A stretch of DNA of 64,000 nt from Amphiura filiformis (lineage: Eukaryota). Positions 1 through 64,000 of the stretch are shown here, one piece after another. The first letter of the stretch is position 1. Every line of letters starts with the position of its first letter. A program made the position numbers and the translations under genes. Below the pieces are notes generated by a model that made no database searches, had not been told where the DNA came from, and worked only from the letters and a program-made list of their open reading frames with translations. The stretch lies in NCBI RefSeq assembly GCF_039555335.1, contig NC_092646.1, positions 58,010,946 to 58,074,945 of the forward strand. The letters are read 5' to 3'.

Positions 1-3000
1 ACCAGTAGTGTCCAAGGGGTTAGGTTTTCAGTCGTCACTACAAGTGCAACACAAATATATCCGCAGTGAAGACAACCAATGGATTTGGTTTATTTACATT
101 CTTATATGTGTACCATATCCGTTCCATTAACTGCCCACGACGCTATAAGCGCCCACCCAGTACAACAAGCAAACTGATATTAGTTTATTAATGGCCCAAT
201 GCAAATCTGTCTTGTTGGCCTAAACAATGTAAAAAATAAGCGTCCACCCAAAATGATTTGATTAAGTGCCCTGGGTGGTTTACAAATACGGTACATCCAT
301 ATCAAAAGGATGCACTTGCTGGCTGCTACATGTCTCTTTTTACAAAATAGCTAAAAATAAATACCAGACTCGCCTCATTTGAGACCTGTCACTTCAAATC
401 ATCACCAAGTTACATGGGCTAGGAATATACAGAGAATATGTGACCATCCACCATGAAGTGGTAGTAAAGTCGGACCTGTCATTTTCTGTTTATTGCAGAT
501 TTTGAAAGAATGCATTTTCAGCTTTAATATGACACACAAAGTATCACAAATTATTATTTAAGCCCTATACTTTGTCTATACTTTATTTAACACGCACAAT
601 ATAGACCAGACAGATCAACAATATCCCTCTTAACCTGGGTCTACTTCAGGGGCGGATCCAGGAATTTTCAATAGAGGGGGCGCCGAGCCACCACCGCCGC
701 TGCTGCGGCTCGGCGCCCACACAAAGTCAGGCGCCGCTCTGCAAAAATACACAGAGTCAGGCGCCGATCTGCAAAAAATAGAGGGGGCGCGCGCCGGGTG
801 CGCCCCCTCTAAATCCGCCACTGTACTTTTCAGCGTAGTGGTCAAAACCTAACCATTCCCGCCGATTACGAACTGATCAAACTATAGTTACTATGTAAAA
901 AGAGACATGCAGCCGGCAAGTGCATAATTTTATTATATGTACACATATATTAAAGAGAGGGAAAGATATTGGTGGTACAAAAGTCATGTTTCTCAATTAG
1001 ATCATTCTCTTTGGTATATAAAACAAAAATAATTTAAACTCACACAGTGTGTTTTGTGTCCTGAAACTTACATCTATAAAATATATAATTTGGTACAAAA
1101 AAAATAATACATCTATATAAAACTTGATATCTGAAGAAATCTTATACATTTATAAAATATAATCCATATGCTACATACAGGATGTATCAAACTGATTGGT
1201 ACACCATCCATTTCCTGCAGTTATGGAACACATTAGATTTCACAACCTGAAGAGAATTGATCAATAAAATTGAATTCCATCCTGAGGTTGGTACATGTAT
1301 CTGTCAATGAGTTATTGAGTTGACTAAATCACTAGGATGTCATTAGAGCTAGAGGCAGAATATGACACAAATGGGTCAACAAGTAACATAGAAATGACCT
1401 TGTGTGGTATTTAGTTCCCAGAAAGTGAGTTTTTCCTGAGGCAATTTGTGGTTAACTGTTGATCCCTCACTATAATAGTTATTAACCGTCGATTTGGTTG
1501 GAAAAGGAGGTGAGACATGATCAATTCTGTTCAGGCAGTAAAACCTAATGAAAAGTACATAATTATTATACACATTGCTTCAAATCTTTTATATAATATA
1601 AAAACAGTAAATACTATACTCTTGCTTTCCTTTAATTGACTCTCAGATAGCACCAATTTCACACATTTATTTTTGATATGATTTTGAAAAACTATATTGA
1701 TTTCAATTTTTCTAAACTCATTATATAAATATTTCTTTTCCTTCTTAAATTTTGCCTAATTTTAATTAGGCCTAATCAGAAATTATCTATACAATATATT
1801 TTGCATCACTGATCCAAGCATCAGACCCCCGGGGGGTACTCAAGTTTGGTTTTGGTAGGGACGAGCCGCTGAGAATTTGAAAGTGGACCCATAAATATAC
1901 CAATTTTTCAAGAAATTTGGACCCATTTATATACCAAAAGTCAAAATTTTCGGCCGAATTTAACCCAAATTGTCTTAGTTTTTACAAATTTTCCCAAAAT
2001 TTTGGGAAAATTTTGAAAATTTTGGCTAGGTTAAGGAAAAATTGGGCTATTTTCCGAAAAAATTGAGAAAATTTTGAAAAAGGACCCATTCATATACCAA
2101 AATAGGCTTTGAAAAAGGGGTCATTGATATACCAAGAGGCTGAAAATGCTACCCATATTTATGCACGTCCCCCGTATGGTCATTTGTACCAGTAATTCCC
2201 GATCAGACCACGAAGGCTAAGTAAAAAATATAACATGTATATCGTCCGAACTTTTTCAAAAATCAGTAAGGGAGGCCCTTATTATTTGCTATTATGTTAT
2301 TTTTTTATCATTCATTTCTGTGTAACCTACCCCTATGAAGAGAGTGTTTGCAATGTGTTTATAAATGATAATCAAGAACTTCTTAACATGCCTTTTCATT
2401 ATATAATTTTAGAAACAAAGTAAGGGAGCAAAGAAGAAAAATAACAAAAATATTTGAAAATCTCCGAAAATCGGTGGAGGCGGGAACGATATATACATGT
2501 TATTTATTTTACTTGGCCTAATTATAAATAAGCAAGTTTTTTTTATTTCTTTAACATTTATTCAAATATAAATAGAGGTAACATGTTAATGTACATAGAA
2601 AATTAAATCTTATTCATATACATGATATATAGTTAATCCAGTAAATACAAGTCTTGAGGATGTGTGCTCATACATGATATGTGACATGATCAAGGGGAAT
2701 GGGTCACATGTCGACCCTGGTCGAAAATGAGTTTTACATATATTTCTAAAGAGGACATTTAGAGCTTTCTGAAACTGAAAACCCCATATCATGTTGATAC
2801 GACTTTTCTTTGCAAAGTTACATCAATTTATCAATCATTGAAAACAATATAAAACAAAAGAATTTTAACACTTTCTTTGCCATTATCTCAAAATCACTAT
2901 TAGCGACATCCGACTCATTTCCCTTGATCGTGTCACATATATAGTTAATCCAGTAAATACAAGTCTGAGGATGTATGCCCATTCAAGGATCTCATAGAAA

Positions 3001-3339
3001 AAAGACCCTGTGATCACACTGAAGCAATGGACACACATCCCCTGCTACCTGTGCAATTATATTAGGTAAGTTTTATCTATATTGCAACTGTGAAGGTTTC
3101 TGGGAGTTGACAATTCCCAATATTGATAAAAACCAAACCAGTAACTGCACATGTAGGTTTGCTGTCAACAACTGATATATTGGCATAATATTTTAGACTA
3201 AAATAGTTCAAATTGTATAAAGTCTCTTATCATTGTAAGGCTACATGCAGTGTTCTACCCAGCCGGTCAGGGATATCCGGCATAGAGTCTTCCCGACTGG
3301 CATCAAGCTTAAATATATTGGTCACCAACCGGCGGGTCT

Positions 3340-3470
3340 CCCTGTCAGTCCGAAAATCTAATTGAAGTTATGGTTATGGTTAGGGTTAGGGTTGACGTCT
3401 TTTTCAATTAGATTTTCGGACTGACAGGGGTTCGGATTGACAGTGTTTCGTACTGACGAGGTGTACCCCG
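3340..3470. repeat. Hairpin element with (TTAGGG)2.5 in its loop
   Basis: ccctgtcagtccgaaaatctaattgaa ... ttcaattagattttcggactgacagggg; the loop reads gttatggttatggttagggttagggttgacg. Confidence 0.7.
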
Positions 3471-3849
3471 ACCGGCACAAAAAATCTTTGAAATCGCAGA
3501 AAATGCACAAGTTACAACCAAAATGTTGTGTTTTTTACCTGAGAGAACAGTAAGAGATGAATTAGTCCATGTGGGGAGATTACGAGATAAATTTGTCCGT
3601 GGTGTAGCTATGTGTAAGGAGGGAGAACACCTACACCACAGATAAATTCATCTCTTAATCTGCCTACATGGATAATTCATCTCTTATCTCCCTCCTTACA
3701 TACACTCAGCTACTAAAATGAGCCAGCGCTAAAATTGTGCTGGCTATAACTCTGGCTACATGCCAGAATGGCTTCCACATACTTATGCATGTTGGTTTGA
3801 GTGACAACCTTTTCCCCCCATTGGTATCTTAATGTATCTCATACCCAAG

Positions 3850-4071
3850 TATAATGTACCCAACTTCAAGCCAATTCTGAGTTGTGAAGCCTGGAAAAGC
3901 TGAGTATAGTAGACCAGGGTGCAAATCCTGCTGATTATTGAACCATTCTAGTCCCTTAGATACAGCACTACTGATCTTGTCAGCATTGGTAACCATGGAA
4001 ACATCAGTCAACTCCTGCAGGAAATGTTCCAGCTGTAGGAATGCTAAGACTGTTGCTAGGATATGCTTCAC
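3850..4071 (-). CDS. Candidate exon (KHILATVLAFLQLEHFLQELTDVSMVTNADKISSAVSKGLEWFNNQQDLHPGLLYSAFPGFTTQNWLEVGYIIL), possibly a VWA5A-like C-terminus
   Basis: An 80-aa open frame ends at a GG|gtatga donor. The composition resembles the VWA5A C-terminal region (ATILAV.WLH...EWELL..KA). Confidence 0.3.
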
Positions 4072-4239
4072 TGTGGTGATGGTTGAAGTTCCTAAATTGG
4101 GGAAAGAAAAATGGGAGCGACCTCATTAGTTTGAAGGGTCATTGGTATGAAAAGGGGTTTAGGGCATTTTAAGGTTAGGATTAAGTGGGGGTTAATGTTA
4201 GGGTTAAGGGTTAGGGTCAGTAGTAAGGTTAGGTTCCAA

Positions 4240-4385
4240 CTGTGAACTCGGGTATGAGTGCAGTGGTTAAGAATCTGGACCGGTAACCCAGCGACTAGGG
4301 TTCAATCCCCAGAGAGTCCTGATTTTTTCTCTCTAAAAATGTTCACATGTCAGTTTGCTCGAGCCCCAAACACGTCATTTAAATC
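4240..4385 (+). mobile_element. tRNA-derived SINE (family 3), copy 1
   Basis: The head carries A/B-box-like motifs (cagtggttaag ... ggttcaatccc). It is nearly identical to the copy at 4565-4700. Confidence 0.7.
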
Positions 4386-4564
4386 ATAATTTCTTTGGCT
4401 TGCATCATTTATTTCCGATCCTTGCATATATCAATTGTGTCTTGCATTGTCTAACACCCTGCTAGGGTGAAGCATATAGGCCGCCTCCTTCTTCATTATT
4501 TAATATATAATTGGCCGCTGACACAATGAGAGAGTTATCATGGGGACTTAAGTTGAGGTTACCT

Positions 4565-4700
4565 GAGTACCAACTGTGAACTCAGGTAGTACAGTGGTTA
4601 AGACTCTGGATCGGTAACCCAGCGACGGGGTTCAATCCCGCTGAGTCCTGATTTTTTTCTCTCAATGTTTTCATATGTCAGTTTGCTTGAGCTCCAAACA
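4565..4700 (+). mobile_element. tRNA-derived SINE (family 3), copy 2
   Basis: Same as copy 1, in direct orientation 325 bp downstream. Confidence 0.7.
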
Positions 4701-4759
4701 CGTCATGAAAATATTCTTACCATTGTACTCATAAACATTCAATTTTGTATACTATTATT

Positions 4760-5390
4760 TGTGACACAATCTGGTCCATGGAGGCCAAGGAGGCATTTTG
4801 GAAAATTGAGTTACTACAATTAGGCCAAAAAAAAATATTGTTGTGTTGCCCTCAACCGTCCTACCCTAAATCCTGAAAAATCAGGGTTAATTTTTTTTTT
4901 TTTTTTTTTTGGAATGATGATTTTTACAGATTTGTTCAAAAACTCAATGTTTTTCACTTAAAATAAATATTTTATTGTAAGACTAGTCTTTAATTGTTGT
5001 CTAACAGGTATCCAGAAGTCAAAATTGACAAATGTCCCCTAATTGAACAAGCATTATTTGAGGGGATTTTTAAAAATTGGAAGGTTTAAAAAAAAAAAAG
5101 GAAAAAAAAATAATAATCCGACCGTCCTACCCAAATTTCCCATTTTTCCACTTGAGGGCAACACAACAATATTTTTTTTTTTGGCCTTATCACCTTATAT
5201 ACAAACATTAGGCTATCATATACTGAAAACACCAAAGGTCTAGCATACTTGCTTCTAAAGTTATGAAATGTTGTGATGTCTATTTTCTTATGTATTGTAT
5301 TGTTTTTTTATTCCATATTTTGGCATAATCTTAATTTCAAATTTGCCGCCTTTGGCCTCCATGGACCAGATTGTGTCACATTTTATACCA
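4760..5390. mobile_element. MITE/foldback family T (TIR TGTGACACAATCTGGTCCATGGAGGCCAA), about 630 bp
   Basis: The termini at 4760-4790 and 5360-5390 are inverted complements. Internal sub-repeats are inverted, and there is a poly-T tract. Confidence 0.75.
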
Positions 5391-5411
5391 CTTACCTGAG
5401 ACATCAATACC

Positions 5412-5516
5412 TGCATCCTGTAATAATATGCACACACTAGATGTCTGAATGTCAAGTAAGTCTTCCAGAAGATACTCAGAAAAAACCCAAGAGCCATCCT
5501 GAAATGTAGAGTAAAA
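5412..5516 (-). CDS. Candidate exon (DGSWVFSEYLLEDLLDIQTSSVCILLQDAGIDVS), possibly the C-terminal region of a second VWA5A-like copy
   Basis: The acceptor is tctacatttcag| and the donor CAG|gtaagt. The approximately 103-bp exon sits within these approximate coordinates (its boundaries were not base-verified). The DGSW motif is as in VWA5A C-termini. Confidence 0.35.
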
Positions 5517-6589
5517 GTCAAAGGTCAACTGAAGGGTAATATCATAAACTATGAAAGAGATGCAAAGACACTGAAATGAGCTGGCCAGTGCTATTGTTAT
5601 GTAAATGTATCCTTTGAATCATTGCTCAATATAGCAAGTATCAAAATACTGAAAATACACTGAAATACTTCTGAAACACAATTTCAGAGTTGACTTTCTT
5701 TTGTTCTGGTCATTTCAGTGTTGAGGTTTGCTTTTCAATGCTTTTTTCATTGACAAAATTTCATAGTGGATCTAGATCAGAAAAAAATGTGTAGAAAATG
5801 ATAACCAATGTTTAAAAATTTACAAAATGATGACCAAAGGATCAACAGGGTTGCTCAGATTTTGACAAAAGCCACGTCAAAGTATTCCGCTGGTCATAAC
5901 GATTCAGAAAAAGTAAAGTTTGACCTGCGACATACTATTCTTGAGTTAAAAGCAAATAGGTCAAAGTCAGGGGGTGGTAAGTTTGTTTTGGCTACACAGG
6001 GGTCAGAAACTAAAAGTACTCATATTTCTACAAAAATGTATGGTCTCAAATTGTTGTGATTTCAACTGGAACAGCTCAAAGTCTATCTCCAGGGTAGCGA
6101 AGCATCTCTGAGAGTCGCTTCAAATTAATATTAAACCAATACTAGGTTTGTTTGTACTCATTTTAATGCATTTTTCATGCTGATTACAAATATGGTCATG
6201 AAAAGATTATACAATTCTGGAATTTTGTAAATTAAAAAAACCCTTGAAACTTGTCATCTGCAGTCGACACCCGCATGTCAAGAGTTAATTCACACTTACA
6301 TGTTGCTGTAGTTGCAGATTCATATTCACTGTAGAAGAAGTACAGTTCTTCTGCATCTTTCGCAGACATTTCACTTCAACTGGGGTGACATCATAATGGT
6401 ATGTTATAGGCTCATCGGGCGATATTTGATTAGTTGTATCTTCATTTAAGATCTGTTAAAAGTATAACCAGAATTGTACACATTACATATTTGTTCTCAT
6501 CATAATTATTTACTCAGTTTCGGGGTGGGGGAGGGGGGGGGCATGATAAAAATTTTGGTGGGTATGCTCCCCTTTGGGAACTAAAAGCG

Positions 6590-6840
6590 TTACGTAAAAG
6601 AGGGCTCTTTCAGAGTTGGGTATGGTCAAAATCAAGGGTCTTTCCTAGCTTTCTGGTTAAAAATCGCCTTGAAAAAAACCAACAGAAATGTGAGGGATCT
6701 TATAGAGCTGGAATTATCAAAATCAAGGATCTTTCAGTACTCTGTTTTGGTAAAATTCAGGGGTCTTTCGAAGCTTCAAGGTACAAAAACAGGGGTCTTT
6801 CGAAGCTTCAAGGTACAAAAACAGGGGTCTTTCTGGGGGA
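6590..6840. repeat. Degenerate 36-40-bp minisatellite (caaggg(g)tctttc...)
   Basis: caggggtctttcgaagcttcaaggtacaaaaa repeats perfectly twice at 6757-6835, with degenerate copies upstream. Confidence 0.7.
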
Positions 6841-6916
6841 TTATATGTGCATGGTCATTTGTGTTGAGTGCCCCCCATTCAATTATAAGTCATTTTCATC
6901 ATTTATAATCTTAAAA

Positions 6917-7036
6917 TGGGATTTCAAATGGGGTTTCCTGAAAGGATGACTCCATTTGAAATATCTACACCCCTGTGTGGATTAAGGTCATGTCTTCCAT
7001 AGGGGGTTTATGGATTTCAACTGGAATAGCCCAATG
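6917..7036. mobile_element. MITE family A (palindromic, about 190 bp), half copy
   Basis: The terminus is ccatagggggtttatggatttcaactggaatagcccaatg. Confidence 0.7.
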
Positions 7037-7489
7037 CACTATCAGTGATTCCTGTGCATCGTTGGGCAGGAAAAACCTCCTATGTGCTTGTGGACCCTGA
7101 ACAGGTTTAAAACAAAACTGCCAACTGATTACATTTAGAGGTTTTGCTTTAAACATGTTCAGGGGCAAGAGATTTTTCCTGCCCATTAACGACACTGTGA
7201 AAGTGTACACAAAGTTCAACTCAGTAGGAACAGCTTTAGCTTAAAGCAGAGACTAAATTAAAATACCCAAGGGAAGAATATGCCAACTGTCATTGGGTTT
7301 TTTAATAAAATGATATGAACAGTGCCGTAGATTACTTTTTTGACACCGAGTTGGTAAAATATTCATGAATCCAGCATCTTTTGGCGACAGAATAAGTTTA
7401 ATGTGTGTGAAGATTTTTTGGCCATATTGAAGCTAAAAACTGGAATAGCCAGTTTAGCGGTAAAACCAATAGCTGAGTACAAAGTACTA

Positions 7490-7798
7490 AGGACCAACCT
7501 GACTGACATCTATCCAATCCAGCGTTTCTTTGCCCTTATTCTTAGCCTGCATATCATCTTTCCATTCAGCGTCCTGTGCTTTGTATTTCTCCGCATCAGT
7601 AACCATCTGTTCTATCTCTTCTCTGGAAAGACGCCCTTTGTCGTTGGTGATAGTGATGTTATTCTTCTTGCCGGTGAGCACGTCTTGGGCAGACACATTG
7701 AGGATACCGTTGGCATCAATGTCAAAGGTCACCTCGATTTGTGGTACACCACTAGGTGCTGGAGGAATGCCAGACAGTGCAAATTTGCCCAAAAGATT
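7490..7798 (-). CDS. HSP70-family exon (C-terminal substrate-binding/lid region); the 3' boundary is uncertain
   Basis: The translation [39 protein letters not shown]...[29 protein letters not shown] matches the cytosolic HSP70/HSC70 consensus. An AG acceptor (catatgcag|AAT) lies at 7799-7801 on the minus strand. The sequence after AKN no longer resembles HSP70. Confidence 0.7.
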
Positions 7799-8693
7799 CT
7801 GCATATGGATAAAGAAGTTAAAACTTTTCATTGGTTTAATTAAAATGTGTTTTAATCCTATGGATTAGTAATGCAATGTTTTAATTAGGGACTGTTCAAT
7901 ATTTATACCAGGGGGATGGGAGTTTTGACAACAACAAAAAATTAACAAAACGATCAAATAGTAATTTGGTATGGTATCAATCGCCATAGTATTATGTCAA
8001 CTGGGTCAGTAATTCTTCCCGTTTTAGTGATTGCTCCAGTCTGTGTTCCTCCCTCACGTCCGCTCAAATTTTTTGGATTCCCCAGTGGCGCGCCACAAGT
8101 TATACTGAATTGAATGGAAGAAGATAGAATTTCAAAAGTGGGGGTGGCAGGGGGGGAACGCCCTGGGCAATTGACCAATTCAGCATGATTCTGGGCCCCC
8201 TCTTAGCGATGAAAGTCAAAATTTTGCGCATTTCAGCACAAAATCATTTGAAAGATCAATGTAAGACCAATATTCAACTTCATTATAACTAAAATTAATG
8301 AGTGATATGCCCTATTTGTGCAAATTTTCACACGTTTCGCGCACACTTGTTTCAAAAATTGGGGAGGGGCGCCATTATGCATCCTTAGCCCTGGGCGCCA
8401 AAACCCCTAGCTACACCACTGGATAGATCAGCATTCACTCACCGTGCTCATATTAGCGTGTTTCGAGAGTCTATGTAAGTTTTGTCAATTATGAAATACT
8501 CTCTTTTTTATTCAAATTGTTGCATAGTGTCGAATGAGGTATCAAAATGTGCAGAACTAAATTCTCCATTTATTGATTGCTTCATTTGGTAAATTAAGTT
8601 TTTAAACTGTCTTCAGATATTGCTTTTGTGTGCAGTATATTATCAACAAGTATACATGTACCTAGCTAACCAAATCTGTGCCTTATCACTTAC

Positions 8694-8884
8694 GTTATCT
8701 CTGGTCATGCCACGCTCTCCCTCATACACCTGAATCAATACTCCAGGCTGGTTATCCGAGCTGGTGGTGAATATCCGAGTCCGTTTGGTCGGGATGGTTG
8801 TGTTACGCTTGATGAGTGGTGTCATGACACCACCGGTAGTCTTGATACCAAGCGACAGAGGAGTGACATCAAGGAGAAGAAGGT
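8694..8884 (-). CDS. HSP70-family exon (substrate-binding domain)
   Basis: It encodes [64 protein letters not shown], flanked by a ttttcag acceptor and a GTAAGT donor. It is in frame and in phase with the exon at 7798. Confidence 0.75.
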
Positions 8885-10149
8885 CTGAAAAAGGAATTCA
8901 ACAAGAGAGAATGTGTAGAATAAGTCTACCGTGGATTTTTTTTTTCTCACAATGTTTTCTTCCAATTGCAATCACAAAATTCAAAGACTTGACACAAGTC
9001 TAAGCATTCAAAATCTTGAATATAGGCTAAATGTTTGTTCTTAATTTTAATGTTTTTGTTTGATTTTTTGTTAAATAATTGGTTATAAAAAAGATTAGAA
9101 AATGTGTTTTCAAAAATAAAGAATGCTTAACTTGAAATTAGTATTTGTACAAGTCTTTGGGTTTGATTGTCACAGCATATTAAAACACCCTTAAAACATA
9201 TTTTTGGCCCTTATTTCCAAACTTTGGTCAAACAAAAAGAAAGAAGTTAGCAATTAAAAATTGTACTTTCATTGCCAGTTAATTCTAACTAAAGGATTAG
9301 GATTTGGCTATGTTTCATTAGGCAAAACAAGATAATATTTTTTTACTCCCAAATATTTAGTGCTGTATTTTTCTGGAATCCGGAGTAATACACAACGATT
9401 TCTGTTACATACACTGACCAGTGTCTTTTGCCCCCAGTAAAAACCTAAAAGTACAAAATTTTCCACTTTTTGCTGCGATTTTGTGTAAAATTTGATGATT
9501 GTGCCCCCCCATTAAATTTGCCCCCCCCCCCCGGAAAAATTCTTGGCGCTGCCACTGACACTGACCATTCATTGATTTCCTCTTCTGAAGGCTTGTCATC
9601 ACATCCCCTCTTGGCAACAAAGGACTGCCATGACTGTCCTCCACTTTTTCCTTTACTTGTGACCATACTTTGAGGTTGGAATCCCAGACAATGTTTGCTT
9701 CTTCTGATAGGGTTGTTGATATGACTGTTAAAATAAAGGTGACAAAATAAAAAGTATATGTAATAAAAAAATTTAAAAAAAGAAATTTGAACAAATCGTA
9801 GCGTAGCATGAAAATCACAAAAATGAACTTTGCTGACAGGAGGACTCGAACCAACGACCTTGGCGTTACTAGTCGCCTTAAATAAAATATACAATTAATT
9901 TAATCAATATGTATATTTAAATGGAGCTGCTAATGTGTTCATGACATTTGAAATTCATACTCCTCATGTGGTAGATATATACAAAATCATCCACATGGGT
10001 AGTGTGGATTTTAAATGGAATATTCCAACGTGTGCCAAATATCTCTTTCCCTCCTTTTGACTTAATTGCCTCAGTTTGATAATTCCTCTGAGAAGTAGTC
10101 CAATCTATATATCCCTTGCTTTTATTAACAGTGCAGCCAGTGTAAAGTA

Positions 10150-10930
10150 CTATTTATTTATTTATTTATTTGGCTTCATACACTGGTTACAATATCAAAT
10201 AACAAAGTTAGATAAAAGATGGATAAATATATTGCACAAAGTAAAAGTATAAAAGACATATATATATACATGTGAATAAAACGCACCACGGATCCAGCAC
10301 ATGTAGGAGAGATACCAGTGTAGAGGATTGGGATGAACAGGTGCATATCACCTCTAGGACCATCCCACCTCAAGATCAAAAAATTAATTAAGACACCTAC
10401 AAATAGCACAGCTGCATCACGGAAACCCACGTACAAATGTCATGCAGCCGGCCGAAAATTTAACTCAAAATGAGAATGCAAAAAATGAACCACATTGCTT
10501 TTAAAAACAGAAAAAGATGAAGAGGACCTAACACTAAGGGGAAGCTGATTCCAAATTGGCACAATGCGGTTAAAAAAACTGGACTTAAAAGCTTCCGTTT
10601 TGCAGAAGGGGATCCTAAGGCGCAAGGTGTCACATGTTGATCTTGTGTTGGGACGGTCTTGCCCAATCTCTGACTTGTAAAACTTGACATACTTGTAGAC
10701 ATCCAGATCGTAATTGTCAGACAAGGACTTGTAAAATAAACAAATATCAAGTTGCTCTCTGAAGCGTGAGGGTAACATACCCAGATGGCACAACCGCTCC
10801 CGATAATCCAGATCAGGATAGTGCATGATGAACTTGGTAGCTCGCCTTTGAACACCTTGAGACACTGAATATTGTGTCTGGATGTACCACTCAAAGGCAG
10901 CTACCAAATTCAAGATCACTCCTGATCAAT
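10150..10930 (-). mobile_element. 3' fragment of a non-LTR (LINE) retrotransposon ending in an (AAAT)n tail
   Basis: The 159-aa ORF at 10440-10919 ends in the conserved LINE ORF2 C-terminal tail motif ...RIPFCKTEAFKSSFFNRIVPIWNQLP. An (ATTT)5 microsatellite sits at 10150-10175. Confidence 0.6.
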
Positions 10931-11086
10931 GAATTATACAGGGCTTTGGTGATTTTTTCAGGTGCCTTAAAACCAACTGTGCGCATGATGAGACCCATTT
11001 TTTATTGCACTTTTGCACTTTTTTTTTTTTTTTTACTCACACCTATCTTCTGATATCATGTGTGTTATGTAACCCATATGAACATG

Positions 11087-14028
11087 TGTGACACGATCTG
11101 GTACATGGGAGGCATTTTTGAAAATTGAGTTATTGTAATTATTACATTATACATACAAATAGGCTATCATTTACTGAAGATTTCACACCACCAAATAGTA
11201 TATATGGTTGTGCGCCCTTGAATTTCACTTCTCAGAAAAACCCATTGATTCTGAATATAAGCATTAAAATGAGCAGAAATTTGCATAATTTTAGCCAAAT
11301 TTGGATTGGTCATGATTAGTAATATTAATTCCTGCAAGTGTACCACAGATGGGAGAGATCGAATAACTTTTAATGATTTTAAGCAGCCTTTTCTTTACAG
11401 AAACACCGGCATGGTTTTGCCTGAAAAAAGGAAATTCCCAGACATCGTGAGACTTTGAGGGCCAGTCGTAAAAAATAATGACGGTCAACCTATATTTTTC
11501 CCAGCCAGAGGGATCAGGCAAGGGCTGATTTCAACCATCATAGCTGTCGCTTAAAACTGAGTCGCTCCTGTGAAGAAAAAATGACGTTTTCTTAAGGCAA
11601 ATTTAGCACATATCTCTATGGGACTCTGATTTGGTGGTGTGAGATCTGAATGGAGCTGTGTGTGTGAGTCTCAACTTTTGATTGAGCAAGTTAGCCCTGT
11701 GCCTAATTCGTGTTTGGATTCACCGAAGAAGTGCATTGACTGAATTTATGTAATTAAAGGCTAAAATTGAAGAGAACTGCAACATTTGCTACTAATATAC
11801 CAGTGCTAAGGTGAGTTTATGCCCCAAAATGTGTGTTTGAGTGAAAGATTCCATTTCGTAGAGTGACTTAGGCCCATGCAATGTAATCATAATATTTTGT
11901 AAGCTTACATCATCAATGGCATGCAATGACTCAGTGCCAGATAGAGAAGACATTGCAGTATGGTGCTAGGGTACTGGTCGGAACTCATGAAATAGGCGCC
12001 TGGATCAGGTAAGCTTACGGTTTGTGTGTTGGTGGGGGGGGTAGGCTAATTAAGCTTATGATTCCACTACTGGTAACCCAGGTAATGTTTACAATCATGA
12101 TGGTATGCAATGACTCAGTGCCAGATGTAGAAGACATCAGTATATGGTGGCACGTGGGCTAGGGCACTGGTTGGAGCTCATAAAATGTGTCCATGGATCA
12201 GGTAAGCTTAGGGGGGGTTAGACTTAAGATTTCACTAATAGGCCATATAATTCAAAACTTATAATTCAGACATTGTGGTCATGTTCTTCTTTGCTTTTGT
12301 GTGTCTGCCTGGTTACTTGTCCCTCTTGACTGTAAATTGCTGAAAGCCTAAGTCTTGGTGAATTTTTAACATGGTAATCACAATGCTATCTTCAGTAGAT
12401 AGCAGATGTCACAGACACAATGATTCTGCTTGAAAAAAAATTTAACCAGCTTCTTGCTCAAATTATGCTAAAAATAAGTTAATTAGATTAAAATAGTCTG
12501 AAATTAAGGATAATCAGAAACATGTTGCATCATGAATGGAGCTGTGTGTGTGAGTCTCAACTTTTGATTGAGCAAGTTAGCCCTGTGCCTAATTAGTGTT
12601 TGGATTCACCAAGAAGTGCATTGACTGAATTTATGTAATTAAAGGCTAAAATTGAAGAGAACTGCAACATTTGCTACTAATATACCAGTGCTAAGGTGAG
12701 TTTATGCCCCAAAATGTGTGTTTGAGTGAAAGATTCCATTTCGTAGAGTGACTTAGGCCCATGCAATGTAATCATAATATTTTGTAAGCTTACATCATCA
12801 ATGGCATGCAATGACTCAGTGCCAGATAGAGAAGACATTGCAGTATGGTGCTAGGGTACTGGTCGGAACTCATGAAATAGGCGCCTGGATCAGGTAAGCT
12901 TACGGTTTGTGTGTTGGTGGGGGGGGTAGGCTAATTAAGCTTATGATTCCACTACTGGTAACCCAGGTAATGTTTACAATCATGATGGTATGCAATGACT
13001 CAGTGCCAGATGTAGAAGACATCAGTATATGGTGGCACGTGGGCTAGGGCACTGGTTGGAGCTCATAAAATGTGTCCATGGATCAGGTAAGCTTAGGGGG
13101 GTTAGACTTAAGATTTCACTAATAGGCCATATAATTCAAAACTTATAATTCAGACATTGTGGTCATGTTCTTCTTTGCTTTTGTGTGTCTGCCTGGTTAC
13201 TTGTCCCTCTTGACTGTAAATTGCTGAAAGCCTAAGTCTTGGTGAATTTTTAACATGGTAATCACAATGCTATCTTCAGTAGATAGCAGATGTCACAGAC
13301 ACAATGATTCTGCTTGAAAAAAAAATTTAACCAGCTTCTTGCTCAAATTATGCTAAAAATAAGTTAATTAGATTAAAATAGTCTGAAATTAAGGATAATC
13401 AGAAACATGTTGCATCATTCAGATTTCACACCACCAAATAGTATATATGGTTGTGCGCCTTGAATTTCACTTCTCAGAAAAACCCATTGATTCTGAATAT
13501 AAGCATTAAAATGAGCAGAAATTTGCATAATTTTAGCCAAATTTGGATTGGTCATGATTAGTAATATTAATTCCTGCAAGTGTACCACAGATGGGAGAGA
13601 TCGAATAACTTTTAATGATTTTAAGCAGCCTTTTCTTTACAGAAACACCGGCATGGTTTTGCCTGAAAAAAGGAAATTCCCAGACATCGAGACTTTGAGG
13701 GCCAGTCGTAAAAAATAATGACGGTCAACCTATATTTTTCCCAGCCAGAGGGATCAGGCAAGGGCTGATTTCAACCATCATAGCTGTCGCTTAAAACTGA
13801 GTCGCTCCTGTGAAGAAAAAATGACGTTTTCTTAAGGCAAATTTAGCACATATCTCTATGGGACTCTGATTTGGTGGTGTGAGATCTGAAACACCAAAGG
13901 TCTAGTTATGTTATGTTAAGTTATGAAGTTTTTTGATGTCTATTTTCTTGTTTTTTACTCCATATATTTACCTTTATCTCAGTTTCAAATTTGCCGCCTT
14001 TGGCCCCATGGACCAGATCGTGTCACAT
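11087..14028. mobile_element. Second family-T MITE carrying a 2.7-kb nested insertion
   Basis: The ends match the 4760-5390 copy. The internal sequence tactgaa|aacaccaaagg is split by the insert. Confidence 0.7.
11180..13886. mobile_element. Nested insertion with TIR GATTTCACACCACC/GGTGGTGTGAGATC and a TGAA target-site duplication; internal structure is A-B-B-A (about 470-bp A copies, about 880-bp B copies)
   Basis: The uninterrupted target is visible in the paralogue at about 5205. A recurs at 11180-11659 and 13416-13886, and B at 11660-12535 and 12536-13415. Confidence 0.65.
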
Positions 14029-14146
14029 ATTACCTGTGTGTGCTGTAATATAAATGAGTATGCACTACGCAGGTAATACAGATTTTTATCCAAATGATGT
14101 TTGACCAATAAGAATACAGAATTCATAAAGGCTGATAAATAGTTAC

Positions 14147-14258
14147 CTTTTTTTGGAACGGAAGCCATCTTTAATTCACAAGGCTCTTCAGGTTTGGATG
14201 GTGCACCAAATACTTTTCGATGAACTATACCGGGTGATGAAGGCTTGGCTAAAGGTAT
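14147..14258 (-). CDS. Module exon X (IPLAKPSSPGIVHRKVFGAPSKPEEPCELKMASVPKK)
   Basis: The acceptor is tattgcag| and the donor AAG|gtaact. The phase is 0 to 1. The exon and about 70 bp of flanking intron are conserved against the copy near 17.1 kb. Confidence 0.5.
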
Positions 14259-14761
14259 CTGCAATATTATGAAAAACAGTTAAGCATCATTAATTTGATT
14301 TTGTGCGCTTGTTTGTAATGCGCCTGTCAATTGCAATACTGGGACTTAGCCGGGACTGTTACATGTTTGTAACAGTTTCGAAAATTACGTCCCTGCTAAG
14401 GTCCCTGCTATCCCAGGGTCGGGGGCAGGGAATGCAACTGACATTATTATATGACGCTGGTGGGTAAGTATCATTAAGTGCATGATCTTGTACTAAGTCC
14501 TGTTAAGGCTGTAACTCCATTTTTTATTAAATTGAGGTAAGTTCATTCTTAGGTAAATTGAGGGTGCTATTTTCATTTCAGAAAGTCTTATAATCTCTAA
14601 ATCAGATAGCATATACCCTATATCACACACATTTTGAAATTTTTACTACTTTGTTCATCTATATCTACATCTACAAAATACTCAATAACGTTGTAATTGA
14701 CTTATTTGTTATGTTATGTGTTATGGCAGAAGAACTTCTCTTCCCATCAAAAGTTGAGTCT

Positions 14762-14875
14762 GGTTTATCAGGGACAGTCTGTGTAGCTTAGCATGATCCA
14801 ATTAAAGGTCTGGGGCTCAAGTCCCCACACTGGCAGTATGTCCTGAGTTTTTTCTCTGGCTTATCTGCCTACGTA
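14762..14875 (+). mobile_element. tRNA-derived SINE (family 2)
   Basis: It carries gtctgtgtagcttag...ggtctggggctcaagtcccc. A paralogue lies at 17590-17752. Confidence 0.6.
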
Positions 14876-14969
14876 TGTTATTAATTATATTTCCATTGTA
14901 ATATCATGATTGAATGATAATCTTTCTGAAAAGTAGTGCAATCTACAGATTCATCAGGATCGGTATAGT

Positions 14970-15505
14970 AAACTGGTTAACAAAGTTCTTTGTATCTGAT
15001 CCAGAATTTTCACTTACTTGTGTACGTTTCAACAACACCTGTTGTCTTTATCAACACTTGATGGGTAGTGACTGCTACTGACAACCGGCGCTAGAAGTAG
15101 TTCCAGCGTTGATCTTGGAGTTGCCAGTTGGTTTTCCTCGAAGGGATTTTTGGGTCCCTGTTTCAGAAACTCATCAAATATGTGAGATAGTTGGTACTGT
15201 CCTTCATCTCTGTTCATGTTCTCTGTTCAAATAAGAAAGAGGAGGGGCACCACCATGAACAGAGATGAAGGACAGTACCAACTATCTCACATATTTGATG
15301 AGTTTCTGAAACAGGGATCCAAAAATCCCTTGGAGGAAAAACCAACTGGCAACTCCAAGATCAATGCTGGAACTACTTTAGCTAGCCGGTTGTCAGTAGC
15401 AGTCACTACCCATCAAGTGTTGATAAAGACAACAGGTGTTGTTGAAACGTACACAAGTAAGTGAAAATTCAGGATCAGATACAAAGAACTTTGTTAACTA
15501 GTTCA
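14970..15505. repeat. About 535-bp near-perfect palindrome (foldback)
   Basis: 14970-15230 is the reverse complement of 15235-15505. This explains the mirrored ORFs MNRDEGQYQLSHIFDEFLKQG... on both strands. Confidence 0.85.
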
Positions 15506-15599
15506 ATCTATTCCTTGCTGTATGTAAAGATGGCAAAAATAAAATAAGCTTGACAAATGATATCAAATTTTTTTTGTTTTTTGGGGGGTACCATTATGT

Positions 15600-16300
15600 A
15601 ATGTCAATTTAGAAACTAAACTACAATCTGCCCAAAGAGCAATGGAACGGCAAATGTTAAACATCTCACTGCGAGACAAAGTAAGGTGCTCAACCTTCAG
15701 ACAGCTGACCGGTGTTGCAGACATTTTGAGGAAAATCAAACAATCAAAAAGGAGATGGGCTGGACATGTTGCCAGAAGAAATGATAACAGATGGACAAAG
15801 AGATTGTTAGAATGGCAACCAAGAATGTGAAAAAGAAGCAGAGGTACACAGAAGAAGAGGTGGAGAGATGATATAACATCATATATTGGTACAACATGGG
15901 CGAGAGTAGCATTAGATAGAAAGGTATGGAGTGATCATGAGGAGGGCTACATCCAACAGTGGATTGACATAGCCTAGATGGATAGATAGCACAGAATTAG
16001 AGAAGGAGAACCGGGACTCCCTATACCGGCATGTACAAATGCGCCGATCAGCTATGGGGAGAAAATTGGGGGTATTCGGGTCCTTGCCGACGGTGCGCGG
16101 AGACGAACGAAAACAATTCTGCGTTTCATCTGAAGCGTCTTGGTACTCGCGTGCAGGTCGCATCAAGTGCGACTCTCAAATGCGCCCATCATCCATGTCG
16201 CGTTTGCATGACAACGAATGCCAATTTTTGCTCCATGCCTGTATCAAGATGGCGGTCGAGTCCCGGTTCTCTGGTTTTAATTCTGTGATAGATAGATAGA
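15600..16300 (+). mobile_element. LINE ORF2 C-terminal fragment plus 3'UTR ending in (GATA)n
   Basis: ERQMLNISLRDKVRCSTFRQLTGVADILRKIKQSKRRWAGHVARRNDNRWTKRLLEWQPR is the classic reverse-transcriptase tail motif (AMER.MLGISLRD...W.WAGH.AR). (GATA)4 lies at 16285-16300. Confidence 0.65.
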
Positions 16301-16344
16301 TGATGTCAATGGTTCTTTAAGAAACCCCCATGTCTTTCACTTAC

Positions 16345-16460
16345 ATGAGTTTCACTTGCCAAACTCAATCCCTTTCTCATTGATCTTCTAGTTGGTTTGG
16401 GTTTTTGACGTGGCATCGCCTCATTCCGCGACATATCCAACATAACTTCTGGCATATCAT
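16345..16460 (-). CDS. Module exon Y (DDMPEVMLDMSRNEAMPRQKPKPTRRSMRKGLSLASETH)
   Basis: The acceptor is tctgttgcag| and the donor CAT|gtaagt. The phase is 1 to 0. Confidence 0.5.
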
Positions 16461-17111
16461 CTGCAACAGATAAATATGATATGATACCAATAAAGACATA
16501 ATAATAAATAACATTGGCCCAACAATTAGGCAAAAAAACAAATTGTTTGCTTGTCCATAGATTACTTTCAGAAGTTGGGTTGGTCGGTCAGTCGGGAAGA
16601 ATTTTTTTCTTGTTTTTTTTTTTTCTTATATCTATTTTTTCAAGTGTTCACTTCAAAATTTATTCAAGATATAGACTCCAAATCTGTGAAAAAAAAATAA
16701 AAATCGCAAAAAAAAATAAATAAAACAGATTTTTTAATTTTTTGGAAAATCATGGTGCGTTTTTTGGCCTCCAAAATCCTGTATTCTTAGCAGCCCTATA
16801 TTAACCGCCCATGCCCCTATAATCACCCACCCAGTGACTTTACAACAAGCAAACCGATATTAGTTTATTAACTGCCCATGCAAATCTGAATCATGGTCTG
16901 ATGCATATGACACACTGATGATAGATGAATATTTTGGGCCATTTTTACATCTTCTTGGCCTTAACAATGTAAAAAATAAGCGCCCACCCAAAATGATTTT
17001 ATTAAATGCCCTGGGCCATTAATGTAGTGTGTAGGTATATAGATTTATATCCAAGTGATGTTTGACCAATGGGATTACAGAATTCATGTCAAAAGCATGA
17101 TGAATAGTTAC

Positions 17112-17223
17112 CTTTTTTTGAAACGGAAGCCATCTTTAATTCACAAGGCTCTTGTGGCTTGGATGGTGCACCAAATACTTTTCGATGAACTATACCGGGT
17201 GATGAAGGCTTGGCTAAAGGCAT
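17112..17223 (-). CDS. Module exon X' (MPLAKPSSPGIVHRKVFGAPSKPQEPCELKMASVSKK)
   Basis: The acceptor is ttccag| and the donor AAAAAAG|gtaact. It is nearly identical to the exon at 14147-14258. The phase is 0 to 1. Confidence 0.5.
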
Positions 17224-17589
17224 CTGGAATATTAAGAATAACAGTAAGCATCATTTGATTTTGTGTGTTAGTTTGTAATGTTATGGTGTGCCTCTTCCCT
17301 TAAGCTTGTTTCTATTATATTACACGGAATTGATCTTACACGCCGGTGGACATGTGTTGTGTACTTTCTTATGAATTTGAAACTACATTTAGCACAGATT
17401 CAAGTTTAAAAAAGATACCTTTAGGCCTACTTTGCAAAAATTGGCCATTTAACATCTGTGTTACTGCTACAAAAAAGCCTTATTCTGTGTTTTAGTTCAC
17501 AAGCATGCTTACAATTGTTGTATATGAGTGCCCCCCCAAGTGTTGTTTGTAATGTACTGTCTTCTCTTACCGCTCACATCTTTAAGTAC

Positions 17590-17752
17590 CAGATTTAAGC
17601 TCTGTTTATCAGGGACAGTCTGTGTAGCTTAGTGGTTAGGGTATCAGATGCATGATCCAAAGGTCTGGGGCTCAAATCCCTGCACAGGCAGTAACATCCG
17701 GAGGTTTTTCTCTGGTTTATCTCCGTGATTTATCTGCCTGTGCATGTTATAT
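17590..17752 (+). mobile_element. tRNA-derived SINE (family 2), fuller copy
   Basis: The tRNA-like head is gtagcttagtggttagggtatcagatgcatgatccaaaggtctggggctcaaatccctgcacaggcag. Confidence 0.65.
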
Positions 17753-17756
17753 GTTT

Positions 17757-18620
17757 CCATTTCATAATGGGCTATTCCAGTTGAAATCCACACTACCCCT
17801 GTGGAAGATTTTGGAAATATCATACACAGGGGGAGTATGTTTTTCAAATTTAATTGGTCAGAGTTAATGATTTTGAAACACATACTCCCCCTGTATTATG
17901 GCTTTACCGTTATCTTCCACAACTGGAGTAAGTATTTCAAATGGAAGTTACGCAATTGTTTATTCTACTAACAATTGATACTCCCTCTGTGGAAGACTTT
18001 AGCTAAATCTTCCACAGAGGGATATTAAATGGAATAGCCCAATTGAATGATAATCTTTCTGAAAAGCTTGACAAATGGGCTATTCCAGATGTATTCCGCC
18101 CCCCCTATGGAAGATATTTAAAAAAAATACAATTCCAGCTGGAATTGAGATGTGTCTAGAATTCCAGCAGTCATTTTTAGCAGAGATTCCGGCTGGAGGG
18201 TATGGAAGACATTGAGATTAGGTGAAATTCCGGCTGCTAAAATAAACGAAAAAACAAGAGTGGGGATTGTGAAAGGCCATGATGTGCCTATGGAAGACAG
18301 TCACATTTCTTAATATTCCGGCTGGAAAATGGTCAAAAATGCTCCAATTCCAGCAGAATCTTCACTTATGATCACCATCTCGATTAACCTATGAAAGACA
18401 TTTACTTGAATTCTGGCTGGAAACAAAATGTTCTAGTTCCAGGTGGAACCCTATGGAAGACATTTACATTTACGTGAATTCGCTGGCCATATTAGACATA
18501 TTACCACAATTCCGCAGTGTCCTCCATGGGTTTTTCCTGACATGTGAATTCGCTGTCAATTTAGCCCGTATTCGGAAGTGTCTTCCATAGGGGGTGCGGA
18601 ATACATCTGAATAGCCCAAT
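17757..18620. mobile_element. Cluster of MITE family A copies, including a 545-bp expanded variant at 18075-18620
   Basis: The terminal repeat gggctattccag...ccctatggaagat occurs repeatedly. The internal motif attccagctgga is iterated. Confidence 0.65.
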
Positions 18621-19201
18621 GACACCAAATTTGGTTTTGGTTTTTGGTACCCTTATTTGATGTCAATGGTTCTTCAGAGGTGTGAGAGGCCACAGACCAA
18701 AACTGAGGAAAATCATTAAAAATGCAGATGCAAAATGAAAGAAAACACATAAAATTTGGCATTCAAAAAAAGAAGAAATCAGCAGAAAAGAAGAACTCTC
18801 ACACCTAGATCTGCCAACCTACCTAAGTCAGAATAAGGGACATTGAGGCCAAAACCTTGCACATGTACACAAACCAGATACCGCCAAATTCAAAGACTTG
18901 AGGTGTGCAATACTTTCAGAATTCAGGGAAGGTTTTGCAGGTCTAAATTTATCACAATTGACTAAAGAGAATGCTTTAAAAAAAATTTAAAGTGAAATTT
19001 GCATCATTTCTGCTATTCTTACATTTAAATTTGCCATCACTGAAATTTTCAGAAGACAGGATTGTCCCTCTTTTTCACTTTGGAAAACCCCAAATGAGGG
19101 ACAGTCCCTCAAAATGAGGGACAGTTGGCAGGTGTGCACACCCCTGGTTCTTTGAGCAACCCAGGAGCCACATATTCCTTGTGTCCATGTCATTTACTTA
19201 C

Positions 19202-19308
19202 TTGGGTTTCACTTGCCATGAATCCTGATCTCTTTGCTCTTCTACTTTTTGTTTTTTCTCTTTGAGGTGGCATCGGCCCACTCTGCAACGCTTCTAGCAA
19301 ATCATCAT
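19202..19308 (-). CDS. Module exon Y' (DDDLLEALQSGPMPPQREKTKSRRAKRSGFMASETQ)
   Basis: The acceptor is tctgatgcag| and the donor CAA|gtaagt. It is a diverged paralogue of the exon at 16345-16460 with the same phase (1 to 0). Confidence 0.5.
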
Positions 19309-20472
19309 CTGCATCAGATAAAAATGAATATGGATATCAATTCGTCGCTGTTTTGACATACTGTCGTATGACGATTTTTGGGCAAAATGAGTTATATAAA
19401 CGTTCATAATCTGTGAATGAAACTCTATATATTCACAGTTTGAAGATCTAAATGTAATTAGTTTTAAATGAGATATGGCACTAATTAGTACGATACGACA
19501 TAATTTTTATGTAACCCCCCCCCCATCGTCATTCTGTATTTTGACATACAGTCGTATCATGATACGTTGCCATAGGCCACCGTGTAACTGTAGTTGCCTA
19601 TTGTTGTGACATACTGTCGTATCACAATGTCGTATCATTATTAATACATAGGTTTTCAAAATGTGCATATTTTGTCGTATGAGTTTGCAGATTAATTACT
19701 ACTAATTAGTAAATGAATAAACAGTTTGTATTATGTTGAGAACAAAGACAGATATATTATTGATTATATTCTTTGATAATAATAAACATATTTTACTTTG
19801 GTGCTCTTCAGTGGGTCTTCAAAAGTTGGAAAAACTTTAAATGTGATTTTCTCAAAACTGCATTTTCGTCATACGTCAAAACAGTGACGAATTACATATA
19901 TCAAGCTTTTGTAATGGAGGAAATGGCTAAAAATGGGGATTAAAGGGTCAATTTTTGGCCAAAATGACCCAAATCACTAAAAACATGCATTTTATAGTTA
20001 CCTATGAATTTCATGAGGTCATAGGTCAAAACCATAGGTCACAGATCCAAACATCCATCTTAATATAGATCAAAAATCAACTGGCGCAGGGCCACCGCTA
20101 AAATCTGTCCCTGATTGGCAATGGTATGTCCTTTGTGAATGGGAACAGAATTGAAAACAGAGTACAACATATTGCATCCCCATATCACTGCTAATGCAGG
20201 TGTCTTAAACAAAGCACAGCAACTCAACAGTTGGAATGTCTCAAAACTCCAAACTTGTGACTTAACGCTCATTTGTGGGAGCGGGTCACATATTTGCAGC
20301 TACTGAATTTTTACGTACCAAAATACCAGACTCCCAGGTAAAGAAAGGTAGTATCTGCTATATAATATTATTAGCAGTTACTGCATTATTGCTTATGATG
20401 GCATTTAGTGCTCACCTGACGAAGGCTTTGGTGAAGAAGTTGCTAAATTCTCGGTACCACCAGCATCTGCAG

Positions 20473-20772
20473 CTAGTTGAGCATCCTTTTGTTTGGTTGA
20501 ATCTGTTCCTTTGTCAGAGCAATATGCCAATGTCCCGGACTGTGACAGCTCTCCCCACCGTGTACTCGATGTTGCGGGAGGTCCTTTAATAGGTTCTGGG
20601 GCAGATCTAATAAGGCTTGTTTCGTTGGCATGGAAGCTGATGTAGATTTTTTTTCAAATGTAGATCCAAACAATCCTGCTGTATCTGATGCATTCAGTGG
20701 TAGCAATGGAGCTTCCCCACCAAATCTTCCAGCGAAGCCAAATCCTCCTGAACTTGACATGGAAACTGGCAT
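20473..20772 (-). CDS. Probable continuation of the FG-repeat coding region in the +1 frame (GGFGFAGRFGG...AGLFGSTFEKK...)
   Basis: This ORF is contiguous with E6 and in frame once the 1-bp indel at about 20900 is removed. Its FG-type composition matches the upstream repeats. Confidence 0.35.
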   Translation of the reverse strand: MPVSMSSSGGFGFAGRFGGEAPLLPLNASDTAGLFGSTFEKKSTSASMPTKQALLDLPQNLLKDLPQHRVHGGESCHSPGHWHIALTKEQIQPNKRMLN

Positions 20773-20881
20773 TGATCTCCCTCTAAAACCTTGCTGTTGT
20801 TGTTGTTGTTGGGCAGCTCCAAACAGACTTGCTCCACTTGGTTCAATGGTCTTACGCTGTGCAGCTCCAAAAAGACTTGGT

Positions 20882-21584
20882 TCAGTTGGTTTTCCAAAAC
20901 CTTTTTCTACTTAATCGAGGCTGTGTAACTCCAAACAGACTTGCTCCACTTGGTTCTTCTATGGTCTTACGCTGTGCAGCTCCAAAAAGACTTGGTTCAG
21001 TTGGTTTTCCAAAACCTTTTTCTACTAATCGAGGCTGTGTAACTCCAAACAGACTTGCTCCACTTGGTTCTTCTATGGTCTTACGCTGTGCAGCTCCAAA
21101 CAGACTTGCTCCAGTTGGTTCTTCTGCAGTTGGTTTTCCAAGACCTCCAGCATACTCAGCATCAAGTCGACTGCCCATTGCAGATCCAAACAAATCCCCA
21201 GCATGCGGTGGCAACGATAGAGGTTGAGCTACAGTATCAGGAACATATGTTGGCAACGACATTGTCAACATAGCTGAAGCTAGGATATCACCTGTTGGGA
21301 AGCTAAATCCTGGAGGGGGTGGTGGAGGAGATGCACCACCAAGTTGCGGAGGCGGTGAGGGTGGGAGGCCAAATCCTGGAGGTGGATGAGGTGGAGGTGC
21401 ACCATCAACTGACAGAGTCTTTCTCCTGAGGTCTGGTGGTGGTGGAGGGCCAGCTCCTTGAGATGGGGGTGGTGGGGGTGGGATTCTGTGTTCAATGGGG
21501 CCTTTCAGGGTCAGAATACCTCTTTTACTCTTGGCCTCATGACCAACGTAGCAATCTTTCTGCCCCATGCCGACCATCACTCCC
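20882..21584 (-). CDS. Exon E6: actin-like continuation ([32 protein letters not shown]), then polyproline, then SLFG/FG repeats; terminated by an apparent frameshift
   Basis: The acceptor ctgcag|GGA resumes the actin sequence exactly after RHQ. A 232-aa ORF follows, with roughly 120-bp tandem coding repeats at 20817-21130 whose last copy carries a 1-bp insertion. Confidence 0.55.
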
Positions 21585-22367
21585 TGCAGTAATTATAAAA
21601 CGGAAAAGGAAAAAGATGGGTTCAGAAAAAGTGATAAATAGAGATTAAAAAAAAAAAGCACACACACCAAAATCCGGTTTATTTTCCCCACCTGGGGTGT
21701 TTAACCGTACAGAGCTTGAACTTGAACAAAAAGAAGGGAGTAAAAATCAAAATATTGAACACTTCATGTTGCAAAAATGTCAACAGTAGCTGATGGCTAT
21801 GCACCGGCTTGGGCAGTCTTTTATAGTTCGCAGTTTTTGAAGGCACCCGTTTTCTTAACGGCGTGGTAGGTAGGACACCCTCGCCGATAGGAAGTTGAGC
21901 GATGGCGCACGACCAAAGTCACAAGGGTATGATTCCATTAGTCTGACACGATATGAGCTGTAAGTTATTCAGTCGTCATAACACACATAACATGCACAGT
22001 TGTAGACTAGACTGCTGCCCTCAGTCGTCAACCGTCTGGATTGACGACTGAGAAAACTACGTGGAAAAAAAGTGACGGATTTTGCAACAGGATTCCTGTG
22101 GCATAGAGCATGCGCAGTTGTGTCCAAATTGACCTTTTGACCGAGTTTGTTGTTTTTAGAAGTTCAGAGCGCGATCTTGTCACAGCGGCGCGGTACAGCG
22201 ACGCGATACACGGGCGCCGCTAGTCAGTCGCGCTACGGCGCACAACCAAAGTCGCATTGCATAGTTTTCGGAAGTCCGTCATGATATTGGCTGTAAGATA
22301 ATCAGTCGTCACTACGAAGCACAGTATGCGAAGTGTAGACGGCTGATTGGAATTAGTCTAGTTGTAG

Positions 22368-23268
22368 ACGACAAAGGTTGCAGTCTAGCAAAAAGGTAGA
22401 TTGGGCTAATCCACTTGTAATCCACACTCCCCCCATGGAGATTGTCTTCTACAGGGGGAGTATGAATTTCAAATGGAATGAACACATTAGGCAGCTCCAT
22501 TTGAATTTCATACACCCTCTGAGTAAGATTCAACCTGAATCTTCCACAGTGAGTTTCAAATAAAAGAAGTTAATGTGCTAATTCCAAATTTTTTGGGTTT
22601 TTTTAAATTGTCTGCAAGATACATGTACAGGTATGGCTCTCTGTACAAAAGACAGACGACTTAACGTCCCCTCCAAAGGATGGTGTACTTTCATGATTCA
22701 TTTACCCAATTCTAAATAAACCATGGGGAGAGCGGAAGTCTGAATTTAATCTACAGAATTTGCCAATTAATTTCAGACTTTTTTTTCCAAGTCAATATCC
22801 CAGCAAATCGCCACCGCCGGGTTGCAGTCTAGCAAAAAGGTAGATTGGGCTAATCCAGTTGTAATCCACACTCCCCCCATGGAGATTGTCTTCTACAGGG
22901 GGAGTATGAATTTCAAATGGAATGAACACATTAGGCAGCTCCATTTGAATTTCATACACCCTCTGAGTAAGATTCAACCTGAATCTTCCACAGTGAGTTT
23001 CAAATAAAAGAAGTTAATGTGCTAATTCCAAATTTTTTTTTGTTTGGAAATTGTCTGAGAGATACATGTACAGGTATGGCTCTCTGTACAAAAGACCGAC
23101 TACTTAACATCCCCTCCAAAGGATGGTGTACTTTCATGACTCATTTACCTAATTCTAAATGAAGCATGGGCAGAGTGTAAATCTGAATTCAATCTACAAT
23201 GGTTGTCAATGAATTTCATATATTTTTCCCCAAGTCAATATCCCAGCAAATCTCCACCACCAGGAATT
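22368..23268. repeat. Two tandem copies of a 445-bp composite unit (MITE-A copy plus SINE body)
   Basis: 22395-22560 and 22845-23003 are near-identical MITE-A copies, as shown by the duplicated ORFs MQSSKKVDWANP.../MNLTQRVYEIQ.... Confidence 0.8.
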
Positions 23269-23345
23269 GAACATGGGACCTCATGTACTAAAGGCAAGTA
23301 CTCTAATCTAACCATTAGGCCATGCTCTCCCTACAAGACATGCAG
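23040..23345 (-). mobile_element. tRNA-derived SINE (family 1) with a tRNA-like head at 23269-23340
   Basis: The reverse complement reads GGGAGAGCATGGCCTAATGGTTAG...GGTCCCATGTTCAATTCCTGG. The same head recurs at 63903-64000 on the plus strand, and its 3' part at 48.5-48.85 kb. Confidence 0.6.
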
Positions 23346-23396
23346 TGGAGTCACTACTAAACTCAAAACGACATAGGGAATAGTTTTATTGCAAGC

Positions 23397-25464
<2,068 letters not shown>

Positions 25465-25670
25465 CTGGTGTCTTGGTCGACCTACTATACTAGGGAAAAC
25501 TACCCTAGGTGCATCGTCACCAGCAAACCCTGCCTTGGTCGTATCAAGCCCAAGGTCAATAACCACCACTGCTACATCTTCATCGTCAGGTGATAGCTCT
25601 TCCATTACTGTTATAGGTGGTGGCGGTGGTGGTGCAGGAATGTCAGGTGGTATTCCAGAGGATGCCAAAT
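25465..25670 (-). CDS. Exon E5: proline-rich linker plus actin-like N-terminal segment ([69 protein letters not shown])
   Basis: [24 protein letters not shown] is the actin N-terminal signature. The donor CAG|gtaagt falls exactly at the conserved actin codon-41 intron position. The acceptor is tcttcatctag|. Confidence 0.6.
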
Positions 25671-25917
25671 CTAGATGAAGATAGAGAAATGGTGGCTGAA
25701 TTAAACTGATAAAAATTGTCAACTACAAAAGTGTAATTTTCATATGTGTATAGACCACTTGACATGTGACGTCATTGCCTGGCAGTATGCGCACAAATTA
25801 TGGCAAAATCTTTCATCCATGCTATGTTAAAAGTGCTAGATAAGTCTCTATTATTATTACCATCATTATCATTGACATTGTTATTACCATTATCATTATT
25901 ATCAAATCACACTTTAC

Positions 25918-25979
25918 CTTCATGGAAGTACAATCTCAAAGCTTCTACAAGATTTGGGCACTTTTGCTCCTTTGAAATC
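25918..25979 (-). CDS. Exon E4 (RISKEQKCPNLVEALRLYFHEG)
   Basis: The acceptor is tgtcaatag|G and the donor GAAG|gtaaag. The phases chain correctly to E3 and E5. Confidence 0.5.
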
Positions 25980-26619
25980 CTATTGACAAAATAAAAAGAA
26001 CACCAATACCATAATTTAAAAGTTGTAATTGTACAGAGTATAGTGGGAAGTATGACCTTATGGTTAGGCACTATTGAAACTGCAGAGTACCGCTGGGAAA
26101 CTATACAATTGATAATACCACTGAAATATAGCAACAAACAGAGTTATTTCGTTATCATGTTAATACCTAATCGCACTGACACATGAGTGGTCATTCATTA
26201 TCAGTGTTCGAATTAAGGAAAAATAATTAGTTGTCCCACGGACAACCAGGTTACAATTTCTGGTTGTCCGTCTAAGTTTTTGGTTGTCCGTATATTACCA
26301 GCTAAAAGATACACATACAAAGGTGAGTTTTGGCTACACATTTATGGTTGTCCGGCGGACAACCGAATCAGTATTTTTGGTTGTCCGGCGACTTTTTTAG
26401 TTGTCCCGGGCAACCGGACAACCAAAATTTCGAACACTGTTCATTATCCCACTGAAATGGTGCTATTAAAGCACACTGAAATGTATTAGACCATGCTATT
26501 GTTATGAAAATTAATCCATGGACAGCAGCCACACTGAAAATTACATTGAAAATATACCCACTGAAAATACTCAGAGTAACGCTGTGAAAATGGTAGGGTA
26601 CTTGCCTTTGGTGCATAAT

Positions 26620-27190
26620 AATGTCACGGAGGTATAAGTGCGTTAGTGTTATAGACCTGACGGGGAAGTCCTCTTTTGGTCTATACGCTAGTGCGCTCGC
26701 CTCTTAAACCCAGGGTCGTGGGTTCGAGTCCCGGCAGGACCGGAAGTGGCTCGAGGAGGCGCAGGATATTTCCGCGAGGGGTTTGTGACATAAATGGTGG
26801 TAGCGGTGGTCCCTGGTGTTTCTTAACACCAGGGGGACCACCCATCGGAAAGGGTTAGGCGTTCATAAAAATGGCTGGCCGAGTATGCCTTGTATCAAGG
26901 GCGACCAGTCTGGCCGAGTATGCCTTGTATCAAGGACGACCAGTTTAAACAGAGGAAGTAAGGCGCGAGGAAGAGGAAGTAAGGCGCGAGGACGCGGCTT
27001 ACGAGGAGGGGGGAGCATGTCACGGAGGTATAAGTGCGTTAGTGTTATAGACCTGACGGGGTAAGTCCTCTTTTGGTCTATACGCTAGCGCCTTCGCCTC
27101 TTAAACCCAGGGTCGTGGGTTCGAGTCCCGGCAGGACCGGAAGTGGCTCGAGGAGGCGCAGGATATATCCGTGAGTGGTTTGTGACAATA
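26620..27190 (+). repeat. Tandem duplication (about 395-bp unit) containing a tRNA-like sequence; copies at 26665-26790 and 27060-27185
   Basis: The sequence is ggtctatacgctagtgcgctcgcctcttaaacccagggtcgtgggttcgagtcccggcaggacc with a B-box GGTTCGAGTCC. I could not fold it into a canonical cloverleaf. Confidence 0.5.
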
Positions 27191-27342
27191 ACACTATGAA
27201 AGTTTGACACTGAAAATCACACTGAAAACCATTTTCAGCATTACTCTAGCCATTTCCATTGTTACACTGGGTATTTTCAGTGTGGCTATTGTCAAAGGAT
27301 ATAACAATAGCATTTAAGCCCTAGGATGCTAAATTTATTTAC

Positions 27343-27409
27343 CTTCTGAAGAAAATCTTCACATCCTCCTGAAAATCATCATCAAGTTTGTCCTCCATGT
27401 CACCATAAT
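27343..27409 (-). CDS. Exon E3 (NYGDMEDKLDDDFQEDVKIFFRR)
   Basis: The acceptor is ctcaatag|ATT and the donor CAGAAG|gtaaat. It is open only in the phase dictated by E2. Confidence 0.5.
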
Positions 27410-28398
27410 CTATTGAGAAAAGGAAAGAATTAATTATAAAGTGTTCACAGTGGCTCACAAAATGTATATACCATATTTGTCCAAGTATTATTAGCCCCAC
27501 CCCTTTTTTAGGTGAAAAAATTCTAAAATTGGGGGAGTAGGATTATACAAGAATTTTTTTCAAAAATGTTTTTTTTTTATTTTAATTTTTGGGTTTTTTC
27601 TTTTCAGATTTGGAGTGTCCTTAGACCTAGAGCTAAATGCTAGAATCATTTGTGGTTGACCTAAAAAAAAATAATAAATAAACATTTTGTGTCTTCAATA
27701 TTGTAAATTAATAATTTATATTCATTTCACACTCTATTAATGATTTCAAACTGGATACAAATCCAATGCATTTTGAAATCATTAATAGATTACGAGGTGA
27801 ACACAAATTATAACTTTGCATATTGAAAACATGTTGCATTTTGCAAAATCAACCATGAATTTCCTTGTCAGTGAGAAGAACAAACCGTATCCTGTATTCA
27901 TACACTCTTCGATAGCGAGAACCAATCAGAGCAAGCGTTAGAAAAATCCAAACCATGCATTGATTGTGTCTAATTGCACTCCAGCATTACTACTGGCGCA
28001 GTGTTTCGTCTTGGCGTTCAGCGTCGCGTAGGATTGATTCATTTTTCGGGCGGGTTGATGCATTTACATTTGGTTCTATTTTCCAATATTTTTAGTGATA
28101 ATTTTGTTATAAAAAAAGTAAAAATCATGTGTTTTTTTCTTCTCGTGTATGAAATAGGTTAATGAACTTGTATTACTTGTTGCTCGAGAAATTAGACAAA
28201 ATAATGCACTTGTGCTGATGTTGTGTCTAATGCACTCCCCCTTCGGGGCTCGTGCATTAGACGCATCAACATCAGCGCGTGCATTATTTTGTCCAATTTA
28301 TCTCCCAACAAGTAATACGCGTTCATTAACCTATAATTACGGCCTAATAATTAAAACTTGCAATTTTTGCTTGTAGAACTGGGCAAGGTATTCCTATT

Positions 28399-28592
28399 GG
28401 GCTAGCTATAGTCCAGTTGAAATTATACATCCCCTATGGAAGACATTACCTTAATCTCCAACACAGGGGGTGTATGTTTTAAATGGAGTCACTCATTCAG
28501 GTAACCCCATTTGAAATTCACACTCCCTGTGTAGAAGATTAAGGTCATGTCTTCCATAGGGGGTGTATGGATTTCAGCTGGAATAGCCCAAT
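28399..28592. mobile_element. MITE family A, complete copy
   Basis: The arms gtccagttgaaattatacatcccctatggaagacattaccttaatct...agattaaggtcatgtcttccatagggggtgtatggatttcagctggaatagccc are inverted complements. Confidence 0.8.
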
Positions 28593-28639
28593 AAGCCCTC
28601 AACTGTAGTAATGTTGATAGAAAGCAAAATTATACTTTT

Positions 28640-28920
28640 TACGCTACTCAAATTTCACTCACCGGAGCGCTTTCACCGGGTCAACCGGCGTCTTCAGCAG
28701 ATGTTATTGCTCTGAAGATTTGTTGTTGCTAGTGATATTTGGAACAACCTCCTGACTCCCGGAACCAAGGGGGCGCCACAATATCTTCAAGTTTGATGTC
28801 ATCTACATCTGTGACGTCATCGGAGGTCTCTCAATAACATCAATAGCAACAACAAATCTTCAGAGCAAGAACATCCGCTGAAGATGCCGGTTGACCTGTT
28901 GAAAGTGCTCCGTGAGTGAA
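28640..28920. repeat. About 280-bp palindrome
   Basis: ctcaaatttcactcaccggagcgctttcaccgg... is inverted against ...ccggttgacctgttgaaagtgctccgtgagtgaaatttgag. Confidence 0.75.
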
Positions 28921-29087
28921 ATTTGAGTATAATTTTGTTTTCTATTTACGTTTATCGCACGTATGAATACACATCATTATGTAGTAATGTTGTAGAGTAT
29001 TCCCAGTGCTGCCAACAAAGGGGGAAAGGTCCAGGGGTGCTGTTTCAATTTACACCAGATTCATTGTGGATGGTCATACATACTTAC

Positions 29088-29175
29088 TTTCTAATGACCC
29101 AACATCAAATATCTCTTCTACCTTCCCTGGGTGATCTTGGATGTCATAGAAGAATTTGGCAGCATTCACCAAGGC
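29088..29175 (-). CDS. Exon E2 (ALVNAAKFFYDIQDHPGKVEEIFDVGSLE)
   Basis: The acceptor is cttacag|GCC and the donor GAAA|gtaagt. The phase is 0 to 1, compatible with E1 and E3. Confidence 0.5.
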
Positions 29176-29235
29176 CTGTAAGAATTAAGTAATATATGAA
29201 GATATGATTCAATTGCCCCAGGTGGTGGCCGCATT

Positions 29236-32200
29236 GCATTCTCTAAATTCAGTAAATTTTCATCATCAACCGTGTAATTGAATGGGATTATTTTGAAATT
29301 TTAAAACGCTTGAAATATCACAAACAAATAGGCCTATGTTGATAAATAATATAAATACAAGCTAAAACCGTTGGGGTTCGATAATGAACCCCACAAAACT
29401 AAACGACTATATTGAAAATGCCATACGGCCGGGCGGTTTCACAAGTTGCCGGCTCGATCATGTCATCCGCCGCCTGAATTGCCCCTTCATGTCAGTAATC
29501 ACAGCAGCTGAAAGGACTATCCCATTATGCTTTGCGGTGTCATACAAACTGTACACAAAATCATCCCTCTCTTCAACTTTCAATCACTCGCTTAAATCTT
29601 TGTTTGAAAAGATATGACACTATCCATAGCTCTCAATATTTAAGCAGCTCTTACTTATGTTTTGTATGCATTTGCTATGGACCAAGCAGATCTACTGCAA
29701 TGCATGATGGGATACTCCCTTCAGCTGCTGTGGTCAGTAACCATGGACGAAAGAGTTAACAGACCGCATACAACCAGTCAAAGTTCCTGTGTATTGTATG
29801 CTGTGAGTTCTCGCATATTCATGAGGGCCGATTGTTCAATCGTGCCTTGTCTAACAATCACGCCAGCATTGCGTGCCTTCGCGTATACGCGATATAGCGA
29901 CAGAGCATTGCGTGCTTTAGCAATTACGCGTTATACCGTAAAAATAATCCAAAAGTGCGTAGCAGTCTCGCCTGTCGCATTTTATTGAACAATCGGCCCT
30001 CATTATCGGGTGATGCTGAGACTTTGACTGATTGTACGCAGTAATATCTCTTTTGTCCATTAAGTGAAGAGCTCTAGGGGCAGAGCCTAGGGCAGTGGCT
30101 AGAACAAGATATACAAAAAAAACCACAGCTATTGCTCAATTTAAGGGCTGGGGTATGAAGCGTTTGGACAGTATTTATTTTGGGACATCAGAGCATCAGA
30201 CATATCGCATTGCACTCTGAACACGAAGAATGTCATTCTGATATCAAATAATTTTGATTTTTTGAAATTCCCAATTTAATACACATTTTATGGCAAATCA
30301 TTAAAAATTGATATTTTTGATATTTAACAGTACTTGAAGTAAACTTTATAAATCTGATGATTTATACTTAAAAAGTGTATGTAGGTGGGATGAAAAGCCG
30401 ACGATCAATTGAAAATTTTGACCTTTCAGTATTGAAGATATGGATTTTTTTCCCAAAACACAAAAAAAAATTAGGTCTTTTTGGGAAAAAAATCCATATC
30501 TTCAATATGAAAGGTCAAAATTTTCAATTGACCATCCGCTTTTCCTTCCTGCTACATACACTTTAAGAATATATCATTAGATTTATATAATTTACTTCGA
30601 GGACTGTTATATATCAAAAATTTGAAAAATATCAAATTTTTATAATTTGTCATAAAATTTGTATTATATTGTGATTTTCAAAAATGAAAATTATTTGATA
30701 TCAGAAAGACATGCTTCAGATTCGAATGCAATTCGATAGGTCTGAGGTGCTCTCATGTCCCACAAAAAATACTGTCGAAACCCAATAAACGCTCATTTTA
30801 GATCCCTTAAGGGGGTACTACACCCATTGATTTTTTTTTGCATTTTTTTGCATTTTGTGAAGAAATTACAAAAAAAAACTGGACAAAGTGGTATGCAAAA
30901 TGAAGGGGCAAATCTTCTCGTTTTATTGGTGGCATCGGTATCAATGTAGCTTACATGCTTTTGAAGATAGAAGCCAAAAGGAGGTACATCACTGATGATT
31001 TAAATTCACTTCATTTTGGAAAGCTTACTATCAACGAATTTCGTTAAAATTTTGGATATGTGTTGCTAACACATTAGGGAAATAATGTTGATATGTAAAA
31101 TGGGAATAAGTGGTCCCTGATTTCTTTTATGACTTCATGAACTTGGTGCTCCACAACTATCAAAAAAACGAACCGGTTAAAATGCTTCTATTTTCAATGT
31201 CGAGCTATATTTTGTATTTTGAACTTGCAACACTATGTCACTGAAACTTAATTAAGCCATAGGTAACAGGTTACCACAACCACACTACAGCAATGTTGAA
31301 AAAGATTGTATTTTTTGTCACCTATACCACCATATTAGGTAGTTTTCCGTAAGCTTCATTTTTGTGATTTTGGTAACTATTTTATATTTATTTGCCCAAT
31401 CCAACTCAACTAGGCAATCTAAATTGTACTCACCATTTACATCCCAAGGTATTTTAGCATATCCACCTCACACATTTCCATTATATATCCAGTAACAGAC
31501 AAAATATCAAAATTGATGCCTCATTATGACATGTATGATATCACAGACTATCACATGTATTCAAAATTGATGCCTGAATTTGACCAGAACCAATTGACCT
31601 ATAACCTGACCTTTGATGACCTTATAGCCTTTTTTAATCTCTTTTCCTAACAACATATTATAGAAGATACATACATGGTGTAGTGTTAATTGTCTATGTG
31701 GAAGAGATTATTTAGGCCTATTTAATTTATTCAGTGTTATAATCAGTGAGTATATTTCTATAGATAGTATAACAAAGGATTTAATGTATTCTATTCATGT
31801 ATTCTACTTGGACATGTTCAATAGAATATATTATGGTTTGTTATGAAACATACATCTCAGTTACCAGGATACAGTAAACAACAAAATATATAGGGCTAAA
31901 ATGATTTTCTAAAATGGTCTAATACCACTTTGTATGTAGAGATATTTTATAAATTCAGGACATGAGATGATGAACATATAAATATACTTTATAAATTTGC
32001 AATAAAAAAAAGAAGATGGGTACTGATGAAAATCAGGGTATTAAATCGCCTTAAGCAATTATTTTTGATAAAATTTGTGAAATATGCCTTTTTCATCTGA
32101 ATTTTTACACATTATTCCATTTGCTCACTATATCATTTTCAATTTCCTTTGTGAGTAGACCTGAGATGTCATCACTGGACGTCACCTCGATACGCAAATC

Positions 32201-32575
32201 GTTACTGCGCACTTCACAGCTTTGAAATGCACAGTAGGGATGTTCACTAAACGATGTGCGTATCGGCGTGACATCAACTGTCGCAAAGGCTTATGGGATT
32301 TATCGAAAAAGAAAATTCCAGTTGAAATCCATACACCGCCCAGGCGGCGGATGACATGATTGAGCCGACAACTCGTGAAACCGCCCGGCCGTATGGCATT
32401 TTCCATATACTAGGTTAGTTTTGTGGGGTTCATTATCGAACCCCAGCGGTTTTAGCTTGTATTTATATTATTTATCAACATAGGCCTATTTGTTTGGGAT
32501 ATTTCAAGCGTTTTAAAATTTCAAAATAATCCCATTCAATTACACGGTTGACGATGAAAATTTACTGAATTTATG
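29236..32575. mobile_element. About 3.3-kb segment bounded by roughly 250-bp inverted duplications; foldback B (30141-30811) lies inside
   Basis: 29240-29480 on the plus strand matches 32300-32570 on the minus strand. The duplicated ORFs both encode ...ENAIRPGGFTSCRL(D/N)HVIRRL.... Confidence 0.55.
30141..30811. mobile_element. Foldback family B, second copy
   Basis: It is about 95% similar to the copy at 23397-24066. Confidence 0.8.
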
Positions 32576-32600
32576 GACTGCACGTCATACACCACCTGAC

Positions 32601-32876
32601 ACCGCCTATGAATTACATGACCTTAATCTTCCACAGGGGGTGTAGATTCAAATGGAGTCACCCATCCAGGTAACCCCATTTGAAATTCACACTCCCTGTG
32701 TGGGAGATTAAGGTCATGTCTTCCATAGGGGGTGTATGAATTTCAACTGGAATAGTCCATTTAAGAACAGACGACACTGAATGGGAGACTCCATTTGAAA
32801 TTCACACTCCCTGTGTGGGAGATTAAGGTCATGTCTTCCACAGGGGGTGTATGAATTTCAACTGGAATAGTCCATT
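32601..32876. mobile_element. MITE family A, 1.5 tandem copies
   Basis: Same consensus; the unit is duplicated internally. Confidence 0.75.
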
Positions 32877-33493
32877 CTAAAAAGGTTGAGAATGACTTCT
32901 CTAATATTTTTGCTACAAATCAAATCATATCGATCCATCAATATAGACTTTATTTCCATAAATCAAATTACATATCACGAGTAAAAAGACACCAAAAATT
33001 TCACTATTTTTGAAGAAAATATTTGACCAATTCAACCAAATATAGTTGATAACAGTCTTTTTTTTTTTTTTTTAAGTAAAATGCTAGAGTTAACAATAGC
33101 CCATGAGAATGACACAAGTCAAGAACTTATATAGGCACCTATGCACTATAAAAGACAACCACATGGGCCAGTCAGTGGTTCACAGCAGCTTAGGAACCAC
33201 AAGAGTGAAGGAGTACAGTAAAGCATCAGACAGACACAAGTAATAAGATGCTTATAGTGCATGAAGGATGGTGCACCATTGTCAGATATGTCTCTGACCA
33301 CTCCATCTGGTAGGCTATTGCTATGTCCGGTATATTCATCAATCTTCCGTGTGAATTTAGCAATATTCGGACTGAAACTGACAAAGCTAAAACATACATA
33401 CAACATATATCCCTATTTATAGTAAGATACAAGACAACAGTGATTGTGCAAGAGCAATCCAGTGGCCTTAATGAGGCTAGCAGCGACTGCCCT

Positions 33494-33771
33494 TGGGCTA
33501 TTCCAGTTGAATCCATACACCCCCTATGGAAGACATGACTTTAATCTTCCACACAGGGGGTATGAATTTCAAATGGGGCTACCTGAATGGGTGACTCCAG
33601 TTGAAATCCATACACCCCTATGGAAGACATGACATTAATCTTCCACACAGGGAGTGTGAATTTCAAATGGGGTTACCTGAATGGGTGAATCCATATGAAA
33701 TCTACACCCCCTGTGTGGATGATTATGGTTATGTCTTCCATAGGGTGTATGGATTTCAGTTGGAATAGCCC
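33494..33771. mobile_element. MITE family A, 1.5 copies
   Basis: It runs from gggctattccagttgaatccatacaccccctatggaagacatgac to catagggtgtatggatttcagttggaatagccc. Confidence 0.75.
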
Positions 33772-33789
33772 TTTTTGAACTAATCATAC

Positions 33790-33936
33790 CTTGAAATAGA
33801 GAGGATCATCATTGCTACAATTGTCTTTTGCAAACTCTAGAGCCTCTTCATAGTATCGCTGAGCAGACATGATGGAGAAAGTCTCCTCTTTATGTGCCTT
33901 TTGGAGTAAGTCTTGCACAGTTTCTTCAGGGGAGAT
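33790..33936 (-). CDS. Exon E1 of a multi-exon gene (ISPEETVQDLLQKAHKEETFSIMSAQRYYEEALEFAKDNCSNDDPLYFK); it may contain the start codon
   Basis: The acceptor is ccttcctttttcag| and the donor AAG|gtatga. The exon is 147 bp, phase 0 at both ends, with an open frame. Confidence 0.5.
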
Positions 33937-34329
33937 CTGAAAAAGGAAGGGAACAAAATTTAGGTTTTCCCCAATGAGGTAGAATCAAAGAGTACCAACT
34001 CTGCCACGTTTGCGTGTCGCTCATGGAGGCGGATTACTTCGCTATTCGCCCAGCAAACGATCCAAAGTGGGTGCTTGTTCACGTTCTGTATGTAACATGT
34101 TGTTCAAAAACACGATCCAAGCACTGTGTAGACAAACCTTAGTAACAAAAGATGCAAATTTGTTGTTCAATTTCGGCCCTCTCTCGATGAATGCAGGAGG
34201 TACGTTATCTACCCTCCATGATGAGCACCAAACCAAGATGGTGGACTTACATGTAGCATTACATATGGTACAATTTTGAGTCAGTAAACTTTAGTATCTT
34301 TGGTTTGTCCACATGTATAGGTCTATGTA

Positions 34330-37060
34330 TTTATACTTACTTCCAGGGTCTGTGATTGTCCAGGAGGACTCTTGGTTGGTTCCCATCCCATATAGGTATG
34401 TGTATCAATACTTACTTCTAGGGTCTGTGGTTGTCCAGGAGGACTCTTGGTTGGTTCCCATCCCATGTGGGTATGTATATTATCAATACTTACTTCTAGG
34501 GTCTGTGGTTGTCCAGGAGGACTCTTGGTTGGTTCCCATCCCATGTGGGTATGTATATTATCAATACTTACTTCTAGGGTCTGTGGTTGTCCAGAAGGAC
34601 TCTTGGTTGGTTCCCATCCCATATAGGTATGTGTATCAATACTTACTTCTAGGGTCTGTGGTTGTCCAGGAGGACTCTTCATTGGTTCCCATCCCATGTG
34701 GGTATGTATATTATCAATACTTACTTCCAGGGTCTGTGGCTGTCCAGGAGGACTCTTCGTTGGTTCCCATCCCATGTGGGTATGTATATTATCAATACTT
34801 ACTTCTAGGGTCTGTGGTGGTCCAGGAGGACTCTTCATTGGTTCCCATCCCATGTGGGTATGTATATTATCAATACTTACTTCTAGGGTCTGTGGTTGTC
34901 CAGGAGGACTCTTGGTTGGTTCCCATCCCATGTAGGTGTGTGTATCAATACTTACTTCTAGGGTCAGTGGTTGTCCAGGAGGACTCTTGGTTGGTTCCCA
35001 TCCCATGTAGGTATGTGTATCAATACTTACTTCTAGGGTCTGTGGTTGTCCAGGAGGACTCTTGGTTGGTTCCCATCCCATGTAGGTATGTGTATCAATA
35101 CTTACTTCTAGGGTCTGTGGTTGTCCAGGAGGACTCTTGGTTGGTTCCCATCCCATGTGGGTATGTATATTATCAATACTTACTTCTAGGGTCTGTGGTT
35201 GTCCAGGAGGACTCTTGGTTGGTTCCCATCCCATATAGGTATGTGTATCAATACTTACTTCTAGGGTCTGTGGTTGTCCAGGAGGACTCTTGGTTGGTTC
35301 CCATCCCATGTAGGTGTGTGTATCAATACTTACTTCTAGGGTCCGTGGTTGTCCAGGAGGACTCTTGGTTGGTTCCCATCCCATGTAGGTGTGTGTATCA
35401 ATACTTACTTCTAGGGTCTGTGGTTGTCCAGGAGGACTCTTCGTTGGTTCCCATCCCATGTGGGTATGTATATTATCAATACTTACTTCTAGGGTCTGTG
35501 GTTGTCCAGGAGGACTCTTCGTTGGTTCCCATCCCATATAGGTATGTGTATCAATACTTACTTCTAGGGTCTGTGGTTGTCCAGGAGGACTCTTGGTTGG
35601 TTCCCATCCCATGTAGGTATGTGTATCAATACTTACTTCTAGGGTCTGTGGTTGTCCAGGAGGACTCTTGGTTGGTTCCCATCCCATATAGGTATGTGTA
35701 TCAATACTTACTTCTAGGGTCTGTGGTTGTCCAGGAGGACTCTTCGTTGGTTCCCATCCCATGTGGGTATATGTATTTAGAGAATAAGCGATAGGAATTT
35801 TTATTTTGCCTATCCTCTACCGTGTGATAGGCGACAGGCAGGTCCAATATTTTGAGTAGTGGATGCCGCGCAGCCGGTATCCACTACGATAAAAATATTG
35901 GACCTGCCTGTCGCTCATCATAGGTAGAGGATAGGCAAAATAAAAATTCCTATCGCTTATTCTCATTCAGTTAAATATTATTTTAATAACTGTAAACAAT
36001 TTTTTTAAAGTAAAAACTAAGTTACCGTCATAAAAACTCCCCTCATTATAAAATGAACGAAACTGGTTTACAACTTCACGTATTCTCATTTTATGCAGTA
36101 CTGCTAGCGCGCTTTTGCGTATTCCGCACTAGTCTACGCATCCAGCGCGATACATACGCCGCATCTCTACACGCGTGTTACGCATTATCCAGACGCATGA
36201 TGACGTGGGGTCGCTCTCACGGCCTGATAGACGGCACCGAAATCATGCGATTGTCTAATCAGAAATGTGTCTACGAACTAGACCACTCCCACTGACTAAG
36301 AAATTATCAATACTTACTTCTAGGGTCAGTGGTTGTCCAGGAGGACTCTTGGTTGGTTCCCATCCCATATAGGTATGTGTATCAATACTTACTTCTAGGG
36401 TCTGTGGTTGTCCAGGAGGACTCTTGGTTGGTTCCCATCCCATATAGGTATGTGTATCAATACTTACTTCTAGGGTCTGTGGTTGTCCAGGAGGACTCTT
36501 CGTTGGTTCCCATCCCATATAGGTATGTGTATCAATACTTACTTCTAGGGTCTGTGGTTGTCCAGGAGGACTCTTCGTTGGTTCCCATCCCATGTAGGTA
36601 TGTGTATCAATACTTACTTCTAGGGTCTGTGGTTGTCCAGGAGGACTCTTCGTTGGTTCCCATCCCATGTAGGAGTGTGTATCAATACTTACTTCTAGGG
36701 TCTGTGGTTGTCCAGGAGGACTCTTCGTTGGTTCCCATCCCATGTAGGGGTGTGTATCAATACTTACTTCTAGGGTCTGTGGTTGTCCAGGAGGACTCTT
36801 CGTTGGTTCCCATCCCATGTAGGAGTGTGTATCAATACTTACTTCTAGGGTCTGTGGTTGTCCAGGAGGACTCTTGGTTGGTTCCCATCCCATGTGGGTA
36901 TGTATATTATCAATACTTACTTCTAGGGTATGTGGTTGTCCAGGAGGACTCTTTGTTGGTTCCCATCCCATATAGGTATGTGCATCAATACTTACTTCTA
37001 GGGTCTGTGGTTGTCCAGGAGGACTCTTGGTTGGTTCCCATCCCATATAAGTCAATGTAT
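34330..37060. repeat. Satellite B: 75/78-bp unit x about 30, in two blocks (34330-35785 and 36300-37060)
   Basis: The unit is tacttacttctagggtctgtggttgtccaggaggactcttggttggttcccatcccat(a/g)t(a/g)ggtatgt(gt)atcaa. ORFs are open on both strands (493 aa on the plus strand, 479 aa and 320 aa on the minus strand). Confidence 0.9.
35780..35964. repeat. 185-bp near-perfect palindrome interrupting satellite B
   Basis: agagaataagcgataggaatttttattttgcctatcctctac ... gtagaggataggcaaaataaaaattcctatcgcttattctc; centre at about 35872. Confidence 0.85.
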
Positions 37061-37237
37061 CAATCTCTTCTTTTCTCAGCAGCTCTTCTATGTCTACTGC
37101 TTTCATCTCCTTTTTGTCTTCGTCCTTCATAAATAACAATAAGAGTATGATAATAATGAAAACTATTATTATAGACAGTTTGTATTCTTTGGAGCATTTG
37201 CTTGATGATGAAAGCACTCATATGGCAACATGCAATG

Positions 37238-37424
37238 TGCTATTCCAGTTGAAATCTCTACACCCACTATGGAAGACATGACCTTAATCTCCCATACAGG
37301 GAGTGTGAATTTCAAATGGAGTTACCTGAATGAGTGACTCCATTTGAAATCGACACCCCCTGTATTTGAGATTAAGGTCATGCCTTCCGTGGGGAGGGGG
37401 GATCTCAACTGGAATAGCCCAATG
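37238..37424. mobile_element. MITE family A, complete copy
   Basis: Same consensus with terminal inverted repeats. Confidence 0.8.
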
Positions 37425-37477
37425 ATATTGTAAAATCAGGCTTTTGCATGCCCAATTGATACACCACAGTTACATGC

Positions 37478-40400
37478 ACACCAAGTTTTCTTATGGCCAG
37501 TTAGTGAGTGGCCTATAGCAGAGTTACTACAGAGCTACTCCAAGCTGGAGTAGCTCTGCAGTATCTTCAGAACCACTGCATAGCTATTCCACTATAGAGT
37601 ACCGAAGTGATGACGTCACAAGAAACTTTTTTTGCATTTCAGCGTTTTGAATACCATGTATCAGTGGAGCATGATGAAAAATATCCACAGTCCAAATTTG
37701 GTGGGAATCGGATCATGAGGGCCCGAGATATGGTCGCATGAATACCTAATTAGTGTAAATTGGCCTGGTTCCAAACAGTTATGAGACCAGGCCAATTTAG
37801 AGGGCGCAACACTAAATCACTCCGCATTTTATGTAACAACAAAATTCGGCTAATATAGTCCATAGTGAATATGAGATTGCAGCGACCATATCTACCGACA
37901 TGTTCACTTTAAATCACTCAATATCGGCTCATATGAATTCGACAAGTGTCTTTAATGATAACATGCAGATAAAAACTGAACAATTGATCTCAAAAGCAAT
38001 TCTCTGTGGCGGATTAAGAGAAAACCCGATTTTGAAATGTGAGTGGTGAGTTTAGCATATTTTTAGCTCTTTTTTTTTGCACCGAAAATTAAGAAAAAAG
38101 TCAATGGTCATCGATATATGCCGACAAAAGTTTTGGAATCTAGAGAAACAGAGCTTTAATTTGATACCAAATTTATTTTGCCAAGTATTGCAGGGACGCC
38201 AGAAATGGCGCTTGAAGTAGGCGAAATCACACGTTATCCTATGGGACGCTGAATTAGTGCTGCTCCCCCTTGTAACGGCCGTCATTATGAACGCGTTCCT
38301 TTTACATTCTTGGCAAGCAAAATAAGAGACGCGCTTCACAAAATGTGTTCTATTTCCATCATGATGATAAACAAGTATTACAAAAAGTCATCCTCATGAA
38401 AAATTATTGGAAAAAACACTTTATTGGCCGAGTAGGCGCCTTCAAAGTCAAGAAATGCATCCAAAAATCCTCAAAAAGGTTCATAAATGGATTTTAAGGT
38501 TAATAGACATTATTAATCTGCATGAAGCCGTTTTGCTGAATATTCAGTAGGCCTACTCAAAAAGATCGCAATTGTTACTACTGGAAGGGGGGTATTTATA
38601 CTTGAGACTCAGTAATAAATGATTTCCAAAAAAAATGGCAACACTGATAATCTAGAAAAGAAATTAATCTTGGTTCAAAGACGTGCTCAAATTGTCGTCT
38701 GTCACTAATTTTGTGAGTTTTGTATAAACTTTCGCATATTGGAGGAAAAGTCGAAATATTCGATTTTCGGCATTTCGGCACTGATCTTTAAAACATCATT
38801 TCTCTTGAACGGAATGTCATGAGAGCCATGAAATCTTCGGTGTTGAGCTTCAAATTTTCTCTAGTTTACTTAATGAGTAATAAATGTGGATTTTGAAAAC
38901 TTTTAACACCTTATAAGAGGCGCAACACTAAATCACTCCGCATTTTATGTAACAACGAAATTCGCTAATATAGTCCATAGTGAATATGAGATTGCAGCGA
39001 CCATATCTACCGACATGTTCACTTTAAATCACTCAATATCGGCTCATATGAATTCGACAAGTGTCTTTAATGATAACATGCAGATAAAAACTGAACAATT
39101 GATCTCAAAAGCAATTCTCTGTGGCGGATTAAGAGAAAACCCGATTTTGAAATGTGAGTGGTGAGTTTAGCATATTTTTAGCTCTTTTTTTTTGCACCGC
39201 AAATTAGCGAAAAAAGTCAATGGTCATCGATATATGCCGACAAAAGTTTTGGAATCTAGAGAAACAGAGCTTTAATTTGATACCAAATTTATTTTGCCAA
39301 GTATTGCAGGGACGCCAGAAATGGCGCTTGAAGTAGGCGAAATCACACGTTATCCTATGGGGCGCTGAATTAGTGCTGCGCCCCTTGTAACGGCCGTCAT
39401 TATGAACGCGTTCCTTTTACATTCTTCGCAAGCAAAATAAGAGACGCGCTTCACAAAATGTGTTCTATTTCCATCATGATGATAAACAAATATTACAAAA
39501 AGTCATCCTCATGAAAAATTATTGGAAAAAACACTTTATTGGCCGAGTAGGCGCCTTCAAAGTCAAGAAATGCGCCCAAAATCCTCAAAAGGTTCATAAA
39601 TGGATTTTAAGGTTAATAGACATTGTTAATCTGCATGAAGCCGTTTTGCTGAATATTCGGTAGGCCTACGCAAAAAGTCCGTAATTGTTACTACTGGAAG
39701 GGGGGCGTATTTATACTTGAGACTCAGTAATAAATGATTTCCAAAAAAATGGCAACACTGATAATCTAGAAAAGAAATTAATCTTGGTTCAAAGGCGTTG
39801 CTCAAATTGTCGTCTGTCACTAATTTTGTGAGTTTTGTATAAACTTTGATATTGGAGGAAAAGTCGAAATAGTCGATTTTCGGCATTTCGGCACTGATCT
39901 TTAAAACATCATTTCTCTTGAACGGAATGTCGCAGAGACATGAAATCTTCGGTGTTGAGCTTCAAATTTTCTCTAGTTTACTTAATGAGTAATAAATGTG
40001 GATTTTGAAAACTTTTAACACCTTATAAGAGGGCGCAACACTAAATCACTCCGCATTTTATGTAACAACGAAATTGCTAATATAGTCCATAGTGAATATG
40101 AGATTGCAGCGACCATATCTACCGACATGTTCACTTTAAATCACTCAATATCGGCTCATATGAATTCGACAAGTGTCTTTAATGATAACATGCAGATAAA
40201 AACTGAACAATTGATCTCAAAAGCAATTCTCTGTGGCGGATTAAGAGAAAACCCGATTTTGAAATGTGAGTGGTGAGTTTAGTATATTTTTAGCTCTTTT
40301 TTTTTTTGCACCGCAAATTAGCGAAAAAAAGTCAATGGTCATCGATATATGCCGACAAAAGTTTTGGAATCTAGAGAAACAGAGCTTTAATTTGATACCA

Positions 40401-41866
40401 AATTTATTTTGCCAAGTATTGCGGGGACGCCAGAAATGGCGCTTGAAGTAGGCCGAAATCACACGTTATCCTATAGGGCGCTGAATTAGTGCTGCGCCCC
40501 CTTGTAACGGCCGTCATTATGAACGCGTTCCTTTTACATTCTTCGCGCAAAATAAGAGACGCGCGCTTCACAAAATGTGTTCTATTTCCATCATGATGAT
40601 AAACAAATATTACAAAAAGTCATCCTCATGAAAAATTATTGGAAAAAACACTTTATTGGCCGAGTAGGCGCCTTCAAAGTCAAGAAATGCGTCCAAAAAT
40701 CCTCAAAAAGGTTCATAAATGGATTTTAAGGTTAATAGACATTATTAATCTGCATGAAGCCGTTTTGCTGAATATTCAGTAGGCCTACTCAAAATATCGC
40801 AATTGTTACTACTGGAACGGGGGGGTGGGGTTATTTATACTTGAGACTCAGTAATAAATGATTTCCAAAAAAAATGGCAACACTGATAATCTAGAAAAGA
40901 AATTAATCTTGGTTCAAAGCGTGCTCAAATTGTCGTCTGTCACTAATTTTGTGAGTTTTGTATAAGCTTTCGCATATTGGAGGAAAAGTCGACATATTCG
41001 ATTTTCGGCATTTCGGCACTGATCTTTAAAACATCATTTCTCTTGAACGGAATGTCGCAGAGCCATGAAATCTTCGGTGTTGAGCTTCAAATTTTCTCTA
41101 GTTTACTTAATGAGTAATAAATGTGGATTTTGAAAACTTTTAACACCTTATAAGAGGGCGCAACACTAAATCACTCCGCATTTTATGTAACAACGAAATT
41201 CGGCTAATATAGTCCATAGTGAATATGAGATTGCAGCGACCATATCTACCGACATGTTCACTTTAAATCACTCAATATCGGCTCATATGAATTGACAAGT
41301 GTCTTTAATGATAACATGCAGATAAAAACTGAACAATTGATCTCAAAAGCAATTCTCTGTGGCGGATTAAGAGAAAACCCGATTTTGAAATGTGAGTGGT
41401 GAGTTTAGCATATTTTTAGCTCTTTTTTTTTTCCTCAAATTAGCGAAAAAAAGTCAATGGTCATCGATATATGCCGACAAAAGTTTTGGAATCTAGAGAA
41501 ACAGAGCTTTAATTTGATACCAAATTTATTTTGCCAAGTATTGCAGGGACGCCAGAAATGGCGCTTGAAGTAGGCCGAAATCACACGTTATCCTATGGGG
41601 CGCTGAATTAGTGCTGCGCCCCCTTTACACTGATTTCAATGGGGCTAATTAGGTATTCATGCAGCCAGATCTCGGGCCCTCATGATCCGATTCCCACCAA
41701 ATTTGGACTGTGGATGTTTTTCATCCTGTTCTCATGAAAATGCTGAAATGCAAAAAAAAAAATTTTATGACGTCACACTTCGGTACTCTATGCAGTAGCT
41801 CATAGTGGAATAGCTGTAACTCTGCTATGGGCCACCCACTAACTGGCCATAAGAATATAGTTGTGT
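37478..41866. mobile_element. Large element with about 330-bp terminal inverted repeats enclosing 3.4 copies of a 1.1-kb tandem repeat
   Basis: 37478-37800 is the reverse complement of 41620-41866 (ggccagttagtgagtggcc...gtaactctgctatgg). Internal units start at about 37800, 38920, 40022 and 41155. Confidence 0.75.
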
Positions 41867-41899
41867 ATTACAAGAACTGGTGCCACCATCGGCATATTG

Positions 41900-42300
41900 T
41901 GATAAAAATTTTGTTTGCAAATACAACCAATAATGTGATTGCAACATACAGCTTTAAAATAGGATATATTCCTCCCAGCAGAGGTCAGGCTCATGGTAGA
42001 CAATTAAGAAACAATGCCAATCTCTCCCAACTCCGTGCCTGTACTGACAGGTTTGCTAGGAGTCCAGTTCCTTACTTTGTTAGGCTGCTAAACAGCAACC
42101 CATCCTAATCATGGTTCATCCCTTGCATTGCTTTGCTGTGGATCCTGTTTCTCTTTGGCTGCCATGAGTTCTGACCTCATTTGTTGTTTATATTTATTTA
42201 TTATGTTGTTATATATATATTGCTTTTCTCATTGTTGTTTTTTGCTTATACTTTGTGTACAATAATGTAATTCGGCCTCCGGGCCGCGATTTTGTGCCAA
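41900..42300 (+). mobile_element. LINE 3' fragment
   Basis: The ORF ends ...RACTDRFARSPVPYFVRLLNSNPS, the same family tail motif as the fragment at 10.4 kb. An AT-rich tail follows. Confidence 0.45.
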
Positions 42301-42399
42301 TAAAATCATATCAAAATCATATCATATCATATATTCACAAGTTTTGTAGCTCAAATGTCAAAATGTCCAAAATTAGACTTAATTGGAACAGATCACAAT

Positions 42400-42705
42400 A
42401 AATGTAACCTGCTACCACGAAATGAGCATAAAGTCGCAAGTTGCTATTTTCAAGACATCCTGGCTACGTATACTGCGTTGATATTCTTTGTTTCACACAC
42501 ACCTGTTCAAGCCAATAGCATGTCTGTATGTCATTGGTGAATGGAGGCACATGGGGCCATTCACAAAGGACATACTACTGGCTTGTACAGGTGCGTGGCA
42601 AATTAAGAACATCAACTCAGCAGCCAGGATGTCTCAAAACTAGCATCTTGCAACTTTACACTCATTCTGTGGTAGCAGGTCACATATTTGATTCCATACC
42701 TTGTC
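42400..42705. mobile_element. Small TIR element (family C; TIR CAAATATGTGACCTGCTACCAC) beginning exactly at the donor of the exon at 42700
   Basis: The inverted arms lie at 42408-42480 and 42625-42700. A partial paralogue lies at 20090-20292. Confidence 0.5.
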
Positions 42706-42882
42706 TCTCGTTTCCACGGCAACAAAACTAGTGAATTGTGTCACAATTGAGTACTCTTTACTCAACTCGATTATGTAGTTTTTCTGCTCCGTTTTCTTCA
42801 CTTCATGTTCTGTTCGGTTGACATCAAGCGTTCCATCCTCCCAGTCTCTTATGATGGCACGTGCTGTCAGCTGATGCAGCAT
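42700..42882 (-). CDS. VWA5A/ITIH-like C-terminal exon (MLHQLTARAIIRDWEDGTLDVNRTEHEVKKTEQKNYIIELSKEYSIVTQFTSFVAVETRDK)
   Basis: The LSKEYSIVTQFTSFVAVE motif is typical of the VWA5A/ITIH C-terminal region. The acceptor is ttgtag| and the donor AAG|gtatgg. The exon is 183 bp, phase 0. Confidence 0.55.
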
Positions 42883-43427
42883 CTACAATGGGTCAAAGGT
42901 CATATTCAAGTATGTTCACTGTCTACTAAACCAACCAAAATTTTCATCCAATGGAATACAAATTAGGGTACAATATTGGCTCAGACTGTCAACAAAAAAT
43001 ATGGATATTGGTCCCAGATAGGTCGACCGAAGATATGAGACAATTTTGTTTGTATTTTATGCAATATAATCACATTTTTATTTCCACAAGTTTAGCTTTC
43101 TTACAGGTTCTTGAGCTGAGACAAATAATGTATCAAATAATGTAAAAAAAAAGTTATGGAAATTTTTTCATTATGAAAAAATCATACATATGAGTCGGAA
43201 ATAACACCTTATATCAAACCTTAAGATCTCCTTTATAGAAACCATAACATTCCTCTTCAACTTTATTTGTCTCAATATTTAAGTGCAAGCTATTAATATC
43301 TTAAATATATAACTAACACCTTGCCCATCAGAAAAAAATCTTTAGTTTTGGGACCAATGTACAAATTCTGTATCAAAATGTAAACTAAATATGTTCCGCT
43401 AATATAGCTAGTTGACCTTTGACCTAC

Positions 43428-43508
43428 CTTGCCTTCAGTGATACTGAGGTCATGAGTAGATACCATAGTTGAGACTTCCTTCCCAGCAATCATTGCTTTC
43501 AGTGTTGC
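43428..43508 (-). CDS. Probable C-terminal exon of a VWA5A-like gene (ATLKAMIAGKEVSTMVSTHDLSITEGK)
   Basis: The acceptor is ttttacag| and the donor AAG|gtaggt. The exon is 81 bp, phase 0 to 0. Confidence 0.45.
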
Positions 43509-44149
43509 CTGTAAAATGTCAACAATTACAGTTATAATAATTACCGGTACGATTACACTCTGAATTTCAAGTACAGGACGTTTTTTGTTTGAAGTGGCTT
43601 GACCAGATTGACATCCCTCATCCCCCACCACTTTAACCCCTTCAAAATATAGATTTAAGGTCATATTGTTCTCATAACCCCAGTGAAATTCCAGGCCTGG
43701 AATATGTTTTCGTACAGGTGGTATGAAAAATAACATGGTAAAGCATTTTCCACCCTGATGTGGCAGTGATGTCAGTGCGCATTTCATTGGGCTCAGCTAC
43801 AAATCACGTACACATGCACACACTTAAAGATGCCGCATAGATGCGTGCACAAAACAGCTGCCTAAACGCTTTGCATCACTGCTACATCAGGGTGGAAAAT
43901 GCATTAACTAGGCGATTACATTAACACCTGAAGTTGTGTACTTTTGCTATGGGCCATTACAGTTTGTCCACTCTGAAATACAAAGTGACAACGCGCGCGT
44001 AAACAGTGCGTAGTGCTGCATCTCTGCTGCAGGTATGCGTGCCTTCCTTCAAAGTCGGCACAATGTGTGCGTCCGCGTCGATACTTTGTACTTCAGACTA
44101 GACAGACTGTAGGGTACACAAGTTTGCTTCTATAATCCAAATTGCTTGA

Positions 44150-46621
44150 GCAATTTAACTCCAAACTCAGAATAAGAATATTTGGGTGATTTGGCCTCAA
44201 TGTGAGGTAGAATACACAATGTGTTACACTTGGACCACAATCTGGTCATGCACCTTTAACTCCAAACTCAGAATACGAATGTTTGGGTGATTGGCCTCAA
44301 TGTGAGGTAGAATACACAATGTGTTACACTTGGACCACAATCTGGTCATGCACCTTTAACTCCAAACTCAGAATACGAATGTTTGGGTGATTGGCCTCAA
44401 TGTGAGGTAGAATACACAATGTGTTACACTTGGATCACAATCTGGTCATGCACCTTTAAGGGTGATTGGCCTCAATGTGAGGTAGAATACACAATGTGTT
44501 ACACTTGGACCACAATCTGGTCATGCACCTTTAACTCCAAACTCAGAATAAGAATGTTTGGGTGATTGGCCTCAATGTGAGGTAGAATACACAATGTGTT
44601 ACACTTGGATCACAATCTGGTCATGCACCTTTAAGGGTGATTGGCCTCAATGTGAGGTAGAATACACAATGTGTTACACTTGGACCACAATCTGGTCATG
44701 CACCTTTAACTCCAAATTCAGAATAAGAATATTTGGGTGATTGGCCTCAATGTGAGGTAGAATACACAATGTGTTACACTTGGACCACAATCTGGTCATG
44801 CACCTTTAACTCCAAACTCAGAATATGAATGTTTGGGTGATTGGCCTCAATGTGAGGTAGAATACACAATGTGTTACACTTGGACCACAATCTGGTCATG
44901 CACCTTTAACTCCAAACTCAGAATAAGAATGTTTGGGTGATTGGCCTCAATATGAGGTTGAATACACAATGTGTTACACTTGGACCACAATCTGGTCATG
45001 CACCTTTAACTCCAAACTCAGAATAAGAATGTTTGGGTGATTGGCCTCAATGTGAGGTAGAATACACAATGTGTTACACTTGGACCACAATCTGGTCATG
45101 CACCTTTAACTCCAAACTCAGAATAAGAATGTTTGGGTGATTGGCCTCTCTGTGAGGTAGAATACACAATGTGTTAACAACACTTGGACCACAATCTGGT
45201 CATGCACCTTTAACTCCAAACTCAGAATATGAATGTTTGGGTGATTGGCCTCAATGTGAGGTAGAATACACAATGTGTTACACTTGGACCACAATCTGGT
45301 CATGCACCTTTAACTCCAAACTCAGAATAAGAATGTTTGGGTGATTGGCCTCAATGTGAGGTAGAATACACAATGTGTTACACTTGGATCACAATCTGGT
45401 CATGCACCTTTAAGGGTGATTGGCCTCAATGTGAGGTAGAATACACAATGTGTTACACTTGGACCACAATCTGGTCATGCACCTTTAACTCCAAACTCAG
45501 AATAAGAATGTTTGGGTGATTGGCCTCAATGTGAGGTAGAATACACAATGTGTAACACTTGGATCACAATCTGGTCATGCACCTTTAAGGGTGATTGGCC
45601 TCAATGTGAGGTAGAATACACAATGTGTTACACTTGGACCACAATCTGGTCATGCACCTTTAACTCCAAACTCAGAATAAGAATGTTTGGGTGATTGGCC
45701 TCAATGTGAGGTAGAATACACAATGTGTTACACTTGGATCACAATCTGGTCATGCACCTTTAAGGGTGATTGGCCTCAATGTGAGGTAGAATACACAATG
45801 TGTTACACTTGGACCACAATCTGGTCATGCACCTTTAACTCCAAACTCAGAATATGAATGTTTGGGTGATTGGCCTCAATGTGAGGTAGAATACACAATG
45901 TGTTACACTTGGACCACAATCTGGTCATGCACCTTTAACTCCAAACTCAGAATATGAATGTTTGGGTGATTGGCCTCAATGTGAGGTAGAATACACAATG
46001 TGTTACACTTGGACCACAATCTGGTCATGCACCTTTAACTCCAAACTCAGAATACGAATGTTTGGGTGATTGGCCTCAATGTGAGGTAGAATACACAATG
46101 TGTTACACTTGGATCACAATCTGGTCATGCACCTTTAAGGGTGATTGGCCTCAATGTGAGGTAGAATACACAATGTGTTACACTTGGACCACAATCTGGT
46201 CATGCACCTTTAACTCCAAACTCAGAATAAGAATGTTTGGGTGATTGGCCTCAATGTGAGGTAGAATACACAATGTGTTACACTTGGACCACAATCTGGT
46301 CATGCACCTTTAACTCCAAACTCAGAATAAGAATGTTTGGGTGATTGGCCTCAATGTGAGGTAGAATACACAATGTGTTACACTTGGATCACAATCTGGT
46401 CATGCACCTTTAAGGGTGATTGGCCTCAATGTGAGGTAGAATACACAATGTGTTACACTTGGACCACAATCTGGTCATGCACCTTTAACTCCAAACTCAG
46501 AATAAGAATGTTTGGGTGATTGGCCTCAATGTGAGGTAGAATACACAATGTGTTACACTTGGATCACAATCTGGTCATGCACCTTTAAGGGTGATTGGCC
46601 TCAATGTGAGGTAGAATACAC
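44150..46621. repeat. Satellite A, block 1: about 28 copies of alternating 100-bp and 75-bp units
   Basis: The unit is gggtgattggcctcaatgtgaggtagaatacacaatgtgttacacttggaccacaatctggtcatgcaccttta[actccaaactcagaataagaatgttt]. Confidence 0.9.
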
Positions 46622-48423
46622 AGCGGTTTTCCACTTTTTAAGCCCAGTACTGGGCCAGTGTTGGGCAAGATCTAGCGGCACGGATTGAGCTATAAAAATG
46701 CCCCAATACTAGGCGGCAAAAGTGACACTTTTATTGGGCCAATTCTAGCGTACTCGCAATTGCCCAGTTCAAGCCACAAGTACTGGCCCAGTTCTAGTAG
46801 TACTACGGGCTGTCCCTAAAGTTGCCTGAAATTAAAATTATTTTCATGGGACGCCGTGTTTGGTTATCATGTTTATTGTATTTATTCTCGGAACCAGTAC
46901 TATTTACCCAAAAAGCTAACATTTAGCAGTATGAATAAGCAGTATTATAGACGTGTGAATTGGTTTGTGAGTTTGGCACAGCTTTAACTACTGAGTGAAG
47001 TTCAACACCGTGGTGTTTTATGTAACGGTAAGTAAATCATGACATTTTTTAATGAGTATGATACATGGATAAGCCGCAGTATGCATGTCATTGTATGCAT
47101 GTATCAATACTATCATTGTATCAATGTATGCATGGTATGCATAGTCACTGTAGTAGACTTGTAGTATAGCATGGCTAAGCCTAGAGCTTTTTGATTGTTT
47201 TATTTTTGTTTCAATTTCTCTAACCAGTTGTGTATGGCACCGTATAAATATCGTCATGATCATTAAGCTTAATCATTGTCAGGTAGGCCTAAAGTATTAT
47301 TCAGATTTCCTTTTACAAATTAAGCGTACTGCTAGCTGTCCAGCGCATCTTATTTTGCACATGGTCCAATGCACACGCTTGACGTCGCGCACGTATATGC
47401 GATGGTTAATTTGTAAAAGGAAATCTGAATATTACTTTAGTGTTCATACATACGTGTTATATTGGTCGATAGGCGGGCATAAACAACATTTATGCCCTGC
47501 TTTCTGGTCGTAAACAAGCCGCGTCAGAACCGATGAACGCCATGAGTAGGATATCTGCAGCGTATGCTTATGAAAGCTATTTACATAAAGCGCGAATGAT
47601 GTCTGCGATGTTCGTGGCGTCCAAACACGGTGGACTGAGCAAGTAAACGTTTTCTTACAATTAGCAATGGAAAAACTTTTAAAAAGGATTAGAAATTGAT
47701 AGTTTTTAGACTAAAATGACGATATTTTTTAGTTGTGGAGGAAAATAACAGCACTCAGAATGTTGTGTATGTATGAACGGGGTTCATTCATATATTTTCA
47801 GGACTAAACGTTGTTTATGCCCTCGGGCATAAACAATTGTTTAGTCATGAAAATATATGAATGAACCCCTAAATCATCAGTGACAGTGGCGTGCCATGCC
47901 CCCCACTTTTGTTGGTCATTCGGGGGAAAATGTTAAAAACGTCAAAATTTGCTGCTAATCAGACTCCATTCGGGGAACTTAACAACCTGCCCACCCCCCC
48001 CCCCCCCCCACCCCACTTTCAATGTGCTGGCCACGCCACTGGTCATCATAGGTAGATGGGAGAAATTTTGTCCCCGGAATTTTGTTTGCACAAACCATGA
48101 CTGGGCCGCTATTTAAAACGCTATACTGGCAAAAAGTGCCAAAGAACTACATGTACGGTAGTGTAGGCCTACCATTCTACTATCTTTCTTCAACTCATTT
48201 GACTCGTAACAATTTGATAGAGAGAGACTGGGGAGTGCGCGCATTTGTGAGCACAGTGCATTTTTTTATGTCGAGCATATCTACATGTAGGCATTAAACC
48301 ATGTTAACAGCTGAAATCTGGGCGATAATGCTGACGAAACTTCGACCAGGCACAATTAGTGACCTGGTGAACGAAGGGGCCGCCGTGGATAGCTGGTCGG
48401 GGATTTTTTGCAGGACAGTCAAG

Positions 48424-48890
48424 TGTAGCCAACAATCAGGCTTATTACCCTGATTGGAACCGACTGTAACATCAAGGTCTTTTGTCATTGGTCATCTGCC
48501 CTGCCATTACCAGATGAGCCACGGGAAGAGCAGAATTATTTTTTTTTGTCCTGCGAGGAATTGAACCGGGACCTCTTGCACAAAGTGTGCTTTGCGATAT
48601 TATGCGTGACTGACACATGCTTTTATGAATTTATACAAGTGTAAATTGTGACTTGTAGCCAACAATCGGGCTTATTACCCTGATTGGAACCGACTGTAAC
48701 AAGGTCTTTGTCATGGGTCATCTGCCCTGCCATTACCAGATGAGCCACGGAAGAAGCGGAATTAATTTTTTTTGTCCTGCGGGAATTGAACCCGAGACAT
48801 CTTGCACAAAGTGTGCTTTGCGTGACATGCGTGACTGACACATGCTTTTATGAATTTATGCGAGTGTAAATTGGGACTTTTGGGCAACAA
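48424..48890 (-). repeat. Two tandem copies (about 232 bp each) of a tRNA-derived SINE-like unit
   Basis: There is a near-identical duplication. The minus strand shows GGGTTCAATTCC and GGTTCAATTCC T-arm-like boxes. Confidence 0.55.
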
Positions 48891-49755
48891 AAACAATATT
48901 AAATTTCCTAAAATTGTAAAATGTTGCTAATTAAAACAGTGTTTAATTAAATCGAATATGAATGAGAATAAACAATATGATATAAACCCAAGGTAGGGGG
49001 TCACTGTCATCAAAAGCATGGACTCTGATTGGGACTCCCTTTAGTCTATATAAAATTGATGTTTTGGTTCTTGCCCTCTCCCTCCTGGCCTCATCAGTGT
49101 CTGGGGTTTGTCAGATTTTTTTTTCTTTTCTCAAAACATTAATTTTATACGACCTTACAAGCCTTGGGCCATTTGATTCGAGCACTTCAGGCTACAAAAA
49201 GTTGGGGGTCAACAACAATAACTGGGCAAAAAATATTTCCGTCAGTACATTCACAGGTTTGGGGTGCCAATTTGTATCCTTTCCCCTGCGCACCACAAAC
49301 CCGGATTAGCACACAGGCACTTATAAACAATGAGTGAAGCTTATCACAGGTAGGCAGGCTCACATCACACACTATAGGTGGTGCTATTCGTCCATAGGGA
49401 AGTGGAATGTGCCTGTACGGTCCAAAAATGGCTTTACTGTGGGGCTCAATGGAAAAAATCAATATATTTTGACAACCAAAACCTAAATGACTTTGACTTA
49501 CTTTGGTACTGGCATAATACTGGATTCATAACATAGTGCAATATATATGATCCACCAAGTCGACACTCGTTAAAGCGCAAATGCAATTTGTGTGTAAATC
49601 AAGACCAACCAAAACAGCTTTCTTGCAGTAAAGAATAGGAGGTCATCTGGGGTCACATACAGTAGTGTACATTGTACATGTGCCTACTGTCACAATTTCA
49701 CACACAAAACTTTGGGCAATTTGGTGACGCTATTTTTGTCTGTAACTTCAAAACA

Positions 49756-50048
49756 GGGCTGTCAACTCTCACGCATTGGCCGTGAGTCTCACGCATTGGG
49801 TCACTTTCTCATGGTCTCACGCCAAGGTAGTATAATCTCATGCCTGAAAGTAAATCTCACGCAAAAAGCTGAAAATTGAGTAAAATCTCACGCATCGCCA
49901 TGAAAAAATTGTTGTTGCTACCCCCAGCTTTTCACATTTTCGAGCGCCGTGGCTTAGATAATCATGGGTCAAAATGAACATTGAAGTCGGCAAATCCCGG
50001 TACGCCTGTCTCACGCCAAGCAATTCCAAAAAGTTGACAGCCCTGCTT
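49756..50048. mobile_element. Small MITE (TIR CAGGGCTGTCAAC) with six internal tctcacgca motifs
   Basis: cagggctgtcaactct at 49756 pairs with ttgacagccctg at 50037. Confidence 0.6.
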
Positions 50049-50261
50049 CAAAAGTATATGCACTAGAAACATCATTGACCCCTTATTGTTTAGGTAATTT
50101 GATTCTCTTTCAAATGAAAGAACTTTCAGCTAAAAAATATTAAACTTCAAAATTTTATGAACATCCCTATCACAGGCATGAGACTGCACTTTCCTAAAAA
50201 AACTAAAATGCAAGTACCCAAAAGCCATTGCACTATAATCATGTCAAAAAGTAAATTTTAA

Positions 50262-52170
50262 CCTAGGGAGTGTTCAGAAATACACTGGTGGGGGGCTGGA
50301 AAATATACACTATGACCAGCTCTTAATAGGCGGGAATTATTTGGTTTTTGTTACTGCGCTAGTCAATCAAGTTCCAACTTACGCACGCGTATATTCACAA
50401 AAGCACGCGTCTTAACGCAAAGCGCAGTTCGCGTAACTGCTGCGCCCAGCTGTGTGTCACAAACCAGTTCACACGTCTATAATACTGCTTATCTATATCA
50501 AATTATCAATGTTATGAGTCCCCGCCTATTAAGAGCTGATCAGAGTATAGGGGGTCATAAAATTTTAGGAGTTCTGAATAGGGGGGTAAAAAGTTTTGGG
50601 TGTATATGAACAGGTGGGGTTAAACAATTTTCGGTACGTAGGAGGGGGTAAAAAACTTTTGTACCAGTATTGAACCACAACAAAAGTGCATTTGATCCAG
50701 TGTTAAAAATTGCCTGGCCTCCAGACTTGTACCCGAGTCCAGCTCATCCGAGTCCGGATTGGAGTCCAAGTCCAGTGGTGACAAGTCCGAGCCAAGTCCG
50801 AGTCCAACAAAAATAAGCCCCAAGTCCAGCTCAAGTCCGGACTCGGTCAGAGTTCATGCCATTTTTTTGGGGGGAGGGGGGTCATTACTGACAAAATTTT
50901 GAAAGAAGGGGTTCATTTGGTATAACATTTTGAAAAAAAATGGATCACCGGGTGGAACATAATTTCAAAAAATGGAGCAAAATTTAATATTTTGTTTCTA
51001 ATTTAAAAATTTGACAGTTTCTGCTTTTAAATTATATGGAATTTTGAAGATAAAATTGTACAAAAAGAAGGTCATTGGTCAAAGATCACTACACCCCACC
51101 ACATATTGCTCTCCTATACAAACCCACCCTACCAAACCCCACCCCACCCCATCAACCAACCATACATATTTCACTTCAAAGACACATACATGTACAGGTA
51201 ACTCCTGAAGGTACTACATGTATCAGACCACCTGTATCAGAAAGCAGTCAGGTGGGGGTATTTGCGTGTGTGCCGGGGTACGGGTGTGACACACAGCTAC
51301 ACACTGCATGTATTGTCAACTCACAGTGCCATGCCCTATAGGTTGTGTGCAGCATACATGTAAATGAAGGGCAATGTATTCAAATATTATAGAAAAATAT
51401 CATCATCATCATCATCATCATAACTGAAAGTTACCTTTTCAGAAATATTTGGCTGTGTGATATTAATTAATATTTATAAATTATAAACATCTCAAAATTG
51501 GACAAATGTCCCAGACAAATGTGCAGTGAATAGTGAGCACACAGACACCCTAGCCCTCAGGGATGAGTACCAATTTACTGGGTGGGAGCTGAGATGTATA
51601 TGGCCCAGTCTCTCTAAAAACAAAACCGGTATGTATTTGCAACTGCAATTTCTTTTTTCGTCTGTGCCACTGTGCTACGCCCCTGAATTTTGGGCTAAAA
51701 TGGTCTAAGATTTTTGCGTGTCACCGCGCAACAAAATTCCCAGTAAAACCAGAACAAAATATACTCGTCCCCGACCCCCCTAAATTATAATGTTTCCGTC
51801 GCCACTGATTCCAATCATAAATGTATAGTTTATTAATACTCAGGGGGTTCAGTGGGTTGCATAAACATACTTATGCTACTTTAATTTGGAACATTTCCTC
51901 AATTCCACATATTCTATACCAATGAAATGAGTACTATTTCATTGCACATGAATACAAATTTTAGCATCATTAATATGTTTCCTCTGCCATTTGATGTAGA
52001 ATGGTACATTATGATGGGGGGGGGTTAAAATAGTTTTGAACCTATATGAAGGGGGGTCAAAAAAGTTGTGGGTTCGCGAAGAGGGGGGGGGTTAAAAAAA
52101 ATTTCGACATGAAAAATAATTTTTTCCAGCCCCCACCAAAGTATTTCTGAACACTCCCCTATAAAGGATC
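50262..52170. mobile_element. Putative 1.9-kb TIR element
   Basis: gggagtgttcagaaatac...ctggaaaa at 50265 is inverted relative to ttttttccagcccccaccaaagtatttctgaacactcccc at 52125-52165. There are subterminal ggggg(t)aaaaagttttg repeats. Confidence 0.4.
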
Positions 52171-55100
52171 CACAGGCTGTAAGATTCCACTGCCCCTATT
52201 AAATACATGATAAAAGGCTACCAAAAACTTTCATAATTTTGTAAAAAACTTAACAATTTTATGTTAAAAAGTATTTAGAGAGAACTTAGAATGTGTGAAA
52301 ATTTGAAGACCCAATTTTGAAAAAACCTTATTTCCCAGGGAAAGATCTGAGAGCAGGCCACACCATGACCAGATGATTAAACTAAGCCATGCAGTATGTA
52401 TTTCTCAAACACTATCCATAGTTTGTTCTTATTAAGCCCATTGCACGGTTCTGCCATTCATGCAAGGAGAGCCTCGATCTGGCAGCATGCATGAATGGGA
52501 ATTGAACCAGTCATATAACATTGCGTAAAGTTACGTAATACTTCCTTTCATGTCTATTGCCAGTTCAAAGTTCTCCTCGCATATGGCGGAATGGTGCAAT
52601 AGGCGAATTGAACATGTTGAATGGGTTCTATGGATGAAGGAGGCATGGACTCCAACATGTTTCTTTGCATCTGGGCCAGTGATTTATAACAAAACTGTAT
52701 CTTCAGGCAATACTGAATTTTGTGCTTGTTATTTTGTTGCAATTTTTGCCTAAGTCACTTGTGTGGGTGTGCATGCATATTTTCCTCATCATGTTCATTT
52801 GCTATTTTTAAATGATTAATTTCAGTATGCTTAAATTTATACATGTACATCTCTTGTCTTTTATTTTCTGGGGTATTAACTATAATAAGGGTCTGGTTTT
52901 TGTTTTATTATTCAGGTGCAGATCACTTCAGATCACAGAAGACTTGTACATGTATCAATCGAGGACATGTTTTCTGCATATTGATCATCATTAAATACAT
53001 GTAAATTGATGTAATGCTGCAATACATAAAGGCACCCTGGTGGAAGGTGTCAGAAGTCACAACTGACAGAAATTTATGCAATGAAATTGCTATTTTGACC
53101 AGACTAATAACAGAACAAAATTAATGTAAGTGTGAATCGCTGAATTACTGTAAGTCACAATGTATGGTTTTAAATGAATTTCTTTATCAAACCTGATTTG
53201 TTTTGCATATATTTGTTTACACATGTCCCATCTTAATGAAATCCAGCCAAGTTCATCAATTGTGCCTGAAGGACAACAGAGCAATTTAAAGATATTAAAT
53301 CTCCTACAAAACACCACAGTTAAGCAGTAAGTGCATGGGTAAGATATAGTAAACTTGTGGATTTGCTGACCAAATTCATTTGCCCGGTACCGTAATTAAG
53401 TTGTTCTGGGACACCCTGTACATCTACATGTATGTATTTTCTCAAATGCATTGCTAGAATTGGTATGGTACCCTTCTTTGGTAGCAAATTATCCACCCTC
53501 TTTTCTGTCATGGACTAGTAAAGGTGGGTGACTAGATTGCCAGCCTCATCCCGGAGCCTCATCCCCCCACTTAATTGGTATCCCATCAGTATGCAGATTT
53601 TGTTATCAGGTGAAATCTCATAATTTCTCATAACCCCAGTGAAATTTTAGGACTGAAATAGATAGTTGAGGCAGTATGAACAAAAACATGGTAGTTGAGT
53701 GGTTATAACCCCAGTAACAGGGCGCAAATTTGCCTGCCCTTTTTAGATCGGCCGAAGGAAAAGACCTTATGGCATCATGAGCACAGCATTTTTATACAGT
53801 TAGTTTGGAATTGGGTGGAGTTAAAAATGGGTCCAGAGCATAAAATCTCAAAACAGCGCCCTCTCCCGAGGGACGGATAACCTTGTGGACAGTTCGCTAT
53901 GGTCACGAAATTTACAGGGTAGAATTATGTTGATCCACCCTTACCGTGTGCTATTAGGCAACTTCCTATTGAAACTCCTTCAAGATGTACTGTTCTATGA
54001 AAAACTGGAATACAGATAATTCTAGAATCCAAATCACTGGAGCAAATTTGGAATAAGAATGTTTGGGTGACGTGCCTCAATATGAGGTAGAAAACAAAAA
54101 GTGTTACACTTGGACCACAATCTGGTCACACACCCTCAAGATTTTTAATGATGTTGATTTCAAAATATCATTGAACAACAAGGTTTAAAATAGTCGGGGT
54201 TGTTGTCTACTGAAGATAACACTATGCTTGAAATATCATTAGTGAGTAGTGTAATGTAACAAATAAGATGGACTGTAAAAATAATACATAGGATTGAAAG
54301 TGCAGCCTGGGAAGTGCAAGGATTTTAAGAACATTTTACACTATAACTTGACAGGCTTCAGCTGTGGATAACAATAATTTCACAGGCTTCTGCTGTGGAT
54401 AATAATAATGAAATTGTCCAACAACTCTGTTTATAACTTTTGTATCAATATTGTTATTTTGTTGTTTCAGAAAGGACCGTCAGAAAGTACCATGACTTGA
54501 TCAACAGCGTTGACAGTGCCATGGTGGCAGTGAAAGTAGTCGATTGGGATCACTGAAAATCAATATCATGGAGACCTCACATCTTCCACTGTAATGCTTG
54601 TTAAAATGCTCGGACTCTACATATCCTTAGCCTTCACTATGATAGGAATGCATGCCTTTCAGACCAATTGCAGCTACATGTACCAACCAGGCTGGAATGC
54701 CTTGGACACTTGAACACAAAGTGGAAATATACTAGTACCTTTATTTCCAAGCAAGTAAATGTGAAGCTGGAAAATGTGGAAAATAGACTTTTAAACTCAA
54801 AAATTTCAGAAAACTGTTGGTGTTCTACATACACAATCAGTATCATGACTTCCAATTGGTGGAGAATCAGGAAAGCAATCACTTTATTGCACAAATATTC
54901 TCACAGGATAGATTAGCAGAATATAATAAGGTGGTTGAAAATCCTCAGTAATGCTATGAAACATTTTTAATTCTGGATTGTGAGGGTAACAGATTATCTG
55001 ATTAAGAAATAAAGGGTAAATCCGTCACTCGGCGGAAAAGCCTCATATGCACTTTTGGCCATTGAACATATGAATAAAGCCTTGTAGGTGTAGACTTTAT

Positions 55101-56299
55101 ATTGAAGAGTTTGCTTCATCCATGTTCAAGGGCCAAAGTACATGCAGGAAAAAAGTCATATTTACTTTTGGCCCTTGAACATGGATAAAGCCTTGTAGGT
55201 GTAGACTTTATATTGAAGGGTTTGCTTCATCCATATTCAGGGGCCAAATGTACATATGACAAAATATTTATACTACCCTAAAATCAGAAAGGTTCTACAT
55301 GAAATAAACTTGAGACTGAAAAGAAGACTGAAAAGAAGCATGATCATTTATTATGCACCAAACATGAAGGTACATGTTTTATACATTTATGTCACTCTAG
55401 GATTTATGACACCTAATGATGATATTAATGGTTCAATCCTAAATACTGAAGGTCAAATCTATTAAAAAGCAGATTTAAGATAAGATGTGAAAATTGCAAT
55501 TTTGTTCAAACCTAATACAAGGTTGATTTTTAAATTTCAATTATATTTGAAATAACTGCACTTCATTGAGCGAGTCTCAGTCTCCATTATTTTTTTAGGT
55601 CAAGTAAAATAACATGTATATTGTCCCTTCCCTCATCCATTTTTGGCAATTTGTTCAAGCTAGTGGTAGTAATACCGTCAAAAATATCAGGGCCTCCACA
55701 TTTTTATGTGTTGACAAAGCCTTTGCAATTGAAATTTTACACAGAAATGAATAGTAAATTTGTAACAAATAATAACTGCTTCCAGACAATATACATGTTA
55801 TTTATTTTACTTGGCCTTAATATGTAATCTTCCAGGACTTATCAGGCAAATATAATAACCCTGGAATTACGGGCTATTGGGCTATGTGATTGCAAATTGT
55901 TTTTATTAATGCCTTTTTTAATAAAAATTTGGGCCAAAAAAAAACCTGTTTATATTTTTTTTGGGGGGATTTTCTCCAAAAAATAGTATTTTTGCCTAAA
56001 TTTGACCTCACAGATGAATCCATCAAGTTATGAGGATGAGGCCCAAAAATGTTCATAATTCCTGGGTTAAAACCACCCATTAACTCTTTCAATGACATTG
56101 TAAAAAACAAAAAGGGGGTTCAAGGCTTATTTGGGGATTTTTGTACGGGGATGTACCACACTTTCAGATGCTGATTCTACCTACTTCTTGCTGTTTTTAC
56201 CACCCCGTCAGTATACTAATTGCCTTGGGCGCTTTTAGGGGCACTTGTGGTGGGGTCTCCCCTGTCAGTCCGAAACACCGTCAATCCGAACCCCTGTCA

Positions 56300-58320
56300 G
56301 TTCGAAAGTCATTTCAGAAAGAAACAAATTTTGCATAATTTCAGAAAAGGAACTTTTTACAAAGACGTCATTTCAGAAAAAGGCGACTTTTTTAAAAGGA
56401 TGTCATTTCAGTAAAAGTGATTTTTTTAAAAGATGTCATTTGAGAAAAGGCAACTTTTAGTCAGAAAAAAAAATATATTTAAAGACATTTAAAAAATTGG
56501 TGACTTTTTATTTAAAAAGAAGTCATTTCAGAAAAAAGCGACTCTTTTTAAAGACGTCATTCCAGAAAAAAAGGTGCTTTTAAAAGACATTATTTTAGAA
56601 AAGGTGACTTAAAAAGAAGACATCATTTCAGAAAAAGGCGACTTTTTCAAAAAGAGACGTCATTTCAGAAAAAAGGTTGACTTTTTAAAAAGATGTCATT
56701 TGAGAAAAAAGGCTACATTTTATAAAAAGATGTCATTTCATAAAAGGCGATTTTTTTTTTTAAATACGCCATTTTAGAAAAGGCAACTTTTTCGGAAAGA
56801 TGTCATTTTTAAAAAGACGTCATTTCAGAAAAAGGTGACCTTTTTAAAAAGACGTGATTTCAGAAAAAGCGACCTTTTTTAAAAAGACATTTCAGAAAAA
56901 GGTGGCTTTTAAAAAGATGTCATTTGAGAAAAAGGCTACTTTTTATTTTAAAAGATGTCATTTCAGAAAAAGGCGACTTTAAAAGACATTTCAGAAAAAG
57001 GCAGCTGTTTTAAAAAGAGATTTCGTAAAAAAGCGACTTTTTAAAAAGACATTTCAGAAAAAAATGTGACTTTTTATAAAGACGCCATTTCAGAAAAATG
57101 TGACTTTAAAAACGTCATTTTAGGGAAAAGGCTCACTTTTTTAAAAACGTCATTTCAGAAAAAAAGGCGACTTTTTTAAAAAGATGTCATTTCAGAAAAA
57201 GCAACCTTTTTAAAGACATTTCAGAAAAAAGGGGACTTTTTAAAAAGATGTCATTTGAAAAAAAGGCTACTTTTTATTTTAAAAGATGTCATTTGAAAAA
57301 AAGGCTACTTTTTATTTTAAAAGATGTCATTTCAGAAAAAGGCGACTTTTTTAAAGATATTTTAGAAAATGGCGGCTATTTTAAAAAGACATTTCAGACC
57401 TTTTGTAAAAAGACATTTCAGAAAAAGGTAACTTTTAAAAGACATTTCAGAAAAAGGCGGCTGTTTTAAAAAAAGACATTTAGAAAAAACGCGACTTTTT
57501 AAAGACGTCATTTAAGGAAAAAAACAGGAAAAAACAACTTTTAAAGACGTCATTTCAGAAAACGGTGACTTTTAAAAGACATTTCAGAAAAAGGCAGCTG
57601 TTTTAAAAAGACATTTCATAAAAAACTACTTTTAAAAAAAACATTTCGGAAAAAAAATGTGACTTTTTATAAAGACGCCATTTCAGAAAAAAAGGTGACT
57701 TTTTTAAAAAGATGTCATTTCAGAAAAAGCGACCTTTTTAAAGACATTTCAGAAAAAAGGTGACTTTTTTAAAAAGATGTCATTTGAAAAAAAGGCTACT
57801 TTGTATTTTAAAAGATGTCATTTGAAAAAAAGGCTACTTTATATTTTATAGATGTCATATCAGAAAAAAGCAACTTTTTTAAAAAGATGTCATTTCAGAA
57901 AAAATTTGACTTTTTTTAAAGACGTCATGTCAGGAAAAAAAAGCAGACATTTCAGAAAGGCGACTTTTTATAAAGACGCCATTTCAGAAAAATGTCACTT
58001 TTTAAAGACGTCATTTTAGGGAAAAGGCGACTTTTTAAAAAAGATGTCATTTCAGAAAAGAAGAAACTTTTTAAAAAAGACGTCATTTCAGAAAAAGGCG
58101 ACTTTTTTTAAAAAGTCGTCATTTCAGAAAAAAGGCAACTTCAGTAAAAAGACGTCATTTCAGAAAAAAAAGTGATTTTTTCAAAGATATTCTTTAAAAA
58201 TGCGACTTTTTAAAGACGTTATTTCAGGGCAAAGGCAATTTTTTTAAAGACATCATTTCAGAAAAAGGAGACTTTTTTAAAGATGTCATTTCAGAAAACA
58301 AAAAGCAAGACTTCCTTTTT
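56300..58320. repeat. Satellite C: about 35-bp minisatellite (aaagacgtcatttcagaaaaaggcgacttttttaa) x about 55
   Basis: The periodicity is clear. Most units carry GACGTCA, which is 7 of 8 positions of the CRE palindrome TGACGTCA. Confidence 0.85.
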
Positions 58321-59526
58321 GGCAGAACCCCAAAAGTCCGAAGCCATGTCAGTCCGAAACCCCGCTAAACACAGGGGCTAAACAAAAACGACTTAGATGA
58401 AAAAAAGATGGCATTTTAGGAAAAAAGCTTAGGCCTTTTTTTTTTTTTATAAAGACGTATTTTTAGGAAAATGCTACTTTTCATAAAAAAGCAACCTTTT
58501 AAATTAAAAAACGACTTTTAGTAAAAATTATTTTTTGTCGGAACCCCATCAGTCTAAAACCCCACATCGTTTTTGTAAAAAAAAAATTATAAAGACTTTA
58601 GTTTTAGAAAAAGGCTTAACATTGACAAAAAAGAGATAGTGAAATTTCCGATTCACACCTTTAAAATATGGCCTAGCCTAAAATGGATTTTTTATTTACA
58701 AATAGGCCTATGGCCTAGCTCAAAAATTGCCTTGCACTTGCTTTTTCACTGAGAAAGAACACTGATCGAAACCGTTAAACTAATAGGCCTAGGCCTAAGC
58801 TGATCCAAATAAATTGCATTTCGGCTACACACAAGGCATGTACTGTAGGCCTACCGTATCATTTTTTTGAAGGCCGTTACCATTTACAACTCTCATTGTA
58901 CTGATTCCTTATTTAGGCCTACTCGAACGTTCAAAAAATAGGGTGTTACATAATTTATACACTATATATATACAGTACAAGTTGGAATAGACATATAGTC
59001 TTGTAGACGTAGGCCTGGTATTCGTGCATTTGCTATGCCTATGCGTATGCATGAGGCTTGGCAAAGCCAGGCTTGTTTTTAATATAAATTGCTTAAAAGT
59101 TGCAATTTATATTATACGAAGGCTCAGCATCGGGGCCTATAATTCATATCCACAACGAGGAAGTTCTAATATTATTTAAAAGCCTAAAAACTGGCTTCCA
59201 AATCCAGACGCGTGAACATGGTGAAACGGGTGAAAAAACTCAAAACATAATTGATTGGGAACTGTTTCGCTAGTACGAGCGCGTCACCCACAAGTACTTG
59301 GCCAGATCTGGTGAAATAATTACTGGGCCAGTCAAAGTCGGCTGGCACTAGGCACAGATCCGGCGCAATTGCGAGCCCAATACGTGGCGCTAGTAGTTGC
59401 CCAGTACTAGCCGACTTTGTCTTGCCCAGTGCTAGCGCTGACTTTTTCTAGCCCAGTACTGGTGCTAGTACTGGGCGAGTGATAAAGCGGCTTATTACTG
59501 GCCCAGTACTGGTAGAAGTTAGCTGT

Positions 59527-60960
59527 GTACACAATGTGTTACACTTGGACCACAATCTGGTCATGCACCTTTAACTCCAAACTCAGAATACGAATGTTTG
59601 GGTGATTGGCCTCAATGTGAGGTAGAATACACAATGTGTTACACTTGGATCACAATCTGGTCATGCACCTTTAAGGGTGATTGGCCTCAATGTGAGGTAG
59701 AATACACAATGTGTTACACTTGGACCACAATCTGGTCATGCACCTTTAACTCCAAACTCAGAATAAGAATGTTTGGGTGATTGGCCTCAATGTGAGGTAG
59801 AATACACAATGTGTTACACTTGGACCACAATCTGGTCATGCACCTTTAACTCCAAACTCAGAATAAGAATGTTTGGGTGATTGGCCTCAATGTGAGGTAG
59901 AATACACAATGTGTTACACTTGGATCACAATCTGGTCATGCACCTTTAAGGGTGATTGGCCTCAATGTGAGGTAGAATACACAATGTGTTACACTTGGAC
60001 CACAATCTGGTCATGCACCTTTAACTCCAAACTCAGAATAAGAATGTTTGGGTGATTGGCCTCAATGTGAGGTAGAATACACAATGTGTTACACTTGGAC
60101 CACAATCTGGTCATGCACCTTTAACTCCAAACTCAGAATAAGAATGTTTGGGTGATTGGCCTCAATGTGAGGTAGAATACACAATGTGTTACACTTGGAT
60201 CACAATCTGGTCATGCACCTTTAAGGGTGATTGGCCTCAATGTGAGGTAGAATACACAATGTGTTACACTTGGACCACAATCTGGTCATGCACCTTTAAC
60301 TCCAAACTCAGAATATGAATGTTTGGGTGATTGGCCTCAATGTGAGGTAGAATACACAATGTGTTACACTTGGACCACAATCTGGCCATGCACCTTTAAC
60401 TCCAAACTCAGAATATGAATGTTTGGGTGATTGGCCTCAATGTGAGGTAGAATACACAATGTGTTACACTTGGACCACAATCTGGTCATGCACCTTTAAC
60501 TCCAAACTCAGAATAAGAATGTTTGGGTGATTGGCCTCAATGTGAGGTAGAATACACAATGTGTTACACTTGGATCACAATCTGGTCATGCACCTTTAAG
60601 GGTGATTGGCCTCAATGTGAGGTAGAATACACAATGTGTTACACTTGGACCACAATCTGGTCATGCACCTTTAACTCCAAACTCAGAATATGAATGTTTG
60701 GGTGATTGGCCTCAATGTGAGGTAGAATACACAATGTGTTACACTTGGATCACAATCTGGTCATGCACCTTTAACTCCAAACTCAGAATATGAATGTTTG
60801 GGTGATTGGCCTCAATGTGAGGTAGAATACACAATGTGTTACACTTGGACCACAATCTGGTCATGCACCTTTAACTCCAAACTCAGAATATGAATGTTTG
60901 GGTGATTGGCCTCAATGTGAGGTAGAATAGAATAGAATAGAATAGAATAGAATAGAATAG
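59527..60960. repeat. Satellite A, block 2, ending in (GAATA)7
   Basis: Same unit; the microsatellite lies at 60925-60960. Confidence 0.9.
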
Positions 60961-61215
60961 ATTTATTAGTGGAGGCGCACTCCAAACACAATCTTACATG
61001 GCAGTGTAACCAAGCTCAACATGACCGAAAAAATGTATGAACCATATCACTTCGCAGCAAAACTGCAGCCACAAAAAGGCGCAAACTGACAAGGTTACAC
61101 AACCTTGAAGTGATATAGAAAATACATTAGTACAATTGAGCAGAATTACACTGAATTGCATAAAATTGGTGACAAAAACACAAACAAGCAAAACAAAAAG
61201 GATAAAAACTGAAAG

Positions 61216-61557
61216 TTATGAACCACCACAAGGGTGGCAATTGTCTCGATGACAAGGCCAATGTTCAGATTGATGACGAGTTGAACAGTACTTTACAGTT
61301 TTACATCTAGCACAAAAACGGAGACCAAACTTGTTTGACGAATCTGCCGAGCAAGTAGGCAGAGCACAAAAATGCAATGAGTCATTGGCGTCCGGAATTC
61401 CAGGAGTAACCATAGAAACGCATGGCAAAGATGGTGTCAAAAGTTCAGAATTGGTTGCATATGTTGAAATTGATGATGAATTACTTGAAATTGGAGTTGA
61501 AATCTCACAATGTGTTACACAATGTGTAACACAAATGTGTAACAATGTGTAATACAC
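61216..61557 (-). CDS. ORF ending in a MYND-type zinc finger (CALPTC...FCARCKTVKYCSTRHQSEHWPCHRDNC)
   Basis: The spacing C-x4-C...C-x2-C...YCS-x2-HQ-x3-W-x2-H-x3-C fits the MYND consensus; it is the HQ variant seen in the EGLN-type MYND. The ORF lies between satellite blocks and its N-terminus derives from satellite-like sequence. Confidence 0.4.
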   Translation of the reverse strand: MYYTLLHICVTHCVTHCEISTPISSNSSSISTYATNSELLTPSLPCVSMVTPGIPDANDSLHFCALPTCSADSSNKFGLRFCARCKTVKYCSTRHQSEHWPCHRDNCHPCGGS

Positions 61558-62405
61558 AATGTGTTACACTTGGACCACAATCTGGTCATGCACCTTTAAC
61601 TCCAAACTCAGAATATGAATGTTTGGGTGATTGGCCTCAATGTGAGGTAGAATACACAATGTGTTACACTTGGACCACAATCTGGTCATGCACCTTTAAC
61701 TCCAAACTCAGAATATGAATGTTTGGGTGATTGGCCTCAATGTGAGGTAGAATACACAATGTGTTACACTTGGACCACAATCTGGTCATGCACCTTTAAC
61801 TCCAAACTCAGAATACGAATGTTTGGGTGATTGGCCTCAATGTGAGGTAGAATACACAATGTGTTACACTTGGACCACAATCTGGTCATGCACCTTTAAC
61901 TCCAAACTCAGAATATGAATGTTTGGGTGATTGGCCTCAATGTGAGGTAGAATACACAATGTGTTACACTTGGACCACAATCTGGTCATGCACCTTTAAC
62001 TCCAAACTCAGAATAGGAATGTTTGGGTGATTGGCCTCAATGTGAGGTAGAATACACAATGTGTTACACTTGGACCACAATCTGGTCATGCACCTTTAAC
62101 TCCAAACTCAGAATACGAATGTTTGGGTGATTGGCCTCAATGTGAGGTAGAATACACAATGTGTTACACTTGGACCACAATCTGGTCATACACCTTTAAG
62201 TTAGTGTTTTCTATATCCATGGTGATTGGCCTCAATGTGAGGTAGAATACACAATGTGTTACACTTGGACCACAATCTGCACCTTTAAGTTAATGTTTTC
62301 TATATCCATGGTGATTGGCCTCAAGGTGAGGTAGAATACACAATGTGTTACACTTGGACCACAATCTGGTCATACACCTTTAAGTTAGTGTTTTCTATAT
62401 CCATA
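61551..62405. repeat. Satellite A, block 3 (uniform 100-bp units with degenerate terminal units); it abuts the donor of the vWA exon at 62461
   Basis: Same unit. Confidence 0.9.
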
Positions 62406-62460
62406 GTAATTCCAGACAATAATAAATAACAAAGCTACTTCCATTTTTACCTTAGTACAA

Positions 62461-62721
62461 AATGGCACATATCCATAGACAACTTGTCGAGATCCACTAA
62501 ACAATGAAGTGATCTGACTGGGTGCTTGAATTGGTCTTGGTGCGTGGTTATCAAACTGTTGCCATTCCACACTGACTGATGTCAACACCGGATGAGAAGA
62601 TTTGTTCAGTTGAGACTTGATCTTTCCTTCCCATTTGGATTTCACTTTGCTGTCAAAGAACTGGAATGCTCCAGCACCGACTCGTGCAAGCGCCCTCAGT
62701 AGATGACGATTGGCTGTGGAA
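62461..62721 (-). CDS. Next exon of the VWA5A-like gene (SSTANRHLLRALARVGAGAFQFFDSKVKSKWEGKIKSQLNKSSHPVLTSVSVEWQQFDNHAPRPIQAPSQITSLFSGSRQVVYGYVPFCTK)
   Basis: Its phase is compatible with the exon at 63126. The acceptor is atttatctcag| and the donor AAG|gtaaaa. It encodes the end of the vWA domain plus following conserved region. Confidence 0.65.
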
Positions 62722-63125
62722 CTGAGATAAATGCCATAAAACACAATTACCAAAAAAAGACCGAAACCTTATTTCTTTCTCTCTTACAGTTACAGTTGAT
62801 CGCTGAACAATAGGCCCTCAATTCACTCAACAAGGGAGGCGGCTTACGTCACAACTTGGCAGAAGATCCCTCAGAGGTTTGGCTCATCTTGACCTGTGGC
62901 ACAACATCCGCATCACAAGTCAACAAACTTTTGCCATGCTAACATCAGTGGGCCTGATGATGCATCCGAGATAAGATGTGAAATATTGCCACTCATCAAA
63001 ACATAAGTCCAGTAGATCAAATTATAATATCTCAATGCAAGTTCATACTTTCGTATAATACATATAGTTCAAAAAATGTGTATTTCACGATAAGTTTTCA
63101 GTTTTAATTATCAAGACATTCTCAC

Positions 63126-63384
63126 CTGACACCAAATGTAAACAAGCGAGTATACATAGCGTTGTCATGTACGGCATTCAATGTAGCTTCTTCATTGTTG
63201 ATGTGCCCGTCAGATATCAAGAACACATTCCGCAGTGTCTCCGCTTTGAGTAAAAAGTAAGCATGTAATGGATGCCAGGCTTCTGTGCTACCCATGGAAG
63301 CCTCTAAGCTGTTGACGAATGTCTGGGCTTTCTTTGTGTTGATGTCATTCTTGGGTTGGCTGCTTGCGAAAAGTTCATCAAATG
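63126..63384 (-). CDS. vWA-domain exon of a VWA5A/ITIH/PARP4-family gene (FDELFASSQPKNDINTKKAQTFVNSLEASMGSTEAWHPLHAYFLLKAETLRNVFLISDGHINNEEATLNAVHDNAMYTRLFTFGV)
   Basis: LEASMGSTE...PL and VFLISDG...RLFTFG match the vWA motifs of the ITIH/VWA5A family (ADMGGTEI..PL and FLLTDG...FsFGIG). The acceptor is cactcccag| and the donor CAG|gtgaga. Confidence 0.7.
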
Positions 63385-63437
63385 CTGGGAGTGAAGACAA
63401 TAATATTGGTGAGTAGATTAGATTCATGAATATTTAA

Positions 63438-63625
63438 CTATTCCAGTTGAGATCCATACACCCCCGTATGGAAGATATGGCCTTAATCTTCCACAAAGGA
63501 GGTGTAGATTTCAAATGGAGCTATCAATTCAGGTAACCCCATTTGAAATTCACACTCCCTGTGTGGAAGATTCAAGTTATGTCTTCCATATGGGGCGTCT
63601 GTATTTCATCTGGAACAGCACAATG
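63438..63625. mobile_element. MITE family A, complete copy, immediately 5' of the vWA exon
   Basis: Same consensus. Confidence 0.8.
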
Positions 63626-63902
63626 CAGTAACTGCTTTGTCAATACTTTCTTTTCATTGGAAAACAGGTGACAAAAAGCTGTAGATTTTACATCACCAAA
63701 TACTGTCTCTTGAGTACTTCCGTCCCGATCGGCAGTGTTTTTATATTGTGAATACTGTGACACACCTATATATATCAATATTAAAACCACAAAAAACTAA
63801 TTTAAAAAAAAGTAAAAAAAAGTTCCAAGGCCTTTATCATACATAATTTATAGCTTAAAAAGCGTGTGTAAAAAAGAAAAAGAAAAAGAAATGTATATTC
63901 GT

Positions 63903-64000
63903 CTCAGGTGAGAGCAGCATGGCCTATTGGTTAAGGTCTTTGACACTGGTGCAGGAGGTCCCTGGTTTGATCCCCAACGGAAGCAATGTTCATATTCAAT
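63903..64000 (+). mobile_element. tRNA-derived SINE (family 1), truncated by the window end
   Basis: It carries gagagcagcatggcctattggttaag...ggtccctggtttgatcccc. Confidence 0.55.

Follow-up and report, generated by a model that had tools for sequence, protein, structure and literature searches.

VWA5A, ITIH and PARP4 belong to a common VIT-VWA superfamily and share a C-terminal motif of the 'FTSFVA(V/I)' type. Giant introns bearing satellites are known from the Y-linked fertility genes of Drosophila and from many vertebrate and invertebrate genes, and a long satellite-filled intron is ordinary for an animal gene. The locus described here lies in a stretch of 64,000 nucleotides of Amphiura filiformis DNA (the window), and nothing already known is overturned by these results. 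As in those genes, tandem repeats and remnants of transposons have enlarged a conserved intron more than 10-fold and left the exons as they were; unlike theirs, this intron measures 19 kb instead of megabases, and two arrays in the gene come from its own exon-intron junctions. The less ordinary feature, a modest curiosity, is that at the start of two further introns stand tandem arrays whose unit derives from the 3' end of the exon before them and its splice donor. Human PARP4 shows no similarity past approximately residue 1254, whereas this gene continues with a 14-3-3-like stretch, an N-terminal fragment of actin, and proline-rich and FG-like segments.

The predicted vault-PARP (PARP4)-like gene on the minus strand is, with a probability of roughly 0.82, one gene that includes exons A-D and a satellite-filled 18,942-bp intron between exons B and C. 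The window holds the 3' two-thirds of one protein-coding gene, whose 5' end lies beyond position 64000. Nine exons (A-I) are found on the minus strand from 63384 down to 20882, covering more than 42 kb of the gene; all borders are GT-AG and all joins are in frame, giving one open frame of 687 amino acids. The first-pass annotation had recognised four exon pieces on one strand and in the correct order, and these were recovered on the minus strand, each flanked by canonical AG and GT dinucleotides, by tblastn with P0001 and P0002 and by reading of the sequence. Its union of the pieces into one gene with satellites in the introns is borne out by the contiguity of the residues in homologues, the conserved intron position, the single-copy exons and the purifying selection on both halves. 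The span given at that time (42700-63384, about 20 kb) does contain exons A-D, but the gene continues to 20882 through five more in-frame exons.

When the spliced product of exons A-F was searched with phmmer against all PDB chains, only human PARP4 was returned (E = 2.9e-81; entries 11jf, 9bw6 and 9bw7), and no ITIH chain appeared at E <= 0.01 in this comparison, which covers ITIH chains. The original label of a VWA5A/ITIH-like gene is correct as regards the VIT-VWA superfamily, but the best match is PARP4. Query residues 3-336 align with residues 923-1254 of human PARP4, at about 50% identity, an interval that takes in the latter half of the VWA domain, the entire post-VWA region and also the ...LPYMSW motif. 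The top protein database matches are named PARP4-like at NCBI, as is every named match. The VWA domain was detected with Pfam VWA_3 (E = 2.5e-6; 28.1 bits, with the cut-off at 27) at profile positions 49-155 of 155, its first half lying beyond 64000. Any VIT, BRCT or PARP catalytic exons would likewise fall outside the window, past 64000; the related contig L003, the closest sequence found, has an ORF matching VIT on the corresponding strand further upstream (3035-3373), and its stretch ends short of a BRCT or catalytic part. The C-terminal major-vault-protein-interacting region of PARP4 was not matched, the alignment ending at residue 1254 of 1724, and this may reflect divergence rather than absence; the remaining exons of the window instead match Pfam Actin and, weakly, 14-3-3 and Nucleoporin_FG. 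In a set of 5.8 billion proteins there was no match above 83% identity, and the closest named sequences are those of a crinoid and a brachiopod. The 64-69% identity to these two might suggest horizontal transfer or carriage of the gene by a transposon, which was rejected in view of the identity to human PARP4, a sponge homologue (P0015) and the shared introns; we read this identity as plain strong conservation.

Exons A-D were located with the PARP4-like proteins P0001 and P0002 as tblastn queries, and they correspond in order to residues 134-219, 219-313, 310-338 and 338-396 of P0001. Exon A starts with two nucleotides of a split codon and ends with two (AG) of a split Ser codon; it matches P0001 at 63382-63128 (E = 5e-29) and shares 91% amino-acid identity with L003 7743-7997. 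Exon B, matched at 62726-62442 (E = 4e-42), is unsplit here, and since L003, Lingula and Anneissia all have an extra intron after ...KWEGK, this intron was lost in the present lineage. Exon C (43511-43425, E = 8e-8) is identical to L003 11895-11975 in 27 of 27 residues, with 0 non-synonymous against 13 synonymous differences, and exon D (42882-42706, E = 2.5e-26) shares 95% amino-acid identity with L003. A second copy of each exon was looked for in the 64 kb and none was found. Relative to L003, Ka/Ks is 0.029 for exons A and B, upstream of the big intron, and 0.056 for exons C-G, with Ks saturated, and both halves of the gene are, judging from these ratios, under strong purifying selection.

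In human PARP4 and in the PARP4-like proteins of Anneissia and Lingula, the ...YVPFCTK end of exon B continues directly as the ATLKAMIAG... of exon C, and the human alignment is gapless at CTK|ATL. Because these residues are contiguous in the homologues, the interval 62450-43509 would be a single intron. Middle exons had been considered missing; B and C are instead adjacent in every homologue (tblastn with seven homologues, tblastx with three genomic loci), and neither middle exons placed elsewhere nor a duplicated exon, as expected of two truncated copies, occurs in the window. The end of exon B lies at 62451, 10 nt further than the 62461 first assigned. The compatible phase claimed for the junction is correct for the start of exon C, but exon B ends in phase 0 only at the revised position, from which the nearest satellite block (ending at 62383) is separated by 67 bp and not 56 bp. 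The position of the B|C intron is evidently ancient and conserved, being shared by L003, Lingula and Anneissia, where the homologous introns measure 1,483 bp, ~300 bp and ~0.2 kb (~230 bp), respectively; that of L003 contains no tandem array. Set against the 0.2-1.5 kb of the three other animals, the 19 kb measured here make this intron a clean and dated case of intron growth. For annotation, the analysis supplies a nine-exon model, which gene finders would probably split at the satellite-filled 19-kb intron, and prokaryote-style callers on related contigs have produced gene models (P0003, P0009, P0010 and P0016) that read through donors, namely the GT right after C-x-Q.

Table. Exons, introns and repeats of the PARP4-like locus, with positions counted from the first letter of the window
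Feature	Position	Strand	Description
Exon A	63126..63384	-	VWA C-terminal half (FDELFASS...RLFTFGV); cccag|CATTTG ... GTCAG|gtgaga
Intron A-B	62722..63125	-	404 bp
Exon B	62451..62721	-	SSTANRHLL...YVPFCTK; phase-0 end; ctcag|TTCCAC ... ACTAAG|gtaaaa
Intron B-C	43509..62450	-	18,942 bp; three satellite-A blocks, minisatellite, MYND ORF, terminal-inverted-repeat elements
Satellite-A block 3	61551..62383		100-bp units, 8.5 copies; begins 67 bp into intron; TRF
MYND zinc-finger ORF	61216..61557	-	Pfam zf-MYND 5e-8; between satellite-A blocks 2 and 3
Satellite-A block 2	59528..60929		TRF
Minisatellite	56338..58298		AT-rich, ~33-38 bp unit, GACGTCA core; TRF
Candidate non-autonomous DNA-transposon remnant 2	50266-52158		terminal inverted repeats, 38-nt arms
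Candidate non-autonomous DNA-transposon remnant 1	46930-50497		terminal inverted repeats, 41-nt arms, 93% complementary
Two small MITE-like palindromes	47289-47440, 47779-47869		repeat search
Satellite-A block 1	44154..46622		100/75-bp units, 175/275-bp higher-order periods; TRF
Exon C	43428..43508	-	27 codons ATLKAMIAGKEVSTMVSTHDLSITEGK; phase 0 at both ends; ttacag|GCAACA ... GGCAAG|gtaggt
Exon D	42700..42882	-	61 codons MLHQLTARAIIRDWEDG...FVAVETRDK; ttgtag|ATGCTG ... GACAAG|gtatgg
Intron D-E	37125..42699	-	5,575 bp; self-blastn
Exon E	36996..37124	-	43 codons DEDKKEMKAVDIEELLRKEEIDTLTYMGWEPTKSPPGQPQTLE; GTAAGT donor; ORF and sequence
Exon-E array	34318..37064	-	75/78-bp units, 29 copies (10 + 19); TRF
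Exon F	33790..33936	-	49 codons ISPEETVQDLLQKAHKEE...DDPLYFK; first part of 14-3-3-like helical region
Exon G	29088..29175	-	29 codons + 1 nt ALVNAAKFFYDIQDHPGKVEEIFDVGSLE; tblastx to L003 18504-18599, 56%
Exon H	25465..25670	-	proline-rich linker and actin residues ~2-41; GTAAGT donor
Exon-H array	24062..25538	-	170-bp units, ~8.7 copies; 5' part of intron H-I (25464-21584); TRF
Exon I	20882..21583	-	actin residues 42-75, proline-rich stretch, SLFG/FG-like repeats including a 114-bp coding tandem repeat

Tandem repeats make up ~7.1 kb (38%) of intron B-C. The three satellite-A blocks, earlier estimated at about 4.7 kb, total 4,704 bp by TRF, and the ~35-bp GACGTCA minisatellite and the MYND ORF already reported were likewise recovered. 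The MYND ORF is on the gene's strand and its N-terminus reads into satellite sequence; a protein word search returned no relatives, which makes it an orphan, and no support was found for it as an exon of the PARP4-like gene. Several transposons had been mentioned, and pairs of terminal inverted repeats are indeed present, but in the 10 longest stop-free segments of the big intron no Pfam domain was found at E <= 0.01, and hence no transposase or reverse-transcriptase domain. Satellite A has no exact match in the metagenome contigs scanned. The intron would have grown from ~0.2-1.5 kb to 19 kb by accumulation, presumably neutral, of non-coding DNA, comprising the three 100/75-bp satellite blocks, the ~35-bp minisatellite, remnants of non-autonomous DNA transposons and a stray MYND-finger ORF. 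We infer from the sequence that the locus is transcribed and spliced at 62451|43508: transcription would run through the intron repeats and the spliceosome would join 62451 to 43508, as in other long-intron genes.

The product of the five further in-frame exons (E-I) contains a stretch resembling 14-3-3, a fragment of actin (~residues 1-75) and an FG-like tail rich in proline. Intron D-E, which precedes them, contains ~3.4 copies of a ~1.1-kb unit (37799-41625), as well as a palindromic MITE-like element of ~190 bp (37226-37430). Exon E matches P0006, P0008 and P0015 by tblastn, and its counterpart in L003 (15125-15263) has the same donor and is single copy. Exon F matches L003 16349-16501 in tblastx (65%) and P0007 in phmmer (E = 3e-6); exons E-G are collinear with L003, and the alignment with P0007 is gapless across both junctions (E|F and F|G). 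The 14-3-3 profile (PF00244) scored below its gathering threshold here (19.4 bits vs 33.2; profile positions 130-181 of 223), while the homologue P0007 scores above it (34.8 bits), over the same partial stretch only. The phase between exons G and H fits, A + AT giving Asn.

Exon H was detected by tblastn with an actin query (E = 5.5e-14); it also matches residues 338-382 of P0006 (E = 1e-12) and Pfam Actin (3e-15), and its GTAAGT donor falls at the classical actin codon 41/42 intron position. The actin query also matched exon I (tblastn, E = 3e-13), and phmmer aligned this exon with the continuation of the L004 transcript (E = 3e-11). A complete actin fold is absent, Pfam Actin (PF00022) covering profile positions 2-67 of 410 only; tblastn with the same query found residues 2-41 and 41-75 and no actin beyond residue 75, and the DNGSG of actin is replaced by DLGLD.

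The metatranscriptome contigs L004-L006 have both a PARP4-like part and an actin-fragment part, the latter matching exons H and I. These transcript contigs of one other organism, together with order, strand and phase, suggest that both exons belong to the same gene, L003 ending earlier. Like this gene, P0006 (from L004-L006) has a PARP4-like post-VWA region, an actin fragment to ~residue 75 and a non-actin tail, with a small retained intron at actin codon 41/42, and P0007 has a PARP4-like region followed by a 14-3-3-like stretch. They differ in that identity reaches only 42-66% in the shared parts, and the P0006 linker between the exon E counterpart and the actin fragment does not align with exons F and G. 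Chimeric assembly of P0006 and P0007 with abundant actin or 14-3-3 mRNAs was rejected, the actin and 14-3-3 parts being divergent and partial and the corresponding parts standing in genomic order in the window and in L003. In a second protein search, with exons D-H as the query, the matches were limited to P0007 and three exon-D/E fragments, so that the C-terminal architecture gained no further support, and nothing specific was found in the literature on an invertebrate PARP4 with actin. The combination of PARP4-like, 14-3-3-like and actin-fragment parts merits attention in work on vault PARPs outside vertebrates.

The unit of the exon-E array consists of the last ~55 nt of exon E (…YMGWEPTKSPPGQPQTLE), GTAAGT and ~15-18 nt of intron. 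Beginning within exon E, this array takes up the greater part of intron E-F (36995-33937, 3,059 bp); it is open in the exon's frame until a stop at 36257-36255, and it is interrupted by a ~530-bp insertion (~35790-36300) carrying inverted repeats. The GAAGTAAGTAT motif is intact in 29 of 29 units. L003 has one copy only and no array, and the 75-bp unit has no exact match in the metagenome contigs scanned. In the exon-H array, the unit comprises the last ~24-26 codons of exon H, GTAAGT and then ~92 nt of intron, and nine copies were seen by tblastn, with eight CAGGTAAGT motifs. The tandem-duplication tendency seen in the big intron has also copied the junctions of exons E and H, to 29 and ~9 copies; the first donor of each array is probably the one used, and a homologue-like protein would result from this choice. 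A literature search on junction-derived tandem repeats gave nothing specific.

The 19-kb gap between exons B and C, against 1.5 kb or less in relatives, could indicate two separate truncated pieces, a 5' one ending after B and a 3' one starting at C, neither of which makes the full protein, an alternative that the first-pass annotation had itself put forward. Three blocks of one satellite in the gap are classic sites of rearrangement or assembly error, and a rearrangement or satellite-mediated misassembly could have joined the halves of paralogues. The break falls, however, exactly at a conserved phase-0 intron with donor and acceptor intact, the pieces share one strand and follow the expected order, no exon is overlapped or duplicated, and Ka/Ks is 0.03-0.06 on both sides; a random breakpoint rarely leaves nothing lost or repeated, and we regard two such pieces as quite unlikely. 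Decay of the whole locus, as a pseudogene or a redundant PARP4-like duplicate overrun by tandem repeats with the functional copy elsewhere, would fit the +1 frameshift in the coding tandem repeat of exon I (extra A at ~20912) and the premature TGA that follows (20884-20882). It would also fit the exceptional repeat load, with ~38% of the big intron in tandem repeats, two junction arrays that supply surplus strong donors by the dozen and an insertion inside one array, and the lost internal intron of exon B, by which the locus may be a paralogue and not an orthologue of L003. The frameshift may mean that the locus is starting to decay, or it may be a sequencing error, perhaps in a homopolymer, and it costs only the low-complexity tail. 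Eight of the nine exons are open throughout, every splice site is canonical, conservation is strong and no second copy occurs within the window, which makes a pseudogene unlikely.

With the locus read as one functional gene, the junction arrays might have a role of their own, either as alternative in-frame donors or cassettes (75/78-nt steps after exon E, 69-nt ...RHQ pieces after exon H) or as U1 snRNP clusters for the processing of long repeat-rich pre-mRNA. Both 75 and 78 are multiples of 3, the exon frame stays open through the first 10 units, each of the 29 donors is intact, the 170-bp units hold an in-frame 69-nt segment between AAG and GTAAGT, and two such arrays occur in one gene. However, near-identical units denote young arrays, so that intact donors are uninformative on selection, and the remaining frames, as well as the opposite strand, are open too. 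L003 does without the array, P0007 aligns without an extra unit, the unit length of 170 is not divisible by 3, and a stop interrupts one unit. By chance, two arrays would start inside exons with p ~0.13, and three, counting the coding repeat of exon I, with p ~0.02, as roughly estimated on the basis of ~13 tandem arrays across the gene span, 4.9% of which is exon. A role of this kind seems to us very unlikely.

If the arrays were no accident of a duplication-prone genome, a mechanism such as transcription- or splicing-coupled duplication at 5' splice sites could have produced them, or their function could lie in in-frame alternative donors or cassettes that yield length-variable isoforms, or in U1 snRNP sites that shape long-intron processing. 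Separately, the conserved fusion in which a PARP4-like region is joined to residues 1-75 of actin, D-loop included, and to proline-rich and FG-like parts could hint at a link of vault-PARP-like proteins to actin-binding partners. That the arrays reflect a duplication mechanism or a function, and the PARP4-like/actin fusion such an undescribed link in invertebrates, we consider improbable. The junction arrays nevertheless form a compact natural test case for the choice of the spliceosome among dozens of identical strong donors.

The window is AT-rich eukaryotic DNA (~38% GC) with abundant tandem repeats, and open reading frames are present on its minus strand at all four places named by the first-pass annotation as exons of a VWA5A/ITIH-like gene. 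One of them (63122-63427) gives a weak Pfam match to VWA_3. When the four exon pieces were joined and searched against a set of 5.8 billion proteins, the top matches were proteins that NCBI names PARP4-like, including P0001 from Anneissia japonica (69% identity, 99% of the query covered) and P0002 from Lingula anatina (64% identity, 100% covered). The spliced product aligns with residues 923-1254 of human PARP4 (PDB chain 11jf_P; E = 2.9e-81). Membership in the PARP4 (vault PARP) family is supported for the part of the gene visible in the window; a test of the window exons for the vertebrate C-terminal region of PARP4 was negative. The VWA5A/ITIH-like label holds only at the superfamily level; the closest known family is PARP4.

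Four tblastn matches of P0001, each occurring once in the window (E = 8e-8 to 4e-42), are collinear, confirming the strand and N-to-C order proposed for exons A to D. The middle exons that had been thought missing do not exist. In P0001 and P0002, ...VVYGYVPFC(R/M)Q continues without interruption into ATL(R/K)A...STMVST..., with ILH(Q/R)LTA... coming next, and the human PARP4 alignment is unbroken over the junction of exons B and C, reading ...IPHCTQATLCALIQ...; since the homologues are continuous there, the four pieces are consecutive exons. The codon AG/T split between exons A and B encodes the Ser of ...FGV-S-STANRHLL, the same as in the homologues. Exon B extends 10 nt past the end assigned earlier (62461), and phase 0 is obtained only at 62451. 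The nearest satellite block, which ends at 62383, begins 67 bp into the intron and not 56 bp from the exon.

Coordinates of features in the window and in the related genomic contig L003 (a slash marks a splice border)
Feature	Position	Strand	Details
Exon A	63384-63126	minus	cccag/ ... AG/gtgaga, from sequence
Exon B	62721-62451	minus	ctcag/ ... AAG/gtaaaa, from sequence
Exon C	43508-43428	minus	ttacag/ ... AAG/gtaggt; 27 codons
Exon D	42882-42700	minus	ttgtag/ ... AAG/gtatgg; 61 codons
Exon E	37124-36996	minus	acceptor aag/, donor GAA/gtaagt
Exon F	33936-33790	minus	tblastx with L003, 65% identity
Exon G	29175-29088	minus	tblastx with L003, 56% identity
Exon H	25670-25465	minus	actin match and phase
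Exon I	21583-20885 (TGA 20884-20882)	minus	actin match
P0001 residues 134-219	63382-63128	minus	tblastn
P0001 residues 219-313	62726-62442	minus	tblastn
P0001 residues 310-338	43511-43425	minus	tblastn
P0001 residues 338-396	42882-42706	minus	tblastn
Intron B-C	62450-43509	minus	18,942 bp
Satellite A, three blocks	44154-46622, 59528-60929, 61551-62383		4,704 bp total
GACGTCA minisatellite	56338-58298
226-bp doublet	48424-48890
Candidate non-autonomous DNA elements	46930-50497 and 50266-52158		inverted-repeat pairs at bounds
75/78-bp tandem array	34318-37064	minus	29 copies, start inside exon E
170-bp tandem array	24062-25538	minus	~8.7 copies
~190-bp MITE-like copies	28405-28592, 32599-32759, 33494-33771, 37226-37430, 63438-63627
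L003 exon A	7743-7997
L003 exon B, two parts	9458-9574 + 10235-10408
L003 exon C	11892-11978
L003 exon D	13285-13467
L003 exon E	15125-15263

Two gene fragments might have been brought side by side through rearrangement or misassembly, an explanation considered improbable. The breakpoint would have needed to hit precisely intron B-C, and the break lies exactly at an intron position common to other animals: when the proteins were mapped onto their own loci, this intron measured ~300 bp in Lingula and ~230 bp in Anneissia. Four gene-model homologues (P0003, P0009, P0010 and P0016), prokaryote-style calls on eukaryotic contigs, read through the GT right after C-T-Q. Contig L003 (ENA ERZ25070167), reached via P0016, carries a compact gene whose corresponding exons are 85-95% identical at the amino-acid level, with a B-C intron of 1,483 bp, in which no tandem array was found. 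No duplicated exon copies occur within the 64-kb window. Ka/Ks against L003 (Nei-Gojobori, with Ks saturated) is 0.029 in exons A+B and 0.056 in exons C-G, and exon C shows 0 non-synonymous and 13 synonymous differences; therefore, both sides of the big intron have been retained by selection. These four lines of sequence evidence (conserved intron position, compact L003 gene, absence of exon duplication and low Ka/Ks) favour a single gene with satellites in its introns, as proposed in the first-pass annotation, rather than two fragments. Exon B is unsplit in the window; its counterparts in L003, Lingula and Anneissia are interrupted by an intron after ...KWE(G/K)K, pointing to intron loss in this lineage or to paralogy with L003.

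All three blocks of satellite A, to which the first-pass annotation gave ~4.7 kb, lie within intron B-C, and so does the GACGTCA minisatellite. Satellite A has units of 100 and 75 bp and higher-order periods of 175, 275 and 375 bp; together with the minisatellite and the 226-bp doublet it makes up ~38% of the intron. The several transposons reported there are supported only by the inverted-repeat pairs that bound the candidate elements, and the 10 longest ORFs of the intron contain no Pfam domain; two small palindromic elements are also present. The orphan MYND ORF (61216-61557, minus strand) has a clear zf-MYND match, no detectable relatives, and a position within the 620-bp island separating satellite blocks 2 and 3.

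The gene is not confined to 42700-63384, since it extends to 20882. Exon E, found in the ORF list downstream of exon D, reads ...KDEDKKEMKAVDIEELLRKEEIDTLTYMGWEPTKSPPGQPQTLE and matches the next homologue segment (Lingula DEDMSSEGPRIEAILAEEDVDILPYIGW, human ...VSELIAKEDVDFLPYMSW). A metatranscriptome homologue, P0007, aligns through exons E and F into G with zero gaps, so the first GTAAGT is the donor yielding a homologue-like product. An actin query placed actin residues 2-41 at 25584-25465 and residues 41-75 at 21586-21482 (minus strand), and found none past 75 in the window. The phase between exons G and H fits: the 1 nt left over at the end of exon G is completed to a codon by the first 2 nt of exon H. 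The split of the actin fragment between exons H and I coincides with the classical intron site at actin codon 41/42. This fragment (residues ~2-75 only) has DNGSG replaced by DLGLD, and is followed in exon I by a proline-rich stretch and then SLFG repeats. In the metatranscriptome contigs encoding P0006 (L004-L006), a PARP4-like post-VWA region is followed by a linker, actin to ~41, a small retained intron, actin 42-75 and a non-actin tail; this is the same order of parts, seen in another organism, and supports the window gene model.

Spliced in silico, the nine exons form one open frame of 687 aa, with Pfam matches to Actin (3e-15, profile positions 2-67 of 410 only) and VWA_3 (2.5e-6), and weak ones to Nucleoporin_FG and 14-3-3. 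The gene spans at least 63384-20882 (42.5 kb, 4.9% coding), and its 5' end lies past the window, since no counterpart of the L003 sequence upstream of exon A was found in the window. Exon I contains a 114-bp coding tandem repeat whose second copy has an extra A at ~20912 (GATTAAGTAG vs GATTAGTAG), which shifts the frame and leads to the terminal TGA; the unshifted frame would add an FG-like tail of ~145 aa, to 20476. The extra A may reflect a genuine truncation or, alternatively, a sequencing error in a homopolymer.

Two downstream arrays are derived from exon-intron junctions of this same gene. The 75/78-bp unit, ATGGGATGGGAACC...CCCTAGAA/GTAAGTATTGATACACATACCTAT, comprises the last ~55 nt of exon E, the donor and ~15-18 nt of intron. 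Its copies form runs of 10 and 19, with GAAGTAAGTAT kept in 29/29. The runs are separated by a ~530-bp insertion (35790-36300) with inverted repeats and a hairpin (~35800-35960), which supplies the first in-frame stop of the array. L003 has the same exon E end and donor (…CAAGAT/GTAAGTAGAAATA) in single copy, and the beginning of the L003 intron is matched best by the final unit of the array (GTAAGTATAAATA...), which would be predicted for an array formed by duplication in place. The 170-bp unit contains the final ~24-26 codons of exon H (actin-like peptide), CAG/GTAAGT and ~92 nt of intron. The minus strand of the window contains 48 GTAAGT hexamers in total, and 37 of them fall in these two arrays; since the units hardly differ from one another, the intactness of their donors does not argue for selection. 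The 75- and 78-nt periods preserve the frame, other frames being open as well, and the 170-bp period is not a multiple of 3. In a rough estimate of our own (~13 arrays in the gene span, exons = 4.9%), the chance of two arrays starting inside exons is p ~0.13, or ~0.02 with the exon I coding repeat as a third array, so that an excess over chance is suggestive, not compelling.

Most likely, the whole repeat-rich gene would be transcribed through and spliced at canonical sites. The conserved protein would require the first donor after exon E and after exon H; splicing from donors further along the first run of 75/78-bp units would be predicted to insert in-frame units of 25 or 26 aa. The build-up of intron repeats may be explained most simply by neutral expansion, the genome being prone to tandem duplication. 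With the corrections applied, the earlier interpretation is supported, and expansion of an intron by satellite DNA in a conserved gene is a familiar phenomenon; more study may be worthwhile only for the donor arrays derived from junctions and for the PARP4-like/actin-fragment architecture.

Tandem duplications also occur at 11178-13890 (890-bp unit, ~3x) and 22376-23258 (440-bp unit, 2x), and intron D-E contains a ~1.1-kb tandem unit in ~3.4 copies (37799-41625, 97% identity); the region seems to have a general tendency to tandem duplication. A 670-bp palindromic element is present twice (23397-24066 and 30141-30811), and a ~190-bp palindromic MITE-like element at least five times (77-90% identity); one copy lies no more than ~100 bp upstream of exon E and another is similarly close to exon A. 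An isolated HSP70 fragment lies downstream of the PARP4-like gene on the same strand, at 7487-7831 (7.7e-31 to Pfam HSP70, covering positions 446-538 of the 599-position profile); it may be a remnant of a pseudogene or an exon from a different gene. The minus-strand ORF at 10440-10919, which has no Pfam match, contains …QRRATKFI…YRERL… and resembles the C-terminal end of an ORF2 from a non-LTR retrotransposon.

Follow-up and report, generated by a model that had tools for sequence, protein, structure and literature searches.

A 35-bp intronic minisatellite with CRE-like motifs as a possible expanded repeat of a short foldback-like element

The likeliest reading of the tandem array of 35-bp units described here is that of an ordinary repeat, derived from a mobile-element family and expanded, and not that of a bank of CRE sites. 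In particular, we put the probability at roughly 0.55 that the array grew from the internal repeat of a short, non-autonomous DNA element of foldback/MITE-like type, whose mobility and transposon superfamily we infer. A second, compact locus 53 kb away is homologous to the left end of the array and folds into a hairpin.

Results

The initial annotation described a 35-bp minisatellite, and the array is indeed real. Namely, at 56308-58298 on the plus strand of the window (the whole stretch of DNA that was analysed, 64 kb long), about 55-60 AT-rich units of 33-38 bp each follow one another with the consensus AAAGACGTCATTTCAGAAAAAGGCGACTTTTTTAA. TRF on 56338-58298 returns periods of 33-38 bp with 70-79% matches, and an HMM of the unit gives 55-65 plus-strand matches, every one of them within 56300-58700, with no credible match in the rest of the window. 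The unit itself is an ancient dimer of about 18 bp, and what is conserved in it is CATTTCAGAAAAA, not the CRE-like core. Within the array, some 210 bp occur twice as a block (57140-57350 and 57665-57880), at about 94% identity, as compared with about 72% mutual identity between distant units, which is a signature of unequal exchange. With head-to-tail units in the range of 10-100 bp over at least 0.5 kb, and with such signatures of exchange (TRF, unit HMM, block duplication), the array is a minisatellite. The folding of its single strands is more stable than that of shuffled sequences (z -3.4). The array, its surroundings and the second locus comprise the following features.

43509..62450, minus strand: 18.9-kb intron of a VIT/VWA-domain gene, holding the array (tblastx colinearity with L001 and L002; splice sites read)
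56252..56307, plus strand: left end block, GGGGTCTCC followed by three 16-bp subrepeats, R1 at 56259, R2 at 56275 and R3 at 56291 (16-mer scan, homology, flank HMM E 2e-21)
56308..56361, plus strand: transition zone, GTCATTTCAGAAA right after R3, then one or two poor units and the first full unit (unit HMM 56308-56320, E 0.026)
56338..58298, plus strand: 35-bp minisatellite of about 55-60 units (TRF, unit segmentation, HMM column table, internal block duplication)
58321..58359, plus strand: two more 16-bp subrepeats (ACCCCAAAAGTCCGAA, GCCATGTCAGTCCGAA), oriented as in the left block (16-mer scan, flank HMM E 0.009)
58360..58530, plus strand: short decayed run of array-like units at 58405-58428 and 58453-58500 (unit HMM E 0.01-3.7)
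58535..58562, plus strand: decayed 16-bp subrepeats (GTCGGAA CCCCATCAGTCTAAAA CCCCAC), included only for position and phase, as the 16-mer scan match at 58543 (5 mismatches) is by itself at chance level
3334..3468, minus strand: hairpin copy of the same family, 135 bp (stem, folding, homology, flank HMM E 9.5e-24, 16-mer scan)
3340..3429, no strand assigned: perfect 27-bp stem in which 3340-3366 pairs with 3403-3429, loop of 36 nt (blastn self-match 27/27; DNA fold -50.7 kcal/mol, z -5.9)
3325..3333, plus strand: candidate target-site duplication, left, CCAACCGGC (direct repeat, 8/9 with 3468-3476)
3468..3476, plus strand: candidate target-site duplication, right, CCGACCGGC (8/9 with 3325-3333)

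Alignment of the flanks had been set beforehand as the test on which their claimed similarity would stand or fall, and the homology that it returned is far beyond chance: 56264-56322 matches the reverse complement of 3398-3457 over 60 bp at 87% identity (E 4e-13), and 56264-56307 matches 3457-3414 over 44 bp at 93% (E 7e-13). What is more, three variants of the 16-bp subrepeat, R1 of the CCCCTGTCAGTCCGAA type, R2 ACACYGTCAATCCGAA and R3 CCCCTGTCAGTYCGAA, stand in the same order at both loci, and the hairpin copy holds, just inside its stem, AAAGACGTCA, which is the first 10 nt of the array unit. The two copies are in opposite orientation and lie in unrelated surroundings, with no flanking homology.

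It had also been claimed that the motif flanks the array on both sides, and this is true of the left side only in full measure. On the right, the similarity is short (23 bp against 3436-3414, 91%, E 0.02) and is direct, not inverted, relative to the left flank. Exact copies of the flank motif CTGTCAGTCCGAAA lie at 56262, 3342 and 3414 (minus strand), and copies with one mismatch at 56294 and 58346; at up to three mismatches the motif has 12 matches in the window against 4.5 expected, a number reached by none of 100 shuffles. In the 16-mer scan, shuffles give 13-24 matches at up to five mismatches, and single matches with 3-5 mismatches are therefore at chance level. No inverted right arm, terminus or target duplication of the array copy was found in the window up to 64000. 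A Helitron 3' end at 58353 (CCCCGCTAAACACAGGGGCTAA) was considered and ruled out, as its stem has only 4 bp.

The hairpin with a telomere-motif loop, reported earlier, is confirmed. Its telomere-like loop (3367-3402) reads GTTATGGTTATGGTTAGGGTTAGGGTTGACGTCTTT and contains TTATGG twice, TTAGGG twice and TGACGTC. In minus-strand order, the copy consists of the end block with its three 16-bp subrepeats (3414-3462), AATCTAATTGAA, AAAGACGTCA, (CCCTAA)2(CCATAA)2 and an inverted end (3334-3366) that has one subrepeat as against three in the other arm. The candidate target duplication adjoins the termini GGGTCTCCCT and, as reverse complement, GGGTACACCT, which agree in 7 of 10 positions; this 8/9 repeat has one mismatch and, owing to a CCGG palindrome, may equally belong to the inverted repeat, which it would then lengthen. 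Inverted repeats built of tandem subrepeats are present in miniature at the hairpin copy (27/27, one versus three copies) and are absent from the array copy in the window.

Is the 35-bp unit itself related to the 16-bp subrepeat? R3, a chosen variant, aligns to the array unit with a local score of 14, matched by 34 of 2000 shuffles (p ~0.02), and the two consensus sequences score no better against each other than shuffles do. Descent of the unit from the subrepeat may thus be suggested, if weakly, by the letters of R3.

In total, the window yielded two clear copies and a partial one. Protein searches with a VIT/VWA exon and an HSP70 exon returned matches at 60-80% identity, the best of them at 71-80%. 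Scans for exact patterns of the end block and of the unit consensus gave no matches in JGI metagenomes, GTDB genomes and IMG/VR, all of them collections without the source genome, and neither exact patterns nor the flank HMM detected family copies in 40 kb of two related eukaryotic contigs. Self-BLAST of 53000-59600 for a paralogous empty site returned only other satellites. As for a transposase nearby, there was no informative ORF in 46.7-59.5 kb, and the Pfam scan matched only HSP70, zf-MYND and weak repeats. Rfam gave only hairpin-type miRNA models far below their gathering scores and no hammerhead; a hammerhead of Penelope-like elements was rejected on this ground, and also because CTGTCAG does not fit the CUGANGA core. 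Searches of the literature for the motif strings returned chance primer matches only.

The claim that about 50 near-CRE GACGTCA motifs occupy most units of the array did not survive counting. The full CRE TGACGTCA is absent from the array, exact GACGTCA occurs 10 times, each time within AGACGTCA (7 of the 8 CRE positions), and most units have GATGTCA or a 3-nt deletion in its place; the variants are GATGTCA (18), GACATTTC with three nucleotides missing (11), GACGCCA (3) and GACATCA (2). The number of CRE-like sites rises to 43 only if two mismatches in eight are allowed, and there are 13 CGTCA half-sites in 2 kb. In the HMM column table, no column of the unit is less conserved than the C of the motif CpG (49% C, 46% T), the columns beside it being 94-100% conserved, and the next two least conserved columns form the second CpG of the unit. 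Neither full palindromes nor half-sites kept by selection, the marks of a CRE array, are thus seen. That said, the observed/expected CpG ratio is 1.14 in the array versus 0.50 in the window, so that the CpGs of the array have not yet been erased.

The intron that holds the array has its donor, AAG|GTAAAA, at 62450 and its acceptor, TTTTACAG|G, at 43509, and the type of the host gene follows from Pfam VIT and VWA_3 matches on upstream exons of its homologues. Around the array, the intron is full of unrelated satellites (TRF), and other satellites occur throughout the window. The same intron measures 18.9 kb here versus 0.4-0.9 kb in the two relatives (L001, L002), and its content is therefore lineage-specific insertion and expansion.

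Discussion

How could such an arrangement have arisen? In the scheme that we favour, the end of the family would be GGGGTCTCC, followed by 16-bp direct subrepeats (CCCCTGTCAGTCCGAA). Subrepeats of this kind are typical subterminal repeats of the transposase-binding type. The locus at 3334-3468 would be a compact copy, one that folds back, retains only one piece of the 35-bp unit and possibly carries an 8-9-bp target duplication. In the copy from 56252 on, replication slippage and unequal exchange would have multiplied the AT-rich, self-complementary 35-bp repeat to about 57 units, the inverted end of this copy having been either lost or never present. GACGTCA would then simply come from the ancestral unit and be wearing away through CpG transitions and small deletions. 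The earlier proposal of a single family of elements whose internal array varies is supported for the left flank and the hairpin by the 60-bp alignment, the subrepeat order and AAAGACGTCA; the right flank is a poorer, partial copy in the same orientation.

Foldback-type DNA transposons with tandem subrepeats in their inverted ends include Drosophila FB, Tetris of D. virilis, Galileo and sea urchin TU. The present family resembles them in that its ends consist of short direct subrepeats, its arms are unequal (one versus three subrepeats in the hairpin copy), it has no coding capacity and its internal repeat occurs also as a kb-size array. In Tetris, the tandem repeats of the terminal inverted repeats have a stretch in common with the flanking domain and likewise form kb-size arrays, and the target duplications are 8-10 bp long (PMC4079207), as compared with the candidate 8-9 bp at the hairpin copy here. 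However, the present family is far smaller (135 bp for the hairpin copy), its array unit is 35 bp and not about 220 bp, its array copy is one-armed and its hairpin loop carries telomere-like hexamers.

On the side of the element we counted the homologous ends, the subrepeat order, the presence of AAAGACGTCA in the hairpin copy, and the inverted termini with the 8/9 repeat, and further the opposite orientation of the copies, the block duplication, the folding of the array, the growth of the intron and the Tetris analogue. On the other side we counted the small number of copies, the lack of a transposase nearby and of an inverted terminus or target duplication in the array copy, and further the ambiguity of the 8/9 repeat, the weak link between the 16-bp and 35-bp repeats, and the lack of copies in the searched collections.

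If the foldback/MITE-like reading is correct, the CRE array that catches the eye is a repeat in decay, derived from a small family of elements, and its value is mostly one of bookkeeping. It would add one example of the route from transposon to satellite described for Tetris and the pearl/DTC84 group. Should the family prove abundant, annotation of such arrays could use its 60-bp end block as a convenient marker, and the 19-kb intron would be a clear case of intron growth through repeat expansion.

The most serious competing possibility, though a clearly less probable one, is a compound tandem repeat that never transposed. Namely, the 16-bp and 35-bp repeats would form one locally evolving satellite, and ectopic repair, reinsertion of circular DNA or segmental duplication would have carried a fragment to 3.3 kb, where fold-back repair then turned it into a palindrome. 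Indeed, 16-bp blocks and 35-bp-like units alternate three times in one orientation (56252-58562), the array copy is without inverted end or target duplication, and the window is rich in other satellites. The perfect 27/27 stem, set against 7-13% divergence between the loci, would fit a recent formation of the palindrome, although zero mismatches have a probability of about 15% even at such divergence. In length of unit, kb scale, 70-80% identity of units, younger internal block duplications and intronic site, the array resembles ordinary AT-rich minisatellites and VNTRs, from which it differs in having a recognisable conserved end block common to a second, compact locus. It is this second locus that speaks against a purely local satellite: the ends of the hairpin copy are defined and adjoined by a candidate repeat of 8-9 bp, the copy is inverted and 53 kb off with no flanking homology, and it keeps only the end block and one unit fragment, as a compact member of a family would.

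A Helentron-derived tandem-repeat MITE of the pearl, DTC84 or DINE-1 type, with the order left flank, core repeats, tetranucleotide microsatellite and right flank, appears improbable. Conserved flanks around a variable number of internal tandem repeats are common to the present family and to pearl, DTC84, DINE-1 and Cg_HINE, matching the layout in PMC3879986, and GTCAGTC, within the subrepeat, is similar to the microsatellite motif of ACTG type in that group. Moreover, tandem-repeat MITEs and Helentron-associated elements can seed satellite-like arrays (PMC3879986; see also PMC7492417). However, in elements of the DTC84 group the left module is unrelated to the right one, a tetranucleotide microsatellite lies beside the core repeats, the cores number up to five in DTC84 itself (about six in related insect elements) and the target duplication is AA (PMC3879986). 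Here, by contrast, the flanks on both sides are 16-bp direct subrepeats, the microsatellite segment is absent, the 35-bp unit is present about 57 times, the candidate duplication measures 8-9 bp and is not AA, no ends are bounded by AA, and no convincing subterminal palindrome was found.

Would our conclusions change if the array had acquired a function? It is conceivable, but decidedly unlikely, that it is kept unmethylated in some tissues and serves as a methylation-sensitive ATF/CREB-type platform in the VIT/VWA intron; its 13 intact CGTCA half-CREs and its CpG ratio of 1.14 versus 0.50 are what would allow for such an unmethylated state. If so, a foldback-like family would spread ready-made CRE-bearing repeats. 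Still less credible, judging from the motifs, is the earlier idea that the array at large acts as a sink for CREB/ATF-type bZIP factors or as an intronic enhancer. The half-sites, the 10 copies of AGACGTCA within 2 kb and the CpG ratio might be taken to favour it, but no full TGACGTCA is present, three nucleotides of the core are deleted in 11 units, the C of the motif CpG is the worst-kept column beside nearly invariant neighbours, and the intron is filled with satellites. Methylation of the central CpG blocks CREB binding, and the TpG decay of the array CpGs points to germline methylation. In addition, the orthologous intron of the two relatives lacks such an array. With known CRE arrays (natural CRE enhancers, the HTLV-1 21-bp repeats and multimerised CRE reporters) the present one has in common a repeated CGTCA-containing core; it differs from them in that it contains no full palindrome, has A as first base throughout and varies most at the central CpG, and in copy number and decay it is like a satellite and not like a regulatory module.

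Finally, a chance resemblance of the flanks, with the array an isolated minisatellite, can practically be discarded: the motif is short and its single matches with 3-5 mismatches are at chance level, but the 60-bp and 44-bp alignments refute this explanation, and the conserved order of the subrepeat variants and the 10-mer of the array unit found at both loci argue in the same direction.

The array and the end block it shares with a distant hairpin

The array is real. Tandem Repeats Finder (TRF) returns it as a head-to-tail series with periods of 33-38 bp and 70-79% matches, and anchoring on the conserved ATTTCAGAAA yields 58 landmarks, spaced mainly 29-38 bp apart. An HMM of the unit gives 55-65 plus-strand matches, every one inside 56300-58700, and no credible match in the rest of the 64-kb window. 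The unit consensus, AAAGACGTCATTTCAGAAAAAGGCGACTTTTTTAA, is an old dimer of approximately 18-bp halves (AAAAAGACGTCATTTCAG and AAAAAGGCGACTTTTTTA), which is why TRF reports periods of 17-19 as well. The A+T content is 73%, as opposed to 61% in the whole window. The array and its related features are as follows.

3334-3468 (-), hairpin copy, a compact sequence approximately 53 kb from the array
56252-56307, left flank of the array: GGGGTCTCC, then three 16-bp subrepeats at 56259, 56275 and 56291
56338-58298, array of 35-bp units
58321-58359, two more 16-bp subrepeats, oriented as in the left flank (23 bp, 91%, E 0.02; HMM E 0.009)
58405-58500, a few decayed array-like units, to the right of these subrepeats
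near 58543, a further decayed subrepeat pair, after the decayed units

The initial annotation had related both flanks to the stem of a hairpin with a TTAGGG-bearing loop. The hairpin itself is borne out, with a perfect 27-bp stem (3340-3366 / 3403-3429), a 36-nt loop carrying TTATGG twice and TTAGGG twice, and a folding energy of -50.7 kcal/mol (z -5.9). So is the kinship of the left flank, which aligns, in reverse complement, with the hairpin region's right half over 44 bp at 93% (E 7e-13), lengthening to 60 bp at 87% (E 4e-13; 56264-56322 versus 3457-3398), while on the right the relationship comes down to the short 23-bp match. What is more, the subrepeat variants, with the distinctive ACACYGTCAATCCGAA in the middle, are arranged identically at the two loci, which means that the end block was passed on as a whole. 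On the minus strand, the hairpin stem runs straight into AAAGACGTCA, the opening ten bases of the array unit, so that the two loci have in common not only the end block but also part of the repeat. The left hairpin arm holds one subrepeat and the right arm three, a difference that a 32-bp deletion between subrepeats would yield. On the right side of the array, subrepeats give way to decayed units and then to subrepeats again, and thus the 35-bp repeat lies within, and alternates with, 16-bp blocks.

The termini of the hairpin copy, GGGTCTCCCT and reverse-complemented GGGTACACCT, match at 7 of 10 positions, and the copy is bordered by CCAACCGGC and CCGACCGGC, a direct repeat matching at 8 of 9. 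About one such repeat is expected by chance over all tested boundaries, and at the boundaries fixed by homology the estimated chance is approximately 0.02; as a candidate target duplication it is suggestive, not proven. Given its CCGG core, the same bases can also be read as an inverted repeat. For the array copy, neither an inverted terminus nor a flanking direct repeat was found up to position 64000.

Origin and growth of the array

The best-supported reading is that the two loci belong to a small non-autonomous family of foldback or MITE-like elements, whose end would consist of GGGGTCTCC and the 16-bp subterminal repeats, and that the internal AT-rich repeat of one copy would have expanded into the 2-kb minisatellite. 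With two copies, the main rival is less likely but still plausible: a compound satellite that evolved only locally, one fragment of which was displaced. No further copy turned up in JGI metagenomes, GTDB genomes, IMG/VR or 40 kb of two related eukaryotic contigs, collections that do not include the source genome, and Rfam gave no family match and no hammerhead, only hairpin-type miRNA models below threshold. Among described elements the nearest is Tetris, from Drosophila virilis: the tandem repeats in its inverted ends have a stretch in common with the flanking domain and are found as kilobase-size arrays too, and its target duplications are 8-10 bp (PMC4079207). The pearl/DTC84 group, with its few core repeats, tetranucleotide microsatellite and AA duplication (PMC3879986), is built differently, and its layout is not seen here.

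As for growth, distant units are approximately 72% alike, a block of approximately 210 bp at 57140-57350 recurs at 57665-57880 with approximately 94% identity, and two neighbouring 38-bp units (57253-57328) are identical. Such block duplication with identical neighbours is what remains when blocks of several units slip or are exchanged unequally. The array units are self-complementary (AAAGACGTC-TTT, AAAAAG..CTTTTT), and as single strands they fold better than shuffled sequence (z -3.4), without one defined structure; folding of this kind would make slippage easier. Immediately behind the third subrepeat, GTCATTTCAGAAA (56308) resembles a bridge between GTCAGTTCGAAA and the array unit. The similarity of subrepeat and unit is statistically weak, the score of the chosen variant being reached by 34 of 2000 shuffles, and a comparison at the consensus level gave none.

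The CRE-like core

The estimate of about 50 near-CRE GACGTCA motifs was too high: the array has 10, each preceded by A, and no full TGACGTCA. The variant cores are GATGTCA (18), GACATTTC (3 nt missing; 11), GACGCCA (3) and GACATCA (2), and 17 of the 43 sites within two mismatches of the 8-mer are AGATGTCA. Across the aligned units, conservation is lowest at the C of the first CpG (C 49%, T 46%) and at both bases of the second (C 62%, T 33%; G 64%, A 18%). Elsewhere it is mostly 89-100%, three more columns drop to 71-78%, and the best-kept part is CATTTCAGAAAAA. We therefore read the core as eroding, through CpG transitions and small deletions. That said, the observed/expected CpG ratio of the array is still 1.14, as against 0.50 in the window, so that this decay is incomplete. 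Two things speak against a putative role as a CRE-type sink or enhancer, as suggested initially: the motif counts, and the fact that conservation is lowest at the CpG.

The host intron

The DNA of the window is eukaryotic, and its best protein matches in the large collection have 71-80% identity. tblastx against the two relatives, whose contigs were retrieved via the homologue of exon 62385-62753, reveals the colinear exons of a minus-strand gene.

63128-63235 (-), exon
62448-62720 (-), exon
43407-43517 (-), exon
42700-42879 (-), exon

The relatives' upstream exons encode VIT and VWA_3 domains. Together with a canonical donor (AAG|GTAAAA at 62450) and acceptor (TTTTACAG|G at 43509), this colinearity places the array within a VIT/VWA gene, in an intron of 18.9 kb (43509-62450, minus strand) that measures only 0.4-0.9 kb in the two relatives. 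Also in the intron is an unrelated satellite of 75/100/175 bp, which forms two large blocks (44154-46622 and 59528-62383), and no transposase-like ORF was found near the array. The best-supported view is of a minisatellite of an ordinary kind, associated with a transposon, inside an intron swollen by repeats.

A solo monomer of the 75/100/175-bp satellite lies at 54043-54140 in the same intron. The stretch at 59322-59496, directly ahead of the 100-bp satellite (59528), combines inverted repeats of 33 nt that are 85% complementary with a tandem repeat of 27 bp, and may be the end structure of the element carrying this satellite. The intron also holds a MYND zinc finger ORF (61216-61557, minus strand; Pfam E 5e-8), whose 5' part enters satellite beginning at 61506, and which could represent a gene nested in the intron, a pseudogene or part of a transposon.

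Other features of the window

The palindrome TAGGCCTA, the 8-mer most over-represented outside the satellites, occurs 15 times versus 0.4-0.5 expected: at 1767, 17422, 29329, 31713, 32481, 38548, 39661, 40780, 47284 and 48164, and in a cluster of five just right of the array (58703, 58784, 58790, 58846 and 58914). Its T..A frame holds 15 of the 20 AGGCCT hexamers, in mostly unrelated contexts, and it was found neither in 40 kb of the two relatives nor in the literature searched. Possibly, it is the excision footprint of a TA-targeting element or a putative lineage-specific binding motif; beside the former possibility, TACATGTA stands at 15 versus 1.6. The apparent enrichment of TAAGCTTA is due to a local tandem duplication of approximately 885 bp at 11900-13088.

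Near the hairpin copy, a second, unrelated inverted repeat lies approximately 100 bp away (3560-3680; only sub-threshold miRNA-type Rfam matches), and a degenerate interstitial telomere-like tract of TTAGGG and TTAAGG variants (4169-4217), approximately 700 bp from the TTAGGG-loop hairpin, is immediately upstream of a tRNA-like, SINE-looking sequence (4249-4320). HSP70-family exons split by an intron occupy 7487-8825 on the minus strand (Pfam HSP70 E 8e-31 for 7487-7831), with a top database identity of only approximately 80%. Finally, 34316-37064 consists of 36 copies of a 75-bp tandem repeat, with a higher-order period of 303 bp. Either strand has open reading frames, of at most 493 aa; the minus strand encodes the 25-aa repeat MGWEPTKSPPGQPQTLEVSIDTHTY, and a coding exon of repetitive sequence is one possibility.

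Follow-up and report, generated by a model that had tools for sequence, protein, structure and literature searches.

The 64-kb window (the whole stretch of DNA that was analysed) looks eukaryotic, with introns, satellites, a G+C content of 30-45% and exons of actin, HSP70 and VIT-VWA genes. A VIT-VWA (VWA5A-like) gene on the minus strand contains a long intron, and in this intron lies a short ORF that encodes a MYND zinc finger (Table 1). A preliminary description of the locus had placed the ORF between satellite blocks and within a putative intron of the same-strand VWA5A-like gene; both placements are borne out by the mapped intron boundaries and by the satellite arrays found on either side.

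Table 1. Features of the intron of the VIT-VWA gene and of the block inserted in it (coordinates of the window)
Feature	Coordinates	Strand	Remarks
Phase-0 intron of the VIT-VWA (VWA5A-like) host gene	43509..62450	-	18.9 kb; donor AAG|gtaaaa 62451/62450; acceptor ttttacag|GCA 43509/43508
Satellite array, low-coordinate side of the insert	59528..60929		100-bp and 75-bp units
Inserted block	60930..61554	-	625 bp; its deletion leaves a monomer identical to the satellite consensus (100/100)
(ATTCT)n microsatellite tail	60930..60961	-	directly after AATAAATCT; expansion in none of the other 45 monomers
3'UTR-like segment	60962..61215	-	ends in AATAAA (60962-60967); 207/241 aligned positions identical to the L002 3'UTR
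ORF	61216..61557	-	113 codons, stop codon 61216-61218; Pfam zf-MYND E 5e-8
MYND zinc-finger core (ORF residues 64-107)	61237..61368	-	CALPTC...CARC...YCS..HQ...W..H...C; 8/8 ligand positions
About four degenerate 12-mers CACAATGTGTTA (satellite motif) at the 5' junction	61506..61550	-	ORF codons 1-17; only here
Satellite array, high-coordinate side of the insert	61551..62383		100-bp units; ends ~65 nt into the host-gene intron

The host exon before the intron ends with ...GYVPFCTK and the next one starts at 43508 with ATLKAMIAGKEV; homologous protein fragments read across this junction (...CT[KQ]|ATLKA..., e.g. ...CTQATLKA...). The host exon in the window matches VWA_3 weakly, its 61%-identical homologue P0001 matches VWA_3 clearly, and VIT exons are found upstream in a related contig (L001). 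The host gene fits the family of VWA5A-like (VIT + VWA_3) genes, whereas the MYND fragment is foreign to the architecture of this family, as no MYND occurs in the homologues across the junction. In L001 the same two flanking exons (79-86% nucleotide identity to the window) are ~1.5 kb apart, and the equivalent intron has no MYND by tblastn, no blastn match and no satellite. The absence of the MYND fragment from the L001 intron indicates that it is lineage-specific and lies outside the conserved gene, with the caveat that L001 could be a paralogue rather than an orthologue. The host exon at 62451-62724 (minus strand) is continuous in the window, and its L001 counterpart is split by ~680 bp (9457-9559 and 10241-10411); the split falls between ...KSKWEGK and (I/V)KSQL..., an intron presence/absence difference between close relatives.

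Satellites have enlarged the intron in the window some twelve-fold. Its contents are two 100/75-bp satellite arrays, namely the array that holds the ORF (59528-62383) and a further array of the same satellite (44154-46622), along with an AT-rich minisatellite of 33-38 bp (56338-58298) and other repeats. The sequences that flank the two arrays on the outside are weakly similar to each other (46633-46679 versus 59441-59491, 78%), and the similarity contains GCCCAGTACTGG.

The 113 codons of the ORF extend to 115 when counted from stop to stop. Its first in-frame ATG is codon 49, and the listed 'start' is a GTG, which is valid only in the bacterial code and is an artefact of that code. That the ORF carries a MYND finger with the HQ variant, as the preliminary description had read from the spacing of its residues, is upheld by a significant match to the Pfam zf-MYND family (PF01753), which scores 33.3 bits where the gathering cut-off is 22.7; on their own, the C-terminal 52 aa reach 35.1 bits. 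The window has 1197 stop-to-stop ORFs of at least 30 codons, and when this number is used as the multiple-testing factor the E-value becomes ~6e-5, so the match is not due to chance. The HMM alignment spans only positions 7-39 of the profile because the first knuckle is C-x4-C (CALPTC) and not C-x2-C. Eight zinc ligands are present in the MYND spacing (C4 + C2HC): C64, C69, C82, C85, C91, H95, H103 and C107, arranged as C64-x4-C69 ... C82-x2-C85 ... YC91 ... H95Q ... W100 ... H103-x3-C107, together with the signature residues Y90-C-S and W100.

Two deviations from the MYND pattern are seen in the ORF, the Cx4C first pair and a His in place of the sixth Cys (the 'HQ' at ligand 6). An exhaustive HMMER search of 1.84 billion representative proteins gave 309 matches at E <=0.001; of the best 150 of these, 74 combine Cx4C with a His at ligand 6, more than any other subtype. 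As so many of the best matches share the combination, the Cx4C knuckle is no defect, and residues 64-107 make up a complete MYND finger. The nearest solved structure by sequence is the MYND domain of SMYD2 (PDB; E 2e-4). The MYND fingers of PDCD2 and EGLN1/PHD2 likewise have a His-Gln at ligand 6. Judged by its residues and their spacing, the ORF is a genuine and complete coding sequence for a MYND zinc finger. It resembles the Cx4C/HQ subtype of MYND fingers in its score over the cut-off, in all eight ligand positions, in YCS and in the conserved Trp, but differs in being a 96-codon fragment with neither an N-terminal partner domain nor a start codon. MYND fingers in general are zinc-bound protein-protein interaction modules, and the domain in the window, if ever expressed, would by analogy be expected to act as such a module.

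The ORF is part of a larger block with sharp boundaries. Because deletion of positions 60930-61554 restores a satellite monomer exactly (100/100), the block is an insertion into a pre-existing monomer, and the satellite predates the fragment, not the reverse. The 24-mer across the break point is intact in the 45 other monomers, all of which are uninterrupted at this site. Within the block, the unique segment (60962-61505; 544 bp) is single-copy in the window, and it is bounded by the (GAATA)n run and the 12-mer run, which are found nowhere else in the satellite arrays. The tetranucleotide AATA at 60926-60929 and again at 61551-61554 may be a 4-bp target duplication; the surroundings of the insert show neither terminal repeats nor other signatures of a transposon. 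The satellite origin proposed earlier for the N-terminus of the ORF holds, but the satellite-derived part is 17 residues long (codons 1-17; 61506-61557) and not 12. The 12-mer repeats also give a sub-threshold Rfam match to ES056 sRNA (61479-61568, minus strand), which we dismissed as almost certainly a chance match, since its 30.8 bits are under the gathering score of 43. A literature search for the satellite sequence and the sample accessions returned nothing.

Only one specific relative of the ORF was found in protein sets of ~5.8 billion and 1.84 billion sequences: P0015, a 258-aa protein with a C-terminal MYND. P0015 and the ORF are 53% identical over their last 62 aa and end alike (G-x-S-stop), and the two proteins share the pattern DSL..C..P.C..ADS..FGLRFCxRCxTVKYCST..QS.HWP.H...C....G.S-stop. 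Nearly all other library matches share the generic finger only (35-45% identity), and the MYND fragment in the window is at most 53% identical to any known sequence. A word-indexed protein search with the ORF gave no match, and with the alignment of the ORF and P0015 it gave P0015 only; neither the 113-aa nor the 65-aa version of the ORF has an exact match on record.

P0015 is encoded by a complete ORF on two ~1.2-kb contigs, L002 (JGI 3300002927) and L003 (Logan SRR5078291). L002 consists of a ~125-nt leader, the 258-aa ORF (with a basic stretch and the C-terminal MYND), a ~290-nt 3'UTR, AATAAATCT and a microsatellite; the 3'UTR runs to ...CCACCAATAAATCT and is followed by (AAATCT)n up to the end of the contig. 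The ORF is contiguous in L002, and L002 may be a cDNA. No Pfam domain was found in the N-terminal half of P0015, and an AlphaFold2 model of the protein, built from an alignment of two sequences, is poor (mean pLDDT 44.9) and unusable for fold comparison.

The similarity between L002 and the window is not confined to the protein. A DNA alignment of L002 positions 788-1186 with window positions 61329-60958 (minus strand; E 4e-36) runs from the MYND core through the stop codon and the whole 3'UTR-like segment and ends at AATAAATCTA, where both sequences turn into a microsatellite at the same base, (ATTCT)7 in the window and (AAATCT)n in L002. At the other end, the N-terminal ~150 codons of P0015 have no tblastn match anywhere in the 64-kb window, and therefore the window holds only the 3' part of an L002-type unit. 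The window copy is thus like P0015/L002 in the FGLRFCxRCxTVKYCST motif, the C-terminal end, the 3'UTR (86% identity) and the AATAAATCT that precedes a microsatellite; it differs in lacking residues 1 to ~150, including the basic KKKKK...KKKR stretch, in the repeat of the tail, (ATTCT)n versus (AAATCT)n, and in ligand 6, a His in the window copy and a Cys in P0015.

The 86% identity refers to the aligned columns (207/241) of window positions 60962-61215 and L002 positions 902-1190; when gap columns are counted the identity is 68%, against 53 +/- 1.2% for shuffled sequence. The 3'UTRs contain a 34-nt block with a single difference, TTTCGGTCATGTTGAGCTTGGT[T/C]ACACTGCCATG. Among the 60 alignable codons, identity between the window and L002 is 60%, 72% and 48% at the first, second and third positions, respectively, and the Nei-Gojobori estimates for the coding part are dN 0.44 and dS 1.37. 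This codon pattern shows that the MYND family has evolved as a protein under purifying selection, and the comparison of 86% identity with a dS of ~1.4 shows that conservation is much stronger in the 3'UTR than at synonymous sites. This leaves two readings, a UTR that acts as a module in cis or a UTR whose history differs from that of the coding sequence. The 3'UTR had no match in an Rfam search of positions 59000-63000, and the two 3'UTRs yield only a weak consensus fold (-6.9 kcal/mol), two sequences giving such a comparison no power.

The 3'UTR motif GGTCATGTTGAGCTTGGTNACAC had no matches in metagenome, prokaryote-genome and viral collections. As L002 itself was missed by the metagenome scan, the organisms of interest are hardly represented in these collections. 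When metagenomes were scanned with a protein pattern, all that came back were generic MYND proteins of protists (L004-L010), which are similar in the finger alone and have no 3'UTR similarity. In all the collections searched, the family of the MYND unit has two members, the window copy and P0015/L002.

The preliminary description had left three options for the ORF: an exon, a domesticated fragment or a decayed gene. The last of these comes close, but a resident gene decaying in place does not fit, because excision restores the monomer, the homology to L002 stops at the 3' end of the unit and the 5' half is missing; these features argue for the insertion of a 5'-truncated copy. One could suppose that a complete MYND gene was once nested in the intron and that its 5' part was overwritten by satellite expansion, given that satellites can spread over adjoining sequence and that the ORF and 3'UTR are intact and in the sense orientation. 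This is barely credible, however, as excision of the block leaves a 100/100 monomer, the mark of a satellite older than the fragment, the N-terminal half is untraceable in the window, and the L001 intron is 1.5 kb long and empty of both MYND and satellite. The related case of a satellite growing around a resident gene is ruled out by the same excision test.

The best explanation, which we hold to be probable, is that 60930-61554 is a 5'-truncated, probably RNA-mediated and non-functional copy of a small MYND gene unit, inserted in the intronic satellite. The source would be a small unit of ~1.2 kb that encodes a protein of ~258 aa with a C-terminal MYND finger. Of this unit the copy would have retained the last ~96 codons (a Ser/Thr-rich linker and the complete MYND), the stop codon, a ~250-nt 3'UTR with AATAAA and the microsatellite tail, and its target would have been one monomer of the 100-bp satellite array that already existed in the 18.9-kb VIT-VWA intron. 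The mechanism may have been target-primed reverse transcription by a microsatellite-tailed LINE, starting from the 3' tail and stopping early. An RNA-mediated insertion anchored at the 3' end is suggested because the 3' end is exact, the 5' half is missing, the insertion is clean, and repeat expansions occur at the two junctions only. The fragment itself lacks a start codon, a promoter and the N-terminal half; its reading frame continues upstream solely by the chance that the satellite 12-mers contain no stop in that frame, and the MYND frame is presumably intact because the insertion is young. Most likely, the MYND fragment in the window is non-functional. It is from these features that we infer an RNA intermediate, the action of a LINE and the lack of function.

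The block resembles 5'-truncated retrocopies and dead-on-arrival non-LTR insertions in its exact 3' end, truncated 5' end, clean insertion and microsatellite tail, but differs from them in having no poly(A) tail and a duplication of at most 4 bp (AATA), so the classical hallmarks of a processed pseudogene are incomplete. A microsatellite tail in place of poly(A) fits a poly(A)-independent LINE better than L1-type retroposition. Such LINEs seem to exist in the genome, as the window contains a LINE-like fragment (10151-10919, minus strand) with an (AAAT)n tail: its ORF (10440-10919) resembles, by eye, the C-terminal end of a reverse transcriptase (no Pfam domain), and its 3'UTR of ~270 nt ends in the tail at 10151-10171. 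The tails of the CR1 clade are short ATTCT-containing repeats. No reverse-transcriptase partner with the same tail as the MYND unit was found. The (ATTCT)n tail could also be a local expansion rather than a tail borne by the element, since it merges with the satellite's own ...TATTCTACC.

The missing poly(A) tail and the short duplication would suit a capture at the DNA level, in which the 544-bp piece was used as filler in double-strand-break repair within the satellite, or was brought in by a satellite-carrying DNA transposon or Helitron-like element, and nothing was reverse-transcribed at the target site. A near-palindromic and possibly fragile motif, TACACAATGTGTA, marks the position of the break, and the weak 78% motif found on the outside of both arrays is a hint that a larger element may contain them. 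We regard such a capture as unlikely, and rate it below the RNA-mediated model, because a random DNA fragment is not expected to end exactly at the 3' end of the unit, whereas on its 3' side the fragment stops at the very base where the L002 unit ends (AATAAATCT, then microsatellite); the insert is, moreover, free of visible terminal repeats and transposon signatures. A Helitron-type 3' end (hairpin + CTRR) was looked for by eye and rejected, as the CTAA of the window is replaced by CCAA in L002.

Several features run counter to the reading of the block as a dead copy: none of the eight ligands is lost, the frame is intact for 96 codons, the orientation is sense, an AATAAA is present, and there is one in-phase AG. 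The fragment could accordingly have been exonised as an alternative last exon of the VIT-VWA gene, spliced from the donor at 62451 to the AG whose last base is 61504 (exon from 61503 on) and polyadenylated at the AATAAA at 60962-60967, ~250 nt past the stop codon. The intron is of phase 0 and this AG is the sole one in phase 0 after the upstream stop; with the insert on the host strand, the frame open and the MYND core intact, the product would be a truncated VIT-VWA protein with a C-terminal MYND. We consider this quite improbable: the acceptor is poor (10 pyrimidines out of 20) and satellite-derived, MYND is found in none of the homologous VWA fragments, and the insert is absent from L001. 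The exon option of the preliminary description is unsupported on similar grounds, as homologues join the flanking exons directly, the ~1.5-kb L001 intron has no MYND, and the only in-phase AG is poor. For annotation, the ORF at 61216-61557 should be neither called a gene nor added to the VWA5A-like model.

Under the preferred reading, that of a 5'-truncated retrocopy, the nature of the source unit can be taken a step further. It is possible, if on the doubtful side, that the L002-type unit is itself a small non-autonomous retroposon that encodes a MYND finger and is moved, via its conserved 3'UTR and tail, by a microsatellite-tailed LINE. This is proposed because the 3'UTR is 86% identical in the face of a dS of ~1.4, because both sequences switch to a microsatellite at the same base, and because the window copy combines 5' truncation with a clean insertion. 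The unit would then be comparable to ORF1-only derivatives of LINEs, except that it encodes a MYND finger, and the window copy would be a dead-on-arrival insertion. A full-text literature search for a transposon family encoding a MYND finger (non-LTR elements, ORF1) found none; if the source unit is mobile, a MYND-finger protein joins the short list of proteins encoded by non-LTR retroposons.

The locus offers a neat and datable case of insertion into a satellite monomer, in that excision restores the monomer exactly. With the insert, an intron has also acquired a sense-oriented AATAAA and an intact protein-interaction domain, from which an alternative terminal exon might one day arise.

Other repeats and gene pieces were observed elsewhere in the window. 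A 75-bp tandem repeat at 34318-37064 (~36 copies, with a higher-order period of 303 bp) has open frames on both strands, yielding ORFs of 493 aa on the plus strand and of 479 and 320 aa on the minus strand. Another tandem repeat, with a unit of 170 bp and 8.7 copies (24062-25538), overlaps the ORF of an actin N-terminus (25426-25722, minus strand; Pfam Actin, E 5.5e-12), and a second actin-like piece (20882-21580, minus strand) is fused in frame to proline-rich/FG-like repeats. An isolated HSP70 fragment at 7487-7831 (minus strand; positions 446-538 of the 599 in the Pfam profile) represents an exon or else one more truncated copy of a gene. Interstitial telomeric repeats similar to TTAGGG occur as short runs at 3367-3393 and 4169-4217.
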